DNA from: Ptychomitrium polyphyllum
Taxonomy: Eukaryota
DNA: 64,000 nucleotides
Direction of reading: 5' to 3'
Assembly: GCA_973851085.1 (NCBI GenBank)
Contig: OZ316775.1
Location: 12,710,001 to 12,774,000 of the forward strand
In this document: positions 1-64,000 of the stretch, one piece after another
Position numbering within the stretch: the stretch's first letter is position 1
Layout of the letters: the number at the start of each line of letters is the position of its first letter
Program-made: the position numbers and the translations under genes
The notes under the pieces: generated by a model
What the model saw: only the letters and a program-made list of their open reading frames with translations
Told to the model about the DNA's origin: nothing
Database searches by the model: none

Positions 1-1637
1 TAGAGGATTATCCTCCTCACTTGGATGAAGATGCTCACCATCATCTTGTGAGGCTCCTCTGCTGGTCTTAAGGGTGGAAGTCGCCTTGCTCTCCCCCTCC
101 ATTGTTCCTTCACCTCCATCCACATCTCCACCTTCTTCCTTGGTTGTTGTGGAGGATGTGTCCACAATCACACCATTACTCCCACTTGGACACATCCCCA
201 AGTGCTCACAAGCACTCTTGTGCTCCAAGAACTCAACATCACGACTCTTGATGATCTTCTTGCTCTCCACACACATCAACCTATATGCTTTGCTGCCCTC
301 ACAGTAACCCAAGAACACACACTTTGTACCCTTTGCATCAAGCTTGGACCTCATGCAATCTTGAACCTTTGCATATGCAAGGCATCCGAAGGTCCTCATG
401 TGTGAAACACAAGGCTTCTTACCACTCCAAGCTTCTTCGGGGGTCATGGATGCAAGGGCACTTGTGGGGCACCTATTTCTTGTGTACACCGCATTCACCA
501 CCGCTTCCGCCCACAACTCATGTCCAAGATGTTGGGCATGAAGCATGCTCCTCGCCATCTCCACAATGGTGCGATTTGCCCTCTCAGCAACTCCATTTTG
601 TTGTGGAGTGTATGGAGTGGAGGTTTGCCTTGCAATGCCTTCACTCCTCAACAAGTCATCAAAACATTTGGATAAGAACTCACCACCATTATCCGAACGC
701 AACACCTTGATCTTGGACTCACATTGCTTCTCCACAAGCGCCTTGAACTCCTTGAATCTTGCAAAGCATTCGCTCTTGGCCTTGAGGATGAACACCCATA
801 CTTTCCTCGAATAATCATCAATGAAGGTGAGGAAGTACCTTGCTCCCCCGATGGATGGAGTCCTCATAGGCCCGCACACGTCGGAATGCACAATCTCCAA
901 CAATTTGCTTGCACGACTTGCCACTCCACTTGGAAACGACGCCCTTTGCTGCTTGCCTTGGATGCAAGCCTCACAAGCAAGTTCCTTGGCCTTGTGGCAT
1001 GTTGTACCGAGATCCAAGCCGCTTACCATGCCTTGGAGCTCCTTCATGGCCTTCACATTGAGGTGCCCAAGGCGCCCATGCCATATGCCAAACTTGTCTT
1101 GGTCTTGCCTCCCACAACAACCTCCACCACAATGGAACCCATTCCAATGGCCTCCACCACGCCATTGTCACCCATGAGCACACTAGTGGCTGCAATTGCC
1201 TCATAAGTATGGAATGAGCACTTGTAAGGAGTCATGTGCTTTGTGGCGCCCGAATCAACTATCCACTTGGACAAGGCCGCCATAGGCGCCCCCTCGCTTG
1301 CCATGAAGGCACAATCACCACCTCCAAGGTGGTCCATCACATGGTTGGCATCCTCCCTCTCTCCTTTCTTCGCCTTGAAGCAATTTCGAGCAAAATGACC
1401 TGGTTTTCCACACACAAAGCGCATTCGAAGATTTGGACGTTGATTAGAATAGGTGGCCTTGCCTTGCCTCGAGAAGAGGGCGGAGTCCTCACTTGAATTC
1501 GCCTTCTCCTTCCTCTTGGTGTCCTCGTGGCTCAATCTCGCCGTCACATAGTCCATGGTGAGGTCCTTGATGGGAATGGACTCCAAGGCCACTATGAGAT
1601 AGCTATAGGACTCCGGCAAGCTCATGAGCAATGTAAT
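1..1637 (-). pseudogene. Copy E0, downstream part: gag-PR-integrase fragment with 238-bp deletion, interrupted by a nested insertion
   Basis: Integrase and gag sequence match the other copies. Deletion junction TCTTGGTCTT at 1097-1106. Ends at TSD GTAAT 1633-1637. Confidence 0.9.
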
Positions 1638-2065
1638 TATTGAAGAAATGCAACAAAGCTAGTACAACAAGCAAGAAGAGAGAGAGCAAAGTTGCAACAA
1701 GAGAAGTGTGGAGCAAGATGACTCGCACTTCCAAAACCCCTTTACTTATACTTGAGAGTCATCCACCAAAATGTGCCACTTGGCGGCCATGCATTTGCCT
1801 CTACTATATGAGTGACATGTGGCGGCTAACCCTAACCCTAGCCGCCGTACCCGCCACCCTAACCCTAACGGCCGCCCTAACCCTAATGGCCGCCCTAACC
1901 TTAGCCGCCATACAAAACCCTTGTTGCCTTTTCTTAACCCTAGCCTCCATATCCCCTATAGCCTCTTTCCTCACACTCCTTTGACCATTAGCAACATATC
2001 ATGCTCTAAGTCTACACAAGGATACTTCAACTAGGATTACTTTATATGTTTCACACTTTGCAACA
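1638..2065 (-). repeat. LTR L1 (428 bp), 3' LTR of E1
   Basis: TATTG...CAACA on +. PPT on the right, TSD GTAAT on the left. Confidence 0.95.
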
Positions 2066-2083
2066 CTCCCACTTTGCTACTGG

Positions 2084-5000
2084 TCAAAGGGCCTTTAGTC
2101 CAATTGACCTCGTGAACAACTGGTGTCTATCTCTTACCAATGCTTTTGTCAACAAATCAGCAAGCATGCCCTCTGTTGCACAATACCTCATATCTATCAC
2201 TCCATCTTCAATCTTCTCTCTTATGAAGTGATGTTGGATGTCAATGTGCTTTGTTCGTGAGTGATGCTTGGGATTCTTGGCAAAGGCAAGACATCCTTGA
2301 TTGTCACACATGATGGGCGTTGCACCCAGTTGTACAAGTCCAATGTCCTCCAAGAGTTGCCTCAGCCACATTGCTTCCATTGCACCATGACTTGCCGCCA
2401 TGTACTCCGCCTCCATGGTTGACCTTGCAATTGTGGGTTGCCTCTTGCAGTTCCAAGAGATGGCTCCCACTCCAACAAAGAACACATACCCCGTTGTGGA
2501 GCGCCTATCATTTGCATCTCCAGCCCAATCCGCATCACAAAATCCCTGCAACTCAATGTTATCACCTCCCAGACACAACACAAAGTCCAAGGTGCCCTTC
2601 AAGTACCTCATGATCCTCTTGATGGTTGCCCAGTGCATGGGGCCGGCCTTGGACATGTGTTGGCTCACAACACTCACCGAAAACGCAAGATCAAACCTTG
2701 TGCCCACCATGGCATACATGAGGCATCCCACTCCGGCCTTGTATGGAACGCCTTGCATTTCGCCCTCCACTTGAGCATACTCCTCATCACTTAGCTTCAT
2801 CAACCTCAAGTTTGCCTCCAAAGGCGTTCCCACTGGCTTGCAGTCTTCCATGTTGAATCGCTTCAACACCTCTTCCATGTACTTCTTCTGGCTCATGGTG
2901 ATGGTCCTCTTTGCACGATCCCTCACAAATTCCACTCCAAGACAATAGTGTAACTCGCCCAAATCACTCATCTCAAACTCCTGCTCTAATTTGGCCTTCA
3001 ACCACTCTAGCTTCTCCGAAAGGTTGGCCAACATGATCAAGTCATCCACATAGAGAATCACAATCAACAAGAATTCCATGGTCTGCATCACATACAAGGA
3101 ATGATCCGCCTCACTTCTCACAAACCCTTCCTTCCTAAAGAATGCATCAATGCGTTGGTACCATGCCCTTGGCGATTGCTTAAGCCCGTACAAGGCCTTC
3201 TTCAACTTGCAAACAAGGTGTTCCAAGCCTTCATGTACAAACCCTGGAGGTTGCTCCATGTAGATGTCTTCTTCCAACTCTCCATTTAGAAAGGCCGTCT
3301 TCACATCCATCTGGTGCACCTCCAAGTCCATTGCCGCAGCTATGGCCAAGATGGTCCTAATGGTGGTGAACTTGGCCACAGGTGCAAAGGTCTCATTGAA
3401 GTCCACACCAGCAACTTGTGAGTATCCTTTGGCAACTAGCCTTACCTTGTGCCTCACAATTGCACCCGAAGCATCCCTCTTGCTTCTAAACACCCACTTG
3501 CAACCTATACAAGAACGATTTGGAGGAAGTTGAGTCAAGTGCCATGTGCCATTGTCCATGAGCGACTTGTACTCCTCTTCCATGGCCTTCTCTCAGTTCA
3601 TTGCATCCGTGGACTTCAAGGCATCGCACATAGTTAAAGGATCAACGAGGAGGGCAACATTGGCATGTTCTGCACTCACTTTTGGAAAGATGTGGTTCTT
3701 CCACCATTCACCAAGTGGCCTCCTCTCCCTCATGGGATACCTCCTTCCACTCATTGCAGGCCTCTCTTCTTGTAATGCATCCCCTTCTCCTTCACTTAGA
3801 GGATTATCCTCCTCACTTGGATGAAGATGCTCACCATCATCTTGTGAGGCTCCTCTGCTGGTCTTAAGGGTGGAAGTCGCCTTGCTCTCCCCCTCCATTG
3901 TTCCTTCACCTCCATCCACATCTCCACCTTCTTCCTTGGTTGTTGAGGATGTGTCCACAATCACACCATTACTCCCACTTGGACACATCTCCAAGTGCTC
4001 ACAAGCACTCTTGTGCTCCAAGAACTCAACATCACGACTCTTGATGATCTTCTTGCTCTCCACACACATCAACCTATATGCTTTGCTGCCCTCACAATAA
4101 CCAAAGAACACACACTTTGTACCCTTTGCATCAAGCTTGGACCTCATGCAATCTGGAACCTTTGCATATGCAAGGCATCCGAAGGTCCTCATGTGTGAAA
4201 CACAAGGCTTCTTACCACTCCAAGCTTCTTCAGGGGTCATGGATGCAAGGGCACTTGTGGGGCACCTATTTCTTGTGTACACCGCATTCACCACCGCTTC
4301 CGCCCACAACTCATGTCCAAGATGTTGGGCATGAAGCATGCTCCTCGCCATCTCCACAATGGTGCGATTTGCCCTCTCAGCAACTCCATTTTGTTGTGGA
4401 GTGTATGGAGTGGAGGTTTGCCTTGCAATGCCTTCACTCCTCAACAAGTCATCAAAACATTTGGATAAGAACTCACCACCATTATCCGAACGCAACACCT
4501 TGATCTTGGACTCACATTGCTTCTCCACGAGCGCCTTGAACTCCTTGAATCTTGCGAAGCATTCGCTCTTGGCCTTGAGGATGAACACCCATACTTTCCT
4601 CGAATAATCATCAATGAAGGTGAGGAAGTACCTTGCTCCCCCGATGGATGGAGTCCTCATAGGCCCGCACACGTCGGAATGCACAATCTCCAACAATTTG
4701 CTTGCACGACTTGCCACTCCACTTGGAAACGACGCCCTTTGCTGCTTGCCTTGGATGCAAGCCTCACAAGCAAGTTCCTTGGCCTTGTGGCATGTTGTAC
4801 CGATATCCAAGCCGCTTACCATGCCTTGGAGCTCCTTCATGGCCTTCACATTGAGGTGCCCAAGGCGCCCATGCCATATGCCAAACTTGTCTTGGTCTTC
4901 AATGAACTCAGCAAAGGCCGCCACCTCCACTCCATTCACCTTCTTACACTTGATGAAGTACAAGTTGCCATCCCTCAACCCCGTGGCAACCACATCTCCA

Positions 5001-6124
5001 CTCAATGACTTCACAATACATCCATTCACATTGAAATGAGCCACAAACCCTCCCATCACAAGTTTGCTCACCGAAAGGAGGTTGGACTTCATCTTTGGCA
5101 CATGCAGCACGTCCTTGAAGGTGATCCTCTTGGTCTTGCCTCCCACAACAACCTCCACCACAATGGAACCCATTCCAATGGCCTCCACCACGCCATTGTC
5201 ACCCATGAGCACACTAGTGGCTGCAATTGCCTCATAAGTATGGAATGAGCACTTGTAAGGAGTCATGTGCTTTGTGGCGCCCGAATCAACTATCCACTTG
5301 GATAGGGCCGCCATAGGCGCCCCCTCGCTTGCCATGAAGGCACAATCACCACCTCCAAGGTGGTCCATCACATGGTTGGCATCCTCCCTCTCTCCTTTCT
5401 TGGCCTTGAAGCAATTTCGAGCAAAATGACCTGGTTTTCCACACACAAAGCACGTTCGAAGATTTGGACGTTGATTAGAATAGGTGGCCTTGCCTTGCCT
5501 CGAGAAGAGGGCGGAGTCCTCACTTGAATTCGCCTTCTCCTTCCTCTTGGTGTCCTCGTGGCTCAATCTCGCCGTCACATAGTCCATGGTGAGGTCCTTG
5601 ATGGGAATGGACTCCAAGGCCACTATGAGATAGCTATAGGACTCCGGCAAGCTCATGAGCAATGTAATCACAACATCCGACTCCTCCAATGGCTTGTCCA
5701 CAATGGCAACTTGCCTTGCAAGGGCCTTCAACTTGTTAACATGCGCCATGAGGTCGTGGCCTTCTTCCATCTTGCAGTTCAAGAGCTTCCTCTTTGTGAA
5801 GATGATGTTGGAGAGGTTCTTGCTCTCATAGATGTTGCAAAGCGTCTTCCACGCTTCTGCTGGTCCAGTGCAAGAGATGATATGGGCGAAGTTGGCATCA
5901 TCAAGGTTGGTGGCAAGGATGCCAAAAGCCTTCTTCTCACGACGCTAGAACTCCTTCCTCTCCTTTGCATCTGCCGACAATGGTGGAGCAACCTCACTCT
6001 CATCTATGATGTCCCAAAGGTCCATAGAAGCCAACGAGAGCTCCATCCTAACCTTCCATTGGTAGAAGTTATCACCATGAAACTTTTGAATGACCCTAAG
6101 ACCTTCACCTTCACTCGAAGCCAT
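2084..6124 (-). pseudogene. Copy E1 gag-pol, full length with two nonsense codons (Q60stop at 5945-5947, W844stop at 3593-3595)
   Basis: Colinear with the 1346-aa ORF. The ORF track is split into 3593-5782 and 2084-3583. Confidence 0.92.
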
Positions 6125-6560
6125 GGCTTAAGAAGAGTGGTAACAAAACAAACCTTCAAACGAACTATTTCCTTGACTCCTATGCTTCTCACAAGTCTTC
6201 ACAACTATGAGTCCCAAGAAAAACCTTTCAACTCACTATGTCCACTCAATGAGCACACATATCAATGATCTCACAAGATAACAACACCAAGCACAACAAA
6301 ATGGTGTTAGGAAGCTTGAATCCAACAAAGACACTATCAAGGTCTTATCACCACTCAAAACAACTCACTATCCAAGGAGTTTCAACAACCACAACCCTAC
6401 TAGAGCTCAAGAAACATCAAACCAAGCACCTACATGTACAAAACTTCAAAGTTAGGCGTTTCTGACTATATCTTCAAAAACTATGAAGTGATCTTGCTCC
6501 ACACAAGAACAACAACTACAAAACACTTCAAGCTACTTCAAAAGGCACAACTAAGAGTGA

Positions 6561-6574
6561 GTGGGCCCATAACC
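6561..6574 (-). other. Primer-binding site GGTTATGGGCCCAC (half tRNA-iMet type); also at 8501, 9840, 14542, 22763, 24576, 29516, 37825, 42627, 47430
   Basis: Directly abuts the LTR end. The + strand GTGGGCCCATAACC equals the anticodon-arm sequence of plant initiator tRNA-Met. Confidence 0.9.
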
Positions 6575-7002
6575 TATTGAAGAAATGCAACAAAGCTAGT
6601 ACAACAAGCAAGAAGAGAGAGAGCAAAGTTGCAACAAGAGAAGTGTGGAGCAAGATGACTCGCACTTCCAAAACCCCTTTACTTATACTTGAGAGTCATC
6701 CACCAAAATGTGCCACTTGGCGGCCATGCATTTGCCTCTACTATATGAGTGACATGTGGCGGCTAACCCTAACCCTAGCCGCCGTAGCCGCCACCCTAAC
6801 CCTAACGGCCGCCCTAACCCTAATGGCCGCCCTAACCTTAGCCGCCATACAAAACCCTTGTTGCCTTTTCTTAACCCTAGCCTCCATATCCCCTATAGCC
6901 TCTTTCCTCACACTCCTTTGACCATTAGCAACATATCATGCTCTAAGTCTACACAAGGATACTTCAACTAGGATTACTTTATATGTTTCACACTTTGCAA
7001 CA
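6575..7002 (-). repeat. LTR L2 (428 bp), 5' LTR of E1; outer end joined to PR-region sequence of E2 (AGTTT...)
   Basis: PBS on the left; internal sequence instead of PPT on the right. Confidence 0.95.
6756..6847 (-). promoter_or_regulatory. U3 minisatellite (~18-bp units) with six TTAGGG hexamers and four AGCCGCC GCC boxes (shown for L2; similar in the other young LTRs)
   Basis: CCCTAACCCTAA dimers alternate with (A/G)GCCGCC. A candidate TATA (TATAAGTA, - strand) lies at 6680-6687. Function is inferred. Confidence 0.6.
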
Positions 7003-8066
7003 AGTTTGCTCACCGAAAGGAGGTTGGACTTCATCTTTGGCACATGCAGCACGTCCTTGAAGGTGATCCTCTTGGTCTTGCCTCCCACAACAACCTCCAC
7101 CACAATGGAACCCATTCCAATGGCCTCCACCACGCCATTGTCACCCATGAGCACACTAGTGGCTGCAATTGCCTCATAAGTATGGAATGAGCACTTGTAA
7201 GGAGTCATGTGCTTTGTGGCGCCCGAATCAACTATCCACTTGGATAGGGCCGCCATAGGCGCCCCCTCGCTTGCCATGAAGGCACAATCACCACCTCCAA
7301 GGTGGTCCATCACATGGTTGGCATCCTCCCTCTCTCCTTTCTTCGCCTTGAAGCAATTTCGAGCAAAATGACCTGGTTTTCCACACACAAAGCACGTTCG
7401 AAGATTTGGACGTTGATTAGAATAGGTGGCCTTGCCTTGCCTCGAGAAGAGGGCGGAATCCTCACTTGAATTCGCCTTTTCCTTCCTCTTGGTGTCCTCG
7501 TGGCTCAATCTCGCCGTCACATAGTCCATGGTGAGGTCCTTGATGGGAATGGACTCCAAGGCCACTATGAGATAGCTATAGGACTCCGGCAAGCTCATGA
7601 GCAATGTAATCACAACATCCGACTCCTCCAATGGCTTGTCCACAATGGCAACTTGCCTTGCAAGGGCCTTCAACTTGTTAACATGCGCCATGAGGTCGTG
7701 GCCTTCTTCCATCTTGCAGTTCAAGAGCTTCCTCTTTGTGAAGATGATGTTGGAGAGGTTCTTGCTCTCATAGATGTTGCAAAGCGTCTTCCACGCTTCT
7801 GCTGGTCCAGTGCAAGAGATGATATGGGCGAAGTTGGCATCATCAAGGTTGGTGGCAAGGATGCCAAAAGCCTTCTTCTCACGACGCTGGAACTCCTTCC
7901 TCTCCTTTGCATCTGCCGACAATGGTGGAGCAACCTCACTCTCATCTATGATGTCCCAAAGGTCCATAGAAGCCAACGAGAGCTCCATCCTAACCTTCCA
8001 TTGGTAGAAGTTATCACCATGAAACTTTTGAATGACCCTAAGACCTTCACCTTCACTCGAAGCCAT
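7003..8066 (-). pseudogene. Copy E2: gag and part of protease only, ending at LTR L2
   Basis: ORF 6936-8066 with zinc knuckle and DSG protease motif, reading into an LTR-derived tail. Confidence 0.9.
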
Positions 8067-8514
8067 GGCTTAAGAAGAGTGGTAACAAAACAAACCTTCA
8101 AACGAACTATTTCCTTGACTCCTATGCTTCTCACAAGTCTTCACAACTATGAGTCCCAAGAAAAACCTTTCAACTCACTATGTCCACTCAATGAGCACAC
8201 ATATCAATGATCTCACAAGATAACAACACCAAGCACAACAAAATGGTGTTAGGAAGCTTGAATCCAACAAAGACACTATCAAGGTCTTATCACCACTCAA
8301 AACAACTCACTATCCAAGGAGTTTCAACAACCACAACCCCAAGAGCTTAAGAAACATCAAACCAAGCACCTACATGTGCAAAACCTCAAAGTTAGGCGTT
8401 TCTAACTCTATCTTCAATAACTATGAAGTGATCTTGCTCCACACAAGAACAACAACTACAACACACTTCAAGCTACTTCAAAAGGCACAACTAAGAGTGT
8501 GTGGGCCCATAACC

Positions 8515-8942
8515 TATTGAAGAAATGCAACAAAGCTAATACAACAAGCAAGAAGAGAGAGAGCAAAGTTGCAACAAGAGAAGTGTGGAGCAAGATGACT
8601 CGCACTTCCAAAACCCCTTTACTTATACTTGAGAGTCATCCACCAAAATGTGCCACTTGGCGGCCATGCATTTGCCTCTACTATATGAGTGACATGTGGC
8701 GGCTAACCCTAACCCTAGCCGCCGTAGCCGCCACCCTAACCCTAACGGCCGCCCTAACCCTAATGGCCGCCCTAACCTTAGCCGCCATACAAAACCCTTG
8801 TTGCCTTTTCTTAACCCTAGCCTCCATATCCCCTATAGCCTCTTTCCTCACACTCCTTTGACCATTAGCAACATATCATGCTCTAAGTCTACACAAGGAT
8901 ACTTCAACTAGGATTACTTTATATGTTTCACACTTTGCAACA
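8515..8942 (-). repeat. LTR L3 (428 bp), 5' LTR of E2; flanked by TSD GTAAT 8943-8947
   Basis: PBS on the left; GTAAT and resumed E0 gag on the right. Confidence 0.95.
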
Positions 8943-9403
8943 GTAATCACAACATCCGACTCGTCCAATGGCTTGTCCACAATGGCAACTTGCCTTGCAA
9001 GGGCCTTCAACTTGTTCACATGCGCCTTGAGGTCGTGGCCTTCTTCCATCTTGCAGTTCAAGAGCTTCCTCTTTGTGAAGATGATGTTGGAGAGGTTCTT
9101 GCTCTCATAGATGTTGCAAAGCGTCTTCCACGCTTCTGCCGGTCCAGTGCAAGAGATGATATGGGCGAAGTTGGCATCATCAAGGTTGGTGGCAAGGATG
9201 CCAAAAGCCTTCTTCTCACGACGCTGGAACTCCTTCCTCTCCTTTGCATCTGCCGACAATGGTGGAGCAACCTCACTCTCATCTATGATGTCCCAAAGGT
9301 CCATAGAAGCCAACGAGAGCTCCATCCTAACCTTCCATTGGTAGAAGTTATCACCATGAAACTTTTGAATGACCCTAAGACCTTCACCTTCACTCGAAGC
9401 CAT
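8943..9403 (-). pseudogene. Copy E0, upstream part: N-terminal gag
   Basis: Continues exactly from 1637 once 1638-8942 and one TSD copy are removed. Confidence 0.9.
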
Positions 9404-9853
9404 GGCTTAAGAAGAGAGGTAACAAAACAAACCTTCAAACGAACTATTTCCTTGACTCCTATACTTCTCACAAGTCTTCACAACTATGAGTCCCAAGAAA
9501 AACCTTTCAACTCACTATGTCCACTCAATGAGCACACATATCAATGAACTCACAAGACAACAACACCAAGCACAACAAAATGGTGTTAGGAAGCTTCAAT
9601 CCAACAAAGACACTATCAAGGTCTTATCACCACTCAAAACAACTCACTATCCAAGGAGTTTCAACAACCACAACCCTACTAGAGCTCAAGAAACATCAAA
9701 CCAAGCACCTACATGTGCAAAACTTCAAAGTTAGGCGTTTCTAACTCTATCTTCAATAACTATGAAGTGATCTTGCTCCACACAAGAACAACAACTACAA
9801 AACACTTCAAGCTACTTCAAAAGGCACAACTAAGTGTGAGTGGGCCCATAACC

Positions 9854-10281
9854 TATTGAAGAAATGCAACAAAGCTAGTACAGCAAGCAAGAAGAGAGAG
9901 AGCAAAGTTGCAACAAGAGAAGTGTGGAGCAAGATGACTCCCACTTCCAAAACCCCTTTACTTATACTTGAGAGTCATCCACCAAAATGTGCCACTTGGC
10001 GGCCATGCATTTGCCTCCACTATATGAGTGACATGTGGCGGCTAACTCTAACCCTAGCCGCCGTAGCCGCCACCCTAACCCTAACGGCCGCCCTAACCCT
10101 AATGGCCGCCCTAACCCTAGCCGCCATACAAAACCCTTGTTGCCTTTTCTTAACCCTAGCCTCCATATCCCCTATAGCCTCTTTCCTCACACTCCTTTGA
10201 CCATTAGCAACATATCATGCTCTAAGTCTACACAAGGATACTTCAACTAGGATTACTTTATATGTTTCACACTTTGCAACC
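9854..10281 (-). repeat. LTR L4, shared between E0 and E3; terminal TG mutated to GG
   Basis: PBS on one side, PPT on the other, no TSD. 10281 is C where other LTRs have A. Confidence 0.93.
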
Positions 10282-10299
10282 CTCCCACTTTGCTACTGG

Positions 10300-13200
10300 T
10301 CAAAGGGCCTTTAATCCAATTGACCTCGTCAACAACTGGTGTCTATCTCTTACCAATGCTTTTGTCAACAAATCAGCAAGCATGCCCTCTGTTGCACAAT
10401 ACCTCATATCTATCACTCCATCTTCAATCTTCTCTCTTATGAAGTGATGTTGGATGTCAATGTGCTTTGTTCGTGAGTGATGCTTGGGATTCTTGGCAAA
10501 GGCAAGACATCCCTGATTGTCACACATGATGGGCGTTGCACCCAGTTGTACAAGTCCAATGTCCTCCAAGAGTTGCCTCAGCCACATTGCTTCCATTGCA
10601 CCATGACTTGCCGCCATGTACTCCGCCTCCATGGTTGACCTTGCAATTGTGGGTTGCCTCTTGCAGTTCCAAGAGATGGCTCCCACTCCAACAAAGAACA
10701 CATACCCCGTTGTGGAGCGCCTATCATTTGCATCTCCAGCCCAATCCGCGTCGCAAAATCCCTGCAACTCAATGTTATCACCTCCCAGACACAACACAAA
10801 GTCCAAGGTGCCCTTCAAGTACCTCATGATCCTCTTGATGGTTGCCCAGTGCATGGGGCCGGCCTTGGACATGTGTTGGCTCACAACACTCACCGAAAAC
10901 GCAAGATCAAACCTTGTGCCCACCATGGCATACATGAGGCACCCCACTCCGGCCTTGTATGGAACGCCTTGCATTTCGCCCTCCACTTGAGCATACTCCT
11001 CATCACTTAGCTTCATCAACCTCAAGTTTGCCTCCAAAGGCGTTTCCACTGGCTTGCAGTCTTCCATGTTGAATCGCTTCAACACCTCTTCCATGTACTT
11101 CTTCTGGCTCATGGTGATGGTCCTCTTTGCACGATCCCTCACAAATTCCACTCCAAGACAATAGTGTAACTCGCCCAAATCACTCATCTCAAACTCCTGC
11201 TCTAATTTGGCCTTCAACCACTCTAGCTTCTCCGAAAGGTTGGCCAACATGATCAAGTCATCCACATAGAGAATCACAATCAACAAGAATTCCATGGTCT
11301 GCATCACATACAAGGAATGATCCGCCTCACTTCTCACAAACCCTTCCTTCCTAAAGAATGCATCAATGCGTTGGTACCATGCCCTTGGCGATTGCTTAAG
11401 CCCGTACAAGGCCTTCTTCAACTTGCAAACAAGGTGTTCCAAGCCTTCATGTACAAACCCTGGAGGTTGCTCCATGTAGATGTCTTCTTCCAACTCTCCA
11501 TTTAGAAAGGCCGTCTTCACATCCATCTGGTGCACCTCCAAGTCCATTGCCGCAGCTATGGCCAAGATGGTCCTAATGGTGGTGAACTTGGCCACAGGTG
11601 CAAAGGTCTCATTGAAGTCCACACCAGCAACTTGTGAGTATCCTTTGGCAACTAGCCTTGCCTTGTGCCTCACAATTGCACCCGAAGCATCCCTCTTGGT
11701 TCTAAACACCCACTTGCAACCTATGCAAGAACGATTTGGAGGAAGTTGAGTCAAGTGCCATGTGCCATTGTCCATCAGCGACTTGTACTCCTCTTCCATG
11801 GCCTTCTCTCAGTTCATTGCATCCGTGGACTTCAAGGCATCGCACATAGTTAAAGGATCAACGAGGAGGGCAACATTGGCATGTTCTGCACTCACTTTTG
11901 GAAAGATGTGGTTCTTCCACCATTCACCAAGTGGCCTCCTCTCCCTCATGGGATACCTCCTTCCACTCATTGCAGGCCTCTCTTCTTGTAATGCATCCCC
12001 TTCTCCTTCACTTAGAGGATTATCCTCCTCACTTGGATGAAGATGCTCACCATCATCTTGTGAGGCTCCTCTGCTGGTCTTAAGGGTGGAAGTCGCCTTG
12101 CTCTCCCCCTCCATTGTTCCTTCACCTCCATCCACATCTCCACCTTCTTCCTTGGTTGTTGTGGAGGATGTGTCCACAATCACACCATTACTCCCACTTG
12201 GACACATCCCCAAGTGCTCACAAGCACTCTTGTGCTCCAAGAACTCAACATCACGACTCTTGATGATCTTCTTGCTCTCCACACACATCAACCTATATGC
12301 TTTGCTGCCCTCACAGTAACCCAAGAACACACACTTTGTACCCTTTGCATCAAGCTTGGACCTCATGCAATCTGGAACCTTTGCATATGCAAGGCATCCG
12401 AAGGTCCTCATGTGTGAAACACAAGGCTTCTTACCACTCCAAGCTTCTTCGGGGGTCATGGATGCAAGGGCACTTGTGGGGCACCTATTTCTTGTGTACA
12501 CCGCATTCACCACCGCTTCCGCCCACAACTCATGTCCAAGATGTTGGGCATGAAGCATGCTCCTCGCCATCTCCACAATGGTGCGATTTGCCCTCTCAGC
12601 AACTCCATTTTGTTGTGGAGTGTATGGAGTGGAGGTTTGCCTTGCAATGCCTTCACTCCTCAACAAGTCATCAAAACATTTGGATAAGAACTCACCACCA
12701 TTATCCGAACGCAACACCTTGATCTTGGACTCACATTGCTTCTCCACGAGCGCCTTGAACTCCTTGAATCTTGCGAAGCATTCGCTCTTGGCCTTGAGGA
12801 TGAACACCCATACTTTCCTCGAATAATCATCAATGAAGGTGAGGAAGTACCTTGCTCCCCCGATGGATGGAGTCCTCATAGGCCCGCACACGTCGGAATG
12901 CACAATCTCCAACAATTTGCTTGCACGACTTGCCACTCCACTTGGAAACGACGCCCTTTGCTGCTTGCCTTGGATGCAAGCCTCACAAGCAAGTTCCTTG
13001 GCCTTGTGGCATGTTGTACCGAGATCCAAGCCGCTTACCATGCCTTGGAGCTCCTTCATGGCCTTCACATTGAGGTGCCCAAGGCGCCCATGCCATATGC
13101 CAAACTTGTCTTGGTCTTGCCTCCCACAACAACCTCCACCACAATGGAACCCATTCCAATGGCCTCCACCACGCCATTGTCACCCATGAGCACACTAGTG

Positions 13201-14105
13201 GCTGCAATTGCCTCATAAGTATGGAATGAGCACTTGTAAGGAGTCATGTGCTTTGTGGCGCCCGAATCAACTATCCACTTGGACAAGGCCGCCATAGGCG
13301 CCCCCTCGCTTGCCATGAAGGCACAATCACCACCTCCAAGGTGGTCCATCACATGGTTGGCATCCTCCCTCTCTCCTTTCTTCGCCTTGAAGCAATTTCG
13401 AGCAAAATGACCTGGTTTTCCACACACAAAGCGCATTCGAAGATTTGGACGTTGATTAGAATAGGTGGCCTTGCCTTGCCTCGAGAAGAGGGCGGAGTCC
13501 TCACTTGAATTCGCCTTCTCCTTCCTCTTGGTGTCCTCGTGGCTCAATCTCGCCGTCACATAGTCCATGGTGAGGTCCTTGATGGGAATGGACTCCAAGG
13601 CCACTATGAGATAGCTATAGGACTCCGGCAAGCTCATGAGCAATGTAATCACAACATCCGACTCGTCCAATGGCTTGTCCACAATGGCAACTTGCCTTGC
13701 AAGGGCCTTCAACTTGTTCACATGCGCCATGAGGTCGTGGCCTTCTTCCATCTTGCAGTTCAAGAGCTTCCTCTTTGTGAAGATGATGTTGGAGAGGTTC
13801 TTGCTCTCATAGATGTTGCAAAGCGTCTTCCACGCTTCTGCCGGTCCAGTGCAAGAGATGATATGGGCGAAGTTGGCATCATCAAGGTTGGTGGCAAGGA
13901 TGCCAAAAGCCTTCTTCTCACGACGCTGGAACTCCTTCCTCTCCTTTGCATCTGCCGACAATGGTGGAGCAACCTCACTCTCATCTATGATGTCCCAAAG
14001 GTCCATAGAAGCCAACGAGAGCTCCATCCTAACCTTCCATTGGTAGAAGTTATCACCATGAAACTTTTGAATGACCCTAAGACCTTCACCTTCACTCGAA
14101 GCCAT
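10300..14105 (-). pseudogene. Copy E3 gag-pol with 238-bp frameshifting deletion (13109-13118), W-stop at 11809-11811 and zinc-knuckle Cys-to-Arg change
   Basis: ORFs 13065-14105, 11809-13068 and 10300-11799. Confidence 0.92.
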
Positions 14106-14555
14106 GGCTTAAGAAGAGAGGTAACAAAACAAACCTTCAAACGAACTATTTCCTTGACTCCTATACTTCTCACAAGTCTTCACAACTATGAGTCCCAAGA
14201 AAAACCTTTCAACTCACTATGTCCACTCAATGAGCACACATATCAATGAACTCACAAGACAACAACACCAAGCACAACAAAATGGTGTTAGGAAGCTTCA
14301 ATCCAACAAAGACACTATCAAGGTCTTATCACCACTCAAAACAACTCACTATCCAAGGAGTTTCAACAACCACAACCCTACTAGAGCTCAAGAAACATCA
14401 AACCAAGCACCTACATGTGCAAAACTTCAAAGTTAGGCGTTTCTAACTCTATCTTCAATAACTATGAAGTGATCTTGCTCCACACAAGAACAACAACTAC
14501 AAAACACTTCAAGCTACTTCAAAAGGCACAACTAAGTGTGAGTGGGCCCATAACC

Positions 14556-14983
14556 TATTGAAGAAATGCAACAAAGCTAGTACAACAAGCAAGAAGAGAG
14601 AGAGCAAAGTTGCAACAAGAGAAGTGTGGAGCAAGATGACTCCCACTTCCAAAACCCCTTTACTTATACTTGAGAGTCATCCACCAAAATGTGCCACTTG
14701 GCGGCCATGCATTTGCCTCCACTATATGAGTGACATGTGGCAGCTAACTCTAACCCTAGCCGCCGTAGCCGCCACCCTAACCCTAACGGCCGCCCTAACC
14801 CTAATGGCCGCCCTAACCCTAGCCGCCATACAAAACCCTTGTTGCCTTTTCTTAACCCTAGCCTCCATATCCCCTATAGCCTCTTTCCTCACACTCCTTT
14901 GACCATTAGCAACATATCATGCTCTAAGTCTACACAAGGATACTTCAACTAGGATTACTTTATATGTTTCACACTTTGCAACA
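14556..14983 (-). repeat. LTR L5 (428 bp), shared between E3 and E4
   Basis: PBS on the left, PPT on the right. Confidence 0.95.
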
Positions 14984-15001
14984 CTCCCACTTTGCTACTG
15001 G

Positions 15002-17859
15002 TCAAAGGGCCTTTAATCCAATTGACCTCGTCAACAACTGGTGTCTATCTCTTACCAATGCTTTTGTCAACAAATCAGCAAGCATGCCCTCTGTTGCACA
15101 ATACCTCATATCTATCACTCCATCTTCAATCTTCTCTCTTATGAAGTGATGTTGGATGTCAATGTGCTTTGTTCGTGAGTGATGCTTGGGATTCTTGGCA
15201 AAGGCAAGACATCCCTGATTGTCACACATGATGGGCGTTGCACCCAGTTGTACAAGTCCAATGTCCTCCAAGAGTTGCCTCAGCCACATTGCTTCCATTG
15301 CACCATGACTTGCCGCCATGTACTCCGCCTCCATGGTTGACCTTGCAATTGTGGGTTGCCTCTTGCAGTTCCAAGAGATGGCTCCCACTCCAACAAAGAA
15401 CACATACCCCGTTGTGGAGCGCCTATCATTTGCATCTCCAGCCCAATCCGCGTCACAAAATCCCTGCAACTCAATGTTATCACCTCCCAGACACAACACA
15501 AAGTCCAAGGTGCCCTTCAAGTACCTCATGATCCTCTTGATGGTTGCCCAGTGCATGGGGCCGGCCTTGGACATGTGTTGGCTCACAACACTCACCGAAA
15601 ACGCAAGATCAAACCTTGTGCCCACCATGGCATACATGAGGCATCCCACTCCGGCCTTGTATGGAACGCCTTGCATTTCGCCCTCCACTTGAGCACACTC
15701 CTCATCACTTAGCTTCATCAACCTCAAGTTTGCCTCCAAAGGCGTTCCCACTGGCTTGCAGTCTTCCATGTTGAATCGCTTCAACACCTCTTCCATGTAC
15801 TTCTTCTGGCTCATGGTGATGGTCCTCTTTGCACGATCCCTCACAAATTCCACTCCAAGACAATAGTGTAACTCGCCCAAATCACTCATCTCAAACTCCT
15901 GCTCTAATTTGGCCTTCAACCACTCTAGCTTCTCCGAAAGGTTGGCCAACATGATCAAGTCATCCACATAGAGAATCACAATCAACAAGAATTCCATGGT
16001 CTGCATCACATACAAGGAATGATCCGCCTCACTTCTCACAAACCCTTCCTTCCTAAAGAATGCATCAATGCGTTGGTACCATGCCCTTGGCGATTGCTTA
16101 AGCCCGTACAAGGCCTTCTTCAACTTGCAAACAAGGTGTTCCAAGCCTTCATGTACAAACCCTGGAGGTTGCTCCATGTAGATGTCTTCTTCCAACTCTC
16201 CATTTAGAAAGGCCGTCTTCACATCCATCTGGTGCACCTCCAAGTCCATTGCTGCAGCTATGGCCAAGATGGTCCTAATGGTGGTGAACTTGGCCACAGG
16301 TGCAAAGGTCTCATTGAAGTCCACACCAGCAACTTGTGAGTATCCTTTGGCAACTAGCCTTGCCTTGTGCCTCACAATTGCACCCGAAAAATCCCTCTTG
16401 CTTCTAAACACCCACTTGCAACCTATGCAAGAACGATTTGGAGGAAGTTGAGTCAAGTGCCATGTGCCATTGTCCATCAGCGACTTGTACTCCTCTTCCA
16501 TGGCCTTCTCCCAGTTCATTGCATCCGTGGACTTCAAGGCATCGCACATAGTTAAAGGATCAACGAGGAGGGCAACATTGGCATGTTCTGCACTCACTTT
16601 TGGAAAGATGTGGTTCTTCCACCATTCACCAAGTGGCCTCCTCTCCCTCATGGGATACCTCCTTCCACTCATTGCAGGCCTCTCTTCTTGTAATGCATCC
16701 CCTTCTCCTTCACTTAGAGGATTATCCTCCTCACTTGGATGAAGATGCTCACCATCATCTTGTGAGGCTCCTCTGCTGGTCTTAAGGGTGGAAGTCGCCT
16801 TGCTCTCCCCCTCCATTGTTCCTTCACCTCCATCCACATCTCCACCTTCTTCCTTGGTTGTTGTGGAGGATGTGTCCACAATCACACCATTACTCCCACT
16901 TGGACACATCCCCAAGTGCTCACAAGCACTCTTGTGCTCCAAGAACTCAACATCACGACTCTTGATGATCTTCTTGCTCTCCACACACATCAACCTATAT
17001 GCTTTGCTGCCCTCACAGTAACCCAAGAACACACACTTTGTACCCTTTGCATCAAGCTTGGACCTCATGCAATCTGGAACCTTTGCATTTGCAAGGCATC
17101 CGAAGGTCCTCATGTGTGAAACACAAGGCTTCTTACCACTCCAAGCTTCTTCGGGGGTCATGGATGCAAGGGCACTTGTGGGGCACCTATTTCTTGTGTA
17201 CACCGCATTCACCACCGCTTCCGCCCACAACTCATGTCCAAGATGTTGGGCATGAAGCATGCTCCTCGCCATCTCCACAATGGTGCGATTTACCCTCTCA
17301 GCAACTCCATTTTGTTGTGGAGTGTATGGAGTGGAGGTTTGCCTTGCAATGCCTTCACTCCTCAACAAGTCATCAAAACATTTGGATAAGAACTCACCAC
17401 CATTATCCGAACGCAACACCTTGATCTTGGACTCACATTGCTTCTCCACAAGCGCCTTGAACTCCTTGAATCTTGCAAAGCATTCGCTCTTGGCCTTGAG
17501 GATGAACACCCATACTTTCCTCGAATAATCATCAATGAAGGTGAGGAAGTACCTTGCTCCCCCGATGGATGGAGTCCTCATAGGCCCGCACACGTCGGAA
17601 TGCACAATCTCCAACAATTTGCTTGCACGACTTGCCACTCCACTTGGAAACGACGCCCTTTGCTGCTTGCCTTGGATGCAAGCCTCACAAGCAAGTTCCT
17701 TGGCCTTGTGGCATGTTGTACCGAGATCCAAGCCGCTTACCATGCCTTGGAGCTCCTTCATGGCCTTCACATTGAGGTGCCCAAGGCGCCCATGCCATAT
17801 GCCAAACTTGTCTTGGTCTTGCCTCCCACAACAACCTCCACCACAATGGAACCCATTCC
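15002..17859 (-). pseudogene. Copy E4, downstream part (IN-RT-RH; 238-bp deletion junction at 17811-17820), split by E5
   Basis: Ends at TSD ATTCC 17855-17859. Confidence 0.9.
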
Positions 17860-18269
17860 TATTGAAGAAATGCAACAAAGCTAGTACAACAAGCAAGAAG
17901 AGAGAGAGCAAAGTTGCAACAAGAGAAGTGTGGAGCAAGATGACTCGCACTTCCAAAACCCCTTTACTTATACTTGAGAGTCATCCACCAAAATGTGCCA
18001 CTTGGCGGCCATGCATTTGCCTCTACTATATGAGTGACATGTGGCGGCTAACCCTAACCCTAGCCGCCGGAGCCGCCACCCTAACCCTAACGGCCGCCCT
18101 AACCCTAATGGCCATACAAAACCCTTGTTGCCTTTTCTTAACCCTAGCCTCCATATCCCCTATAGCCTCTTTCCTCACACTCCTTTGACCATTAGCAACA
18201 TATCATGCTCTAAGTCTACACAAGGATACTTCAACTAGGATTACTTTATATGTTTCACACTTTGCAACA

Positions 18270-18279
18270 CTCCCACTTT
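18270..18279 (-). other. Polypurine tract AAAGTGGGAG (representative)
   Basis: Immediately precedes the 3' LTR TG, only ~8 bp after the pol stop. Confidence 0.8.
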
Positions 18280-18287
18280 GCTACTGG

Positions 18288-21200
18288 TCAAAGGGCCTTT
18301 AGTCCAATTGACCTCGTCAACAACTGGTGTCTATCTCTTACCAATGCTTTTGTCAACAAATCAGCAAGCATACCCTCTGTTGCACAATACCTCATATCTA
18401 TCACTCCATCTTCAATCTTCTCTCTTATGAAGTGATGTTGGATGTCAATGTGCTTTGTTCGTGAGTGATGCTTGGGATTCTTGGCAAAGGCAAGACATCC
18501 TTGATTGTCACACATGATGGGCGTTGCACCCAGTTGTACAAGTCCAATGTCCTCCAAGAGTTGCCTCAGCCACATTGCTTCCATTGCACCATGACTTGCC
18601 GCCATGTACTCCGCCTCCATGGTTGACCTTGCAATTGTGGGTTGCCTCTTGCAGTTCCAAGAGATGGCTCCCACTCCAACAAAGAACACATACCCCGTTG
18701 TGGAGCGCCTATCATTTGCATCTCCAGCCCAATCCGCATCACAAAATCCCTGCAACTCAATGTTATCACCTCCCAGACACAACACAAAGTCCAAGGTGCC
18801 CTTCAAGTACCTCATGATCCTCTTGATGGTTGCCCAGTGCATGGGGCCGGCCTTGGACATGTGTTGGCTCACAACACTCACCGAAAACGCAAGATCAAAC
18901 CTTGTGCCCACCATGGCATACATGAGGCACCCCACTCCGGCCTTGTATGGAACGCCTTGCATTTCGCCCTCCACTTGAGCATACTCCTCATCACTTAGCT
19001 TCATCAACCTCAAGTTTGCCTCCAAAGGCGTTCCCACTGGCTTGCAGTCTTCCATGTTGAATCGCTTCAACACCTCTTCCATGTACTTCTTCTGGCTCAT
19101 GGTGATGGTCCTCTTTGCACGATCCCTCACAAATTCCACTCCAAGACAATAGTGTAACTCGCCCAAATCACTCATCTCAAACTCCTGCTCTAATTTGGCC
19201 TTCAACCACTCTAGCTTCTCCGAAAGGTTGGCCAACATGATCAAGTCATCCACATAGAGAATCACAATCAACAAGAATTCCATGGTCTGCATCACATACA
19301 AAGAATGATCCGCCTCACTTCTCACAAACCCTTCCTTCCTAAAGAATGCATCAATGCGTTGGTACCATGCCCTTGGCGATTGCTTAAGCCCGTACAAGGC
19401 CTTCTTCAACTTGCAAACAAGGTGTTCCAAGCCTTCATGTACAAACCCTGGAGGTTGCTCCATGTAGATGTCTTCTTCCAACTCTCCATTTAGAAAGGCC
19501 GTCTTCACATCCATCTGGTGCACCTCCAAGTCCATTGCCGCAGCTATGGCCAAGATGGTCCTAATGGTGGTGAACTTGGCCACAGGTGCAAAGGTCTCAT
19601 TGAAGTCCACACCAGCAACTTGTGAGTATCCTTTGGCAACTAGCCTTGCCTTGTGCCTCACAATTGCACCCGAAGCATCCCTCTTGGTTCTAAACACCCA
19701 CTTGCAACCTATGCAAGAACGATTTGGAGGAAGTTGAGTCAAGTGCCATGTGCCATTGTCCATCAGCGACTTGTACTCCTCTTCCATGGCCTTCTCCCAG
19801 TTCATTGCATCCGTGGACTTCAAGGCATCGCACATAGTTAAAGGATCAACGAGGAGGGCAACATTGGCATGTTCTGCACTCACTTTTGGAAAGATGTGGT
19901 TCTTCCACCATTCACCAAGTGGCCTCCTCTCCCTCATGGGATACCTCCTTCCACTCATTGCAGGCCTCTCTTCTTGTAATGCATTCCCTTCTCCTTCACT
20001 TAGAGGATTATCCTCCTCACTTGGATGAAGATGCTCACCATCATCTTGTGAGGCTTCTCTGCTGGTCTTAAGGGTGGAAGTCGCCTTGCTCTCCCCCTCC
20101 ATTGTTCCTTCACCTCCATCCACATCTCCACCTTCTTCCTTGGTTGTTGAGGATGTGTCCACAATCACACCATTACTCCCACTTGGACACATCTCCAAGT
20201 GCTCACAAGCACTCTTGTGCTCCAAGAACTCAACATCACGACTCTTGATGATCTTCTTGCTCTCCACACACATCAACCTATATGCTTTGCTGCCCTCACA
20301 ATAACCAAAGAACACACACTTTGTACCCTTTGCATCAAGCTTGGACCTCATGCAATCTGGAACCTTTGCATATGCAAGGCATCCGAAGGTCCTCATGTGT
20401 GAAACACAAGGCTTCTTACCACTCCAAGCTTCTTCAGGGGTCATGGATGCAAGAGCACTTGTGGGGCACCTATTTCTTGTGTACACCGCATTCACCACCG
20501 CTTCCGCCCACAACTCATGTCCAAGATGTTGGGCATGAAGCATGCTCCTCGCCATCTCCACAATGGTGCGATTTGCCCTCTCAGCAACTCCATTTTGTTG
20601 TGGAGTGTATGGAGTGGAGGTTTGCCTTGCAATGCCTTCACTCCTCAACAAGTCATCAAAACATTTGGATAAGAACTCACCACCATTATCCGAACGCAAC
20701 ACCTTGATCTTGGACTCACATTGCTTCTCCACGAGCGCCTTGAACTCCTTGAATCTTGCGAAGCATTCGCTCTTGGCCTTGAGGATGAACACCCATACTT
20801 TCCTCGAATAATCATCAATGAAGGTGAGGAAGTACCTTGCTCCCCCGATGGATGGAGTCCTCATAGGCCCGCACACGTCGGAATGCACAATCTCCAACAA
20901 TTTGCTTGCACGACTTGCCACTCCACTTGGAAACGACGCCCTTTGCTGCTTGCCTTGGATGCAAGCCTCACAAGCAAGTTCCTTGGCCTTGTGGCATGTT
21001 GTACCGATATCCAAGCCGCTTACCATGCCTTGGAGCTCCTTCATGGCCTTCACATTGAGGTGCCCAAGGCGCCCATGCCATATGCCAAACTTGTCTTGGT
21101 CTTCAATGAACTCAGCAAAGGCCGCCACCTCCACTCCATTCACCTTCTTACACTTGATGAAGTACAAGTTGCCATCCCTCAACCCCGTGGCAACCACATC

Positions 21201-22328
21201 TCCACTCAATGACTTCACAATACATCCATTCACATTGAAATGAGCCACAAACCCTCCCATCACAAGTTTGCTCACCGAAAGGAGGTTGGACTTCATCTTT
21301 GGCACATGCAGCACGTCCTTGAAGGTGATCCTCTTGGTCTTGCCTCCCACAACAACCTCCACCACAATGGAACCCATTCCAATGGCCTCCACCACGCCAT
21401 TGTCACCCATGAGCACACTAGTGGCTGCAATTGCCTCATAAGTATGGAATGAGCACTTGTAAGGAGTCATGTGCTTTGTGGCGCCCGAATCAACTATCCA
21501 CTTGGATAGGGCCGCCATAGGCGCCCCCTCGCTTGCCATGAAGGCACAATCACCACCTCCAAGGTGGTCCATCACATGGTTGGCATCCTCCCTCTCTCCT
21601 TTCTTGGCCTTGAAGCAATTTCGAGCAAAATGACCTGGTTTTCCACACACAAAGCACGTTCGAAGATTTGGACGTTGATTAGAATAGGTGGCCTTGCCTT
21701 GCCTCGAGAAGAGGGCGGAGTCCTCACTTGAATTCGCCTTCTCCTTCCTCTTGGTGTCCTCGTGGCTCAATCTCGCCGTCACATAGTCCATGGTGAGGTC
21801 CTTGATGGGAATGGACTCCAAGGCCACTATGAGATAGCTATAGGACTCCGGCAAGCTCATGAGCAATGTAATCACAACATCCGACTCCTCCAATGGCTTG
21901 TCCACAATGGCAACTTGCCTTGCAAGGGCCTTCAACTTGTTAACATGCGCCATGAGGTCGTGGCCTTCTTCCATCTTGCAGTTCAAGAGCTTCCTCTTTG
22001 TGAAGATGATGTTGGAGAGGTTCTTGCTCTCATAGATGTTGCAAAGCGTCTTCCACGCTTCTGCTGGTCCAGTGCAAGAGATGATATGGGCGAAGTTGGC
22101 ATCATCAAGGTTGGTGGCAAGGATGCCAAAAGCCTTCTTCTCACGACGCTGGAACTCCTTCCTCTCCTTTGCATCTGCCGACAATGGTGGAGCAACCTCA
22201 CTCTCATCTATGATGTCCCAAAGGTCCATAGAAGCCAACGAGAGCTCCATCCTAACCTTCCATTGGTAGAAGTTATCACCATGAAACTTTTGAATGACCC
22301 TAAGACCTTCACCTTCACTAGAAGCCAT
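18288..22328 (-). CDS. Copia gag-pol polyprotein, 1346 aa (E5)
   Basis: Zn knuckle CFVCGKPGHFARNC; protease WIVDSGAT; IN WHGRLGH..CEAC, HSDVCGP, RSDNGGEF, NGVAER; RT QMDVKTAFLNG, LYGLKQ, YVDD; RNase H DADWAG, EAEY, CDNQ, ADLLTKAL. Confidence 0.97.
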   Translation of the reverse strand: MASSEGEGLRVIQKFHGDNFYQWKVRMELSLASMDLWDIIDESEVAPPLSADAKERKEFQRREKKAFGILATNLDDANFAHIISCTGPAEAWKTLCNIYESKNLSNIIFTKRKLLNCKMEEGHDLMAHVNKLKALARQVAIVDKPLEESDVVITLLMSLPESYSYLIVALESIPIKDLTMDYVTARLSHEDTKRKEKANSSEDSALFSRQGKATYSNQRPNLRTCFVCGKPGHFARNCFKAKKGEREDANHVMDHLGGGDCAFMASEGAPMAALSKWIVDSGATKHMTPYKCSFHTYEAIAATSVLMGDNGVVEAIGMGSIVVEVVVGGKTKRITFKDVLHVPKMKSNLLSVSKLVMGGFVAHFNVNGCIVKSLSGDVVATGLRDGNLYFIKCKKVNGVEVAAFAEFIEDQDKFGIWHGRLGHLNVKAMKELQGMVSGLDIGTTCHKAKELACEACIQGKQQRASFPSGVASRASKLLEIVHSDVCGPMRTPSIGGARYFLTFIDDYSRKVWVFILKAKSECFARFKEFKALVEKQCESKIKVLRSDNGGEFLSKCFDDLLRSEGIARQTSTPYTPQQNGVAERANRTIVEMARSMLHAQHLGHELWAEAVVNAVYTRNRCPTSALASMTPEEAWSGKKPCVSHMRTFGCLAYAKVPDCMRSKLDAKGTKCVFFGYCEGSKAYRLMCVESKKIIKSRDVEFLEHKSACEHLEMCPSGSNGVIVDTSSTTKEEGGDVDGGEGTMEGESKATSTLKTSREASQDDGEHLHPSEEDNPLSEGEGNALQEERPAMSGRRYPMRERRPLGEWWKNHIFPKVSAEHANVALLVDPLTMCDALKSTDAMNWEKAMEEEYKSLMDNGTWHLTQLPPNRSCIGCKWVFRTKRDASGAIVRHKARLVAKGYSQVAGVDFNETFAPVAKFTTIRTILAIAAAMDLEVHQMDVKTAFLNGELEEDIYMEQPPGFVHEGLEHLVCKLKKALYGLKQSPRAWYQRIDAFFRKEGFVRSEADHSLYVMQTMEFLLIVILYVDDLIMLANLSEKLEWLKAKLEQEFEMSDLGELHYCLGVEFVRDRAKRTITMSQKKYMEEVLKRFNMEDCKPVGTPLEANLRLMKLSDEEYAQVEGEMQGVPYKAGVGCLMYAMVGTRFDLAFSVSVVSQHMSKAGPMHWATIKRIMRYLKGTLDFVLCLGGDNIELQGFCDADWAGDANDRRSTTGYVFFVGVGAISWNCKRQPTIARSTMEAEYMAASHGAMEAMWLRQLLEDIGLVQLGATPIMCDNQGCLAFAKNPKHHSRTKHIDIQHHFIREKIEDGVIDMRYCATEGMLADLLTKALVRDRHQLLTRSIGLKAL

Positions 22329-23186
22329 GGCTTAAGAAGAGTGGTAACAAAACAAACCTTCAAACGAACTATTTCCTTGACTCCTATGCTTCTCACAAGT
22401 CTTCACAACTATGAGTCCCAAGAAAAACCTTTCAACTCACTATGTCCACTCAATGAGCACACATATCAATGATCTCACAAGATAACAACACCAAGCACAA
22501 CAAAATGGTGTTAGGAAGCTTGAATCCAACAAAGACACTATCAAGGTCTTATCACCACTCAAAACAACTCACTATCCAAGGAGTTTCAACAACCACAACC
22601 CCAAGAGCTTAAGAAACATCAAACCAAGCACCTACATGTGCAAAACCTCAAAGTTAGGCGTTTCTAACTCTATCTTCAATAACTATGAAGTGATCTTGCT
22701 CCACACAAGAACAACAACTACAAAACACTTCAAGCTACTTCAAAAGGCACAACTAAGAGTGTGTGGGCCCATAACCTATTGAAGAAATGCAACAAAGCTA
22801 GTACAACAAGCAAGAAGAGAGAGAGCAAAGTTGCAACAAGAGAAGTGTGGAGCAAGATGACTCGCACTTCCAAAACCCCTTTACTTATACTTGAGAGTCA
22901 TCCACCAAAATGTGCCACTTGGCGGCCATGCATTTGCCTCTACTATATGAGTGACATGTGGCGGCTAACCCTAACCCTAGCCGCCGTAGCCGCCACCCTA
23001 ACCCTAATGGCCGCCCTAACCCTAATGGCCATACAAAACCCTTGTTGCCTTTTCTTAACCCTAGCCTCCATATCCCCTATAGCCTCTTTCCTCACACTCC
23101 TTTGACCATTAGCAACATATCATGCTCTAAGTCTACACAAGGATACTTCAACTAGGATTACTTTATATGTTTCACACTTTGCAACA

Positions 23187-24139
23187 ATTCCAATGGCCTC
23201 CACCACGCCATTGTCACCCATGAGCACACTAGTGGCTGCAATTGCCTCATAAGTATGGAATGAGCACTTGTAAGGAGTCATGTGCTTGGTGGCGCCCGAA
23301 TCAACTATCCACTTGGACAAGGCCGCCATAGGCGCCCCCTCGCTTGCCATGAAGGCACAATCACCACCTCCAAGGTGGTCCATCACATGGTTGGCATCCT
23401 CCCTCTCTCCTTTCTTCGCCTTGAAGCAATTTCGAGCAAAATGACCTGGTTTTCCACACACAAAGCGCATTCGAAGATTTGGACGTTGATTAGAATAGGT
23501 GGCCTTGCCTTGCCTCGAGAAGAGGGCGGAGTCCTCACTTGAATTCGCCTTCTCCTTCCTCTTGGTGTCCTCGTGGCTCAATCTCGCCGTCACATAGTCC
23601 ATGGTGAGGTCCTTGATGGGAATGGACTCCAAGGCCACTATGAGATAGCTATAGGACTCCGGCAAGCTCATGAGCAATGTAATCACAACATCCGACTCGT
23701 CCAATGGCTTGTCCACAATGGCAACTTGCCTTGCAAGGGCCTTCAACTTGTTCACATGCGCCATGAGGTCGTGGCCTTCTTCCATCTTGCAGTTCAAGAG
23801 CTTCCTCTTTGTGAAGATGATGTTGGAGAGGTTCTTGCTCTCATAGATGTTGCAAAGCGTCTTCCACGCTTCTGCCGGTCCAGTGCAAGAGATGATATGG
23901 GCGAAGTTGGCATCATCAAGGTTGGTGGCAAGGATGCCAAAAGCCTTCTTCTCACGACGCTGGAACTCCTTCCTCTCCTTTGCATCTGCCGACAATGGTG
24001 GAGCAACCTCACTCTCATCTATGATGTCCCAAAGGTCCATAGAAGCCAACGAGAGCTCCATCCTAACCTTCCATTGGTAGAAGTTATCACCATGAAACTT
24101 TTGAATGACCCTAAGACCTTCACCTTCACTCGAAGCCAT
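23187..24139 (-). pseudogene. Copy E4, upstream part (gag and start of protease)
   Basis: Resumes at ATTCC; carries the RMRFVC knuckle variant. Confidence 0.9.
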
Positions 24140-24589
24140 GGCTTAAGAAGAGAGGTAACAAAACAAACCTTCAAACGAACTATTTCCTTGACTCCTATAC
24201 TTCTCACAAGTCTTCACAACTATGAGTCCCAAGAAAAACCTTTCAACTCACTATGTCCACTCAATGAGCACACATATCAATGAACTCACAAGACAACAAC
24301 ACCAAGCACAACAAAATGGTGTTAGGAAGCTTCAATCCAACAAAGACACTATCAAGGTCTTATCACCACTCAAAACAACTCACTATCCAAGGAGTTTCAA
24401 CAACCACAACCCTACTAGAGCTCAAGAAACATCAAACCAAGCACCTACATGTGCAAAACTTCAAAGTTAGGCGTTTCTAACTCTATCTTCAAAAACTATG
24501 AAGTGATCTTGCTCCACACAAGAACAACAACTACAAAACACTTCAAGCTACTTCAAAAGGCACAACTAAGTGTGAGTGGGCCCATAACC

Positions 24590-25017
24590 TATTGAAGAAA
24601 TGCAACAAAGCTAGTACAACAAGCAAGAAGAGAGAGAGCAAAGTTGCAACAAGAGAAGTGTGGAGCAAGATGACTCCCACTTCCAAAACCCCTTTACTTA
24701 TACTTGAGAGTCATCCACCAAAATGTGCCACTTGGCGGCCATGCATTTGCCTCCACTATATGAGTGACATGTGGCAGCTAACTCTAACCCTAGCCGCCGT
24801 AGCCGCCACCCTAACCCTAACGGCCGCCCTAACCCTAATGGCCGCCCTAACCCTAGCCGCCATACAAAACCCTTGTTGCCTTTTCTTAACCCTAGCCTCC
24901 ATATCCCCTATAGCCTCTTTCCTCACACTCCTTTGACCATTAGCAACATATCATGCTCTAAGTCTACACAAGGATACTTCAACTAGGATTACTTTATATG
25001 TTTCACACTTTGCAACA
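24590..25017 (-). repeat. LTR L8 (428 bp), shared between E4 and E6
   Basis: PBS on the left, PPT on the right; same private variant (GTGGCAGCTA) as L5. Confidence 0.95.
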
Positions 25018-25035
25018 CTCCCACTTTGCTACTGG

Positions 25036-28000
25036 TCAAAGGGCCTTTAATCCAATTGACCTCGTCAACAACTGGTGTCTATCTCTTACCAATGCTTTTG
25101 TCAACAAATCAGCAAGCATGCCCTCTGTTGCACAATACCTCATATCTATCACTCCATCTTCAATCTTCTCTCTTATGAAGTGATGTTGGATGTCAATGTG
25201 CTTTGTTCGTGAGTGATGCTTGGGATTCTTGGCAAAGGCAAGACATCCCTGATTGTCACACATGATGGGCGTTGCACCCAGTTGTACAAATCCAATGTCC
25301 TCCAAGAGTTGCCTCAGCCACATTGCTTCCATTGCACCATGACTTGCCGCCATGTACTCCGCCTCCATGGTTGACCTTGCAATTGTGGGTTGCCTCTTGC
25401 AGTTCCAAGAGATGGCTCCCACTCCAACAAAGAACACATACCCCGTTGTGGAGCGCCTATCATTTGCATCTCCAGCCCAATCCGCGTCGCAAAATCCCTG
25501 CAACTCAATGTTATCACCTCCCAGACACAACACAAAGTCCAAGGTGCCCTTCAAGTACCTCATGATCCTCTTGATGGTTGCCCAGTGCATGGGGCCGGCC
25601 TTGGACATGTGTTGGCTCACAACACTCACCGAAAACGCAAGATCAAACCTTGTGCCCACCATGGCATACATGAGGCATCCCACTCCGCCCTTGTATGGAA
25701 CGCCTTGCATTTCGCCCTCCACTTGAGCACACTCCTCATCACTTAGCTTCATCAACCTCAAGTTTGCCTCCAAAGGCGTTCCCACTGGCTTGCAGTCTTC
25801 CATGTTGAATCGCTTCAACACCTCTTCCATGTACTTCTTCTGGCTCATGGTGATGGTCCTCTTTGCACGATCCCTCACAAATTCCACTCCAAGACAATAG
25901 TGTAACTCGCCCAAATCACTCATCTCAAACTCCTGCTCTAATTTGGCCTTCAACCACTCTAGCTTCTCCGAAAGGTTGGCCAACATGATCAAGTCATCCA
26001 CATAGAGAATCACAATCAACAAGAATTCCATGGTCTGCATCACATACAAAGAATGATCCGCCTCACTTCTCACAAACCCTTCCTTCCTAAAGAATGCATC
26101 AATGCGTTGGTACCATGCCCTTGGCGATTGCTTAAGCCCGTACAAGGCCTTCTTCAACTTGCAAACAAGGTGTTCCAAGCCTTCATGTACAAACCCTGGA
26201 GGTTGCTCCATGTAGATGTCTTCTTCCAACTCTCCATTTAGAAAGGCCGTCTTCACATCCATCTGGTGCACCTCCAAGTCCATTGCCGCAGCTATGGCCA
26301 AGATGGTCCTAATGGTGGTGAACTTGGCCACAGGTGCAAAGGTCTCATTGAAGTCCACACCAGCAACTTGTGAGTATCCTTTGGCAACTAGCCTTGCCTT
26401 GTGCCTCACAATTGCACCCGAAGCATCCCTCTTGCTTCTAAACACCCACTTGCAACCTATGCAAGAACGATTTGGAGGAAGTTGAGTCAAGTGCCATGTG
26501 CCATTGTCCATCAGCGACTTGTACTCCTCTTCCATGGCCTTCTCCCACTTCATTGCATCCGTGGACTTCAAGGCATCGCACATAGTTAAAGGATCAACGA
26601 GGAGGGCAACATTGGCATGTTCTGCACTCACTTTTGGAAAGATGTGGTTCTTCCACCATTCACCAAGTGGCCTCCTCTCCCTCATGGGATACCTCCTTCC
26701 ACTCATTGCAGGCCTCTCTTCTTGTAATGCATCCCCTTCTCCTTCACTTAGAGGATTATCCTTCTCACTTGGATGAAGATGCTCACCATCATCTTGTGAG
26801 GCTCCTCTGCTGGTCTTAAGGGTGGAAGTCGCCTTGCTCTCCCCCTCCATTGTTCCTTCACCTCCATCCACATCTCCACCTTCTTCCTTGGTTGTTGTGG
26901 AGGATGTGTCCACAATCACACCATTACTCCCACTTGGACACATCCCCAAGTGCTCACAAGCACTCTTGTGCTCCAAGATCTCAACATCACGACTCTTGAT
27001 GATCTTCTTGCTCTCCACACACATCAACCTATATGCTTTGCTGCCCTCACAGTAACCCAAGAACACACACTTTGTACCCTTTGCATCAAGCTTGGACCTC
27101 ATGCAATCTTGAACCTTTGCATATGCAAGGCATCCGAAGGTCCTCATGTGTGAAACACAAGGCTTCTTACCACTCCAAGCTTCTTCGGGGGTCATGGATG
27201 CAAGGGCACTTGTGGGGCACCTATTTCTTGTGTACACCGCATTCACCACCGCTTCCGCCCACAACTCATGTCCAAGATGTTGGGCATGAAGCATGCTCCT
27301 CGCCATCTCCACAATGGTGCGATTTGCCCTCTCAGCAACTCCATTTTGTTGTGGAGTGTATGGAGTGGAGGTTTGCCTTGCAATGCCTTCACTCCTCAAC
27401 AAGTCATCAAAACATTTGGATAAGAACTCACCACCATTATCCGAACGCAACACCTTGATCTTGGACTCACATTGCTTCTCCACAAGCGCCTTGAACTCCT
27501 TGAATCTTGCAAAGCATTCGCTCTTGGCCTTGAGGATGAACACCCATACTTTCCTCGAATAATCATCAATGAAGGTGAGGAAGTACCTTGCTCCCCCGAT
27601 GGATGGAGTCCTCATAGGCCCGCACACGTCGGAATGCACAATCTCCAACAATTTGCTTGCACGACTTGCCACTCCACTTGGAAACGACGCCCTTTGCTGC
27701 TTGCCTTGGATGCAAGCCTCACAAGCAAGTTCCTTGGCCTTGTGGCATGTTGTACCGAGATCCAAGCCGCTTACCATGCCTTGGAGCTCCTTCATGGCCT
27801 TCACATTGAGGTGCCCAAGGCGCCCATGCCATATGCCAAACTTGTCTTGGTCTTCAATGAACTCAGCAAAGGCCGCCACCTCCACTCCATTCACCTTCTT
27901 ACACTTGATGAAGTACAAGTTGCCATCCCTCAACCCCGTGGCAACCACATCTCCACTCAATGACTTCACAATACATCCATTCACATTGAAATGAGCCACA

Positions 28001-29079
28001 AACCCTCCCATCACAAGTTTGCTCACCGAAAGGAGGTTGGACTTCATCTTTGGCACATGCAGCACGTCCTTGAAGGTGATCCTCTTGGTCTTGCCTCCCA
28101 CAACAACCTCCACCACAATGGAACCCATTCCAATGGCCTCCACCACGCCATTGTCACCCATGAGCACACTAGTGGCTGCAATTGCCTCATAAGTATGGAA
28201 TGAGCACTTGTAAGGAGTCATGTGCTTTGTGGCGCCCGAATCAACTATCCACTTGGACAAGGCCGCCATAGGCGCCCCCTCGCTTGCCATGAAGGCACAA
28301 TCACCACCTCCAAGGTGGTCCATCACATGGTTGGCATCCTCCCTCTCTCCTTTCTTCGCCTTGAAGCAATTTCGAGCGAAATGACCTGGTTTTCCACACA
28401 CAAAGCACGTTCGAAGATTTGGACGTTGATTAGAATAGGTGGCCTTGCCCTGCCTCGAGAAGAGGGCGGAGTCCTCACTTGAATTCGCCTTCTCCTTCCT
28501 CTTGGTGTCCTCGTGGCTCAATCTTGCCGTCACATAGTCCATGGTGAGATCCTTGATGGGAATGGACTCCATGGCCACTATGAGATAGCTATAGGACTCC
28601 GGCAAGCTCATGAGCAATGTAATCACAACATCCGACTCGTCCAATGGCTTGTCCACAATGGCAACTTGCCTTGCAAGGGCCTTCAACTTGTTCACATGCG
28701 CCATGAGGTCGTGGCCTTCTTCCATCTTGCAGTTCAAGAGCTTCCTCTTTGTGAAGATGATGTTGGAGAGGTTCTTGCTCTCATAGATGTTGCAAAGCGT
28801 CTTCCACGCTTCTGCCGGTCCAGTGCAAGAGATGATATGGGCGAAGTTGGCATCATCAAGGTTGGTGGCAAGGATGCCAAAAGCCTTCTTCTCACGACGC
28901 TGGAACTCCTTCCTCTCCTTTGCATCTGCCGACAATGGTGGAGCAACCTCACTCTCATCTATGATGTCCCAAAGGTCCATAGAAGCCAACGAGAGCTCCA
29001 TCCTAACCTTCCATTGGTAGAAGTTATCACCATGAAACTTTTGAATGACCCTAAGACCTTCACCTTCACTCGAAGCCAT
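25036..29079 (-). CDS. Copia gag-pol polyprotein, 1347 aa (E6)
   Basis: Uninterrupted ORF with all catalytic motifs. Confidence 0.96.
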   Translation of the reverse strand: MASSEGEGLRVIQKFHGDNFYQWKVRMELSLASMDLWDIIDESEVAPPLSADAKERKEFQRREKKAFGILATNLDDANFAHIISCTGPAEAWKTLCNIYESKNLSNIIFTKRKLLNCKMEEGHDLMAHVNKLKALARQVAIVDKPLDESDVVITLLMSLPESYSYLIVAMESIPIKDLTMDYVTARLSHEDTKRKEKANSSEDSALFSRQGKATYSNQRPNLRTCFVCGKPGHFARNCFKAKKGEREDANHVMDHLGGGDCAFMASEGAPMAALSKWIVDSGATKHMTPYKCSFHTYEAIAATSVLMGDNGVVEAIGMGSIVVEVVVGGKTKRITFKDVLHVPKMKSNLLSVSKLVMGGFVAHFNVNGCIVKSLSGDVVATGLRDGNLYFIKCKKVNGVEVAAFAEFIEDQDKFGIWHGRLGHLNVKAMKELQGMVSGLDLGTTCHKAKELACEACIQGKQQRASFPSGVASRASKLLEIVHSDVCGPMRTPSIGGARYFLTFIDDYSRKVWVFILKAKSECFARFKEFKALVEKQCESKIKVLRSDNGGEFLSKCFDDLLRSEGIARQTSTPYTPQQNGVAERANRTIVEMARSMLHAQHLGHELWAEAVVNAVYTRNRCPTSALASMTPEEAWSGKKPCVSHMRTFGCLAYAKVQDCMRSKLDAKGTKCVFLGYCEGSKAYRLMCVESKKIIKSRDVEILEHKSACEHLGMCPSGSNGVIVDTSSTTTKEEGGDVDGGEGTMEGESKATSTLKTSRGASQDDGEHLHPSEKDNPLSEGEGDALQEERPAMSGRRYPMRERRPLGEWWKNHIFPKVSAEHANVALLVDPLTMCDALKSTDAMKWEKAMEEEYKSLMDNGTWHLTQLPPNRSCIGCKWVFRSKRDASGAIVRHKARLVAKGYSQVAGVDFNETFAPVAKFTTIRTILAIAAAMDLEVHQMDVKTAFLNGELEEDIYMEQPPGFVHEGLEHLVCKLKKALYGLKQSPRAWYQRIDAFFRKEGFVRSEADHSLYVMQTMEFLLIVILYVDDLIMLANLSEKLEWLKAKLEQEFEMSDLGELHYCLGVEFVRDRAKRTITMSQKKYMEEVLKRFNMEDCKPVGTPLEANLRLMKLSDEECAQVEGEMQGVPYKGGVGCLMYAMVGTRFDLAFSVSVVSQHMSKAGPMHWATIKRIMRYLKGTLDFVLCLGGDNIELQGFCDADWAGDANDRRSTTGYVFFVGVGAISWNCKRQPTIARSTMEAEYMAASHGAMEAMWLRQLLEDIGFVQLGATPIMCDNQGCLAFAKNPKHHSRTKHIDIQHHFIREKIEDGVIDMRYCATEGMLADLLTKALVRDRHQLLTRSIGLKAL

Positions 29080-29529
29080 GGCTTAAGAAGAGAGGTAACA
29101 AAACAAACCTTCAAACGAACTATTTCCTTGACTCCTATGCTTCTCACAAGTCTTCACAACTATGAGTCCCAAGAAAAACCTTTCAACTCACTATGTCCAC
29201 TCAATGAGCACACATATCAATGAACTCACAAGACAACAACACCAAGCACAACAAAATGGTGTTAGGAAGCTTGAATCCAACAAAGACACTATCAAGGTCT
29301 TATCACCACTCAAAACAACTCACTATCCAAGGAGTTTCAACAACCTCAACCCTACTAGAGCTCAAGAAACATCAAACCAAGCACCTACATGTGCAAAACT
29401 TCAAAGTTAGGCGTTTCTAACTATATCTTCAAAAACTATGAAGTGATCTTGCTCCACACAAGAACAACAACTACAAAACACTTCAAGCTACTTCAAAAGG
29501 CACAACTAAGAGTGAGTGGGCCCATAACC

Positions 29530-29957
29530 TATTGAAGAAATGCAACAAAGCTAGTACAACAAGCAAGAAGAGAGAGAGCAAAGTTGCAACAAGAGAAGTG
29601 TGGAGCAAGATGACTCGCACTTCCAAAACCCCTTTACTTATACTTGAGAGTCATCCACCAAAATGTGCCACTTGGCGGCCATGCATTTGCCTCCACTATA
29701 TGAGTGACATGTGGCGGCTAACTCTAACCCTAGCCGCCGTAGCCGCCACCCTAACCCTAACGGCCGCCCTAACCCTAATGGCCGCCCTAACCCTAGCCGC
29801 CATACAAAACCCTTGTTGCCTTTTCTTAACCCTAGCCTCCATATCCCCTATAGCCTCTTTCCTCACACTCCTTTGACCATTAGCAACATATCATGCTCTA
29901 AGTCTACACAAGGATACTTCAACTAGGATTACTTTATATGTTTCACACTTTGCAACA
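29530..29957 (-). repeat. LTR L9 (428 bp), 5' LTR of E6, inserted into the family B element
   Basis: PBS on the left; family B coding sequence on the right. Confidence 0.95.
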
Positions 29958-31156
29958 TTTGCAACACTCGCCTCTTGCGCCACGTGCACCCTCGTGAAGC
30001 TTATTTGGTACAAGTTGCCTTCACGTGGTGCTCTTGCAACCACCTCGCCATTTGGTGCATGCACAATGCATCCATCCTTGTTGAAGTTCACCTTCAACCC
30101 ACTCGACACTAACTTGCTCACCGAAAGCAAGTTTGCTTTCAACATAGGCACATGGCGGGCATCATGGATGCGAATGCGCTTTGATTGCCCTCTCACCATG
30201 GTCTCCACAACAATAGAACCCACGCCAATGGCTTCTACGATGCTATCATCTCCCATGTGTACATTTTGTGAAGAGCTTACCTCATAGCTGTGGAATGCCT
30301 CCTTGTGAGGAGTCACGTGCTTGGTGGCTCCCAAATCCATGATCCACTTGCAGAGGCCTTTGAATGGATCACCAACATGAGTTACAAATGCGCAGTCATC
30401 AACAATGTGAGCACTCTCCTTCTCCTTGTTCTTGGCCTTGAAACAAAACCTTGCAATTTGATCGGCTTTGCCACAATGGTAGCATGTCCTTGTATCCTTG
30501 GTGAAAGATGCATTGCCTCCCTTGCCTTGACGTGATACCATTGCCGCATCATCACCTTGGAGTGCCTTCTCCTTCCTCTTGGTGAACTCATGCATCAATC
30601 TTGCCGTTACCACCTCCAAAGTGAGTTCCTTCATAGGTATTGTTTCCAATGCGATGATCAAGAACTCATACAAAGGGGGCAAACTATCAAGCAAAGTCAT
30701 GACAATATCCTCATCCCTCATGGGCGAATCCAAGCAAGCTAATTGGTCGGCCAAAGCCTTGACCTTGTTAATATGGTCTAACAAGTCATCACTCTCCAAC
30801 ATCTTGCACGTGAGGAACCTTCGCCTTATGAAGAGGATGTTGGACAAGCTCCTAGTCTCGTGGATGTTGCAAAGGGTGTTCCATGCTTGCGCGGGTCCTT
30901 TGCAACTCTTGATGTGGGCAAGTTGGCTATCCACCAAGTTGAGTCCAATGACTAACATGGCCTTCTTCACACGCTTTTTGTACTCCTTGATGGTCTTGGG
31001 GTCGGCATTAGAAGGTGGAGCCTCCTCAGTGTCCTCCACAATCTCCCAAAGGTCCATGGAATCCAACACCATCTCCATTTTGAACTTCCAAAGATTAAAG
31101 TTCTCGCCATTGAACTTGTCAACCACTCGAGCACTCTCACCCTCCAAGGATGCCAT
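29958..31156 (-). pseudogene. Family B copia gag-protease fragment (related but clearly divergent)
   Basis: MASLEGESARVVDKFNGENF...; knuckle CYHCGKADQIARFC (His lost); protease WIMDLGAT (Ser to Leu); truncated by L9. Confidence 0.9.
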
Positions 31157-31789
31157 TGTGCACAAGTACACTCAATCACCTCAAAACGGTCCTTTTAGGC
31201 CCAAATGTGCACTTATTTACTCCTATCAACGCCAAATGAGCCCTACCAACGCTCAATCAACCTCAAATGCTTCCTCACCACTCAATTGGGCTTGAAATGT
31301 GCACTTTTGCACCCTCTCCACTCAAATCGGCCCTCAAGTGCTTCCAACAATGGACAAATGCCCTATACACGCACTAACACTCAAATGTGCACTTATGCAC
31401 CTCAAACACACCAATCAGCCTTCAATGGCTTCACATACGCATCCAAAGCACTCAAGCTCTCAAAGCACAAGCTTCAAATACTAACAAGCATCAATTGTGC
31501 ACAAACGCACCTCACATGAAACTCAAATACTAAATGCAAAGCTTACAAGCCTATAACGATACTTCCACTGCTCTAAACTTCTCCAAACGCCTCCAAATGG
31601 GAACTTGTGCACCACCAAAACTTGTAACGCCTCCAAGCACCTCCAAATCAGCCCTTGTGGCTCTCCAAATGCTCAAAGGCACCAAAATTGCACAAATGCA
31701 CATGCAACAAAAGACTCTCAAGATGCTCTACCAAACACTAACGCAATCAAATCTCAACTCACACAACAAGCATGTGTGGGTCCATAACC

Positions 31790-32021
31790 TAATGAAATAC
31801 ACAAAGTATGCGAACAATGCTTGGAATGAGAGTAATCATCCCATTCCTTGCTCTGCCCTTTATTCTCTTCAAACCACATCAGTCTTTCAATCAATATGGG
31901 ATAAATCTTCGACCCACTCCAAACAATATGGGTTCATTCTAATGTTCTTCATTTCAACTAATAACCACAATCCCATACTAACTCTAAGACTACGAGCAAT
32001 CTAATGCTCTATTCTCTAACA
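31790..32021 (-). repeat. Putative 5' LTR of family B (232 bp, TGTTA...CATTA), with PBS GGTTATGGACCCAC at 31776-31789
   Basis: Bounded by a half-tRNA PBS (1 mismatch) and a sharp switch to family A sequence. Only one copy is in the window. Confidence 0.7.
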
Positions 32022-32126
32022 GTGAGTTCATTGATATGTGTGCTCATTGAGTGGACATAGAAAGTTGAAAGGTTTTTCCTGGGACTCATAGTTGTGAAGA
32101 CTTGTGAGAAGCATAGGAGTCAAGGA
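32022..32126 (+). mobile_element. Family A 5' leader fragment in + orientation (target of the family B insertion)
   Basis: Reverse complement of the leader seen at ~6170-6275. Confidence 0.85.
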
Positions 32127-32226
32127 NNNNNNNNNNNNNNNNNNNNNNNNNNNNNNNNNNNNNNNNNNNNNNNNNNNNNNNNNNNNNNNNNNNNNNNNNN
32201 NNNNNNNNNNNNNNNNNNNNNNNNNN
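32127..32226. other. Assembly gap (100 N, true size unknown)
   Basis: Run of N. Confidence 1.
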
Positions 32227-32789
32227 GCATCACTCACAAACAAAGCACATTGACATCCAACATCACTTCATAAGAGAGAAGATTGAAGATGGAGTGATAG
32301 ATATGAGGTATTGTGCAACAGAGGGCAATGCTTGCTGATTTGTTGACAAAAGCACTGGTAAGGGATAGACACCAGTTGTTGACGAGGTCAATTGGATTAA
32401 AGGCCTTTGACCAGTAGAAGTTATTGTTGCAAAGTGTGAAACCATATAAAGTAATCCTAGTTGAAGTATCCTTGTGTAGACTTAGAGCATGATATGTTGC
32501 TAATGGTCAAAGGAGTGTGAGGAAAGAGGCTATAGGGGATATGGAGGCTAGGGTTAAGAAAAGGCAACAAGGGTTTTGTATGGCGGCTAGGGTTAGGGCG
32601 GCCATTAGGATTAGGGCGGCCGTTAGGGTTAGGGTGGCGGCTACGGTGGCTAGGGTTAGGGTGGATGACTCTGAAGTATAAGTAAGGGGTTTTAGAAGTG
32701 GGAGTCAGCTTGCTCCACACTTCTATTGTTGCAACATTGCTCGCTCTCTTCTTGCTTGTTGTACTAGCCTTTGCTGCATTTCTTCAATA
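32227..32789 (+). mobile_element. Inverted family A 3' end: RNase H tail plus internally deleted LTR L10 (32425-32789); error-rich
   Basis: TGTTGC...TCAATA on +. Scattered single-base indels next to the gap. Confidence 0.75.
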
Positions 32790-32899
32790 CTTTAATCCAA
32801 TTGACCTCGTCAACAACCGGTGTCTATCTCTTACCAATGCTTTTGTTAACAAATCAGCAAGCATGCCCTCTGTTGCACAATACCTCATATCTATCACTC

Positions 32900-33329
32900 T
32901 ATTGAAGAAATACAACAAAGCTAGTACAACAAGCAAGAAGAGAGAGAGCAAAGTTGCAACAAGAGAACTGTGGAGCAAGATGACTCCCACTTCCAAAACC
33001 CCTTTACTTATACTTGAGAGTCATCCACCAAAATGTGCCACCTGGAGGCCATGCATTTGCTTCCACTATATGAGTGACATGTGGCGGCTAACTCTAACCC
33101 TTGCCGCCGTAGCCGCCACCCTAACCCTAACGGCCGCCCTAACCCTAATGGCCGCCCTAACCTTACAAAACCCATACAAAACCCTTGTTGCCTTTTCTTA
33201 ACCCTAGCCTCCATATCCCCTATAGCCTCTTTCCTCACACTCCTTTGACCATTAGCAACATATCATGCTCTAAGTCTACACAAGGATACTTCAACTAGGA
33301 TTACTTTATATGTTTCACACTTTGCAACA
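32900..33329 (-). repeat. LTR L11, 3' LTR of E7
   Basis: PPT on the right; RNase H fragment 32790-32899 on the left. Confidence 0.88.
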
Positions 33330-33347
33330 CTCCCACTTTGCTACTGG

Positions 33348-36300
33348 TCAAAGGGCCTTTAGTCCAATTGACCTCGTCAACAACTGGTGTCTATCTCTTA
33401 CCAATGCTTTTGTCAACAAATCAGCAAGCATACCCTCTGTTGCACAATACCTCATATCTATCACTCCATCTTCAATCTTCTCTCTTATGAAGTGATGTTG
33501 GATGTCAATGTGCTTTGTTCGTGAGTGATGCTTGGGATTCTTGGCAAAGGCAAGACATCCTTGATTGTCACACATGATGGGCGTTGCACCCAGTTGTACA
33601 AGTCCAATGTCCTCCAAGAGTTGCCTCAGCCACATTGCTTCCATTGCACCATGACTTGCCGCCATGTACTCCGCCTCCATGGTTGACCTTGCAATTGTGG
33701 GTTGCCTCTTGCAGTTCCAAGAGATGGCTCCCACTCCAACAAAGAACACATACCCCGTTGTGGAGCGCCTATCATTTGCATCTCCAGCCCAATCCGTGTC
33801 ACAAAATCCCTGCAACTCAATGTTATCACCTCCCAGACACAACACAAAGTCCAAGGTGCCCTTCAAGTACCTCATGATCCTCTTGATGGTTGCCCAGTGC
33901 ATGGGGCCGGCCTTGGACATGTGTTGGCTCACAACACTCACCGAAAACGCAAGATCAAACCTTGTGCCCACCATGGCATACATGAGGCACCCCACTCCGC
34001 CCTTGTATGGAACGCCTTGCATTTCGCCCTCCACTTGAGCATACTCCTCATCACTTAGCTTCATCAACCTCAAGTTTGCCTCCAAAGGCGTTCCCACTGG
34101 CTTGCAGTCTTCCATGTTGAATCGCTTCAACACCTCTTCCATGTACTTCTTCTGGCTCATGGTGATGGTCCTCTTTGCACGATCCCTCACAAATTCCACT
34201 CCAAGACAATAGTGTAACTCGCCCAAATCACTCATCTCAAACTCCTGCTCTAATTTGGCCTTCAACCACTCTAGCTTCTCCGAAAGGTTGGCCAACATGA
34301 TCAAGTCATCCACATAGAGAATCACAATCAACAAGAATTCCATGGTCTGCATCACATACAAGGAATGATCCGCCTCACTTCTCACAAACCCTTCCTTCCT
34401 AAAGAATGCATCAATGCGTTGGTACCATGCCCTTGGCGATTGCTTAAGCCCGTACAAGGCCTTCTTCAACTTGCAAACAAGGTGTTCCAAGCCTTCATGT
34501 ACAAACCCTGGAGGTTGCTCCATGTAGATGTCTTCTTCCAACTCTCCATTTAGAAAGGCCGTCTTCACATCCATCTGGTGCACCTCCAAGTCCATTGCCG
34601 CAGCTATGGCCAAGATGGTCCTAATGGTGGTGAACTTGGCCACAGGTGCAAAGGTCTCATTGAAGTCCACACCAGCAACTTGTGAGTATCCTTTGGCAAC
34701 TAGCCTTGCCTTGTGCCTCACAATTGCACCCGAAGCATCCCTCTTGGTTCTAAACACCCACTTGCAACCTATGCAAGAACGATTTGGAGGAAGTTGAGTC
34801 AAGTGCCATGTGCCATTGTCCATCAGCGACTTGTACTCCTCTTCCATGGCCTTCTCCCAGTTCATTGCATCCGTGGACTTCAAGGCATCGCACATAGTTA
34901 AAGGATCAACGAGGAGGGCAACATTGGCATGTTCTGCACTCACTTTTGGAAAGATGTGGTTCTTCCACCATTCACCAAGTGGCCTCCTCTCCCTCATGGG
35001 ATACCTCCTTCCACTCATTGCAGGCCTCTCTTCTTGTAATGCATTCCCTTCTCCTTCACTTAGAGGATTATCCTCCTCACTTGGATGAAGATGCTCACCA
35101 TCATCTTGTGAGGCTCCTCTGCTGGTCCTAAGGGTGGAAGTCGCCTTGCTCTCCCCCTCCATTGTTCCTTCACCTCCATCCACATCTCCACCTTCTTCCT
35201 TGGTTGTTGAGGATGTGTCCACAATCACACCATTACTCCCACTTGGACACATCTCCAAGTGCTCACAAGCACTCTTGTGCTCCAAGAACTCAACATCACG
35301 ACTCTTGATGATCTTCTTGCTCTCCACACACATCAACCTATATGCTTTGCTGCCCTCACAATAACCAAAGAACACACACTTTGTACCCTTTGCATCAAGC
35401 TTGGACCTCATGCAATCTGGAACCTTTGCATATGCAAGGCATCCGAAGGTCCTCATGTGTGAAACACAAGGCTTCTTACCACTCCAAGCTTCTTCAGGGG
35501 TCATGGATGCAAGGGCACTTGTGGGGCACCTATTTCTTGTGTACACCGCATTCACCACCGCTTCCGCCCACAACTCATGTCCAAGATGTTGGGCATGAAG
35601 CATGCTCCTCGCCATCTCCACAATGGTGCGATTTGCCCTCTCAGCAACTCCATTTTGTTGTGGAGTGTATGGAGTGGAGGTTTGCCTTGCAATGCCTTCA
35701 CTCCTCAACAAGTCATCAAAACATTTGGATAAGAACTCACCACCATTATCCGAACGCAACACCTTGATCTTGGACTCACATTGCTTCTCCACGAGCGCCT
35801 TGAACTCCTTGAATCTTGCGAAGCATTCGCTCTTGGCCTTGAGGATGAACACCCATACTTTCCTCGAATAATCATCAATGAAGGTGAGGAAGTACCTTGC
35901 TCCCCCGATGGATGGAGTCCTCATAGGCCCGCACACGTCGGAATGCACAATCTCCAACAATTTGCTTGCACGACTTGCCACTCCACTTGGAAACGACGCC
36001 CTTTGCTGCTTGCCTTGGATGCAAGCCTCACAAGCAAGTTCCTTGGCCTTGTGGCATGTTGTACCGATATCCAAGCCGCTTACCATGCCTTGGAGCTCCT
36101 TCATGGCCTTCACATTGAGGTGCCCAAGGCGCCCATGCCATATGCCAAACTTGTCTTGGTCTTCAATGAACTCAGCAAAGGCCGCCACCTCCACTCCATT
36201 CACCTTCTTACACTTGATGAAGTACAAGTTGCCATCCCTCAACCCCGTGGCAACCACATCTCCACTCAATGACTTCACAATACATCCATTCACATTGAAA

Positions 36301-37388
36301 TGAGCCACAAACCCTCCCATCACAAGTTTGCTCACCGAAAGGAGGTTGGACTTCATCTTTGGCACATGCAGCACGTCCTTGAAGGTGATCCTCTTGGTCT
36401 TGCCTCCCACAACAACCTCCACCACAATGGAACCCATTCCAATGGCCTCCACCACGCCATTGTCACCCATGAGCACACTAGTGGCTGCAATTGCCTCATA
36501 AGTATGGAATGAGCACTTGTAAGGAGTCATGTGCTTTGTGGCGCCCGAATCAACTATCCACTTGGATAGGGCCGCCATAGGCGCCCCCTCGCTTGCCATG
36601 AAGGCACAATCACCACCTCCAAGGTGGTCCATCACATGGTTGGCATCCTCCCTCTCTCCTTTCTTGGCCTTGAAGCAATTTCGAGCAAAATGACCTGGTT
36701 TTCCACACACAAAGCACGTTCGAAGATTTGGACGTTGATTAGAATAGGTGGCCTTGCCTTGCCTCGAGAAGAGGGCGGAGTCCTCACTTGAATTCGCCTT
36801 CTCCTTCCTCTTGGTGTCCTCGTGGCTCAATCTCGCCGTCACATAGTCCATGGTGAGGTCCTTGATGGGAATGGACTCCAAGGCCACTATGAGATAGCTA
36901 TAGGACTCCGGCAAGCTCATGAGCAATGTAATCACAACATCCGACTCCTCCAATGGCTTGTCCACAATGGCAACTTGCCTTGCAAGGGCCTTCAACTTGT
37001 TAACATGCGCCATGAGGTCGTGGCCTTCTTCCATCTTGCAGTTCAAGAGCTTCCTCTTTGTGAAGATGATGTTGGAGAGGTTCTTGCTCTCATAGATGTT
37101 GCAAAGCGTCTTCCACGCTTCTGCCGGTCCAGTGCAAGAGATGATATGGGCGAAGTTGGCATCATCAAGGTTGGTGGCAAGGATGCCAAAAGCCTTCTTC
37201 TCACGACGCTGGAACTCCTTCCTCTCCTTTGCATCTGCCGACAATGGTGGAGCAACCTCACTCTCATCTATGATGTCCCAAAGGTCCATAGAAGCCAACG
37301 AGAGCTCCATCCTAACCTTCCATTGGTAGAAGTTATCACCATGAAACTTTTGAATGACCCTAAGACCTTCACCTTCACTCGAAGCCAT
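33348..37388 (-). CDS. Copia gag-pol polyprotein, 1346 aa (E7)
   Basis: Uninterrupted ORF with all catalytic motifs (DTDWAG variant). Confidence 0.96.
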   Translation of the reverse strand: MASSEGEGLRVIQKFHGDNFYQWKVRMELSLASMDLWDIIDESEVAPPLSADAKERKEFQRREKKAFGILATNLDDANFAHIISCTGPAEAWKTLCNIYESKNLSNIIFTKRKLLNCKMEEGHDLMAHVNKLKALARQVAIVDKPLEESDVVITLLMSLPESYSYLIVALESIPIKDLTMDYVTARLSHEDTKRKEKANSSEDSALFSRQGKATYSNQRPNLRTCFVCGKPGHFARNCFKAKKGEREDANHVMDHLGGGDCAFMASEGAPMAALSKWIVDSGATKHMTPYKCSFHTYEAIAATSVLMGDNGVVEAIGMGSIVVEVVVGGKTKRITFKDVLHVPKMKSNLLSVSKLVMGGFVAHFNVNGCIVKSLSGDVVATGLRDGNLYFIKCKKVNGVEVAAFAEFIEDQDKFGIWHGRLGHLNVKAMKELQGMVSGLDIGTTCHKAKELACEACIQGKQQRASFPSGVASRASKLLEIVHSDVCGPMRTPSIGGARYFLTFIDDYSRKVWVFILKAKSECFARFKEFKALVEKQCESKIKVLRSDNGGEFLSKCFDDLLRSEGIARQTSTPYTPQQNGVAERANRTIVEMARSMLHAQHLGHELWAEAVVNAVYTRNRCPTSALASMTPEEAWSGKKPCVSHMRTFGCLAYAKVPDCMRSKLDAKGTKCVFFGYCEGSKAYRLMCVESKKIIKSRDVEFLEHKSACEHLEMCPSGSNGVIVDTSSTTKEEGGDVDGGEGTMEGESKATSTLRTSRGASQDDGEHLHPSEEDNPLSEGEGNALQEERPAMSGRRYPMRERRPLGEWWKNHIFPKVSAEHANVALLVDPLTMCDALKSTDAMNWEKAMEEEYKSLMDNGTWHLTQLPPNRSCIGCKWVFRTKRDASGAIVRHKARLVAKGYSQVAGVDFNETFAPVAKFTTIRTILAIAAAMDLEVHQMDVKTAFLNGELEEDIYMEQPPGFVHEGLEHLVCKLKKALYGLKQSPRAWYQRIDAFFRKEGFVRSEADHSLYVMQTMEFLLIVILYVDDLIMLANLSEKLEWLKAKLEQEFEMSDLGELHYCLGVEFVRDRAKRTITMSQKKYMEEVLKRFNMEDCKPVGTPLEANLRLMKLSDEEYAQVEGEMQGVPYKGGVGCLMYAMVGTRFDLAFSVSVVSQHMSKAGPMHWATIKRIMRYLKGTLDFVLCLGGDNIELQGFCDTDWAGDANDRRSTTGYVFFVGVGAISWNCKRQPTIARSTMEAEYMAASHGAMEAMWLRQLLEDIGLVQLGATPIMCDNQGCLAFAKNPKHHSRTKHIDIQHHFIREKIEDGVIDMRYCATEGMLADLLTKALVRDRHQLLTRSIGLKAL

Positions 37389-37838
37389 GGCTTAAGAAGA
37401 GAGGTAACAAAACAAACCTTCAAACGAACTATTTCCTTGACTCCTATGCTTCTCACAAGTCTTCACAACTATGAGTCCCAAGAAAAACCTTTCAACTCAC
37501 TATGTCCACTCAATGAGCACACATATCAATGATCTCACAAGATAACAACACCAAGCACAAGAAAATGGTGTTAGGAAGCTTGAATCCAACAAAGACACTA
37601 TCAAGGTCTTATCACCACTCAAAGCAACTCACTATCCAAGGAGTTTCAACAACCACAACCCTACTAGAGCTTAAGAAACATCAAACCAAGCACCTATATG
37701 TGCAAAACTTCAAAGTTAGGCGTTTCTAACTATATCTTCAATAACTATGAAGTGATCTTGCTCCACACAAGAACAACAACTACAAAACACTTCAAGCTAC
37801 TTCAAAAGGCACAACTAAGAGTGAGTGGGCCCATAACC

Positions 37839-38266
37839 TATTGAAGAAATGCAACAAAGCTAGTACAACAAGCAAGAAGAGAGAGAGCAAAGTTGCAACA
37901 AGAGAAGTGTGGAGCAAGATGACTCGCACTTCCAAAACCCCTTTACTTATACTTGAGAGTCATCCACCAAAATGTGCCACTTGGCGGCCATGCATTTGCC
38001 TCTACTATATGAGTGACATGTGGCGGCTAACTCTAACCCTAGCCGCCGTACCCGCCACCCTAACCCTACCGGCCGCCCTAACCCTAATGGCCGCCCTAAC
38101 CTTAGCCGCCATACAAAACCCTTGTTGCCTTTTCTTAACCCTAGCCTCCATATCCCCTATAGCCTCTTTCCTCACACTCCTTTGACCATTAGCAACATAT
38201 CATGCTCTAAGTCTACACAAGGATACTTCAACTAGGATTACTTTATATGTTTCACACTTTGCAACA
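37839..38266 (-). repeat. LTR L12 (428 bp), joined to RNase H sequence at ATCTT
   Basis: PBS on the left; no PPT on the right. Confidence 0.95.
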
Positions 38267-41200
38267 ATCTTCAATCTTCTCTCTTATGAAGTGATGTTGG
38301 ATGTCAATGTGCTTTGTTCGTGAGTGATGCTTGGGATTCTTGGCAAAGGCAAGACATCCCTGATTGTCACACATGATGGGCGTTGCACCCAGTTGTACAA
38401 GTCCAATGTTGTCCAAGAGTTGCCTCAGCCACATTGCTTCCATTGCACCATGACTTGCCGCCATGTACTCCGCCTCCATGGTTGACCTTGCAATTGTGGG
38501 TTGCCTCTTGCAGTTCCAAGAGATGGCTCCCACTCCAACAAAGAACACATACCCCGTTGTGGAGCGCCTATCATTTGCATATCCAGCCCAATCCGCGTCG
38601 CAAAATCCCTGCAACTCAATGTTATCATCTCCCAGACACAACACAAAGTCCAAGGTGCCCTTCAAGTACCTCATGATCTTCTTGATGGTTGCCCAGTGCA
38701 TGGGGCCGGCCTTGGACATGTGTTGGCTCACAACACTCACCGAAAACGCAAGATCAAACCTTGTGCCCACCATGGCATACATGAGGCACCCCACTCCGCC
38801 CTTGTATGGAACGCCTTGCATTTCGCCCTCCACTTGAGCATACTCCTCATCACTTAGCTTCATCAACCTCAAGTTTGCCTCCAAAGGCGTTTCCACTGGC
38901 TTGCAGTCTTCCATGTTGAATCGCTTCAACACCTCTTCCATGTACTTCTTCTGGCTCATGGTGATGGTCCTCTTTGCACGATCCCTCACAAATTCCACTC
39001 CAAGACAATAGTGTAACTCGCCCAAATCACTCATCTCAAACTCCTGCTCTAATTTGGCCTTCAACCACTCTAGCTTCTCCGAAAGGTTGGCCAACATGAT
39101 CAAGTCATCCACATAGAGAATCACAATCAACAAGAATTCCATGGTCTGCATCACATACAAGGAATGATCCGCCTCACTTCTCACAAACCCTTCCTTCCTA
39201 AAGAATGCATCAATGCGTTGGTACCATGCCCTTGGCGATTGCTTAAGCCCGTACAAGGCCTTCTTCAACTTGCAAACAAGGTGTTCCAAGCCTTCATGTA
39301 CAAACCCTGGAGGTTGCTCCATGTAGATGTCTTCTTCCAACTCTCCATTTAGAAAGGCCGTCTTCACATCCATCTGGTGCACCTCCAAGTCCATTGCCGC
39401 AGCTATGGCCAAGATGGTCCTAATGGTGGTGAACTTGGCCACAGGTGCAAAGGTCTCATTGAAGTCCACACCAGCAACTTGTGAGTATCCTTTGGCAACT
39501 AGCCTTGCCTTGTGCCTCACAATTGCACCCGAAGCATCCCTCTTGGTTCTAAACACCCACTTGCAACCTATGCAAGAACGATTTGGAGGAAGTTGAGTCA
39601 AGTGCCATGTGCCATTGTCCATGAGCGACTTGTACTCCTCTTCCATGGCCTTCTCCCAGTTCATTGCATCCGTGGACTTCAAGGCATCGCACATAGTTAA
39701 AGGATCAACGAGGAGGGCAACATTGGCATGTTCTGCACTCACTTTTGGAAAGATGTGGTTCTTCCACCATTCACCAAGTGGCCTCCTCTCCCTCATGGGA
39801 TACCTCCTTCCACTCATTGCAGGCCTCTCTTCTTGTAATGCATCCCCTTCTCCTTCACTTAGAGGATTATCCTCCTCACTTGGATGAAGATGCTCACCAT
39901 CATCTTGTGAGGCTCCTCTGCTGGTCTTAAGGGTGGAAGTCGCCTTGCTCTCCCCCTCCATTGTTCCTTCACCTCCATCCACATCTCCACCTTCTTCCTT
40001 GGTTGTTGTGGAGGATGTGTCCACAATCACACCATTACTCCCACTTGGACACATCCCCAAGTGCTCACAAGCACTCTTGTGCTCCAAGAACTCAACATCA
40101 CCACTCTTGATGATCTTCTTGCTCTCCACACACATCAACCTATATGCTTTGCTGCCCTCACAGTAACCCAAGAACACACACTTTGTACCCTTTGCATCAA
40201 GCTTGGACCTCATGCAATCTTGAACCTTTGCATATGCAAGGCATCCGAAGGTCCTCATGTGTGAAACACAAGGCTTCTTACCACTCCAAGCTTCTTCGGG
40301 GGTCATGGATGCAAGGGCACTTGTGGGGCACCTATTTCTTGTGTACACCGCATTCACCACCGCTTCCGCCCACAACTCATGTCCAAGATGTTGGGCATGA
40401 AGCATGCTCCTCGCCATCTCCACAATGGTGCGATTTGCCCTCTCAGCAACTCCATTTTGTTGTGGAGTGTATGGAGTGGAGGTTTGCCTTGCAATGCCTT
40501 CACTCCTCAACAAGTCATCAAAACATTTGGATAAGAACTCACCACCATTATCCGAACGCAACACCTTGATCTTGGACTCACATTGCTTCTCCACGAGCGC
40601 CTTGAACTCCTTGAATCTTGCGAAGCATTCGCTCTTGGCCTTGAGGATGAACACCCATACTTTCCTCGAATAATCATCAATGAAGGTGAGGAAGTACCTT
40701 GCTCCCCCGATGGATGGAGTCCTCATAGGCCCGCACACGTCGGAATGCACAATCTCCAACAATTTGCTTGCACGACTTGCCACTCCACTTGGAAACGACG
40801 CCCTTTGCTGCTTGCCTTGGATGCAAGCCTCACAAGCAAGTTCCTTGGCCTTGTGGCATGTTGTACCGATATCCAAGCCGCTTACCATGCCTTGGAGCTC
40901 CTTCATGGCCTTCACATTGAGGTGCCCAAGGCGCCCATGCCATATGCCAAACTTGTCTTGGTCTTCAATGAACTCAGCAAAGGCCGCCACCTCCACTCCA
41001 TTCACCTTCTTACACTTGATGAAGTACAAGTTGCCATCCCTCAACCCCGTGGCAACCACATCTCCACTCAATGACTTCACAATACATCCATTCACATTGA
41101 AATGAGCCACAAACCCTCCCATCACAAGTTTGCTCACCGAAAGGAGGTTGGACTTCATCTTTGGCACATGCAGCACGTCCTTGAAGGTGATCCTCTTGGT

Positions 41201-42190
41201 CTTGCCTCCCACAACAACCTCCACCACAATGGAACCCATTCCAATGGCCTCCACCACGCCATTGTCACCCATGAGCACACTAGTGGCTGCAATTGCCTCA
41301 TAAGTATGGAATGAGCACTTGTAAGGAGTCATGTGCTTTGTGGCGCCCGAATCAACTATCCACTTGGATAGGGCCGCCATAGGCGCCCCCTCGCTTGCCA
41401 TGAAGGCACAATCACCACCTCCAAGGTGGTCCATCACATGGTTGGCATCCTCCCTCTCTCCTTTCTTGGCCTTGAAGCAATTTCGAGCAAAATGACCTGG
41501 TTTTCCACACACAAAGCACGTTCGAAGATTTGGACGTTGATTAGAATAGGTGGCCTTGCCTTGCCTCGAGAAGAGGGCGGAGTCCTCACTTGAATTCGCC
41601 TTCTCCTTCCTCTTGGTGTCCTCGTGGCTCAATCTCGCCGTCACATAGTCCATGGTGAGGTCCTTGATGGGAATGGACTCCAAGGCCACTATGAGATAGC
41701 TATAGGACTCCGGCAAGCTCATGAGCAATGTAATCACAACATCCGACTCCTCCAATGGCTTGTCCACAATGGCAACTTGCCTTGCAAGGGCCTTCAACTT
41801 GTTAACATGCGCCATGAGGTCGTGGCCTTCTTCCATCTTGCAGTTCAAGAGCTTCCTCTTTGTGAAGATGATGTTGGAGAGGTTCTTGCTCTCATAGATG
41901 TTGCAAAGCGTCTTCCACGCTTCTGCCGGTCCAGTGCAAGAGATGATATGGGCGAAGTTGGCATCATCAAGGTTGGTGGCAAGGATGCCAAAAGCCTTCT
42001 TCTCACGACGCTGGAACTCCTTCCTCTCCTTTGCATCTGCCGACAATGGTGGAGCAACCTCACTCTCATCTATGATGTCCCAAAGGTCCATAGAAGCCAA
42101 CGAGAGCTCCATCCTAACCTTCCATTGGTAGAAGTTATCACCATGAAACTTTTGAATGACCCTAAGACCTTCACCTTCACTCGAAGCCAT
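38252..42190 (-). CDS. Copia gag-pol, 1312 aa (E8), RNase H C-terminus replaced by LTR-derived CCKV
   Basis: Open ORF that lacks the final ADLLTKAL motif and the PPT; probably defective. Confidence 0.85.
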   Translation of the reverse strand: MASSEGEGLRVIQKFHGDNFYQWKVRMELSLASMDLWDIIDESEVAPPLSADAKERKEFQRREKKAFGILATNLDDANFAHIISCTGPAEAWKTLCNIYESKNLSNIIFTKRKLLNCKMEEGHDLMAHVNKLKALARQVAIVDKPLEESDVVITLLMSLPESYSYLIVALESIPIKDLTMDYVTARLSHEDTKRKEKANSSEDSALFSRQGKATYSNQRPNLRTCFVCGKPGHFARNCFKAKKGEREDANHVMDHLGGGDCAFMASEGAPMAALSKWIVDSGATKHMTPYKCSFHTYEAIAATSVLMGDNGVVEAIGMGSIVVEVVVGGKTKRITFKDVLHVPKMKSNLLSVSKLVMGGFVAHFNVNGCIVKSLSGDVVATGLRDGNLYFIKCKKVNGVEVAAFAEFIEDQDKFGIWHGRLGHLNVKAMKELQGMVSGLDIGTTCHKAKELACEACIQGKQQRASFPSGVASRASKLLEIVHSDVCGPMRTPSIGGARYFLTFIDDYSRKVWVFILKAKSECFARFKEFKALVEKQCESKIKVLRSDNGGEFLSKCFDDLLRSEGIARQTSTPYTPQQNGVAERANRTIVEMARSMLHAQHLGHELWAEAVVNAVYTRNRCPTSALASMTPEEAWSGKKPCVSHMRTFGCLAYAKVQDCMRSKLDAKGTKCVFLGYCEGSKAYRLMCVESKKIIKSGDVEFLEHKSACEHLGMCPSGSNGVIVDTSSTTTKEEGGDVDGGEGTMEGESKATSTLKTSRGASQDDGEHLHPSEEDNPLSEGEGDALQEERPAMSGRRYPMRERRPLGEWWKNHIFPKVSAEHANVALLVDPLTMCDALKSTDAMNWEKAMEEEYKSLMDNGTWHLTQLPPNRSCIGCKWVFRTKRDASGAIVRHKARLVAKGYSQVAGVDFNETFAPVAKFTTIRTILAIAAAMDLEVHQMDVKTAFLNGELEEDIYMEQPPGFVHEGLEHLVCKLKKALYGLKQSPRAWYQRIDAFFRKEGFVRSEADHSLYVMQTMEFLLIVILYVDDLIMLANLSEKLEWLKAKLEQEFEMSDLGELHYCLGVEFVRDRAKRTITMSQKKYMEEVLKRFNMEDCKPVETPLEANLRLMKLSDEEYAQVEGEMQGVPYKGGVGCLMYAMVGTRFDLAFSVSVVSQHMSKAGPMHWATIKKIMRYLKGTLDFVLCLGDDNIELQGFCDADWAGYANDRRSTTGYVFFVGVGAISWNCKRQPTIARSTMEAEYMAASHGAMEAMWLRQLLDNIGLVQLGATPIMCDNQGCLAFAKNPKHHSRTKHIDIQHHFIREKIEDCCKV

Positions 42191-42640
42191 GGCTTAAGAA
42201 GAGAGGTAACAAAACAAACCTTCAAACGAACTATTTCCTTGACTCCTATGCTTCTCACAAGTCTTCACAACTATGAGTCCCAAGAAAAACCTTTCAACTC
42301 ACTATGTCCACTCAATGAGCACACATATCAATGATCTCACAAGATAACAACACCAAGCACAAGAAAATGGTGTTAGGAAGCTTGAATCCAACAAAGACAC
42401 TATCAAGGTCTTATCACCACTCAAAGCAACTCACTATCCAAGGAGTTTCAACAACCACAACCCTACTAGAGCTTAAGAAACATCAAACCAAGCACCTATA
42501 TGTGCAAAACTTCAAAGTTAGGCGTTTCTAACTATATCTTCAATAACTATGAAGTGATCTTGCTCCACACAAGAACAACAACTACAAAACACTTCAAGCT
42601 ACTTCAAAAGGCACAACTAAGAGTGAGTGGGCCCATAACC

Positions 42641-43068
42641 TATTGAAGAAATGCAACAAAGCTAGTACAACAAGCAAGAAGAGAGAGAGCAAAGTTGCAA
42701 CAAGAGAAGTGTGGAGCAAGATGACTCGCACTTCCAAAACCCCTTTACTTATACTTGAGAGTCATCCACCAAAATGTGCCACTTGGCGGCCATGCATTTG
42801 CCTCTACTATATGAGTGACATGTGGCGGCTAACTCTAACCCTAGCCGCCGTACCCGCCACCCTAACCCTACCGGCCGCCCTAACCCTAATGGCCGCCCTA
42901 ACCTTAGCCGCCATACAAAACCCTTGTTGCCTTTTCTTAACCCTAGCCTCCATATCCCCTATAGCCTCTTTCCTCACACTCCTTTGACCATTAGCAACAT
43001 ATCATGCTCTAAGTCTACACAAGGATACTTCAACTAGGATTACTTTATATGTTTCACACTTTGCAACA
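42641..43068 (-). repeat. LTR L13 (428 bp), same sequence variants and same ATCTT junction as L12
   Basis: Private CCCTACCGGCC variant shared with L12. Confidence 0.95.
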
Positions 43069-46000
43069 ATCTTCAATCTTCTCTCTTATGAAGTGATGTT
43101 GGATGTCAATGTGCTTTGTTCGTGAGTGATGCTTGGGATTCTTGGCAAAGGCAAGACATCCCTGATTGTCACACATGATGGGCGTTGCACCCAGTTGTAC
43201 AAGTCCAATGTTGTCCAAGAGTTGCCTCAGCCACATTGCTTCCATTGCACCATGACTTGCCGCCATGTACTCCGCCTCCATGGTTGACCTTGCAATTGTG
43301 GGTTGCCTCTTGCAGTTCCAAGAGATGGCTCCCACTCCAACAAAGAACACATACCCCGTTGTGGAGCGCCTATCATTTGCATATCCAGCCCAATCCGCGT
43401 CGCAAAATCCCTGCAACTCAATGTTATCATCTCCCAGACACAACACAAAGTCCAAGGTGCCCTTCAAGTACCTCATGATCTTCTTGATGGTTGCCCAGTG
43501 CATGGGGCCGGCCTTGGACATGTGTTGGCTCACAACACTCACCGAAAACGCAAGATCAAACCTTGTGCCCACCATGGCATACATGAGGCACCCCACTCCG
43601 CCCTTGTATGGAACGCCTTGCATTTCGCCCTCCACTTGAGCATACTCCTCATCACTTAGCTTCATCAACCTCAAGTTTGCCTCCAAAGGCGTTTCCACTG
43701 GCTTGCAGTCTTCCATGTTGAATCGCTTCAACACCTCTTCCATGTACTTCTTCTGGCTCATGGTGATGGTCCTCTTTGCACGATCCCTCACAAATTCCAC
43801 TCCAAGACAATAGTGTAACTCGCCCAAATCACTCATCTCAAACTCCTGCTCTAATTTGGCCTTCAACCACTCTAGCTTCTCCGAAAGGTTGGCCAACATG
43901 ATCAAGTCATCCACATAGAGAATCACAATCAACAAGAATTCCATGGTCTGCATCACATACAAGGAATGATCCGCCTCACTTCTCACAAACCCTTCCTTCC
44001 TAAAGAATGCATCAATGCGTTGGTACCATGCCCTTGGCGATTGCTTAAGCCCGTACAAGGCCTTCTTCAACTTGCAAACAAGGTGTTCCAAGCCTTCATG
44101 TACAAACCCTGGAGGTTGCTCCATGTAGATGTCTTCTTCCAACTCTCCATTTAGAAAGGCCGTCTTCACATCCATCTGGTGCACCTCCAAGTCCATTGCC
44201 GCAGCTATGGCCAAGATGGTCCTAATGGTGGTGAACTTGGCCACAGGTGCAAAGGTCTCATTGAAGTCCACACCAGCAACTTGTGAGTATCCTTTGGCAA
44301 CTAGCCTTGCCTTGTGCCTCACAATTGCACCCGAAGCATCCCTCTTGCTTCTAAACACCCACTTGCAACCTATGCAAGAACGATTTGGAGGAAGTTGAGT
44401 CAAGTGCCATGTGCCATTGTCCATCAGCGACTTGTACTCCTCTTCCATGGCCTTCTCCCAGTTCATTGCATCCGTGGACTTCAAGGCATCGCACATAGTT
44501 AAAGGATCAACGAGGAGGGCAACATTGGCATGTTCTGCACTCACTTTTGGAAAGATGTGGTTCTTCCACCATTCACCAAGTGGCCTCCTCTCCCTCATGG
44601 GATACCTCCTTCCACTCATTGCAGGCCTCTCTTCTTGTAATGCATCCCCTTCTCCTTCACTTAGAGGATTATCCTCCTCACTTGGATGAAGATGCTCACC
44701 ATCATCTTGTGAGGCTCCTCTGCTGGTCTTAAGGGTGGAAGTCGCCTTGCTCTCCCCCTCCATTGTTCCTTCACCTCCATCCACATCTCCACCTTCTTCC
44801 TTGGTTGTTGTGGAGGATGTGTCCACAATCACACCATTACTCCCACTTGGACACATCCCCAAGTGCTCACAAGCACTCTTGTGCTCCAAGAACTCAACAT
44901 CACCACTCTTGATGATCTTCTTGCTCTCCACACACATCAACCTATATGCTTTGCTGCCCTCACAGTAACCCAAGAACACACACTTTGTACCCTTTGCATC
45001 AAGCTTGGACCTCATGCAATCTTGAACCTTTGCATATGCAAGGCATCCGAAGGTCCTCATGTGTGAAACACAAAGGCTTCTTACCACTCCAAGCTTCTTC
45101 GGGGGTCATGGATGCAAGGGCACTTGTGGGGCACCTATTTCTTGTGTACACCGCATTCACCACCGCTTCCGCCCACAACTCATGTCCAAGATGTTGGGCA
45201 TGAAGCATGCTCCTCGCCATCTCCACAATGGTGCGATTTGCCCTCTCAGCAACTCCATTTTGTTGTGGAGTGTATGGAGTGGAGGTTTGCCTTGCAATGC
45301 CTTCACTCCTCAACAAGTCATCAAAACATTTGGATAAGAACTCACCACCATTATCCGAACGCAACACCTTGATCTTGGACTCACATTGCTTCTCCACAAG
45401 CGCCTTGAACTCCTTGAATCTTGCAAAGCATTCGCTCTTGGCCTTGAGGATGAACACCCATACTTTCCTCAAATAATCATCAATGAAGGTGAGGAAGTAC
45501 CTTGCTCCCCCGATGGATGGAGTCCTCATAGGCCCGCCCACGTCGGAATGCGCAATCTCCAACAATTTGCTTGCACGACTTGCCACTCCACTTGGAAACG
45601 ACGCCCTTTGTTGCTTGCCTTGGATGCAAGCCTCACAAGCAAGTTCCTTGGCCTTGTGGCATGTTGTACCGAGATCCAAGCCGCTTACCATGCCTTGGAG
45701 CTCCTTCATGGCCTTCACATTGAGGTGCCCAAGGCGCCCATGCCATATGCCAAACTTGTCTTGGTCTTCAATGAACTCAGCAAAGGCCGCCACCTCCACT
45801 TCATTCACCTTCTTACACTTGATGAAGTACAAGTTGCCATCCCTCAACCCCGTGGCAACCACATCTCCACTCAATGACTTCACAATACATCCATTCACAT
45901 TGAAATGAGCCACAAACCCTCCCATCACAAGTTTGCTCACCGAAAGGAGGTTGGACTTCATCTTTGGCACATGCAGCACGTCCTTGAAGGTGATCCTCTT

Positions 46001-46993
46001 GGTCTTGCCTCCCACAACAACCTCCACCACAATGGAACCCATTCCAATGGCCTCCACCACGCCATTGTCACCCATGAGCACACTAGTGGCTGCAATTGCC
46101 TCATAAGTATGGAATGAGCACTTGTAAGGAGTCATGTGCTTTGTGGCGCCCGAATCAACTATCCACTTGGACAAGGCCGCCATAGGCGCCCCCTCGCTTG
46201 CCATGAAGGCACAATCACCACCTCCAAGGTGGTCCATCACATGGTTGGCATCCTCCCTCTCTCCTTTCTTGGCCTTGAAGCAATTTCGAGCAAAATGACC
46301 TGGTTTTCCACACACAAAGCGCATTCGAAGATTTGGACGTTGATTAGAATAGGTGGCCTTGCCTTGCCTCGAGAAGAGGGCGGAGTCCTCACTTGAATTC
46401 GCCTTCTCCTTCCTCTTGGTGTCCTCGTGGCTCAATCTCGCCGTCACATAGTCCATGGTGAGGTCCTTGATGGGAATGGACTCCAAGGCCACTATGAGAT
46501 AGCTATAGGACTCCGGCAAGCTCATGAGCAATGTAATCACAACATCCGACTCGTCCAATGGCTTGTCCACAATGGCAACTTGCCTTGCAAGGGCCTTCAA
46601 CTTGTTCACATGCGCCATGAGGTCGTGGCCTTCTTCCATCTTGCAGTTCAAGAGCTTCCTCTTTGTGAAGATGATGTTGGAGAGGTTCTTGCTCTCATAG
46701 ATGTTGCAAAGCGTCTTCCACGCTTCTGCCGGTCCAGTGCAAGAGATGATATGGGCGAAGTTGGCATCATTAAGGTTGGTGGCAAGGATGCCAAAAGCCT
46801 TCTTCTCACGACGCTGGAACTCCTTCCTCTCCTTTGCATCTGCCGACAATGGTGGAGCAACCTCACTCTCATCTATGATGTCCCAAAGGTCCATAGAAGC
46901 CAACGAGAGCTCCATCCTAACCTTCCATTGGTAGAAGTAATCACCATGAAACTTTTGAATGACCCTAAGACCTTCACCTTCACTCGAAGCCAT
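43069..46993 (-). pseudogene. Copy E9 gag-pol, 3'-truncated, 1-bp frameshift at ~45072-45074
   Basis: ORFs 44999-46993 and 43054-45087. The extra A may be a sequencing error. Confidence 0.88.
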
Positions 46994-47443
46994 GGCTTAA
47001 GAAGAGAGGTAACAAAACAAACCTTCAAACGAACTATTTCCTTGACTCCTATACTTCTCACAAGTCTTCACAACTATGAGTCCCAAGAAAAACCTTTCAA
47101 CTCACTATGTCCACTCAATGAGCACACATATCAATGAACTCACAAGACAACAACACCAAGCACAACAAAATGGTGTTAGGAAGCTTGAATCCAACAAAGA
47201 CACTATCAAGGTCTTATCACCACTCAAAACAACTCACTATCCAAGGAGTTTCAACAACCACAACCCTACTAGAGCTCAAGAAACATCAAACCAAGCACCT
47301 ACATGTGCAAAACTTCAAAGTTAGGCGTTTCTAATTCTATCTTCAATAACTATGAAGTGATCTTGCTCCACACAAGAACAACAACTACAAAACACTTCAA
47401 GCTACTTCAAAAGGCACAACTAAGTGTGAGTGGGCCCATAACC

Positions 47444-47871
47444 TATTGAAGAAATGCAACAAAGCTAGTACAGCAAGCAAGAAGAGAGAGAGCAAAGTTG
47501 CAACAAGAGAAGTGTGGAGCAAGATGACTCCCACTTCCAAAACCCCTTTACTTATACTTGAGAGTCATCCACCAAAATGTGCCACTTGGCGGCCATGCAT
47601 TTGCCTCCACTATATGAGTGACATGTGGCGGCTAACTCTAACCCTAGCCGCCGTAGCCGCCACCCTAACCCTAACGGCCGCCCTAACCCTAATGGCCGCC
47701 CTAACCCTAGCCGCCATACAAAACCCTTGTTGCCTTTTCTTAACCCTAGCCTCCATATCCCCTATAGCCTCTTTCCTCACACTCCTTTGACCATTAGCAA
47801 CATATCATGCTCTAAGTCTACACAAGGATACTTCAACTAGGATTACTTTATATGTTTCACACTTTGCAACA
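47444..47871 (-). repeat. LTR L14 (428 bp), 5' LTR of E9, inserted into the + strand copy F at GGTAT
   Basis: Orientation switches exactly at the LTR terminus. Confidence 0.95.
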
Positions 47872-49527
47872 GGTATCCCATGAGGGAGAGGAGGCCAGTT
47901 GGTGAATGGTGGAAGAACCACATCTTTCCAAAAGTGAGTGCAGAACATGCCAATGTTGCCCTCCTTGTCGATCCTTTAACTATGTGTGATGCCTTGAAGT
48001 CCACGGATGCAATGAACTGGGAGAAGGCCATGGAAGAGGAGTACAAGTCGCTGATGGACAATGGCACATGGCACTTGACTCAACTTCCTCCAAATCGTTC
48101 TTGCATAGGTTGCAAGTGGGTGTTTAGAACCAAGAGGGATGCTTCGGGTGCAATTGTGAGGCACAAGGCAAGGCTAGTTGCCAAAGGATACTCACAAGTT
48201 GCTGGTGTGGACTTCAATGAGACCTTTGCACCTGTGGCCAAGTTCACCACCATTAGGACCATCTTGGCCATAGCTGCGGCAATGGACTTGGAGGTGCACC
48301 AGATGGATGTGAAGACGGCCTTTCTAAATGGAGAGTTGGAAGAAGACATCTACATGGAGCAACCTCCAGGGTTTGTACATGAAGGCTTGGAACACCTTGT
48401 TTGCAAGTTGAAGAAGGCCTTGTACGGGCTTAAGCAATCGCCAAGGGCATGGTACCAACGCATTGATGCATTCTTTAGGAAGGAAGGGTTTGTGAGAAGT
48501 GAGGCGGATCATTCCTTGTATGTGATGCAGACCATGGAATTCTTGTTGATTGTGATTCTCTATGTGGATGACTTGATCATGTTGGCCAACCTTTCGGAGA
48601 AGCTAGAGTGGTTGAAGGCCAAATTAGAGCAGGAGTTTGAGATGAGTGATTTGGGCGAGTTACACTATTGTCTTGGAGTGGAATTTGTGAGGGATCTTGC
48701 AAAGAGGACCATCACCATGAGCCAGAAGAAGAACATCGAAGAGGTGTTGAAGCGATTCAACATGGAAGACTGCAAGCCAGTGGGAACGCCTTTGGCAAAC
48801 TTGAGGTTGATGAAGCTAAGTGATGAGGAGTATGCTCAAGTGGAGGGCGAAATGCAAGGCGTTCCATACAAGGGCGGAGTGGGGTGCCTCATGTATGCCA
48901 TGGTGGGCACAAGGTTTGATCTTGCGTTTTCGGTGAGTGTTGTGAGCCAACACATGTCCAAGGCCGGCCCCATGCACTGGACAACCATCAAGAAGATCAT
49001 GAGGTACTTGAAGGGCACCTTGGACTTTGTGTTGTGTCTGGGAGGTGATAACATTGAGTTGCAGGGATTTTGCGACGCGGATTAGGCTGGAGAGGCAAAT
49101 GATAGGCGCTCCACAACGGGGTATGTGTTCTTTGTTGGAATGGGAGCCATCTCTTGGAACTGCAAGAGGCAACCTGCAATTGCAAGGTCAACCATGGAGG
49201 CGGAGTACATGGCGGCAAGTCATGGTGCAATGGAAGCAATGTGGCTGAGGCAACTCTTGGAGGACATTGGACTTGTACAAGTGGGTGCAACGCCCATCAT
49301 ATGTGACAATCAAGGATGTCTTGCCTTTCCCAAGGATCCCAAGTATCACTTACGAACAAAGCACATCAACATTCAGCATCACTTCATAAGAGAGAAGATT
49401 GAAGATGGAGTGATAGGTATGAGGTATTGTGCAGTAGAAGGCATGCTTGCTAAATTGTTGACAGAAGCATTGGTAAATAGATAGGCACCAATTGTTGACA
49501 AGGTCAATTGGATTAAAGGTCGTTTGA
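47872..49527 (+). pseudogene. Copy F: RT-RNase H in + orientation with nonsense codons (e.g. 49083-49085)
   Basis: ORFs 47880-49085 and 49125-49484; YVDD present. Confidence 0.92.
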
Positions 49528-49545
49528 CCAATAGCAAAGTATGAG

Positions 49546-49889
49546 TGTTGTAAAGGGTGAAATATATGAAGTCATCCTAGTTGAAGTTTCCTTGTGTTGG
49601 ACTCGAGCTTGATAGGTTGTTAATGGTCAAAGGGATGTTAGGAAGGAGGTTATAGAAGATATGGAGACTAGGGTTAAGAAAAGGCAACAAGGATTTTGTA
49701 TGGCGGCTAGGATTAGGCCGGCCGGTTGGAGGCAAATGCATGGCTACCAAATGGCACACTTTGGTGGATGACTCCTAAGTATAAATAAAGGGGTTTTGGA
49801 AGTGGGAGACATCTTGCTCCACACATCTCTTTTTGCAACTTTGCTCTCTTTTCTTGCTTGTTGTATTATTTTGTTGCATTTCTTCAATA
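49546..49889 (+). repeat. LTR L15 (344 bp), diverged 3' LTR of F and outer boundary of the array
   Basis: TGTTG...CAATA; many substitutions; lacks most of the TTAGGG/GCC block; right flank TTACT. Confidence 0.9.
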
Positions 49890-50186
49890 TTACTAAGTCG
49901 CTTATTGATATTCCAAGTATTTCCAATCCTACTTTATCTACCTGTTCTTGTCTCCTACCGATAATTATTAATCTTGTAATACCAAATTCTTCTGCTCTTG
50001 CTGACACCGTTCTTTCGAAAAAAATTATAAGACAACAATTTCTTCTTCTTCTTATCAATGCTACTACTTTTCCCCCTTCTCCTCTCAACTCTGTTCCTCC
50101 TTTTGCGCGCCAAATACATTACCAACTTCAACTTCCAGAGATGTCCAAATAATTAATTTTTCAATTTCTAAGGGTAAACTTAGTTT

Positions 50187-50352
50187 AGAAGGGGGATAAT
50201 GTAACCGGCCTACCGGATATTATACTTGGTACTATCAAATTTCTTCTATCAATCTCTCCCTATTGGTACTACTAAACATCCACTAGCAGTAACTACCAGA
50301 CATCCTCCAATGATAACTACCAGATGATAATATTAGTTTGTTAGTTCTGACA
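50187..50352 (+). mobile_element. Possible relic 3' end (PPT plus short LTR) of an unrelated old LTR element
   Basis: AGAAGGGGGATAA is followed by TGTAAC...CTGACA. There is no second LTR to confirm it. Confidence 0.3.
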
Positions 50353-51951
50353 ACGGATATAGATCCATTATTATAGAATCTAGAAAATAGTATTTGAACC
50401 CCCAACCAGGAAAGCTAACGGTGTGTTGAATTTTGTTATTTATTTTCATTAAAGAAAGTTAAAAGGCATTTCCATAATTTAGTTTGTAGAACTACCATTT
50501 CTCTTCTATTCAATAGTTATCAACTATAGACTTGTCTAAACTAGGAATATTTCCTTGTATGAAGATAAATGAAAGGTACAACGAAGAAAAAGAAAGGTAC
50601 AAGGAAGAAAATGCAGCAGATCTTGTATGATGAGGAAGGATGTTGGGCTGCATGTCGAGCGTTTTAAGAGTACAATTGAGTATATGCCCGGAAGCTACAA
50701 TAAGTGTCCACATTATCTTCCTCGTCACGGTGCAGCCAATATAACCTTTCCTGCAAGTCGACGACCAAAGTGAACATGTCTGATGTTCACATCACAAGGC
50801 AACCGACTGCCAAACTATCAGTTCAAGTCCACTTGTAAGTGTCAAGAAGAAATCAGATCCTTGACTCGCCATTCGAAGGGATATGACTTACTTGGAAATA
50901 CAGCATCTTTACTAAAAAAATTAATTAAGATTCCCACTGCTACAATAGCAGATGAACGTGTGTCATTAATTCTGTAGCAGAATACTAAAAAATTAGTTCT
51001 GAATCAAATGGAAGATGTAAGAAAAATGAAATGCGGCTGTTGAACTCGGTTAATCAAACGTAATTAAGTTAAAACACCGCATGTGAACAAATCGGTACGA
51101 TGAGTCATTATGCTCAGTTCAATAGAATATAGTACAACAAACTCAACATCAAGAGCTCCGCAGTAGGTACTCAGACAAATCTGAGATCATCCATGAAACT
51201 GAAATATAAGAAACCACTTTTACACGATGTTCTGTTAAACTGCCAGTTTGACAGTGGTTGACGAAAACAAGCAACCAATCTTGCCAGTTGTCAACCCTGG
51301 GTGGTCAACATATGTACAAGGATCCGTGTAAGGGAAGAAACTAGCTCGCAACCCAAACAGCTTCTCTAGAATCTCCGTATTTATACAGTGACCAACCAGC
51401 CTAAGAGAAACCTCATCCACTATTTGCATACACGTGGTGCAACACCACCTCTGACCAGATCGAGCTCCAAGAGAATACTATGGAAGACATCGACGTACTA
51501 CGATCAGGTAATTTCTGAGTAGCACAAATCTAAGCACTACAAGAGCAGGCAACTCTAAACACGACAAGGCAGATATTCTAGCTGAAAAATTCATCAAATT
51601 CTACTTTGCTGCGAGTTACATCTTAAACTATAATCGTGACCGCAGATCTATAGACAAAGATACCTGTGTACACAACGTCTTTATAAAACCCCTTCGCAAC
51701 TCATGTGATGAAGAGAGAAACATCGTTTACCTCACTTGGTAATTTGACATGAGGTAGGAGGATCAACTCAGGCAGAAAGTGCAATCAAAAGCTGTTTATC
51801 TGTTGATAAAACGAGGCTCTACCTCTGCCAACAAGTAGAGCTTCAAACATCAGACAGATTATGAGTTGATTGGCCAACACAAGATAGCAGCACCGCTGGA
51901 GATAATTACTTCTGGATTGTCAGTTGTCCCAGACGAACGAACCACCTTCAA

Positions 51952-54900
51952 TCATAGAAGGTTATTAACAGTAGCTGTTACCGAATTTGTTCGCTGCAAG
52001 TCCTGCATTTCAAAACCAAAATGAGATCCGGTCCGACGTGATAACGTTTTACTCGGCTTGAAAAGTTTAGAACTAGAGACTCACAGATCCAATCAAGACG
52101 AAGATTGATCAGAGCTTGCATGCAATATACCTGTGCAACAAGTTCATCTGAGACGTGTGGAAGAACCTCACGGACCATAGCAACCATTGCTGTAATCCTT
52201 GTATCCGCTCTAGTACCCAACCCAGTCGAGGCATTATTGCGCAAACGGATGGCACCAATTGGATCATGTCTGTTGCGCCTGCTCGGCTGTATACTACTCT
52301 CCCCTCCAAATGGCCACCAATTCCAACTGCCCTCCTCCACAAGGCTATGTCCTGACCCTGACCCTGACCCTGACAACTGTCTCATCATTAAATGCAAGCG
52401 ACCTAGCCCACCCCCTGCATTCTGAGTATCCGTTGACCCGTTTGCTTCGTCAATCGCTGCTACTACCCCAACTGGACCTACATCTTCAGGTGTGCCCCTG
52501 TAACCACAATATTCACACTAATCAAACCATGCGCATAAAGCACAAATATCCTCAAACGCATCACTCAGTAAACATCTGCAAAAGCTAATCTAAAGGGATC
52601 AAATCTGATGAATCATGAATGAGTTAAAATAAGAAGTCTCAATACGAAGGACACTGCTGTTCTTGAACAGACATCATGAACCAAAGTCAAGCATCATTTA
52701 GGCAAGAACAGGGAGGTCACTCACGTCCACGTGCTGGTGACTGGAGCATTCCAATGTGGTGCAGGCGCAGGAGCCAAGTTGGTAAGAGACGGAGATGGCA
52801 CTGGTGCCGAATCTTGTCGTTGTGGAACCTGTGCCTGGGTTTCATTTGCACCCGGGGATGTAGTGGGCACGTCCACCAGGCGCTGCAGATTATGCGTTGC
52901 AGTTCGTGAACCACCCATAAAGAGAGGTCTACGACAGGTAGGACAAGAATATGTATCTGCTAATCCTTGATCTAGCCTGCAGCATCCAATTCATTTTCAC
53001 AATGAGATAACTTCTCCAGTTCACAGCATGCATCCTCAATGACCTAGTCTATAGTACGTGTAACAAGCATGAAGATCCCTCACACACAGAAACACCTCAT
53101 CATCGCCATCCACGCGAATTCCTACTTACTGGTACCCTGCTTTCAATAAATTAAAAAAGAAGCTATCTACAAGGACTCGAAATACATGAACTTATTTCTA
53201 TAGAAGGGTGATCACCAGAATTGTAATACTATACTTGCAACAATGACCAGATATACAGGTTGTGCTACACGTTTTCAAAATATTCAACAGATTGACTTGA
53301 GAAGAGCAACATACCAGGATCTCAAGCATGCAAGATGGAAGAGATGAGCACAAGGAAGCCTTTTTGCCCTAGCCATGGGCTCCTGCAAATTCCAAAGAGC
53401 CAATATCTTGTTCAAACAAACCAAATCATACAAACAATACAAAAAAGTTGCACTTTGATTTCAAAAATATCAGCACTCTGTAACTTGCATATCTCAGGCA
53501 GGTGTATGATTAACCTTGCAAATCGCACAATCGTCTTCGTATGCAAGAAGTTCATCCTGTGTTGCATCAGGAAGTGCGCCCTGCAAGGTAGTCATAGCTG
53601 TGCGAAGACGCATGAAACCTTTTATTCTCTTTGAAATAGCACTTAGTAACGCCTGCCAGTTACAAGATGAAATGAGTAAAGTGTTACCATATCAAAAGCA
53701 CTACAACAATGTATTGCAATAGTCTAATATAAGTGGTTTATTCTGTTCAATAAATAACAGTACACTAAGAAGTCCAACAATCACATTTCGCTCCAAAAAT
53801 TACACCAAGCTGCATAATCTAAATTTGAACTGGAGAGGATCAGAATATCACATTAAATGATCTGAGCAACAAGTCAAACGCACAGGACCTAACAATAACA
53901 CATCATCTGCCAGATTCCAGTATATTAATGGAGCAGCCTACCCGCAGATTGAGGAAAAGAATGGCATCAACTACTTGGAAAGCAAGACCTCGCAGCCACC
54001 AGATGTGTACGCAATGGCCCAAAGCCAGCAACAAGCTCACAATATCCATCACAAAACTACAATTTCGTACAACAGTTCCACGCCACTCCCAAGCAGCACC
54101 TACATAAGCCATATGCATATCCAATCACATCTTTGAGTAAACTACGTGTTTTGACATTATCAATATTTAAGAAAAGAATAAAATAAATTGTGCTACTTCT
54201 TCATATTCAAATTTTTTTGGTTTCAAAGATCAACTGAATAGCTACTTGAAGCTTGAACTTAGTCGTATTGCACAAGACATTTATCCAAACCTAAGATACT
54301 GAGAATCTCAACACACCTGCAGCAGACCTCTCAGAAGGCTGCAGACTTGTATCGTGAGCAGAAATATCAAGATTCTGCCGTTGCCAGGTGTCCAATAGCT
54401 GCATACCGTGAACAATTACTGCCTGCCAGAGAATACGCAAGTAAACAAGGAATTGGTAATCACCTAACCCAAAACCTGGCAGCAATTCTCAGTTTCTTCG
54501 ATAACGGAAACATGCATGCAGAAGGACAACCAGCAGTTGTTCCAAAAGTGATGATAATTTCACCTGAAGAGTATCAAATGCTATACTCAGAGGCTCAAAC
54601 AAAAGTAGCAAGAAGGTGCTTGTCCCAGTGTCTTTGAATAAAAGCATACACAGCTGCATCCTATACCACCAACAAAACCAAGTGTAACATATGTTAATTT
54701 AGAATACTTTGATATTGAAATAGGTCCAATTAAATCCACATGCTCATTTGGAAAACTGAGAAACCATCAAAACGGGGAAAGGCATTGCAGCACCACAAGC
54801 TGCATGTTTATTAGTGTCTGCCATAATTGAAAATAACTAATACTGATGTATGAACATTAATGTATGTGTCTAGCATGCTTTTCAAGGTACACTAGTTGAA

Positions 54901-56054
54901 ACTGTAGAAGGAAATCAACTAACCAGAGTAAGTCGAACAGAAGAACAAACAGTAGAACCGTATAAACTCTGAGATGAGATAACATTGTTGCAGAAGGAGA
55001 TGCATTCAAGCGCTCCAAACGATCCCTTGCCAAACCTTGAAACATCTGTGTACAACACAACTCATTTCTGCTAATTATTATCTAAGGTGCAGTGTAGAAC
55101 TTGCAAAAATATCAATATAGCTGGTTATGTGACAGGACGTACAATGAAAGAATTAAATCAAGGGCGAAAGCCCAGTCTAATGTCTCAAATCACTTGTGAA
55201 CAACCACCTTAAGAAAGCCCAAGACAGAAAACCATGCCAACCAGACAGCTATCTGCATCATTTCCGGTCTCACAACCCATGTCAAGAATAGACCCTGTCA
55301 TCACCCCCAAGCAACAAACACATCAGGAGTTATTTCCCAACTGCGGTAAAAAAAGCAGTTTCCAACGTCGCAAAGTAAAGGAAATATATCAATTTTTCGA
55401 TCAAACATCCCTTTGTGAAATTACTCTGCCCAGATAAACCAAACATTTTTCACCAAAAGAAAACAAAAATATAAGACATTCTTTTTAAAAGGTCACCTTG
55501 AATAATACATAATTGATGAGCCGCTCCACCACCTTCTGTGTCTCAAGTAGAGACAACTGACCAAAGAAAACGGTCTGTACATGCATGCCAACTTTGCTTC
55601 CGTTAGAACTTCCCGGTTGAGATTATCAGAAGAACGTAAACTGCGCCTTGACAACCCTCTACATCTAGAACAATGCAACTACTAAACAGCTTCCGTTCCC
55701 ATGATTGCAGTGGGATTCATGTGAGAACTGAACTCATCATTTTCAGACTTGCTAAGCACGCCTTCCAAAGAGAAACAAAACAGCTAAAAACGAACTTGAA
55801 AGGAAAATAGGCTGGAAGTGGACCTTCACTGAAAGCGTAATCAGAAGAAAAAAGTTGACCATAAGGTTCACAAGTAAAGCCACCACTACGGATGATTGAA
55901 GAAGAGCCTGCAGTGTACGAGCAGCTTCGGAAGGATCGAGACCTTGCTGATCTTTGTCATACGTGCTCCGCCATGCTGAATTGAGTTTCCAGGCGATCCC
56001 GCCTACACTTAGAGCGGTGTACAATGCCACCACTGGCCCGTACCCAAACCCCAT
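51952..56054 (-). CDS. RIN2: RIN2/RIN3-like (gp78/AMFR-Hrd1 family) membrane RING-H2 + CUE E3 ubiquitin ligase, ~12 coding exons
   Basis: GT-AG exons, e.g. 55824-56054, 55497-55574 (TVFFGQLSLLETQKVVERLINYVLFK), ~55208-55294; RING CAICK/EPM..LPCAHLFHLACLRSW/LDQG..SCPTCR; CUE MVREVLPHVSDELVAQ/DLQRTNSVTATVNNLL; stop at 51952-51954. Confidence 0.9.
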
Positions 56055-57309
56055 CGTACTCGACTAAAGTGTCTGAAAACTGTAGATAGGAGATTCAAGA
56101 CTAATGGGAAATGTTATAACCACAGCCTTGGACAAAAGCAGAGATTTGGATAGCTTCAGATGAGGCGAATCCTACCGGACAACGCGAAACCTACAACATC
56201 TAGGCTGGAATTTGTTCTCCAGAGACAAATTGTAAAGGAGTGCAATATTGAAGAGACGATGATTCAATACGTTGGCAATCGCTGCTAATGTACAAGTTTG
56301 CGGAGCAGAAAGATATTTAGTAAGCTGGTGGAATTTACAAGCGATGAGGTAGTCAAGCCTGGTATTAAAATTGAATCTATCACATCAGAGGAAAGGAAAG
56401 CGTGATAGATGTCAAGTGTATTCCAGATCCGGTAGAATCAGTGTCATGCGAAAAGGCTGACATTGAAGAATTCTCCACAGGTTTGCACTGTGAACCTTCC
56501 ACCCGCTTTTAGGAGCCGTTTGGAATCAAGACAACACGTGCTGCGTCACGAACTGCACAGACTCCATCAGACATAAAGAACAAACTGAGTACCTGTGATT
56601 ACCACAGAAAGTGAAACATGTATCACATTGGAACTAGATACTTCTTCGAAATATAATTCCTGTTTGGTAACATTGAGCAAGAAACACCTCCCCGGAGTTA
56701 CATGACAGTGTGATGAGAACGTAATGCACGTCCTCAACAAAGTCACTACACAAGCCTAGAGAAACTAATGGAATCTAAGGACTACACTTGGCTTCCCTGC
56801 TTCCAGAAAAAAAGACTGTAATTCTTAGAAACCCAACAGATCCTCAAACTCACCAAACCCACCAACTTGATCTCAAACCATCAACCACTTCTTCCAGCTG
56901 ATCATAAATTCGAGCTCACAGAAGTAAAGAGATGAACGAAGTATTCTTCAAAGAAAGAGAACTTCAAAGTAGGTGTTGATGACAATAACCATAGCAGGCT
57001 CCTACGAAAATGCCTTCACGAACACATCAGGGATTGACAAGACATAAGACCCCAACCGCCCCAGTTTGGTGCAACGTTGATGGTCCTACAACTAGTGCTC
57101 GGAAGTGGTTACGAATTATCCGGCTCTAACACTAAATTCAAGGGCAATCTGGAGAAAACGATCGCTCAACATGTCAAGAAAAGTGCAGGAAAGGGAAGAG
57201 AGCGGTAGACAGGAGGAAGGCGCAAGAGAGTACATACATACGCAAGGATCAAAGCGAGGAGAGATGGCGTGCCAAGCCATGGGACGGCCGGGAAGCTGTG
57301 GCCAGGCAG

Positions 57310-57505
57310 AAACCCTAACACAGATGAGAACGGAGCAGAGAGGGAGAGAAGAGTTGGGGAGCGCAGCAGGGGAGAAGACACAGATCCAGAGGTGAGAGGC
57401 AGAACGAAAGGATAGATGAAAAGACCCAGGGCAGGCGACGAGAGGCCCAAGCGCCTGGGCCACCAAGCGGGGGGGGAGGGGGGTTTGCTATGGCAGAAAC
57501 CCTAA
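57310..57505. promoter_or_regulatory. Probable promoter/5' leader of the E3 ligase gene with telo-boxes AAACCCTAA (57310, 57497) and site II-like GGCCCA/TGGGCC motifs
   Basis: Motifs seen directly; leader is CT-rich on the - strand; TSS not determinable. Confidence 0.5.
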
Positions 57506-57587
57506 TACGAAGGTGCCAGACCCAGTCCTTGTTGAACTCAGCTGTGAGGACGATGATGGCCCTGCACTGGTACTGCCTTCCCTCATC

Positions 57588-57738
57588 CTCTCTCTCGCTT
57601 TCTCGCTTTCTCTCTTTCTCTCTTTCTCTCTTTCTCTCGTTCTCTCGTTCTCTCGTTCTCTCTTTCTCTCGTTCTCTCTTTCTCTTTCTCTCGTTCTCTC
57701 TTTCTCTTTCTCTCTTTCTCTCGTTCTCTCGTTCTCTC
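57588..57738. repeat. Compound (TC)n / TTCTCTCG microsatellite
   Basis: ~150 bp almost purely pyrimidine on +. Confidence 0.95.
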
Positions 57739-60375
57739 TAGCTCGAATGTTCCACATTTGTGTGCTTTCAGCCACTAAAGACCCACTCTACACTACTTGC
57801 TAAATCACTACTTGCGAACTTGGATGCCACTGTTCCATCGTCCCCGTCAGCCTGGTGCCTCCTGCTAAGCTAAGCCTTCGCTTTGGCCCCTACGCCGCTT
57901 CTGCGCTCATGGATGGGCCGCCCAGCCCCCGCCCCCGAACCCGACCTACCCCAGCCTTGCCCCCAGTACCGCACTCACTAATTTGGACATTTTCTTTCCT
58001 TTCCGTTTGCCCAATCTACTCCCTTCGTCTTGCCACTTGTGCTGCACTCGCTCCCCATCTTCACAGCCACAGCAATGCCGCCACCCAATCTCCAATGATT
58101 TTTAGGTTCTGCAACTGCCACCTCATCAATCAACTAAGTATTTCATTCATTTGTCCCCATTTGGCAAATCACACTTAATCCTTAACTGCGTGTGATTTTC
58201 CCACCATAAATTTGACCCCTCTCAAAAATTCACATAAAAGTTATAAAATATAGCACCTCTCAATCAAGTAACCTTATGACCTTGAAAAAGATTTATTGTT
58301 CATTTCCACAAATAAATTCATTCAAATCTAAGGATGTAATGCTAAAATACTAATATTTGATAAAAAAATTTAAAGAATGTTGTAGAAATATGCTATCCAA
58401 ATCTAAAGAATGAAGTTTGAAATACCATATCTTGCACCAAAAGTCTTCAAATAATCTAAATGTTATTAATAATGAATTACATGTAAATCTATAACATATA
58501 TAATATGTTTTAATTATAAAAAAAAACAAAGTGCAAGAAGATATGGTACTTAGATTAGAATTGGTGGTTTATATTTCTATCGAATTGAATATATAGCATT
58601 CCTTATGCCCACCAACAAAAATTGATCCAAATTCCTTTTAGAAACTTTATAAGAAAAATCTCAAGGAAGCTCCAATATATGGCTTTAGCATAGGATACAT
58701 TCCCAATTTTTTAAGAAAATGTAAGCCAACTTGAAGGAATCAATGAGAATATGATTATTGCATGAATGCAATATAGAATTAGCCATTAAAAGTAATGCTT
58801 TGGTTGCCAAAGGAAGGATGCCATGCTTTATGTTGTTCTTCCACAATACTCTTATTGTTTAAAGGCTATCCCATCATAGGACCTTTTCCTATTCCACTCT
58901 ATGTACATTGCATCCAACCTTTTTCTAATGCCCTTCTTACTATACCCCTCAACCTTCCATAGCTCATAATTTCTTTATCTAATTGCTTGAATTGTACTAA
59001 TTTGTTATACATTTTGTTCACCATTCTTTTCTAACACTTTGTTGCTTGTTGAATGGCATTATTTTGCCTCACTAGGGGCATATTGGCTCTTCTCCCTCCT
59101 TTTACTGCTATTATTTCATCACCTTCACCTATTGCTAATCTCATCCAATCTTTGCCAATTATTTTTATACTTCTCTCAACCTTCTTTAATACCTCTACTA
59201 CTACCAATCATGTCCAACTCTATTCTTATTCCTTATAATTGGTATTGTTTGCATTTGATTGTTGAGTTTTTCTTTTGTATTAGATTTTGTGGAATTGATT
59301 ATTTATTTTGTTGCAAATAATTTTATGGATTTAATTGCTTTGGTGTTTGCAAGCCTAAAATGGTGTTTGTTAAAGTTGTTTGTTTTGCTTGTTTTGGAAT
59401 TTTATTGATTCTTTTTTTTGGTATTTAATGATGATATTTAGATACTTCTAAGACCAAATTTTTATTTTTGTAATGAACATGCTACAATTCAATGCCTTTA
59501 GATCGTCTTTAGCACATCTTCTTTAATTTAAATTTGTATATTTAAAGCACAAAAATTATAATTACAAGATGTTGAAGATTTGACTTAAAAAAACCAAAGA
59601 AAATCAAAACCTTTAACCTCTAAGTAGCCTAGGTTCCTTCTCAAAGACAAATCTTATGAATTACCTGCAATTGTAACAGTTTGTACTAGAATGCGTCCAT
59701 GGAAGGCAAATGCAATTGTGAACCATTTTCATATACTGTATAAGTTACTTGATAACAAATCTGCTAGAAATCCGAAATTGCAATGAGTGATAGTGTGCAT
59801 GTAGTTTCTGTTTCAAAAGCAACTAATTTAGCACAAGTAAAAAAACATATACTGAGACAGGGGTAATCTTATACGTTCCAAAGAGATGTTTCAAACAACG
59901 TGAAGACACCAGGCCATAAGGGAGTTTGCGTGAAAATGTAAGAAGGGGCAAAATTGGCATGGAGGACAGCCGGGGAAGGAAGGCTGCAACCCAATGGCGA
60001 AGAGGGAACGTGGGCATTGCACTGCACTTTGGAGAACACCTACATATGGGCCTCCATGGCACTTGCGTTCAAGTCTTCCCAAGTTCCAGCTTGGTTGTCT
60101 GGCTGCCTTCTCTAGTTTTACTCTCTCAACCATACTTTACAATTTATACGCAATCACATAAGAATCACCAAGAGCTTCCACGGTGAAAAACTGTAACTAA
60201 AACCATCAGTAATTAAAAGTAGTACTTTGATACAATTCGCATTTCAAATTCTGAATGTGATTCTAAGCAAATATTGTTTTTCACATTCACATTCCACTAG
60301 TTAAAATAGTATACTGACAAATCCGATATTACAATTAAATGCAATTATATGTTTTCACAAGCAATACAAATGAAG

Positions 60376-60441
60376 ACTTTTGTATTCGATTCAGCTAACT
60401 TTTGTATTCGATTCAGCTAACTTTTGTATTCGATTCAGCTA
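60376..60441. repeat. 22-bp tandem repeat x3 (ACTTTTGTATTCGATTCAGCTA)
   Basis: Three exact copies. Confidence 0.95.
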
Positions 60442-61768
60442 TTAACCTACCTTTTTTTAAATGTAAAAATGTCGTGTTTAATTATCCATAGATGTATACT
60501 GCATTGCAAAGCTTTAATTTCAGATTGATGATCCTTTGCCTTCAATAAATAAGATTATCATTCTTCAATTTTACCCATTTTGCACTTCAAAGTGCTTGTA
60601 AAATGACCCAAATCCATTTCTTTCCAATTTCACATCTTGATTCGTGACCATTGGATGCATAAAATTGCAATATACATTACAATATCCATGCTTGTGGATA
60701 TTGTACTCGTCCTTTGACAAATCATAATTCTTCTTTGATAATTCATAATTCTTTCATATTGACTCTTCATGATTCTTTCATATTGACTCCAAAAATTATA
60801 AAATCACTTCGACTGAAGTTTATTTTCAAATGCTAAGACAAAAAGAATATTTTCATGAACCAATCATGATTCTCAATAGAAGAAACTCCTTACCATTTAT
60901 CTACCAAAGATTAAGCTACCTTCCCATTTCTTGATTCAGTTCTTTGACACTTTATCTTATTTCATCTCTTATGCGGATTGCTCAACCACTGCAAAAACAT
61001 CAAGTTCTCACTGACGTGTTCTCACGATGGGCTTCAGCAGTATGGTTTCGTTACACCACCAATCTCCAATGGATCATAACGAATAGTGACTCTTTAGGTC
61101 GCTGGAGAACGAGGTCCAAGAAAGCCCAAAACCAAGTGTGAACGACAAAAGTCATTTGTACACAATGTCTACAGACTGTACCCAGCCTCCATCGTTTTCC
61201 CAGGAAACATATTACACCTATGCATATTGACATCTCACCAAATGACAAGGGGTGGCTACCAAGCAACAATGCTCTGGGACACAGGACTTCGGAGTCGGCC
61301 ATGCAACATCTTGATCACTAGAAGTACTAGTAAATTGCATCTCGAACCTGATCAGTCGCCGTTCAATGATGAGGACGACAAAACTTACATACTAATTTAC
61401 ATTATTCAAAGACTTAAAAATTGAGCCACCCTTTATTCACATTACGTGATACGGCACAAGCGAAGATGCTGCAAACCAGGGCATCCATGGTTAATTGCAG
61501 ATGAAGTCAAAGAAAACAGTAGCACGATGACTGTGAATAATGAGTGGCAAAATGATCCGGGCCATAATTGCGAATTCAGGATCTGTCCTCCATCCTTATC
61601 CTCTTGTCCTTTGATTGGTAAAAGTACCTCTTCATCAAGAAACAGTTCCTGCTCTCTGGACAGCGTGCAAAAGGCCGCCTAAGGTCTCAACTCTGAAAAG
61701 AATAGGACTCAGCTCACCTACTGGGCATAATGTGGTTACAGTCTGATCATACCATCCTCAGTCCTAAT

Positions 61769-62189
61769 TCAGTTTTTCTGTTGTGCTTCTCCTTCTCCAC
61801 TAGGCTGTCCGCCAAAAAGACCGAATATCACATAAAATCAGATGAGACTGACTTCTTCCCTCGTACGAAAATGACCGATACAAAATTTAACATGGCTCTT
61901 CTCAATCTAACAGCATTCGTTTCCTGTACTAAGTCTAGAGCCGATTGGCATGCTAAAATTCATTTTACAAACGAAGATAAGAATAGTCAAGCAGACTTTT
62001 TTTATGTACTAAACATGACACACCATGCACAAGTAAAATTCACAAAGTAGAGAGTAAGACCTTGTCTTGAGCATAATGCCACGAGATTCCCCGAGTGATG
62101 TTGAAAACCAAGTTACCTCCAACCCAGAGAGTGGCGAGCCCTAAGCCCGCTGTCACAGTCTTGTATGCGACATCTGCAAATTTTGCCAT
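61769..62189 (-). CDS. Small single-TM protein, 54 aa, COX14-like cytochrome c oxidase assembly factor; coding exons 62061-62189 and 61769-61804
   Basis: Spliced GT-AG translation MAKFADVAYKTVTAGLGLATLWVGGNLVFNITRGISWHYAQDK/PSGEGEAQQKN*. The ADxxYK motif plus TM segment resembles COX14 from memory. Confidence 0.7.
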
Positions 62190-62700
62190 GCCTGCGAACT
62201 GTCCATCATCCAGCCCCCCAAGTACTCAACTTCAGCATGGCATAGTCATGCTAGAACTACAACATAAAGAATAACAATTGCCCTGGATATGTGTGTGAGA
62301 GTGAGAGAGAGGGGGGGAACAAACATTAGAAATTGGGAGAAGCCGTATGCAAGCAGAAAATTCGCAAACGGTCCGAGGGAACGACACAAAATGCTTAGGG
62401 CAGAATCCCTAGAGCAAGCGTTCCTAAGTGCGGTGAAGCAAGAGAGGAGGTTGGGGGGGTAACCCTAAACCCCAGGGGGGTGACGCAGTGCAGTGGAAAA
62501 GAAGAGAAAGGAGGGAGGGGGTGCCTGCAAAGAGCAAGAGTAGCGTGCAAGAGGAAGCGGATGCAGAAAGGTGCGGGTAGAGGATGCGTCGGGGTGGCTG
62601 CACACGCACACGCACACGCAGGGGAAGAAGGCCCAGGGGCAGTGTCGCAGAGCCGCAGCGCCTTCTTAGTTGAGCATGGTCTGGACCCCAGGAACCCCTG

Positions 62701-62750
62701 TGCAGAGCAATGCAGAGCAGAGCAGAGCAGTGCAGTGCAATGCAGTGCAA
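62701..62750. repeat. Pentamer repeat (GCAGA/GCAGT/GCAAT)n
   Basis: About ten degenerate units in a GC-rich putative promoter/leader. Confidence 0.8.
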
Positions 62751-64000
62751 CCCAACCCCGCCTTCTCCACCCTGACCCCGGGCTTCCCACTATTTCTCAC
62801 GCCTCCAGCCCAGCCCTGCCGCGCCCTGCCCCTGCCCTGAACTCTCCTGATTCTATGACAGCACACCTCGTACCATGGATTTACGTTCAAAACTTTTGGA
62901 CTTGTTTAAGCCATTTTGTGGTATGGGTTGGCTTGCCCTTGCTAATCAGCAATTGTGACGGCAAGAAATGTAAGCATTGTCCTAATAAATACGTACAGAC
63001 CCTTTTATAATACCATAAGATAATACGATTGAAGCAATACAATGTGAGGACCTATGTTCGCAGTTCAAATAGTCGTTCTTGCCCCTAATCAGTTTACTCT
63101 GGTGTTAACATAACGCTTTTCGTTAATTTGTTTATGATTATAACAAATCAAATTGATTTTGTGGTGGTTGATTGTTTTGTAGTCTTCTTTTGCAAAATGA
63201 AATAAATAAAGCATAATGTACAATAACAATGCTGTGTTTTTTATGATGAATTTTTTATTAAAGGTTTTGGTATTTCAAACATTTCATGCAATTTTTAAAA
63301 TATATGTGGAAACTCTAATTCTTGCAATAATAACCACTAGTGGTGCAATATTCCATCATAGTCTTTGAATGTTATTTGTTAAAAGTAAGTATATGTTTGT
63401 TTTGAAGAAAAAATCTTTATATTTTCCAAAGTTTCTTTTACAAGCTAATTTGTTATATTGTTCATTGCTACAAATATTGACATGTACATGTAATCTTTTA
63501 ATCTTTCCAATTTACATCCTTTCTATCATCAATTCTAATATAAATTTATTTGACTTGCTCTTACATAAAGAAAGGACTTTCATTGATTAATAAAAAAATA
63601 TAAAAAATTAAGGAATTAAAAGATAAATGTTGGTGTATGGAAGAATTGATTATTCAAATTTCTATTAGTGAATTTGATATATTAGAAAAAAAATGATCAA
63701 TCGTGAATCCTTACAAATTCTCTTACAAAAGGCCTAATTACTTCTTCTATTGCTACTCATCTAGGTTAGAAAGAGGTCCATTTAAATGTTGCAATGTACT
63801 TGGAATCATCATAACAAAGAAATTCTTTAAGGCCTCTTCAAATAAGAAAGAATTTCCAAATATACTTTGAAATTCATTTTTGTTGCAAAAAAAAGCAAAA
63901 ATACATTTATTTTGTGTCTATTGGTGAACTTTAGTAATGTAGGAACATAATTAAAGAACCTTGATCTTTTGGATCTTTAATGTTAATCAAGCTCCTACAA

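Follow-up and report, generated by a model that had tools for sequence, protein, structure and literature searches.

Structure of the Locus

The window, meaning the whole stretch of 64,000 nucleotides analyzed here, holds a pile of one young copia family that has grown via nested insertion and head-to-tail duplication, followed by a genic flank of 14 kb (Table 1). Family A makes up 47,725 of the 49,889 bp (95.7%) in positions 1-49889, bearing out the copia array of about 50 kb proposed in a first-pass annotation of this DNA, and the remainder consists of 2,064 bp of family B and a 100-N scaffold gap (32127-32226) that separates the two contigs of which the array is composed. With the left edge of the window open, the array measures at least 49.9 kb. 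If the inverted pieces on the two sides of the gap belong to one element, about 3.9 kb would be missing between them. Of its 15 family A LTRs (L1-L15), 13 lie on the same strand and L10 and L15 are inverted, in agreement with the earlier count, and the paired LTRs of young A copies differ at 1-2 sites. The composite insert at the left includes a full unit whose ORF has internal stops, both L6 and L7 carry the same 18-bp deletion, and the oldest remnant provides the sole junction in the window with non-element DNA (L15, TTACT).

The flanking positions 49890-64000 contain no family A copy by blastn (best match 30 bp, E = 0.31), tblastn or tblastx (both zero), as had been claimed for the adjacent 14 kb. 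An exon of the RIN2-type gene in this flank is 94% identical to Ceratodon and 86% to Physcomitrium, identities from which the host is recognized as a moss. Pfam searches of three flank or spacer ORFs gave no domain, and a tRNA scan of the window gave no tRNA.

Table 1. Elements of the array and the adjacent gene, with positions in the window.
Positions	Strand	Feature
1-1637	-	A internal piece with 238-bp deletion; left part of unit split by GTAAT insertion; open at window edge
1638-8942	-	Composite insert: L1-internal-L2, AGTTT, partial internal-L3; matched GTAAT duplication at ends
8943-17859	-	Head-to-tail A units with shared LTRs L4 (9854-10281) and L5 (14556-14983); each with 238-bp deletion
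17860-23186	-	Full-length A element L6-L7; matched ATTCC duplication; uninterrupted 1,347-codon frame
23187-24589	-	Rest of deleted unit split by L6-L7
24590-29957	-	Reference full-length A unit, 5,368 bp; shared LTR L8; L9 joins family B
29958-32021	-	5' part of a family B copia with gag-PR and primer site; LTR ~230 bp, TG..TA ends
32022-32789	+	Inverted A element on both sides of gap; element positions 4640-4536 and 630-1; ends in L10, CTTTA
32127-32226	.	Scaffold gap, 100 N
32790-32899	-	A fragment, 110 bp, element positions 456-565; L10 on one side, L11 on the other
32900-38266	-	Unit L11-L12, uninterrupted frame; LTRs differ at 14 sites
38267-43068	-	Crossover duplicate; ATCTT junction repeated
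43069-47871	-	A unit cut off at ATCTT, ending in L14 at GGTAT; frame broken by 1-bp insertion
47872-49889	+	Oldest A remnant, inverted; internal region ~96%, LTR L15 ~12% diverged
51000-57400	-	RIN2-type E3 ubiquitin ligase gene, multi-exon, limits approximate

Family A and the Bryco/RLC5 Lineage

The family A reference unit encodes gag-PR-INT-RT-RH in a single frame (25036-29082) with no extra ORF. Pfam recovers, in order, gag_2, zf-CCHC, Pol_BBD, rve, SH3 and RVT_2, while RNase H is called from the translation with no Pfam match behind it; the predicted domains, in this order and in one frame between LTRs, place family A in the Ty1/copia superfamily. Its primer site matches, over 13 nt, the internal stretch in the anticodon arm of an initiator tRNA-Met oligo from the literature, the comparison tRNA being human rather than moss. 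The LTRs end in TG..TA and contain five AACCCTA boxes (telobox/GCC array). Nesting of families A and B runs in both directions, with A interrupting B and B inserted in inverted A, so that the locus presents two related copia families in one niche, of which family A is young.

The REXdb Bryco elements are 5,039-5,564 bp long with a 5-bp duplication and, in six of six elements, a half-tRNA-Met primer site. Family A shares the moss host, the size (5,368 bp), the 5-bp target duplication, the half-tRNA-Met site and the lack of an extra ORF, and the comparison with RLC5/Bryco drawn in the first-pass annotation therefore fits by host, size, target duplication and primer site. On these same traits, the family A system is probably the known Bryco/RLC5 system itself, beyond a mere analogue. 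In an RT-RH tree of 89 rows, it falls in a clade of 33 (SH-aLRT 100, quick method) apart from the angiosperm copia rows; the 33 rows of the clade carry no lineage names, and the tree holds no named Bryco/RLC5 sequence. Among the homologues of its polyprotein, those at 64-84% identity are unnamed, and the named ones, at 33-52%, come from angiosperms, oomycetes and arthropods. Two points count against the assignment: the REXdb elements were selected for TG..CA ends whereas family A has TG..TA, and one study found 4-bp duplications to be the commonest for Bryco.

Integration Junctions

The junctions of the young LTRs carry the 5-mers GTAAT (L1/L3), AGTTT (L2), ATTCC (L6/L7), TTTGC (L9, into B), CTTTA (L10), ATCTT (L12, L13) and GGTAT (L14), all of them listed previously; L11 adjoins CACTC (element positions 561-565), not ATCTT. 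Since L11 and L12 differ at 14 sites, the unit that they bound is likely a recombinant of two insertions. Both target duplications are kept by two insertions only (GTAAT and ATTCC), each duplication being 5 bp long (2/2), and removal of either insert restores a host sequence free of mismatches across 60 bp; the remaining junctions are orphans. L12 and L13 are identical LTRs at the same junction and represent one event that was duplicated, and L4, L5 and L8, being LTRs that neighboring units share, show no integration junction. About eight independent integrations result, and seven of the eight independent young A junctions lie in A, with L9 in B. The claim that every young junction lands in copia, and all but one in family A, thus stands as a count, but in a block that is 96% family A this outcome is nearly inevitable; because the junctions could hardly fall elsewhere, it is the clustering itself that is the non-trivial fact.

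Target positions are scattered along the element (3427, 3538, 4030 and 2101, with read joints at 1058, 2674, 3730, 4394 and 4676), and a single insertion hotspot within it is not supported on this ground. The L10 site lies 27 bp from an LTR boundary and the L11 and L12 sites are 6 bp apart; the L9 site may likewise lie no more than 30 bp from the end of an LTR or from a further junction. Among independent events, six of eight share the orientation of their target (p = 0.29), and orientation bias thus fails as evidence of guided integration. The 13/15 count (p = 0.007) was set aside for this purpose, as it includes recombination-made copies; given about eight independent integrations with six in the orientation of the target, that bias mostly reflects tandem growth.

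Additional LTR-into-family joints, beyond those in the window, were seen in two read runs (X1 and X2), which may derive from the same sample as the window assembly; the joints considered are 15 of 218, and those with a side of fewer than 30 letters are often spurious. Most of those listed with 20-23-letter sides (such as joints from 47137 and 25990, or to 27001) are probable mis-alignments at variant sites. The left end of the A LTR is joined to non-family DNA in at least 24 contigs in X1, where that DNA is AT-rich, and in at least 17 in X2, indicating that part of the family sits outside clusters or at numerous cluster edges.

Tandem Growth, Probably by Recombination

Recombination-type tandem growth accounts for much of the array length. 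Internal regions alternate with the single LTRs L4, L5 and L8, which have a primer site to one side and a polypurine tract to the other, and de-nesting yields shared-LTR units with a period of 4,702 bp and 99.6-99.8% identity; the head-to-tail units at 8943-17859 all have the 238-bp deletion in common, with 10-bp microhomology. Of 22 informative sites as far as element position 2598, the unit at 38267-43068 agrees with the right-hand unit at 20; from position 2895 onward it agrees with the left-hand unit at all 32. In run X2 its junction is covered to a depth of 1,236, compared with depths of 553, 574 and 307 in three contigs with unique flanks, and the crossover duplicate is accordingly present at about two copies by read depth, a measure that does not equal copy number. 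The shared-LTR units could stem from unequal exchange or from cDNA recombination into resident copies; by reasoning only, autointegration circles recombining into the array would leave orphan junctions just like those expected from nesting and later deletion.

Shared-LTR tandems are known from rice and other plants (PMC11899658), and those of Tf1, Ty1 and Ty5 arise via Rad52-dependent cDNA recombination (PMC11042837). As in rice and in Tf1/Tf2, Ty1 and Ty5, the tandems described here have the order LTR-internal-LTR-internal-LTR and are probably recombination-made, without new target duplications; unlike those, they occur together with integrase-type nesting within a single block of 50 kb. Plant autoinsertion (PMC6911290) and the Athila centromeres of Geum (10.64898/2026.09.17.752431) involve mostly gypsy elements, whereas the targets here are mainly coding regions, and the nested Athila centromeres show little tandem duplication where this array shows a substantial amount.

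A Candidate Centromere Edge

Considering the composition of the array together with its probable lineage, we think it likely that it represents one edge of a centromere of the Bryco/RLC5 type, the chromatin of which is predicted to attract the integrase of the element, a reading in which we infer both the centromere identity and the targeting mechanism. In P. patens, peaks of CENH3 fall on Bryco/RLC5 clusters (10.1101/2023.05.19.541548; PMC7466625), RLC5 clusters are described in Ceratodon (PMC8245031) and Sphagnum (PMC9946827) and Bryco clusters in Polytrichastrum (10.64898/2026.09.17.752431), and Syntrichia has copia-dominant CENH3 centromeres of 81.5-203.5 kb (PMC11869191). Like RLC5-type centromeres, the locus packs young copies, some full-length and others truncated, into a dense cluster, here of at least 49.9 kb and 96% family A. 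It resembles moss RLC5/Bryco clusters in its host, its copia elements of about 5.3 kb, the 5-bp duplication, the half-tRNA-Met site and the nesting of copies near genes; in contrast to them, it has TG..TA LTR ends, two families nested both ways, and a centromere identity that is presumptive. A centromere-like island directly beside genes, as envisaged earlier, is not unusual in mosses, where copia centromeres are small and, as the Sphagnum report indicates, repeat-rich pericentromeres are lacking (PMC9946827).

The locus is likely a well-resolved example of a known phenomenon, one that has been reported from several mosses. On the route by which copia clusters of mosses become marks of centromeres, the available portions of the literature on RLC5, Bryco and moss centromeres contain no test of Bryco target choice that we could find. 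The junction-by-junction history recovered here indicates that nesting and recombination both build such clusters; tandem growth, here resolved at the junction level, is undescribed in the accessible parts of the moss centromere accounts. For this genome, the locus also supplies markers and a position to consider as a candidate centromere.

In the sequence of events that we propose, integrase-type insertion has placed the roughly eight A ends and one B end seen scattered inside older A or B copies, and homologous recombination may have extended and trimmed the pile, leaving the observed shared-LTR tandems, orphan junctions and crossover duplicate. The integrase may read CENH3 chromatin and so draw new copies to this site, as for Arabidopsis Tal1, and the oldest remnant would form the border with genic DNA while younger copies gather inside. 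Apparent self-targeting would then arise because the centromere is already made of these elements. The working model is Arabidopsis Tal1/ALE4, in which the integrase C-terminal region steers insertion to CENH3 chromatin (PMC11735389), although that system belongs to another lineage, inserts into satellite arrays and has targeting established by experiment, which here is presumed. Of the guided self-targeting suggested by the first-pass annotation, repeated integration into one small region stands; strict self-targeting is doubtful, the chromatin feedback loop proposed with it is hypothetical, and targeting looks aimed at a chromatin domain, given the mutual nesting of A and B and the 24 or more contigs with non-family joints.

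The locus could instead be a secondary cluster, considering that S. divinum LG01 has four RLC5 clusters (PMC9946827). A non-centromeric heterochromatic cluster of the same lineage, secondary or left by a former centromere, in which silent chromatin rather than CENH3 draws the integrase or cDNA recombination, would be consistent with the extra RLC5 clusters on Sphagnum chromosomes, with the single-family RLG1 islands on P. patens arms, and with the preference of Ty5 cDNA for recombining in silent chromatin (as cited in PMC11042837). We regard this as unlikely, since the copies are very young, the 50 kb or more in view approach the 80-200 kb of moss centromeres, and the Bryco clusters tested to date bear CENH3.

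True self-targeting, with a factor bound to A sequence (the LTR telobox/GCC array or LTR ends) recruiting the integrase independently of any centromere, is very unlikely. In its favor stand the seven of eight junctions in A, several sites no more than 30 bp from the end of an LTR or from a second junction, and the boxes in the LTR; against it weigh the mutual nesting of A and B, the scatter of the other targets over the element, the many LTR ends adjoining non-family DNA, and the lack of orientation bias among independent events. Passive accumulation, in which a haploid gene-dense moss purges random insertions except those in older elements, draws on the non-family junctions and on the genic flank, whose emptiness may partly reflect selection. 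This is highly improbable, as selection would spare any repeat, yet the block holds only two related copia families, and far fewer than one hit would be expected against about eight seen, taking a family of very roughly hundreds of copies and a genome of a few hundred Mb as assumed from other mosses. That an assembler repeatedly unrolled one or a few elements is scarcely credible despite the gap within the array, a crossover duplicate shaped like a false loop traversal, and the lack of a contig in X1 or X2 spanning the whole array, because A units differ at 90 internal sites (51 common to at least two units, with a bias of the shared ones towards third codon positions, 19 of 36 in the ORF), excision at the matched duplications gives back the host without error, read depth at the duplicated junction is about two times that of a single copy, and a 492-bp contig bridges the right edge with 0 differences.

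Returning to the centromere reading, an extension of it to which we give little credence is that Bryco centromeres build and renew themselves, through an integrase that recognizes something in the copies already present, either LTR ends or the telobox/GCC array of the LTR, together with integrase-free cDNA recombination into resident LTRs. If this were true, one copy anywhere could seed a centromere, and the tandem units of 4.7 kb would represent an incipient satellite.

Array composition and integration history

We mapped the array onto one full unit of family A, the young copia element that makes up 95.7% of it, and compared the array with itself. The first-pass annotation had described a self-targeting copia family; every junction 5-mer that it named was found at array junctions, the LTR inventory bore out its 13 of 15 LTRs (L1-L15, left to right) in one orientation, and the adjacent 14 kb (49890-64000) was indeed without a family A copy.

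Coordinates and features of the array and its flank
Feature	Position	Detail
Family A array	1-49889
Family A reference unit	24590-29957	5,368 bp; minus-strand coding
Family A LTRs		n=15; usually 428 bp, ends TG..TA; 13/15 on one strand
Family B (second, related copia family)	within 1-49889	2,064 bp
Scaffold gap	32127-32226	100 N, inside array
Inverted element around gap	32022-32789	single element on both sides
Insert L1-L3		5-bp duplication GTAAT, both copies kept
Insert L6-L7		5-bp duplication ATTCC, both copies kept
Orphan junction L2		AGTTT
Orphan junction L9		TTTGC; target family B
Orphan junction L10		CTTTA
Orphan junction L11	32895-32899	CACTC
Orphan junction L12=L13	38267-38271	ATCTT
Orphan junction L14		GGTAT
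9-nt repeat after L9	29949-29969	exact repeat of last 9 nt of L9
Recombinant unit	38267-43068
RIN2-type RING E3 ligase gene	51000-57400	~1-2 kb from array edge
CT-rich microsatellite	57588-57739	period 8, 19.5 copies
Second small spliced gene	59600-62700	minus strand; short exon near 62040-62225

Repeated integration has struck this small region at scattered target positions. Excision of the two complete inserts in silico rejoined the host with 0 mismatches, and among eight independent young family A events the target was family A in seven and family B in one, in agreement with the earlier claim that all but one young junction lies in family A; the orientation of the target was matched in 6 of the 8 (p=0.29). 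The two families are nested in each other both ways, with a family B LTR inside an inverted family A copy and a family A copy (L9) inside family B. Paired LTRs differ at 1-2 sites, and the rate taken from a P. patens preprint (10.1101/2023.05.19.541548) gives a rough insertion age of ~0.1-0.3 My. The sole array junction with non-element DNA is that of L15, which is ~12% diverged and lies at the right edge of the array. Because both sides of the gap belong to one inverted element, ~3.9 kb is suggested to be missing there.

The 9-nt repeat directly after L9 is unlikely to have arisen by chance, and is either family B's own sequence, to which a B protein aligns plausibly, or the result of insertion 9 nt from an older family A LTR end. 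The CACTC and ATCTT insertions are different events 6 bp apart in element position (reference-unit coordinates); one target struck twice, followed by LTR-recombination collapse, would explain this spacing.

Growth by recombination

Tandem units were also produced by recombination. The left part of the array, de-nested, is a head-to-tail run with a period of 4,702 bp, made up of three units with the deletion plus a full one, which share the LTRs L4, L5 and L8. Up to element position 2598 the recombinant unit agrees with the unit on its right (20 of 22 informative sites), and from position 2895 with the unit on its left (32/32), and it is, judging by these sites, a clean crossover product. When ten units are compared, the four-gamete test fails for 459 of 1,263 site pairs. 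Because the deleted units are inexact copies, two of them differing at 18 sites in 4,702 bp, repeated cDNA recombination or gene conversion, alongside unequal exchange, are possible sources of the tandem. Shared-LTR tandems are known from plants (PMC11899658), and those of Tf1, Ty1 and Ty5 are made by Rad52-dependent cDNA recombination (PMC11042837, which cites the Ty5 work).

Lineage of family A

Family A has one 1,348-codon frame, in which the domains follow the copia order (gag, zinc knuckle, protease, integrase, SH3, RT). This frame is uninterrupted in three units; the remaining units have stop codons, a frameshift or a deletion of 238 bp that shows 10-bp microhomology. Because its primer site matches, over 13 nt, the central part of an initiator tRNA-Met oligo published earlier (PMC1797187), the sequence indicates putative half-tRNA priming; family B shares this primer type, and its ends are likewise TG..TA. 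The same type is given for Osser, Bryco and part of Gymco-II in REXdb, whose supplement gives six Bryco elements a 5 bp duplication, a length of 5,039-5,564 bp and 1/2 tRNA-Met. Family A agrees in every tested feature with Bryco, the comparison being one of described features. In an RT-RH tree of 89 rows, which omitted 31 redundant named rows and matches aligned over <400 residues, it falls within a 33-row clade (SH-aLRT 100, quick method) with angiosperm rows apart; all 33 rows are unnamed proteins, and the tree contains no named Bryco sequence.

Each LTR (e.g., 29715-29830) carries five telobox-like AACCCTA units alternating with GCCGCC, an array that varies in length, with an 18-bp deletion in L6/L7 and part of it absent from L10 and L15. 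Because the ends are TG..TA rather than TG..CA (31790-32021 and all family A LTRs), standard LTR finders may overlook both families.

Probable centromere affinity and alternatives

On lineage features and published cases, the array region is probably a centromere, and the integrase would be guided by centromere chromatin. The locus resembles an RLC5/Bryco (moss copia) centromeric cluster in behaviour, and it adds a resolved array history with two growth routes, integration and recombination. RLC5/Bryco clusters lie at all 26 CENH3 peaks of P. patens (10.1101/2023.05.19.541548; PMC7466625; PMC10984392), RLC5 clusters are present in Ceratodon (PMC8245031) and in Sphagnum (PMC9946827, including nine rows of Table S2; repeated in PMC13120521), Bryco clusters occur in Polytrichastrum (10.64898/2026.09.17.752431), the copia integrase of Tal1 is able to follow CENH3 (PMC11735389), and autoinsertion is discussed as a by-product of a shared niche (PMC6911290). 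Syntrichia has CENH3-mapped copia centromeres of 81.5-203.5 kb (PMC11869191), in a paper whose supplement mentions neither Bryco nor nesting. That the array is a secondary heterochromatic cluster seems unlikely.

Public read contigs were compared with a part of the array that contains a single LTR; the matches listed are 15 of 218 joints, 12 of 93 joints that have intervening letters, and 16 of 507 loose ends. Three of the 15 listed joints start at an LTR end, one being the window's ATCTT junction, and new self-junctions appear among them at element positions 1058 and 2674 (sides of 26-28 letters); a second comparison gave three more among 15 of 89 joints listed. A contig of X4, an independent low-coverage run under the same species label, joins an LTR end to the opposite-strand integrase region. 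Strict self-targeting is nevertheless improbable, with LTR left ends fused to long AT-rich non-family DNA in at least 24 contigs of run X1 and 17 of run X2, and right ends in at least 8 of X1; junction detection is incomplete, and these counts therefore give no self/non-self ratio. Family A likely has copies of the order of hundreds, roughly, because the depth summed across its length is a few hundred-fold that of single-copy sequence. Passive accumulation of copies we consider very improbable. Run X3, from a different organism (organism B), has a flank ~92% alike and high-depth relatives of family A.

An assembly artefact is extremely improbable. A 492-bp public contig spans the right edge with 0 differences, 51 of 90 internal variable sites are common to at least two units, and 19 of 36 shared variable sites inside the frame are at third positions; none of the public contigs spans the whole array or bridges the gap. 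In X2 the duplicated ATCTT junction has a depth of 1,236, and unique-flank contigs have depths of 553, 574 and 307; this is consistent with two copies, although depth does not equal copy number. X1 and X2 represent one sample, possibly the source of the assembly.

Host and flanking genes

The first coding exon of the RIN2-type gene shares 94% identity with Ceratodon purpureus and 86% with Physcomitrium patens, in a comparison that gave 6 hits out of 256 candidates, and it identifies the host as a moss. The Ceratodon orthologue is KC19_1G037100. The microsatellite lies upstream of the RIN2-type gene, and the second gene has a telobox upstream.

Follow-up and report, generated by a model that had tools for sequence, protein, structure and literature searches.

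A telomere-like/GCC-box array in the U3 of a Copia family from a probable moss, a candidate modular enhancer shared with a distant family

The LTR of a Ty1/copia retrotransposon in the window, by which we mean the whole 64-kb stretch of DNA that was analyzed, carries an array in which telomere-like hexamers alternate with GCC boxes. The question raised by this locus is what such an array does for the element: whether it serves transcription, guides integration or does nothing that matters. We favor the reading that it is a modular, exchangeable enhancer of the U3 region and give this a probability of roughly 0.6, based on sequence comparison. The element and its surroundings comprise the following features:

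1638..7002, minus strand: Ty1/copia element with the array LTR, ORF broken by in-frame stops
1..49889, no strand: nested and tandem cluster of the family; contains 13 near-full LTRs, tandems with shared LTRs, a 4802-bp unit present twice and a 100-N gap (32127-32226)
49546..49889, plus strand: LTR of the same family but older (86-90% identity), with one unit of the array kept and ~85 bp missing, including the rest of the array
31790..32021, minus strand: LTR of a second Copia family, 232 bp, TG...TA, with no TAGGGTT, no GGCGGC and two CCCATAT
29958..32021, minus strand: 5' part of this second family, PBS GGTTATGGACCC, ~64% nucleotide identity, adjoining a plus-strand piece of the main family and cut by an insertion at 29957

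The hallmarks of Ty1/copia elements are present in the main family: direct LTRs of 428 bp, a primer-binding site (PBS), a purine-rich tract (PPT) and 5-bp TSD pairs (ATTAC and GGAAT). Intact frames of 1347-1348 amino acids are found at 18288-22331, 25036-29082 and 33348-37391, and the domain order of the polyprotein (gag at 28-198, rve at 480-577, RVT_2 at 860-1105) places the integrase ahead of the reverse transcriptase (RT), as in Ty1/copia. The family is a young Ty1/copia family, likely of Bryco/RLC5-like type; no named Bryco/RLC5 reference stood among the close matches. No relatives of the polyprotein were found in the viral contig set, and an exact 17-nt array word gave eight matches in that set, each isolated and outside any array, which we estimate to be near chance level. 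Every copy also has a stop-free frame of 246 codons antisense to gag (5528-6268, plus strand), which is probably a shadow of codon use.

Within the 5' LTR and next to it, the following features were located:

6575..7002, minus strand: 5' LTR, 428 bp, termini TG...TA, delimited by LTR comparison
6873..6879, minus strand: lone TAGGGTT word found by motif count, upstream of the array and outside the stretch described in the first-pass annotation
6756..6847, minus strand: U3 array (LTR positions 156-247), an alternation of telomere-like words, TAGGGTT(AGGG), and GCC boxes, GGCGGC(T), in ~18-bp units
6784..6806, minus strand: one-off unit ending ...GTGGCGGCTAC, matching the terminal unit of family B (see below)
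6756..6794, no strand: 10-bp perfect inverted repeat (6756-6765 / 6785-6794), two opposed GCC boxes flanking a telomere-like pair, predicted hairpin
6714..6758, minus strand: three E-box-like words (CANNTG) lying between the TATA box and the array, in a stretch that can be aligned with the part of the L020 LTR holding the G-boxes
6680..6687, minus strand: predicted TATA box TATAAGTA (LTR position 316)
near 6656, minus strand: predicted transcription start, placed by its spacing to the TATA box
6563..6574, minus strand: PBS GGTTATGGGCCC, adjoining the LTR

The composition of the array, as given in the first-pass annotation, was counted again and found to be correct. Between 6756 and 6847 there are six CCCTAA hexamers (starting at 6767, 6794, 6800, 6812, 6818 and 6830), four of which lie within (CCCTAA)2 pairs while the remaining two precede CCCTAG or CCTTAG, together with two GGCCGCC (6807 and 6825) and four AGCCGCC, three on the plus strand (6777, 6786 and 6840) and one on the opposite strand (6758-6764). 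AGCCGCC is the consensus of the GCC box, the AP2/ERF site, and binding of ERF proteins to it is established. The ~18-bp units were recovered by TRF as an 18-bp period at 6790-6837 (2.7 copies, 93% matches). Because the element is on the minus strand, it reads the array as TTAGGG/GGCGGC. One 428-bp LTR has six TTAGGG, five TAGGGTT and seven GGCGGC, counts equalled in none of 5000 dinucleotide shuffles, a test that is inflated because the motifs sit inside duplicated units. Neither the 7-mer plant repeat TTTAGGG nor the canonical telobox AAACCCTA occurs in the LTR by motif count; its AACCCTA core occurs five times.

The location of the array in U3, upstream of a TATA candidate, likewise held up: the array ends at LTR position 247 and the TATA box lies at 316, ~70 bp downstream, which puts the array ~100-190 bp upstream of the predicted start. 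The TATA assignment is supported by the older LTR, which reads TATAAATA at the same place, and all 14 of 14 nucleotides there are common with the LTR of L020, a related metagenome locus. Comparison of the TATA box and its preceding stretch between the window LTR and that of L020 gave a local score of 34 against 20 ± 3 for shuffles (0/200). A TGACTC/GAGTCA inverted pair (6656-6661 and 6693-6698), words that we take to be AP-1/GCN4-like, flanks the TATA box. The PBS GGTTATGGGCCC is presumably of the half-tRNA-Met type and would pair with that tRNA. No tRNA gene was found within the 64-kb window. A half-tRNA-Met primer is used by Bryco, and the type is also reported for Osser and part of Gymco-II (PMC6317226). 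In place of the usual TG...CA termini, full copies have TG...TA, and ...TA ends are also found in L001, L002, L020 and the second family of the window. The TG...TA termini are a lineage trait and no ground to reject the Ty1/copia superfamily. Throughout the lineage (window LTRs, L001, L002, L020 and family B) the LTRs end in ...TA instead of CA, mostly as CAATA.

The distribution of the array among relatives carries most of the argument. A tree was built with FastTree on single best HSPs from 64 of 76 metagenome loci, 33 proteins and the window; the 12 loci with HSPs under 200 amino acids, including L008, L004 and L028, were left out. In this tree the window element groups with L001, L002 and L020, in a clade of 31 rows with support 100. 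A 17-row clade with RT identities of 44-56%, here called family B, is the neighbor of the window clade at a support of 93, which is below the tool's 95 mark. No TAGGGTT or GGCGGC was found in the LTRs of L001, L002, L008 and L020. L020 is 70% identical to the window element over a 212-residue RT/RH stretch and has the TATA-proximal promoter in common with it, and its LTR (L020:666-1223) has five CACGTG (G-box/ABRE) words in the slot that holds the array in the window (0/1000 shuffles). With these words upstream of its TATA box, L020 is a candidate ABA- or drought-responsive Copia. CCCATAT occurs twice each in L001 and the second family of the window and once each in L002 and L008. The longer word CCCATAT(G/T)G is present in all five array-less LTRs (L001, L002, L008, L020 and window 31790-32021) and is possibly a third U3 motif of this lineage.

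Family B has the array. Its LTRs consist in this region of 22-23-bp units of the same GGCGGC-TAGGGTTAGGG word, with 84 TAGGGTT cores over 17 LTR copies and the last core 9 bp before TATATA in 14 of the 17; a profile centered on TAGGGTT is conditioned on that word and hence silent on its conservation. The array can be aligned between the window and 13 family-B LTR regions (best E-values of 5.5e-11 to 5.4e-4). When the array is masked, only matches of 12-33 bp are left (E ~0.02), and R/U5 scores are weak. By the pattern used, 15 of 17 family-B LTRs have a last GCC unit ending in CTAC; a single unit of this kind is present in the window LTR and is within one substitution and one indel of the unit in 4 of the 17. 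An alignable array and a shared one-off end unit in LTRs that are otherwise barely alignable favor common descent, by retention or capture, over convergence, and we consider common descent the more likely origin of the resemblance. The five array-less relatives are closer in protein sequence than family B, which makes capture of the array plausible; retention with repeated loss in these closer relatives may also account for the pattern. Gain and loss are not polarised, because the readable closer relatives amount to four LTRs and the second family of the window. At L008, a family-B LTR (L008:5324-5774) and an array-less element belonging to the window's group are found at one locus, indicating that both kinds occur in one host.

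A slot just upstream of a conserved TATA box, occupied by one set of tandem motifs in one family and by another set in the next, looks like a modular U3 enhancer. The proposal of an enhancer, already made in the first-pass annotation, thus gains from the U3 position, from the five CACGTG words in the corresponding slot of L020 and from the same array beside the TATA box of family B. According to this proposal the GCC boxes are predicted to recruit AP2/ERF proteins of the host and the TAGGGTT words would probably recruit telomere-repeat Myb proteins, and the recruited factors would drive transcription of the element itself from the TATA box downstream. Since U3 is copied into both LTRs in each round of reverse transcription, variants that raise transcription would be expected to spread; array variants could expand by slippage and pass between families by template switching. 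In Arabidopsis, TRBs can bind to one telobox (PMC10167121) and TRB3 also binds variants such as CAACCTA, with one assay in which TRB1 did not bind a single telobox (PMC13132431); TRBs of moss influence genes that carry teloboxes close to their start (PMC12616469). Binding of TRBs to the 6-mer words of the array is therefore possible by analogy. Against an enhancer count the absence of AAACCCTA and TTTAGGG from the LTR, variants that break motifs, and the loss of units in 2 of 13 near-full LTRs and in the old LTR.

These variants lead to the alternative that survives best, namely that the array is a neutral slippage product of a G-rich U3 and binds nothing that matters. The 13 near-full LTRs are 94-100% identical to the query LTR, and unit number and motif bases vary among young copies. 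Among 10 ungapped copies, the array contributes 5 of 10 variable positions, compared to 21% of the LTR length, and several of these break a motif. Run X1 contains single genomic copies with deletions through the array and run X2 a variant without 6744-6846, and in both runs rare contigs have the array deleted or replaced. Twelve of 15 joints listed for run X1 touch the array, an overlap that is expected since most joints are long deletions in a short LTR. At the LTR end, run X1 also gave 29 diverse, AT-rich loose ends, which hint weakly at dispersed copies but are biased by contig building. The variation among copies indicates that individual motifs are not tightly constrained in genomic copies, and close relatives without the array fit neutrality as well. 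In the older LTR, the missing stretch includes non-repeat sequence that can be aligned with L020, so that deletion in the old copy is the likelier direction. Neutral slippage does not readily account for the same composite word and the same one-off end unit in a family with ~50% RT identity and an otherwise barely alignable LTR, nor for the fact that L020 has an array of a known plant motif in this slot. We therefore regard it as unlikely.

The telomere-like words may have another meaning than that of a plain activator site: they could recruit TRB-linked complexes (PRC2, JMJ14, PEAT) that tune or shield the chromatin of the element, or shape centromeric chromatin. TRBs are described as bringing both repressive and activating complexes to teloboxes, and dense Copia clusters of the RLC5/Bryco type are reported to mark moss centromeres (PMC7466625; bioRxiv 2023.05.19.541548; PMC11869191; PMC9946827). 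The canonical telobox is, however, absent from the LTR and array-less relatives exist, and we judge this alternative improbable.

Whether the array hexamer might be the telomere repeat of the host was considered as well. About 2 kb from the cluster edge lies a host gene for a RIN2-like RING/CUE E3 ligase (~51900-57500, minus strand), with matches to a Ceratodon protein (86%) and Physcomitrium RIN2 (72%) over 69% of a 179-aa frame (five matches, two with a species name). Its 5' region has two canonical AAACCCTA words (57310 and 57497) and GGCCCA words. The nearest named homologues of this gene are from mosses, and an argument from Marchantia, for which TTAGGG had been put forward, is thus probably not applicable; a passage on M. 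polymorpha Tak-1 moreover gives TTTAGGG (PMC10856949). TTTAGGG is also given for Physcomitrium (bioRxiv 2023.05.19.541548) and Sphagnum (PMC10856949), and a 7-base repeat for Syntrichia (PMC11869191). As the mosses with a stated repeat use TTTAGGG in these sources, the TTAGGG hexamer is telomere-like but probably not the host repeat, and the suggestion that it is was probably wrong. Contigs of runs X4 and X9 were discarded as evidence on the host telomere: they pile up on the array alone at 80% and look like unrelated TTAGGG-type repeats.

A structural role, in which the array acts as a G-quadruplex or hairpin in DNA or RNA and controls transcription or reverse transcription, has little to recommend it. 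There is one G3 motif with loops of up to 12 nt at LTR positions 171-209, in addition to the 10-bp inverted repeat, around which a DNA fold of -19.8 kcal/mol was predicted over a 105-nt stretch (a value without shuffle control), and PQS are common near LTR promoters (PMC3902901). No motif of four G3 runs with loops of 1-7 nt exists in the LTR, however; the loop-12 motif also arises in 173 of 1000 shuffles and is present in only 2 of 13 family-B LTR regions, and the G4Hunter maximum of 1.32 lies outside the array and is reached by 707 of 1000 shuffles. In the same survey upstream PQS were mostly on the minus strand (PMC3902901), whereas the motif of the array is on the sense strand. With its motif at chance level in shuffles, the G-quadruplex reading is disfavored, and a structural role as a whole seems highly improbable.

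The clustering of copies had suggested a further role, in which a telomere-repeat binder on the array tethers the integrase so that copies attract copies. The cluster spans at least 49 kb. Its left part (1-29957) is a head-to-tail array in which the LTRs at 25017, 14983 and 10280 are shared between units, each with a PPT before and a PBS after it, and three units of this array have the same 229-bp deletion. In the right part there are two copies of the 4802-bp unit, which have identical LTRs and share one junction. An assembly error near the 100-N gap, beside which many small errors were seen, may be a source of the duplication. TSD pairs are visible for only two insertions and at none of four more distinct 5' junctions. 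The insertion 32899/38266, at element position 4799, has no visible TSD and lacks one base. In the target sequence at the junction 29957-29969, 12 bp from the PPT end and LTR start of the element itself recur, and chance or microhomology may account for this.

For the six insertion sites mapped in array-bearing hosts, the distance to the closest host array is 0.3-1.8 kb, as tethering would have it, but such distances say little because a 5.4-kb target allows them by chance: with an array at each end of the element, no site is more than ~2.4 kb away from one. None of the six lies inside an LTR. Family B is multi-copy too, and 12 of 20 loci with a family-B LTR hold at least two pieces. Several observations speak against tethering. 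The few visible TSDs, the sharing of LTRs in tandem, the common 229-bp deletion and the duplicated unit point to tandem duplication as the origin of many copies, and one target (insertion 29957) belongs to the array-less second family, although arrays of other copies may have been nearby. The integrase tail of the window family, RYP.R.R(R/K)P.GEWWKNH, is also that of the array-less L001 and L002 and differs in the array-bearing family B. Tal1, the one centrophilic Copia that has been dissected, follows CENH3 chromatin through its integrase C-terminus, with one residue there involved (PMC11735389). The best account of the cluster is that an element of Bryco/RLC5-like type integrated by ordinary chromatin-directed targeting and that tandem duplication added to it, independent of the array. 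The claim in the first-pass annotation that a tethered integrase explains self-attraction is thus not supported by the tandem duplication, the array-less target and the integrase tail, and of all alternatives we give tethering the faintest chance.

We conclude that the array is real and probably a functional promoter array, and its sharing across families is the interesting part. If it is an enhancer, the moss Copia families form a natural series with one promoter slot and three motif sets (telomere-like/GCC, G-box/ABRE and CCCATAT), in which one can test by what means elements confined to gene-poor and probably centromeric clusters ensure that they are transcribed, and whether distant families exchange promoter modules. 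A bolder and rather doubtful extension is that centromere-type Copia families of mosses exchange a promoter cassette of telomere-like words and GCC boxes even between deeply separated families. The cassette would here have been captured from the family with ~50% RT identity and set before the element's own TATA box in place of a G-box array, and it would recruit telomere-repeat binders to centromeric retrotransposon clusters, affecting expression or targeting. If true, this connection of telomere-repeat binders with the centromere retrotransposons of mosses would be new. Among the open-licence papers searched, no title or abstract opening describes a telomere-like/GCC array for a moss Copia LTR.

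The locus resembles several known systems. Tandem LTR retrotransposons with a shared internal LTR are known and can arise by recombination (PMC11899658). The LTRs at 10280, 14983 and 25017 have this arrangement, but the cluster also contains true nested insertions and a second family. The RLC5/Bryco centromeric clusters of Physcomitrium, Ceratodon, Syntrichia and Sphagnum are alike in their moss host (a probable one here), young Copia family, dense single-family cluster and, presumably, half-tRNA-Met type of PBS, and the passages on these clusters say nothing of an LTR with a telomere-like/GCC array. With the plant telobox AAACCCTA the array has in common the AACCCTA core upstream of the predicted start, but all five cores of the LTR are without the leading A, and the 6-mers are paired with GCC boxes and not with site II. 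Further parallels are the tandem U3 enhancer boxes of plant Copia LTRs, which include the BII boxes of Tnt1, the 13-bp repeats of Tto1 and the repeats of TLC1.1. They are also short tandem units of factor sites in U3, and both their number and their kind vary, the latter even among subfamilies whose coding regions are similar. The candidate enhancer described here differs from them in that its unit combines a telomere-like word with a GCC box and is common to a family with only ~50% RT identity.

Follow-up and report, generated by a model that had tools for sequence, protein, structure and literature searches.

Copia units sharing single LTRs form a chain in a likely centromere-type cluster of the moss Ptychomitrium polyphyllum

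The locus and its retrotransposon family

The window analysed here is a stretch of 64,000 bp from Ptychomitrium polyphyllum (assembly GCA_973851085.1, contig OZ316775.1, positions 12,710,001 to 12,774,000 of the forward strand). Self-BLAST showed that positions 1-49889 are made up almost entirely of one LTR retrotransposon family, at about 99% identity and mostly on the minus strand (Table 1). Together with LTR mapping across the window, it revealed 13 near-full LTRs of one family, all on the minus strand, and two further LTRs that are older and inverted. A full copy is 5368 bp long, with LTRs of 428 bp whose termini are TG..TA rather than TG..CA.

The undeleted copy E6 has the domain order Gag, zinc knuckle, protease-region beta-barrel, integrase and RT, which is that of copia elements, with Pfam matches to gag (28-198), Pol_BBD (278-360), rve (480-577) and RVT_2 (860-1105); open frames of 1313-1348 codons were found in four copies. 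Thus the features by which Ty1/copia elements are recognised are all present: Gag-protease-integrase-RT between LTRs, a PBS, a PPT and a 5-bp TSD. The PPT is AAAGTGGGAG and the PBS GGTTATGGGCCCA. The 13 nt of the PBS match a segment inside the tRNA-Met(i) oligonucleotide printed in PMC1797187; the PBS is therefore of the half-tRNA-Met type, which has been described in Osser, Bryco and some Gymco-II elements (PMC6317226). From its sequence the element is a Ty1/copia retrotransposon and, as the host is a moss, we call it a candidate Bryco/RLC5-like member; its 27 closest homologues are 56-73% identical and have names that give no lineage label. TSD length was 5 bp in both matched pairs (n=2); a 4-bp TSD is the commonest in PMC6911290, where same-family nesting is also covered, and TSD length is a descriptive rather than a defining trait.

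In mosses, one centromeric Bryco/RLC5 cluster per chromosome has been described (PMC7466625, PMC9946827, bioRxiv 10.1101/2023.05.19.541548). The cluster in the window resembles these in its moss host, in being a dense single-family cluster of full-length and deleted copia copies with a half-tRNA-Met PBS, and in having ordinary genes adjoining it. Assuming a contiguous scaffold, the adjacent exon belongs to a RIN2-like gene and matches Ceratodon purpureus at 91% and Physcomitrium patens at 84% over 78% of the query. The host is therefore likely a moss, and the cluster is a candidate for the moss centromere type. The host sequence at the upstream end of the chain described below belongs to a second copia family, with about 64% DNA identity and a similar PBS.

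Table 1. Features of the chain and its surroundings (positions in the window)
Feature	Position	Strand	Remarks
E0 internal, downstream part, off window edge	1..1637	-	238-bp deletion, junction 1097-1106
Block nested in E0: L1-E1 internal-L2-E2 (5' third of element)-L3	1638..8942	-	three LTRs, outer TSD GTAAT
E0 upstream part: gag start, leader, PBS	8943..9853	-	PBS 9841-9853
L4, shared LTR (3' LTR of E3, 5' LTR of E0)	9854..10281	-	first base G, not T
E3 internal	10282..14555	-	PPT 10282-10291, premature stop 11809-11811, deletion junction 13109-13118, PBS 14543-14555
L5, shared LTR (E4/E3)	14556..14983	-	identical in sequence to L8
E4 internal, downstream part	14984..17859	-	PPT 14984-14993, deletion junction 17811-17820
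E5, complete two-LTR element nested in E4	17860..23186	-	TSD ATTCC, 1347-codon open frame
E4 internal, upstream part	23187..24589	-	PBS 24577-24589
L8, shared LTR (E6/E4)	24590..25017	-	
E6 internal, undeleted	25018..29529	-	open frame 25036-29082, 1348 codons stop to stop
L9, upstream terminal LTR of chain	29530..29957	-	flank repeats the LTR's terminal 9 bp
Host sequence at upstream end of chain	29958..31790	-	second copia family: gag-protease part and leader
Scaffold gap	32127..32226	.	100 N
E8, 4802-bp tandem unit without PPT	38267..43068	-	chimera of E7 (32900-38266) and E9 (43069-47871)

Shared LTRs and the haplotypes of the units

The earlier note on this DNA had claimed that L4, L5 and L8 each have a PBS on one side, a PPT on the other and no TSD, and LTR mapping bore this out: these 3 of the 13 LTRs have a PPT upstream and a PBS downstream, while seven adjoin only a PBS and three only a PPT. 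Ten copies of the PBS-LTR junction motif and six of the LTR-PPT motif were counted, and neither appeared in 100 shuffles made for each. No TSD was found at the three shared LTRs, where the 5 bp on each side are the ends of the PBS and the PPT, and among the host-facing ends the only 5-bp TSD pairs were L1/L3 and L6/L7, with no pairs of 4 or 6 bp. In transcription order the chain reads L9-E6-L8-E4-L5-E3-L4-E0 and continues beyond the window edge: E0 resumes to the left of the nested block and then leaves the window, so that the chain's downstream end and outer TSD lie beyond view. At the other end the terminal LTR is present, 2.2 kb from the scaffold gap. The periods given in the note, 4702 bp for the deleted unit and 4940 bp for the full one, were also reproduced (4702, 4702 and 4940 bp), one of the 4702-bp values being obtained after subtraction of E5 and its TSD. 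Alternation of LTRs and internal regions, with three shared LTRs and 4-27 internal differences per pair, places the chain among tandem LTR retrotransposons as defined in PMC11899658.

The 238-bp difference in period is accounted for by one deletion, which has 10-bp microhomology and is the same in E0, E3 and E4; it shifts the frame such that the first frame ends soon past the junction, within the protease region. It is absent from E6 and from the five other copies spanning the site (E1, E5, E7, E8 and E9), and all three deleted units in the window are adjacent to each other. Units were compared pairwise against the natural copy E6. On the 5' side of the deletion E0, E3 and E4 differ at only 1-3 of 1447 sites, and this part is closest to that of the undeleted E9 (5-7 sites). 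Over the internal regions, E3 and E4 differ at 15 of 4274 sites, and E4 is set apart from E6 by the deletion and by 26 of these 4274 sites. In the 3' part, E3, E4 and E6 mutually differ at 13-14 of 2827 sites, with E4 at 13/2827 from both E3 and E6; no donor for the 3' part of E3 was found in the window, the nearest copy being E8 (11/2689).

The differences between E3 and E4 are unevenly distributed, with 2 in the 5' 1875 bp against 16 in 3255 bp (p=0.017). Moreover, 9 of the 15 internal differences fall at sites where both alleles occur in other copies, when only 84 of 4512 sites are variable (binomial p ~1e-12), and recombination with other haplotypes is therefore required. After removal of 10 E6-private sites, E4 carries the E3 allele at 8 of 9 sites on the 5' side of the deletion, and on the 3' side it carries the E6 allele at 7 of 10 (Fisher p=0.02); a single-crossover history does not fit all sites, as the remaining 3 of the 10 go the opposite way. 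The LTRs of the chain mutually differ at 0-3 sites. L5 and L8 have in common an allele found in no other of the 13 LTRs, L4 differs from L5 at three positions, including its first base, and L9 differs at two. Mosaicism is family-wide, with 433 of 1035 informative site pairs incompatible and a minimum of 15 recombination events among 8 copies. Private variants (12/22) and shared variants (17/19) could not be told apart by their counts of synonymous against non-synonymous changes (p=0.34).

How the chain may have formed

It had been argued in the note that ordinary integration cannot yield such a chain. This stands in so far as integrase alone makes no PPT-LTR-PBS junction; however, integration followed by ordinary LTR-LTR recombination can do so, as reported for BARE1 (PMC7215508). 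Unequal crossover, one of the three routes the note had offered, proved the best fit to the adjacent deleted units, the duplicated private LTR and the two-parent pattern of E4. For these reasons, and because of two neighbouring rearrangements, we favour host homologous recombination, and hold the prospects to be even that the chain was built by unequal exchange and conversion among integrated neighbouring copies.

In such a history, one copy would have lost 238 bp between 10-bp direct repeats, leaving the protease truncated and integrase and RT out of frame, and the first PPT-LTR-PBS junction would have come from LTR-to-LTR exchange. Units may then have been added by unequal sister-chromatid exchange anywhere along the 4.7-4.9-kb period; in this way E4 plausibly combined a deleted-type 5' half with a 3' half related to E6, flanked on both sides by the same LTR. 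Conversion from other family members could have scattered shared polymorphisms, as could template switching in ancestral copies. The last to integrate would have been E5 and the E1/E2 block; the later insertions into E0 and E4 are of the integrase type, with 5-bp TSDs. Chimeric, partial and duplicated retrotransposons of a comparable kind are reported for maize centromere 10 (PMC4806543). Not every site is accounted for by one history, however, and the donorless 3' part of E3 and the three differences between L4 and L5 also tell against this reading.

The first of the neighbouring rearrangements, E8, repeats an LTR/internal insertion junction with a period of 4802-4803 bp and lacks the PPT end. 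Of 50 informative sites, 49 agree with a sequence that follows E9 and changes once to E7, with the breakpoint between 40298 and 40595. Judged on its sequence, this would fit an unequal exchange in which a nested element recombined with its host, and a cDNA carrying the LTR/internal junction of E8 would be unexpected. E8 differs from E9 at only two sites and is identical to E7 over 2770 bp; E8 itself could therefore be an assembly duplication, which would take away one supporting example. Among contigs of public runs, the E7/E8 LTR/internal joint is present in X5, in one contig whose depth gives no copy number. The second rearrangement, the E1/E2 block, has three LTRs within one 5-bp TSD, which suggests nested insertion followed by recombinational deletion between the nested copies. 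Both structures are poorly explained as cDNA products and thus point to DNA-level recombination in the cluster.

A distinctly less probable route is integrase-free recombination of helper-recombinant cDNAs with a resident LTR, the cDNAs being linear molecules, pre-joined multimers or 1-LTR circles; Tf1 behaves in this way at Tf2. A deleted element needs the Pol of a helper, so co-packaged RNAs would give recombinant cDNAs with a deleted 5' half and a helper 3' half; consistent with this, E3 and E4 are alike in the 5' half and divergent in the 3' half, and most of their internal differences lie at sites polymorphic in other copies. The identity of the two LTRs of E4, as in fresh cDNA, and the loss of the terminal TG in L4 also argue for it, as do the single-LTR tandems that Tf1 makes in this way (PMC11042837) and the ability of moss to concatenate foreign DNA and integrate it by homologous recombination (PMC1693892). 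However, cDNA capture alone does not explain three deleted copies side by side among many possible targets, nor does it readily account for E8 and the E1/E2 block, and nested E5 has two differences between its LTRs (2/410) whereas those of its host E4 have none, a weak point against it. The mosaicism does not separate DNA-level from cDNA-level routes, since template switching gives the same result (PMC5668417; Onsen). We are correspondingly doubtful of the more specific proposal that, in a moss Bryco cluster of the centromere type, the array of a defective non-autonomous element grows unit by unit, integrase-free, by capture of helper-recombinant cDNAs. If true, such an array would rely on the unusually efficient homologous recombination of moss, would be the equivalent, in a plant and in nature, of the Tf1 pathway and would stand early on the way from transposon-type to satellite-type centromeres.

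It is rather unlikely that the chain arose by deletion only, through separate same-orientation two-LTR insertions of a mobile deleted subfamily between which the intervening DNA was lost by recombination of facing LTRs, in which case the chain would record loss and not growth. E6 and E4 are different haplotypes, so independent elements may meet at their junction; the E1/E2 block is in keeping with such a deletion, some 4600 BARE1 structures of this kind have been cited from barley (PMC7215508), and in P. patens the truncated tRLC5 is expressed and polymorphic (PMC7466625). Yet fusion would need three neighbouring separate deleted insertions and three clean fusions, no deleted copy exists elsewhere among the copies in the window, and L5 and L8 have their private allele in common.

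We regard as very improbable an assembly artefact, in which separate two-LTR elements were mis-joined at their LTRs or one unit was falsely duplicated. The copies are 99.0-99.8% identical and the scaffold gap is close to the chain end, but the units differ in haplotype, in private variants and in the TSD-flanked insertions nested in them, their mosaic make-up argues against false duplication, the long open frames in four copies suggest accurate bases, and a long-read overlap limited to a 428-bp LTR would be unlikely. The 12 public runs found consist of contigs, which drop rare variants, and may come from other individuals, so that they weigh neither for nor against the chain. In four of them compared with 24440-28900, the longest of the pieces listed was 614 bp and none of those listed covered a shared LTR with both flanks. 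In four compared with 17786-17890, none of the 28 pieces listed out of 339 bridged the deletion or the E5 junction; the undeleted continuation was present in run contigs X5 (read to 87%), X6 and X7.

Least credible is rolling-circle amplification of a circle, also proposed in the note, or integration of a tandem cDNA made from read-through RNA (read-through being considered possible in PMC11899658): the units are head-to-tail as expected, but both routes predict near-identical units copied off a single template whereas those found are mosaics that differ by shared polymorphisms, with 15 (E3/E4) and 26 (E4/E6) differing sites as given above, one of them being undeleted, and the un-nested chain, at least about 17 kb, would be long for packaging.

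Relation to known tandems and implications

The chain has the same organisation as rice TLI1/TLI2 and the tandems of the IDENTAM survey (PMC11899658), with alternating units, shared internal LTRs and about 99% identity. That survey gives 266 candidate tandems in the rice pangenome, 11 in Arabidopsis, 11 in almond and 130 in cotton. As its account describes them, these belong for the most part to gypsy, both cases treated in detail are dimers within a single TSD, and the species covered include no moss; in contrast, the moss chain is copia, has at least four units, mixes deleted and intact haplotypes and received later nested insertions. The supplements of the survey list tandem families and may include comparable copia cases. 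In fission yeast, Tf1/Tf2 tandems likewise have a single LTR between units and chimeric units that switch inside the coding region, and there a cDNA origin was shown with a marked element (PMC11042837), whereas in the moss chain it is one reading. Further head-to-tail arrays of retrotransposon origin, lengthened through unequal exchange or conversion, are the Cassandra TRIM arrays and BARE1 three-LTR structures (PMC7215508) and maize CRM1TR/CRM4TR (PMC3648361). The monomers of TRIM and CRM-TR arrays are short and lack coding sequence, while those of the moss chain are close to full length, one of them intact.

Tandems with shared LTRs have already been published from rice, Arabidopsis, cotton, barley and yeast and for TRIMs; they are reported to be common in plants (PMC11899658) and are produced experimentally by cDNA recombination in fission yeast (PMC11042837). 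The chain is therefore a new instance and not a new growth mode, and the novelty implied by the note's 'second growth mode' found no support. As far as their main accounts go, the Bryco/RLC5 clusters (PMC7466625, PMC9946827, bioRxiv 10.1101/2023.05.19.541548) differ from the cluster in the window in that no shared-LTR chains are described, and a literature search, with subscription journals mostly and supplements wholly outside its scope, returned no report of such chains in moss Bryco clusters. A centromere atlas (bioRxiv 10.64898/2026.09.17.752431) describes moss Bryco clusters, ascribes the Geum case to integration and not tandem duplication, and presents transposon-type centromeres as shaped mainly by independent integration.

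The chain is thus a real structure of known type: a copia chain of at least four units sharing LTRs in a likely moss centromere-type cluster. How shared-LTR tandems form in plants is left open in PMC11899658, with recombination and complex insertion as the two candidates. At this locus SNPs distinguish the units, the deletion serves as a private marker and the nested insertions give an order of events; long reads from a few individuals could therefore tell unequal exchange from cDNA capture. In such clusters LTR-pair dating and element counts mislead, there being 13 LTRs here and only two matched TSD pairs. If the moss cluster is centromeric, post-integration duplication would act there in addition to integration.

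LTR termini and the upstream end of the chain

All 13 near-full LTRs of the family carry the non-canonical termini TG..TA, and their U3 region contains several 18-bp repeats that are TTAGGG-like. L4, one of the single LTRs shared within the chain, starts with GG rather than TG (window 10281); if carried by a cDNA, this start would be likely to spoil that end for integrase. A premature stop occurs at the same site in the chain unit E3 (11809) and in E1 (3593), which lies in the block nested in E0.

At the upstream terminal LTR, L9, window 29949-29966 consists of the terminal 9 bp of the LTR and a 9-bp flank that repeats them. Such a repeat could mean that the chain lies inside the end of another LTR, or it could stem from a small-scale duplication or from chance; the same flank can plausibly also be read in frame with the host copia. 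That host belongs to a second family, at about 64% DNA identity, whose protein is 70% identical to homologues.

Features in and around the cluster
Feature	Window position	Remarks
Block with three LTRs	1638-8942	One 5-bp TSD encloses whole block
Second copia family	29958-31790	Host of chain's upstream end; PBS similar
Older LTR, inverted and deleted	within 32227-33329	Adjoins gap
E8	38267-43068	4802-bp tandem unit without PPT
Older inverted copy	47872-49889	96% identity; cut off by 5' LTR of E9
RIN2/RIN3-like E3 ubiquitin ligase gene	about 52000-56100	About 2 kb beyond cluster edge

Copies beyond the gap

L10, likewise beside the gap (within 32227-33329), shows 10-14 differing sites in comparisons with the remaining 12 LTRs; this divergent stretch may be either an older copy or sequence of lower quality at the contig end. 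The same-family copy E7 has no TSD. E8 is a chimera of E7 and E9 with one switch, at 40298-40595, and may reflect unequal exchange or, alternatively, an assembly duplication. The older inverted copy forms the right edge of the cluster, and on the side of the RIN2/RIN3-like gene the transition to gene space is abrupt.

Possible self-nesting outside the window

When contigs of a public sequencing run (X5), possibly from another individual, were compared with window 24440-28900, they contained extra LTR-end-to-internal joints that are absent from the window (e.g. 25017 to 27263). These joints suggest further self-nested insertions elsewhere in the X5 genome.

Follow-up and report, generated by a model that had tools for sequence, protein, structure and literature searches.

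A gene-free cluster of Ty1/copia elements in a moss

A gene-free cluster of retrotransposon copies runs from base 1 to position 49889 of the window (the whole stretch of 64,000 nucleotides that was analysed) and ends beside a gene (Table 1). An exon at 51981–52517 matches RIN2 (86% to Ceratodon and 72% to Physcomitrium), from which we conclude that the host is a moss. Much of the segment between positions 1 and 47871 consists of nested, tandemly duplicated copies that are ~99% alike.

Table 1. Retrotransposon features of the cluster, given in positions of the window
Feature	Position	Strand	Description
Composite family-A insertion	1633..8947	-	LTR-internal-LTR-partial internal-LTR, bracketed by TSD GTAAT
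TSD ATTCC, left copy	17855..17859	.	5-bp overlap on the empty site (protease region of a same-family copy)
3' LTR	17860..18269	-	410 bp; sense TGTTG...TTCAATA; U5 TA end joined to target
Polypurine tract (PPT)	18270..18281	-	GCAAAGTGGGAG; adjoins TG of the 3' LTR
Single gag-PR-INT-RT-RH ORF	18288..22328	-	1346 aa, P0001
Primer binding site (PBS)	22763..22776	-	GGTTATGGGCCCAC; half-tRNA-iMet type; TA runs into the PBS without a spacer
5' LTR	22777..23186	-	410 bp; 2 substitutions relative to the 3' LTR; CCCTA(A/G) motifs inside
TSD ATTCC, right copy	23187..23191	.	pairs with the left copy at 17855..17859
Family B fragment	29958..32021	-	gag-PR, long 5' UTR, PBS GGTTATGGACCC adjoining CATTA at 31790, LTR truncated
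Inverted family-A LTR	32425..32789	+	TGTTG...CAATA; adjoins a 100-N gap
Tandem array	32900..47871	-	family-A units with common LTRs; left junction without TSD
Older inverted family-A copy	47872..49889	+	TA end meets host DNA; LTR 40–49 substitutions from the others

Within the cluster lies an intact Ty1/copia element of 5327 bp (17860–23186, minus strand), the sense ends of which read TGTTG...TTCAATA and which defines what we term family A. The Copia domain order gag-PR-INT-RT-RH is present between its two LTRs, as are a PBS, a PPT and a 5-bp TSD. Its PBS is assigned to tRNA-iMet through what we take to be a match to the anticodon arm of that tRNA. The DDE triad of the integrase is intact (D484, D547 and E583 of P0001), and the best PDB sequence match of this domain is yeast Ty1 (7z0h_W, E 4.6e-16). 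With a substitution rate of 9e-9 per site per year, borrowed from work on another moss (bioRxiv 10.1101/2023.05.19.541548; literature is cited here and below from excerpts of the sources), the 2 substitutions between its LTRs correspond to an insertion age of ~0.27 Myr. The element is recently inserted and intact.

The remaining copies are less simple. The flanks at 32900 and 38266 (CACTC and ATCTT) gave no TSD (overlap −1), and 14 substitutions separate the LTRs there; this arrangement therefore likely arose when recombination brought two insertions together. Tandem LTR structures resembling those of the window are described in PMC11899658. Family B, whose gag-PR is 57% identical to that of family A at the amino acid level, had been described previously as a putative further family with a TA end; its CATTA does adjoin the PBS, and that adjacency is what places the end, the second end and the TSD lying outside the view.

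Six moss elements that REXdb groups as Bryco have a half-tRNA-Met PBS, a 5-bp TSD and lengths of 5039–5564 bp (PMC6317226, supplement 3), and RLC5 of Physcomitrium and Sphagnum, a clustered and putatively centromeric Copia family, is assigned to Bryco. Family A resembles Bryco/RLC5 in its moss host, half-tRNA-Met PBS, 5-bp TSD, length (5327 bp) and single-family cluster, and likely belongs to this lineage, an assignment made from these described features. Membership would further predict a single dense cluster on each chromosome, at the centromere, with CENH3 and low recombination; the window shows the one cluster that stops beside a gene at 49889. In the openly readable literature excerpts that we searched, TA ends are not mentioned for Bryco/RLC5. 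De novo elements in REXdb were predicted with TG/CA termini required (PMC6317226).

Position of the family-A ends

The preliminary description of this DNA had placed the element ends at TGTTG and CAATA on the basis of two direct repeats, ATTCC and GTAAT. The letters around the first pair are as it gave them (ATTCC|TATTG at 17855–17864 and CAACA|ATTCC at 23182–23191), and on an empty site provided by an intact internal copy the two flanking sequences have exactly 5 bp in common. The GTAAT flanks (1633–1637 and 8943–8947) likewise overlap by exactly 5 bp on their empty site and are a true TSD; what they bracket is a three-LTR composite and not a simple element. A scan of boundaries up to 6 bp to each side yielded a single 5-bp TSD, that of the TG/TA boundary, together with 2 further matches that are 4-mers nested within it, and no TSD at any TG..CA boundary.

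As the same description had stated, all 15 family-A LTRs in the window end in TA (sense TTCAATA in 15/15), and canonical TG...CA ends are absent from them. This does not exclude the family from Ty1/copia, in which exceptions have been published. The sense start is TGTTG in 14 of these LTRs and GGTTG in the one at 9854–10281. The PBS follows directly after TA at 10 of the 15, and target DNA stands there at the other 5, giving 5 distinct U5-target junctions, all of them TA. The 15 LTRs do not represent 15 independent events, since many differ by 0–7 substitutions and sit in duplicated segments. In family A the TA is found at the U5 end only; at U3 the minus strand retains CA-3', and both ends are joined to target with a 5-bp stagger.

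Junctions of other insertions, counted in sequencing runs X1 and X2 (runs X7 and X8 yielded no coverage of the U5 end), agree with this position. Run X1 contained 29 contigs with unrelated AT-rich flanks joined at 22777 or, by a narrower count, 24 joined at 22777 plus 9 at 22776; this run is possibly the source sample of the window, and it adds insertions rather than an independent organism. Among the 380 X1 contigs over 22745–22815, no alternative letter reached 1% at 22777–22778, and other letters at 1% or more were confined to 22779 and 22784. Run X2, which has a different organism label and comes from a different study, showed the same end in 14 contigs.

A CA does occur at positions −5/−4 of the U5 end, and the window contains an assembly gap and tandem copies, so that the true end might lie three bases inside (TTCA|ATA) or TA might be an assembly error. 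Against both versions, the TTCA|ATA boundary has no TSD, ATA is kept at 5 distinct junctions of the window and in 24–29 contigs of X1, the PBS begins right after TA, and relatives agree. The boundary scan and the X1 junctions refute such an artefact, to which we attach a vanishingly small probability. The position of the end is fixed by the TSD relative to the empty site, by the PBS adjoining TA, by the PPT and by the flanks in X1.

Ends of related elements

The preliminary description had also proposed a survey of termini in related families. Relatives comprised 76 metagenome loci, of which 22 contain a half-tRNA PBS (24 matches, the one in L048 being likely due to chance), and the two letters preceding these matches were TA in 15, CA in 7, GA in 1 and CG in 1. 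A raw tally of ends over 50 rows, some of which repeat a site, gave TA 35, AA 8, AC 3, CA 2 and GA 2; when re-read, all 8 of the AA rows and one of the GA rows give TA two bases further on and two AC rows give CA one base on, the third AC being spurious and the other GA degraded.

A FastTree phylogeny, built from a query-anchored alignment with missing data and weak at its inner nodes, recovered a clade (support 0.993) that comprises families A and B, L001, L002, L019, L008 and nine L004-type loci and whose members are 48–71% identical to P0001 over domain columns. Within this main clade, TA is found at U5 in 14 of 15 end-labelled rows, which correspond to about 6 of 7 families because the nine L004-type rows are close kin (7 of 8 with L124). 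The labels leave out L005, whose PBS and LTR come from a different nested family for which L008 stands in, and L033 and L041 carry no end label. L124, a further TG..TA family, was the sole Copia relative among 61 loci found by a PPT-LTR pattern in genome contigs (the other 60 were chance matches); viral contigs gave 30 pattern matches and no relatives. The main-clade TA-ended elements outside the window, which are old, nested copies in metagenome loci, yielded no TSD.

Two main-clade families, L001 and L002, read PPT|TATTG...CAATA|PBS and thus have TA at both ends, as read from one collapsed LTR each, in which the adjoining PPT alone places the U3 TA. The row that differs at U5 is L008, which belongs to a TG..CA LTR family with CA in 4 of the 4 copies that are seen to their end (L005, L012, L018 and L030), its label being taken from these other copies of the LTR family rather than from its own end. 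L008 is sister to family A (support 0.925); given the weak inner nodes, CA may be either the earlier state or a reversion from TA. A separate clade holds three sister elements with different ends: L050 is TG..CA (TSD AGGAG), L054 is TG..GA and L075 is TG..TA (TSD TTTTC).

The three sister elements, with CA, GA and TA at the same end, are what would be expected if tolerance of a changed penultimate base at one end is common to all Copia integrases and if mutation pressure and drift have spread TA on several independent occasions. The mutability of CHG sites points the same way, as does lotus, in which eight non-TGCA end types are described, the third position is the least constrained and the ends intermingle on the tree (PMC9804982). 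That same source puts non-TGCA elements at ~1% of plant LTR elements, whereas here TA predominates among families that share only about 50–70% identity, and two families have it at both ends. Drift by itself would not predict such a concentration of TA and is disfavoured for that reason; we regard it as improbable, if the more serious of the alternatives.

The 14 of 15 labelled rows with TA, and the fact that no CA variant reaches 1% in X1, could instead mean that the integrase of the clade switched to a preference for TA at U5, the CA families being rare revertants or being served by other integrases. The same enzyme must, however, join the CA-3' U3 end of family A (14 of 15 LTRs start with TG), and L008, the sister of family A (0.925), falls in a TG..CA LTR family. 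We consider such a switch very unlikely.

A probable pyrimidine-A end rule and its possible origin

TA in most relatives, two TA..TA families and one TG..CA family together make the end rule look like pyrimidine-A rather than TA-specific, and the persistence of TA across families 50–70% identical, alongside viable TA..TA and TG..CA elements, argues for an integrase that reads pyrimidine-A. Our preferred reading, which we hold with fair confidence, is that family A is an intact, young moss Copia that likely belongs to Bryco/RLC5 and has TA-3' at U5, and that its integrase likely tolerates C as well as T ahead of the final A (CA or TA). Acceptance of TA by the integrase is likely in view of the junctions, and the pyrimidine-A rule is likely old and clade-wide. 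The earlier proposal that this integrase lineage accepts a TA end thus holds insofar as a TA U5 end is joined with a 5-bp TSD and is a trait of the lineage; TA is tolerated and not required, given the CA-3' retained at U3 and the TG..CA ends of L008.

A pathway to such ends can be proposed. With a half tRNA-iMet as primer, DNA synthesis would begin at the final base of the LTR, which would leave a blunt cDNA end to be joined without 3' processing, as in Ty1. An ancestral C at U5 would have stood in a CAG (CHG) context completed by the first G of the PBS; once methylated, it may have turned into T by deamination within a 5' LTR. Under the established scheme of reverse transcription, one such change in the U5 of a 5' LTR is passed on to all progeny, in each of their two LTRs. 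If the clade integrase reads a T-R-T-T-G end with position 2 relaxed, TA ends could spread and persist across families, and repeated insertion into its own kind together with LTR-LTR recombination would have built a cluster of at least 50 kb. Deamination at CHG is a plausible origin of the TA end: among the window copies, C>T changes number 9/130 at CHG and 63/2042 at CHH (p=0.036), with 18/204 at CG, and the observed/expected ratio of CAG is 0.26, the CAG class alone (3/42) being too small to test. A remnant of the tRNA primer was ruled out as the source of TA, since TA sits in both LTRs; presumably it does not pair with the primer tRNA either.

Ty1 shares with family A a Ty1/copia-type DDE integrase, and its blunt, unprocessed cDNA ends (PMC8487063) may by analogy serve as a model for those of family A. 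Unlike in family A, CA is the end of each of the 60 Ty1 LTRs, and the Ty1 integrase needed at least CA in vitro; TA is not among the probes described in the excerpted text (PMC8487063).

One integrase position may be tied to relaxed ends. Ala at E+2 (Ala585), in helix alpha4 (ERANR), occurs in 14/14 rows of both relaxed-end clades and is absent from 16 others; no further column among the 295 of the integrase splits in this way. The comparison spans two clades that are independent of each other, the ends of 5 of the 16 other rows were assumed, these rows being protein sequences that come without DNA, and for several CA labels the reading passed over a spacer of 1–3 bases. Ala at E+2 is likewise found in Closterium P0057 and in L033, both of which carry no end label. 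The alpha4 DNA contacts named for the HIV enzyme are Gln148, Glu152, Asn155, Lys156 and Lys159, and Met154, which matches Ala585, is not among them (PMC2794180); in the excerpt of PMC6784120, a residue that touches the C of CA is not named. We treat the association, which comes from alignment columns, as a lead only.

The TG..TA motif itself is already known and had been characterized earlier as a rare reported exception: it is published for the onion Copia element AcCOPIA1 (as cited in PMC5659011) and for a lotus TGTA group of 941 copies (PMC9804982), and LTR_retriever lists TGTA among seven non-canonical motifs (bioRxiv 10.1101/137141). These onion and lotus elements are likewise Copia, with short LTRs and TG...TA ends directly flanked by a TSD; they come from angiosperms and are, as excerpted, mostly genic, low-copy or recently derived, whereas family A comes from a moss, where its nested copies form a cluster free of genes; its PBS is of the half-tRNA type, and TA is the majority state in its clade. 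AtRE1 (TA..TA), TARE1 (TA..CA) and Tos17 (TG..GA) are also mobile Copia elements with the penultimate base changed at one or both joined ends (bioRxiv 10.1101/137141), and the TA..TA pattern of AtRE1 recurs in L001 and L002; these three are, however, single angiosperm families, and the change in TARE1 is at U3 whereas that of family A is at U5. What is new relative to the literature found, in the parts cited, is TA at U5 across most of one clade, with two TA..TA families and one TG..CA family.

A broader claim, which we offer tentatively and consider possible rather than probable, is that a moss centromere-associated Copia clade has followed a YA-3' rule since early moss evolution, is mostly TA-ended, is under-counted by TG..CA surveys and owes its relaxation to the integrase, with Ala at E+2 as the candidate. 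If true, it would supply a case of ancient co-evolution of integrase and ends, a question that the lotus study, in the part cited, left open (PMC9804982).

An intact, young, single-ORF element with relatives of the TG..TA, TA..TA and TG..CA types forms a natural series that bears on why CA is near-invariant, and on whether non-canonical ends are an old property of the integrase or the product of recent mutation. The expectation that annotation based on TG..CA would miss the family applies to strict TGCA settings and to the REXdb survey, and not to LTR_retriever, which lists TGTA. Annotation of moss repeats and centromeres needs relaxed end motifs; otherwise counts of intact Bryco-type elements, and LTR ages, are likely to be biased.

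Telomere-like motifs and termini among related elements

Every LTR of family A, the Ty1/copia family with TG...TA ends, carries telomere-like CCCTA(A/G) motifs within an 18-bp repeat, with seven motifs in 410 bp of LTR versus one in the 4507 bp of internal sequence. Similar motifs are present in the LTRs of a related group of elements found outside the window (the L004-type group; loci L006, L015, L016 and L024).

Three sister elements from outside the window, which have the primer binding site (PBS) GGTTATGAGCCC, end in CA (L050), GA (L054) and TA (L075); they constitute a second clade whose U5 end (the 3' terminus of the LTR) varies. A 952-bp contig from a Streptomyces assembly (L124, 1-952) is a moss-type Copia fragment, arranged as RNase H-polypurine tract (PPT)-LTR-PBS and with TG..TA ends, whose occurrence in that assembly is likely due to contamination.

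Duplicated and inverted copies

Three copies have in common a 230-bp internal deletion flanked by short repeats (GTCTTGGTC; window positions 1097, 13109 and 17820) and are in other respects tandem duplicates; the shared deletion marks segmental amplification later than insertion. Two more units both begin at one ATCTT site, and may have arisen by unequal exchange, from an autointegration-type circle, or as an assembly effect. The inverted family-A copy, which has an altered PPT and a 365-bp LTR with a deletion, is inserted in the LTR of family B (a related Copia fragment).

Features of the Copia cluster and its surroundings (window positions)
Feature	Position	Strand	Remark
Copia cluster	1-49889		without genes
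Telomere-like motifs (example)	18063-18130		family-A LTR
Inverted family-A copy	32022-32900		spans 100-N gap; assembly locally uncertain
Two further units	38267-47871		internal region + 5' LTR
RIN2-type E3 ubiquitin ligase gene	about 51970-57400	minus	multi-exon

Organization of the cluster

The cluster, whose edge lies about 2 kb from the RIN2-type gene, is built from a single Copia family, with its copies nested or arrayed in tandem and for the most part sharing one orientation. All visible insertion sites, the outermost excepted, fall within Copia sequence. This single-family cluster is similar to the putative centromeric clusters formed by the Copia element RLC5 in mosses.

Follow-up and report, generated by a model that had tools for sequence, protein, structure and literature searches.

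The closest described systems, cited here from excerpts of their sources, come from plants and Drosophila. In maize centromere 10, the CR1 and CR2 retrotransposons include chimeric elements with mismatched target site duplications (TSDs), recombination between nested elements of the same family, read from subtype alleles, and adjacent duplications, one of 22.7 kb (PMC4806543). These are Ty3/gypsy elements, and intrastrand recombination or repair with 5–11 nt of microhomology is given as the process. In the maize repeats CRM1TR and CRM4TR, tandem units start in an LTR and end within the element, and these form large arrays of short LTR-UTR monomers; nested insertions have been proposed as their origin, and gene conversion or unequal exchange as the means of their expansion (PMC3648361). 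Tandem LTR retrotransposons that share an LTR, head to tail on one strand, are common in plants; the study concerned set complex or nested cases aside (PMC11899658). In Drosophila, duplicated nests of transposable elements are common, a nest being copied in tandem once it exists; the families inside a nest are mostly different, and the excerpt leaves the mechanism open (PMC1794594). Tandems also arise in Drosophila by double insertion, with the target site kept inside the junction (PMC5932611).

The locus described here lies in a window of 64,000 nucleotides (the whole stretch of DNA that was analysed). It consists of three Ty1/copia copies of one family, termed E9, E8 and E7, which follow one another head to tail, all on the minus strand. 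Three properties are observed: the junction between copies is repeated, the middle copy (E8) is a mosaic specific to its two neighbours, and a remainder of the E9 element is present past E7. The locus resembles maize centromere 10 in its mismatched-TSD chimera and in nested recombination read from alleles, but the exchange here would lie in 296 bp of identity, at in-register positions, and would add one whole guest-host unit. Its unit starts in an LTR and ends within the element as in CRM1TR/CRM4TR, but is 4.8 kb long with nearly the whole coding region, and there is one extra copy with the putative parents adjoining. Shared-LTR tandems are also present in the window: T1–T4, in its left part, form a four-mer in which complete internal regions alternate with shared LTRs. 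The unit boundary of E8, in contrast, is an insertion junction in RNase H, with the exchange placed in the internal region. Unlike the double-insertion tandems, the junction here does not keep a target site within it. A moss case with a whole guest-host unit duplicated beside both parents was not found among the open-access papers listed and the excerpts read. The E8 locus adds a clear new case to a process that is already known; recombination in same-family nests has been described in maize and Drosophila.

Positions 1–49889 of the window consist almost entirely of one young Ty1/copia family, with an element of 5367 bp and LTRs of 428 bp that have the ends TG..TA. Identity between most family copies in the window is ~99%. 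A single copy of another family, 65% related, is also found in this region. A Pfam search of E7 gives Retrotran_gag_2 (aa positions 28–198), Pol_BBD (278–360), rve (480–577) and RVT_2 (859–1104), i.e. the copia order gag, protease, integrase, reverse transcriptase. The structure is also of this type: there are two LTRs, a PBS-like motif after the 5′ LTRs, a purine-rich stretch preceding the 3′ LTR, and clean 5-bp TSDs in sister copies (GGAAT at G2, ATTAC at A+G1). The motif downstream of the 5′ LTR is GGTTATGGGCCC, which may be a primer binding site of the half-molecule tRNA-Met type. This type is listed for Osser, Bryco and part of Gymco-II in the excerpt of PMC6317226. The closest relatives show 65%–81% identity and have no lineage name; a cluster look-up of eight relatives yielded none either.

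Unique DNA to the right of the cluster contains a RIN2-like E3 ligase gene. A 47 amino acid exon of this gene has its best named match in Ceratodon purpureus (98%), and shows 94% identity with Physcomitrium patens, Marchantia and Sphagnum; a more extended comparison, with the Ceratodon protein, takes in eight exon pieces. Because the best named match is to Ceratodon, the host is likely a moss, as judged from this one gene. The cluster appears likely to be Bryco-like and is probably centromeric. Bryco (RLC5-like) clusters of moss centromeres are, according to excerpts of three sources (10.1101/2023.05.19.541548, PMC11869191, 10.64898/2026.09.17.752431), dense assemblies of a single young copia family, nested and on both strands; at the sequence level the cluster here is alike in these respects. 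The family is far larger than the window: contig depth in read run X2 is 2554–3834, compared to 31–48 for the rarest joints, although depth is not equal to copy number. The features of the nest are listed in Table 1.

Table 1. Positions in the window of the E9–E8–E7 nest and of associated features.
Feature	Position	Strand	Remarks
E9, putative host element	43069..47871	-	5′ LTR 47444-47871; gag-PR-IN-RT; RNase H truncated at element position 4799
E8, chimeric middle copy	38267..43068	-	LTR 42641-43068; RNase H truncated at the same position as in E9 (4799)
E7, putative guest, full length (5367 bp)	32900..38266	-	single 1347-aa stop-to-stop frame, copia domain order
Junction 1, E7 5′ LTR start / E8 RNase H	38262..38271	.	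ATCTT at 38267-38271
Junction 2, E8 LTR start / E9 RNase H	43064..43073	.	ATCTT at 43069-43073
Switch interval	40299..40594	.	296 bp without a difference between E7, E8 and E9
Exact repeat of 4049 bp, copy 1	35497..39545	.	across junction 1
Exact repeat of 4049 bp, copy 2	40299..44347	.	across junction 2
Discordant patch of E8	39546..39623	.	
Extra base in A run of E9	45072..45074	.	absent from E7 and E8
E7 3′ LTR, 430 bp	32900..33329	-	
Host remainder	32790..32899	-	element positions 4801-4910
P, 3′ end of an opposite-strand family copy	32227..32789	+	interrupts host remainder
Assembly gap	32127..32226		100 N
H2, older opposite-strand family copy	47872..49889	+	element positions 3262-5367; holds inserted E9
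G1, family copy	1638..7002		

E9 and E8 both extend from the LTR to element position 4799, and a new LTR follows directly. The two junctions, at 38266/38267 and 43068/43069, read alike (LTR start, then ATCTT TCAATCTTCTC) with a period of 4802 bp; the claim of an earlier note on this DNA, that two LTRs join RNase H at ATCTT with this period, is thus borne out by identical sequence at both places. Neither E9 nor E8 displays the normal boundary between polypurine tract and LTR, as both end before the purine tract. The stop-to-stop frame of E8 is 1313 aa, and the reading frame of E9 is shifted by its one extra base. There is no sign of a hot spot at position 4799 among the six other nesting sites of the window (element positions ~729, 1339, 1831, 1945, 3261 and 4910) or among four further sites from read run X3 (885, 1639, 2695 and 4308; four among the 15 joints listed). 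The junction 27-mer gave 0 matches in metagenome_contigs.

Each copy of the family that lies in the window is a mosaic of haplotypes. Mosaicism alone is therefore not diagnostic, and a test specific to the neighbours of E8 is needed. A three-way alignment of E7, E8 and E9 has 4803 columns, 55 of them variable. E8 agrees with E7 at 34 columns and with E9 at 20 (17 SNVs and one 3-bp indel, i.e. 18 events), and stands alone at one. The two classes are not intermingled: at the first 32 variable sites (window positions 42904 to 40595) E8 equals E7 in 32/32, and from 40298 onward it equals E9 at 18 out of 21 events. The best split has a Fisher p of 4.5e-12, and 0 of 300 shuffles were as extreme (52 informative events). 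The main switch is thus placed in a segment where E7 and E9 are identical, in agreement with the interval between ~40298 and ~40595 that had been proposed. The peptide markers named in the earlier note show the same division. SGDVEF, KKIMRY, LGDDN, AGYAND and LLDNIG, taken as marks of an E9-type 3′ half, are present in both E8 and E9 (5/5) and absent from E7; PLEES, LDIGT and RTCF, taken as E7-type, are present in both E8 and E7 (3/3) and absent from E9.

The resemblance is to these two neighbours and not to the family in general. Positions 1–2474 of E8, including the LTR and 5′ part, show 0 differences to E7, compared to 13–32 differences to the eight other copies that cover the span partly or wholly (the next closest is G1, with 13). 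Positions 2771–4799 differ from E9 by 2 SNVs in 2029 bases, and from the six other full-span copies by 10–21 (next closest T3, with 10); of the copies that cover this span in part, T4 has 1 difference in 436 bases and H2 has 30 in 1535 bases. Private alleles, where private is relative to the 4–8 other window copies available per site and not to the whole family, behave in the same manner. E7-private alleles occur in E8 at 5/5 sites before the switch and 0/2 after, and E9-private alleles at 0/8 before and 5/5 after. Among window copies E9 has 13 private SNVs, and E8 has 0 in 4799 positions. Dating by a count of mutations gives no more than an upper bound: 0 differences in 2474 positions correspond to <0.12% divergence at 95%.

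Three differences between E8 and E9 depart from the simple pattern, all within 750 bp of the switch: the A run at 45072–45074, and positions 39623 and 39546. The E8 allele at 39546 matches E7, G2 and H2. That at 39623 is found in neither E7 nor E9 and matches G1. Two of the three differences are thus alleles that segregate in the family. A few discordant sites near 39545–39625 had been reported previously, and both are present, but the third was missed. The three discordances are compatible with a patchy conversion tract that involved a third donor, and also with correction of reads by paralogous sequences.

E7 is not a clean guest. It lacks a TSD: the minus-strand flanks are AAGAT and GAGTG, and one host base is lost, as the host sequence ends at element position 4799 and restarts past E7 at 4801 (32899–32790), without the expected 5-bp duplication. 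In addition, the distal part of its 3′ LTR is foreign. The 3′ and 5′ LTRs differ at 14 of 428 aligned sites and by a 2-bp insertion, all at LTR position 158 or beyond, compared to 0–3 differences in the other LTR pairs (of the same element or of a tandem). Both properties had been overlooked in the earlier note. They imply that at least one more event occurred; likely the E7 3′ LTR recombined with another LTR inserted ~6 bp downstream, or cDNA was joined by homology at one end.

The reading that we prefer, with a probability of about 0.62, is that E8 is a 4802-bp mosaic which arose by out-of-register exchange or template switch between the nested E7 and its host E9, inside the 296-bp shared stretch. 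The host sequence breaks off at 4799 and continues at 4801 on the far side of E7, so that E7 most likely inserted into E9. The steps may have been as follows. E7 would have inserted into the RNase H region of E9, giving two 99%-identical direct copies 4.8 kb apart, which could misalign between sister chromatids or homologues. An unequal exchange, or repair of a break with a template switch, would then yield the order E9, a copy with E7-type 5′ and E9-type 3′ sequence, E7, and the host remainder, and would double the junction. The three discordant sites beside the switch would go back to a patchy conversion tract or a third donor, and a separate event would have swapped the distal E7 3′ LTR and removed the TSD.

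This is in large part what the earlier note had proposed (insertion of E7 into E9, followed by a crossover that makes E8). The return of the host at 4801 supports it, as does the polarity of E8: the middle copy has a guest 5′ part and a host 3′ part, with a duplicated junction, as an out-of-register exchange predicts. The guest flanked by a TSD that such a scheme calls for is not found at E7. The sequence does not separate a reciprocal crossover from one-sided break repair or from recombination with cDNA or a circle, all of which would lead to the same product. Two other routes were considered and rejected. A deletion out of a shared-LTR tandem does not fit as the source of the junction, in that the host resumes at 4801 past E7, and transposition of E8 and E7 as one composite unit would need the same site twice.

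The most serious rival to an exchange is that E8 is a false duplication, made by a chimeric read (e.g. from template switching in an amplified library), by haplotypes joined out of register, or by contig extension near the gap. The array begins 670 bp from the 100-N gap, and a small number of reads could underlie the structure as a whole, 15.6 kb from the gap. The exactness of the 4049-bp repeat fits a very recent event, but fits reused sequence equally well; like the nearness of the gap, it counts against an exchange. The clustering of the three discordances at the join is also what paralogue-guided read correction, or read ends, could produce. On the other side, the three sites that differ from E9 show that E8 is not a perfect in-silico copy, and a false overlap would be just 296 bp, whereas the true overlap measures several kb. 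With such repeats, overlap assemblers tend towards collapse and not towards expansion, which we count against an artefact. The nest is coherent across the gap, with plus-strand element positions 729–833 before it and 4736–5367 after it. The consensus also looks accurate, because only one frame-shifting 1-bp indel is found in 40,819 aligned bases (11 family segments). An artefact is, on these grounds, considered unlikely, yet it weighs more than any other rival.

Read data do not alter this balance. Four runs were listed, and the unique flank is covered in two, X2 (1.00) and X3 (0.98), which come from one sample and one study and may be the data that the assembly was built from. Because many of its joints sit at GATC, X3 is likely of the Hi-C type, and these joints were ignored. 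X2 and X3 on positions 37839–42640, and X2 on 33330–38266, give short contigs only, with no listed piece longer than 109 bases on the stretch, and no spanning reads are seen among them. The short-contig tables have no row with the ATCTT junction, the E9-private alleles or the E7 3′ junction. A 238-bp deletion that occurs three times in the assembly is missed equally, i.e. the tables are too insensitive to weigh on either side. At 38892 the residual depth in X2 for the allele shared by E8, E9 and T3 is 52, which is low for three copies; the matching row is absent from the second X2 table, so this value is left out of account.

An RNA or circle route appears improbable. Here reverse transcriptase would copy a read-through transcript of E9 and E7, with template switches to E7 and to a third RNA; recombination without integrase would then bring the cDNA, or else an excised 4.8-kb circle, back into the locus. 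The layout can be read as LTR-internal-LTR-internal-LTR with the LTR of E7 shared, and several template switches would account for the non-parental allele at 39623; integrase-independent tandems in yeast and circle routes are cited in the excerpt of PMC11899658. But the internal part of E8 ends before the polypurine tract, E8 has no novel substitution, and the cDNA would need to find its locus of origin among the many copies that the X2 depth suggests. A double insertion, in which an independent recombinant E8 entered E9 at ATCTT and E7 then entered E8 at the same position, is very improbable. The process is one that makes tandems in Drosophila, as noted above, and a second 3′ remainder could lie past the gap, outside the window. 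It would have to use the same base twice, whereas each of the ten other sites seen (six from the window, four from the 15 X3 joints listed) is a different one. E8 would also need an exact match to E7 on one side and 5/5 E9-private alleles on the other, and such a mosaic of neighbour-specific alleles speaks against two insertions at one position.

The wider claim of the earlier note, that nesting itself seeds tandem expansion, stands as an idea, which has been proposed before (excerpt of PMC3648361), but rests here on one extra copy. As one event in one assembly, the locus gives no rate. Four of the 12 family copies do not have a separate insertion junction, and besides the shared-LTR four-mer the window contains a composite that has a single TSD, as well as a chimeric LTR that lacks one. 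It is conceivable, though rather doubtful, that moss centromere-type copia clusters grow by recombination between self-nested copies and not only by fresh insertion; each same-strand self-insertion would then be a kilobase-scale direct repeat able to expand, and the window may represent the first extra unit with the parents intact, a starting step to a satellite-like array.

If the duplication is real, it is an unusually readable snapshot, with both parents, the 296-bp exchange interval and the patchy tract in view. The centromeres of Geum urbanum are described as shaped mainly by insertion and less by duplication (excerpt of 10.64898/2026.09.17.752431), and the locus described here bears on the route from transposon-type to satellite-type centromeres that is proposed in the same source. 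A real E8 would also mean that counting LTR junctions as insertions overcounts transposition in such clusters.

Minus-strand copies T1-T4 of the Ty1/copia family form a tandem of at least four head-to-tail units, with LTRs in common between units. Its insertion target belongs to a 65%-related copia family. The units differ among themselves, and a 238-bp internal deletion, with a 10-bp direct repeat at its borders, is common to T2, T3 and T4. Coordinates are collected in the table.

Features of the retrotransposon cluster and its right flank (positions in the window)
Feature	Position	Strand	TSD
T1-T4 tandem	1-29957	minus	
Shared LTR of T1-T4	24590-25017	minus	
Shared LTR of T1-T4	14556-14983	minus	
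Shared LTR of T1-T4	9854-10281	minus	
Target of the tandem (related copia copy)	29958-32022		
Composite of A and G1	1638-8942		ATTAC
G2	17860-23186		GGAAT
Family sequence around the assembly gap	32023-32789	plus	
E7 3′ end	32790-33329		
LTR repeat (example)	38049-38110		
RIN2/AMFR-like gene	52131-56054	minus	
203-aa frame	62399-63010	plus	
Pentanucleotide repeat	62700-62750		

Two further family copies are enclosed by a single target site duplication: A, truncated to element positions 1 through about 1945, and the full copy G1. The inner junction between them lacks a partner and displays a microhomology of 3 bp. This arrangement could have arisen by a deletion within a nest or within a tandem, or the composite could have transposed as a single unit; its LTR alleles do not discriminate among the three. 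G2 is a full-length copy with an uninterrupted reading frame of 1347 aa. Its LTRs, at 410 bp, are shorter by 18–20 bp, and the pair is mismatched at 2 of 410 sites.

Within the family LTR lies a short repeat of 18 bp whose CCCTAA hexamers are similar to a telomere repeat. About 2 kb beyond the cluster edge is a multi-exon gene for a RIN2/AMFR-like E3 ubiquitin ligase. Farther to the right, a stop-to-stop frame of 203 aa covers a pentanucleotide repeat; a Pfam search with this frame gave no match.

The 3′ end of E7, the full-length guest copy, has no target site duplication, and its LTR haplotype changes from LTR position 158 onward. These two properties suggest either that another insertion took place about 6 bp away and LTR-LTR recombination came after it, or that cDNA recombined at one end.

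Plus-strand family sequence flanks the 100-N assembly gap, with element positions 729–833 and 4736–5367 represented. These pieces are likely to be parts of one element. If so, at least some 3.9 kb would be concealed by the gap, and the entire left cluster would sit nested within the remainder of the host copy E9.
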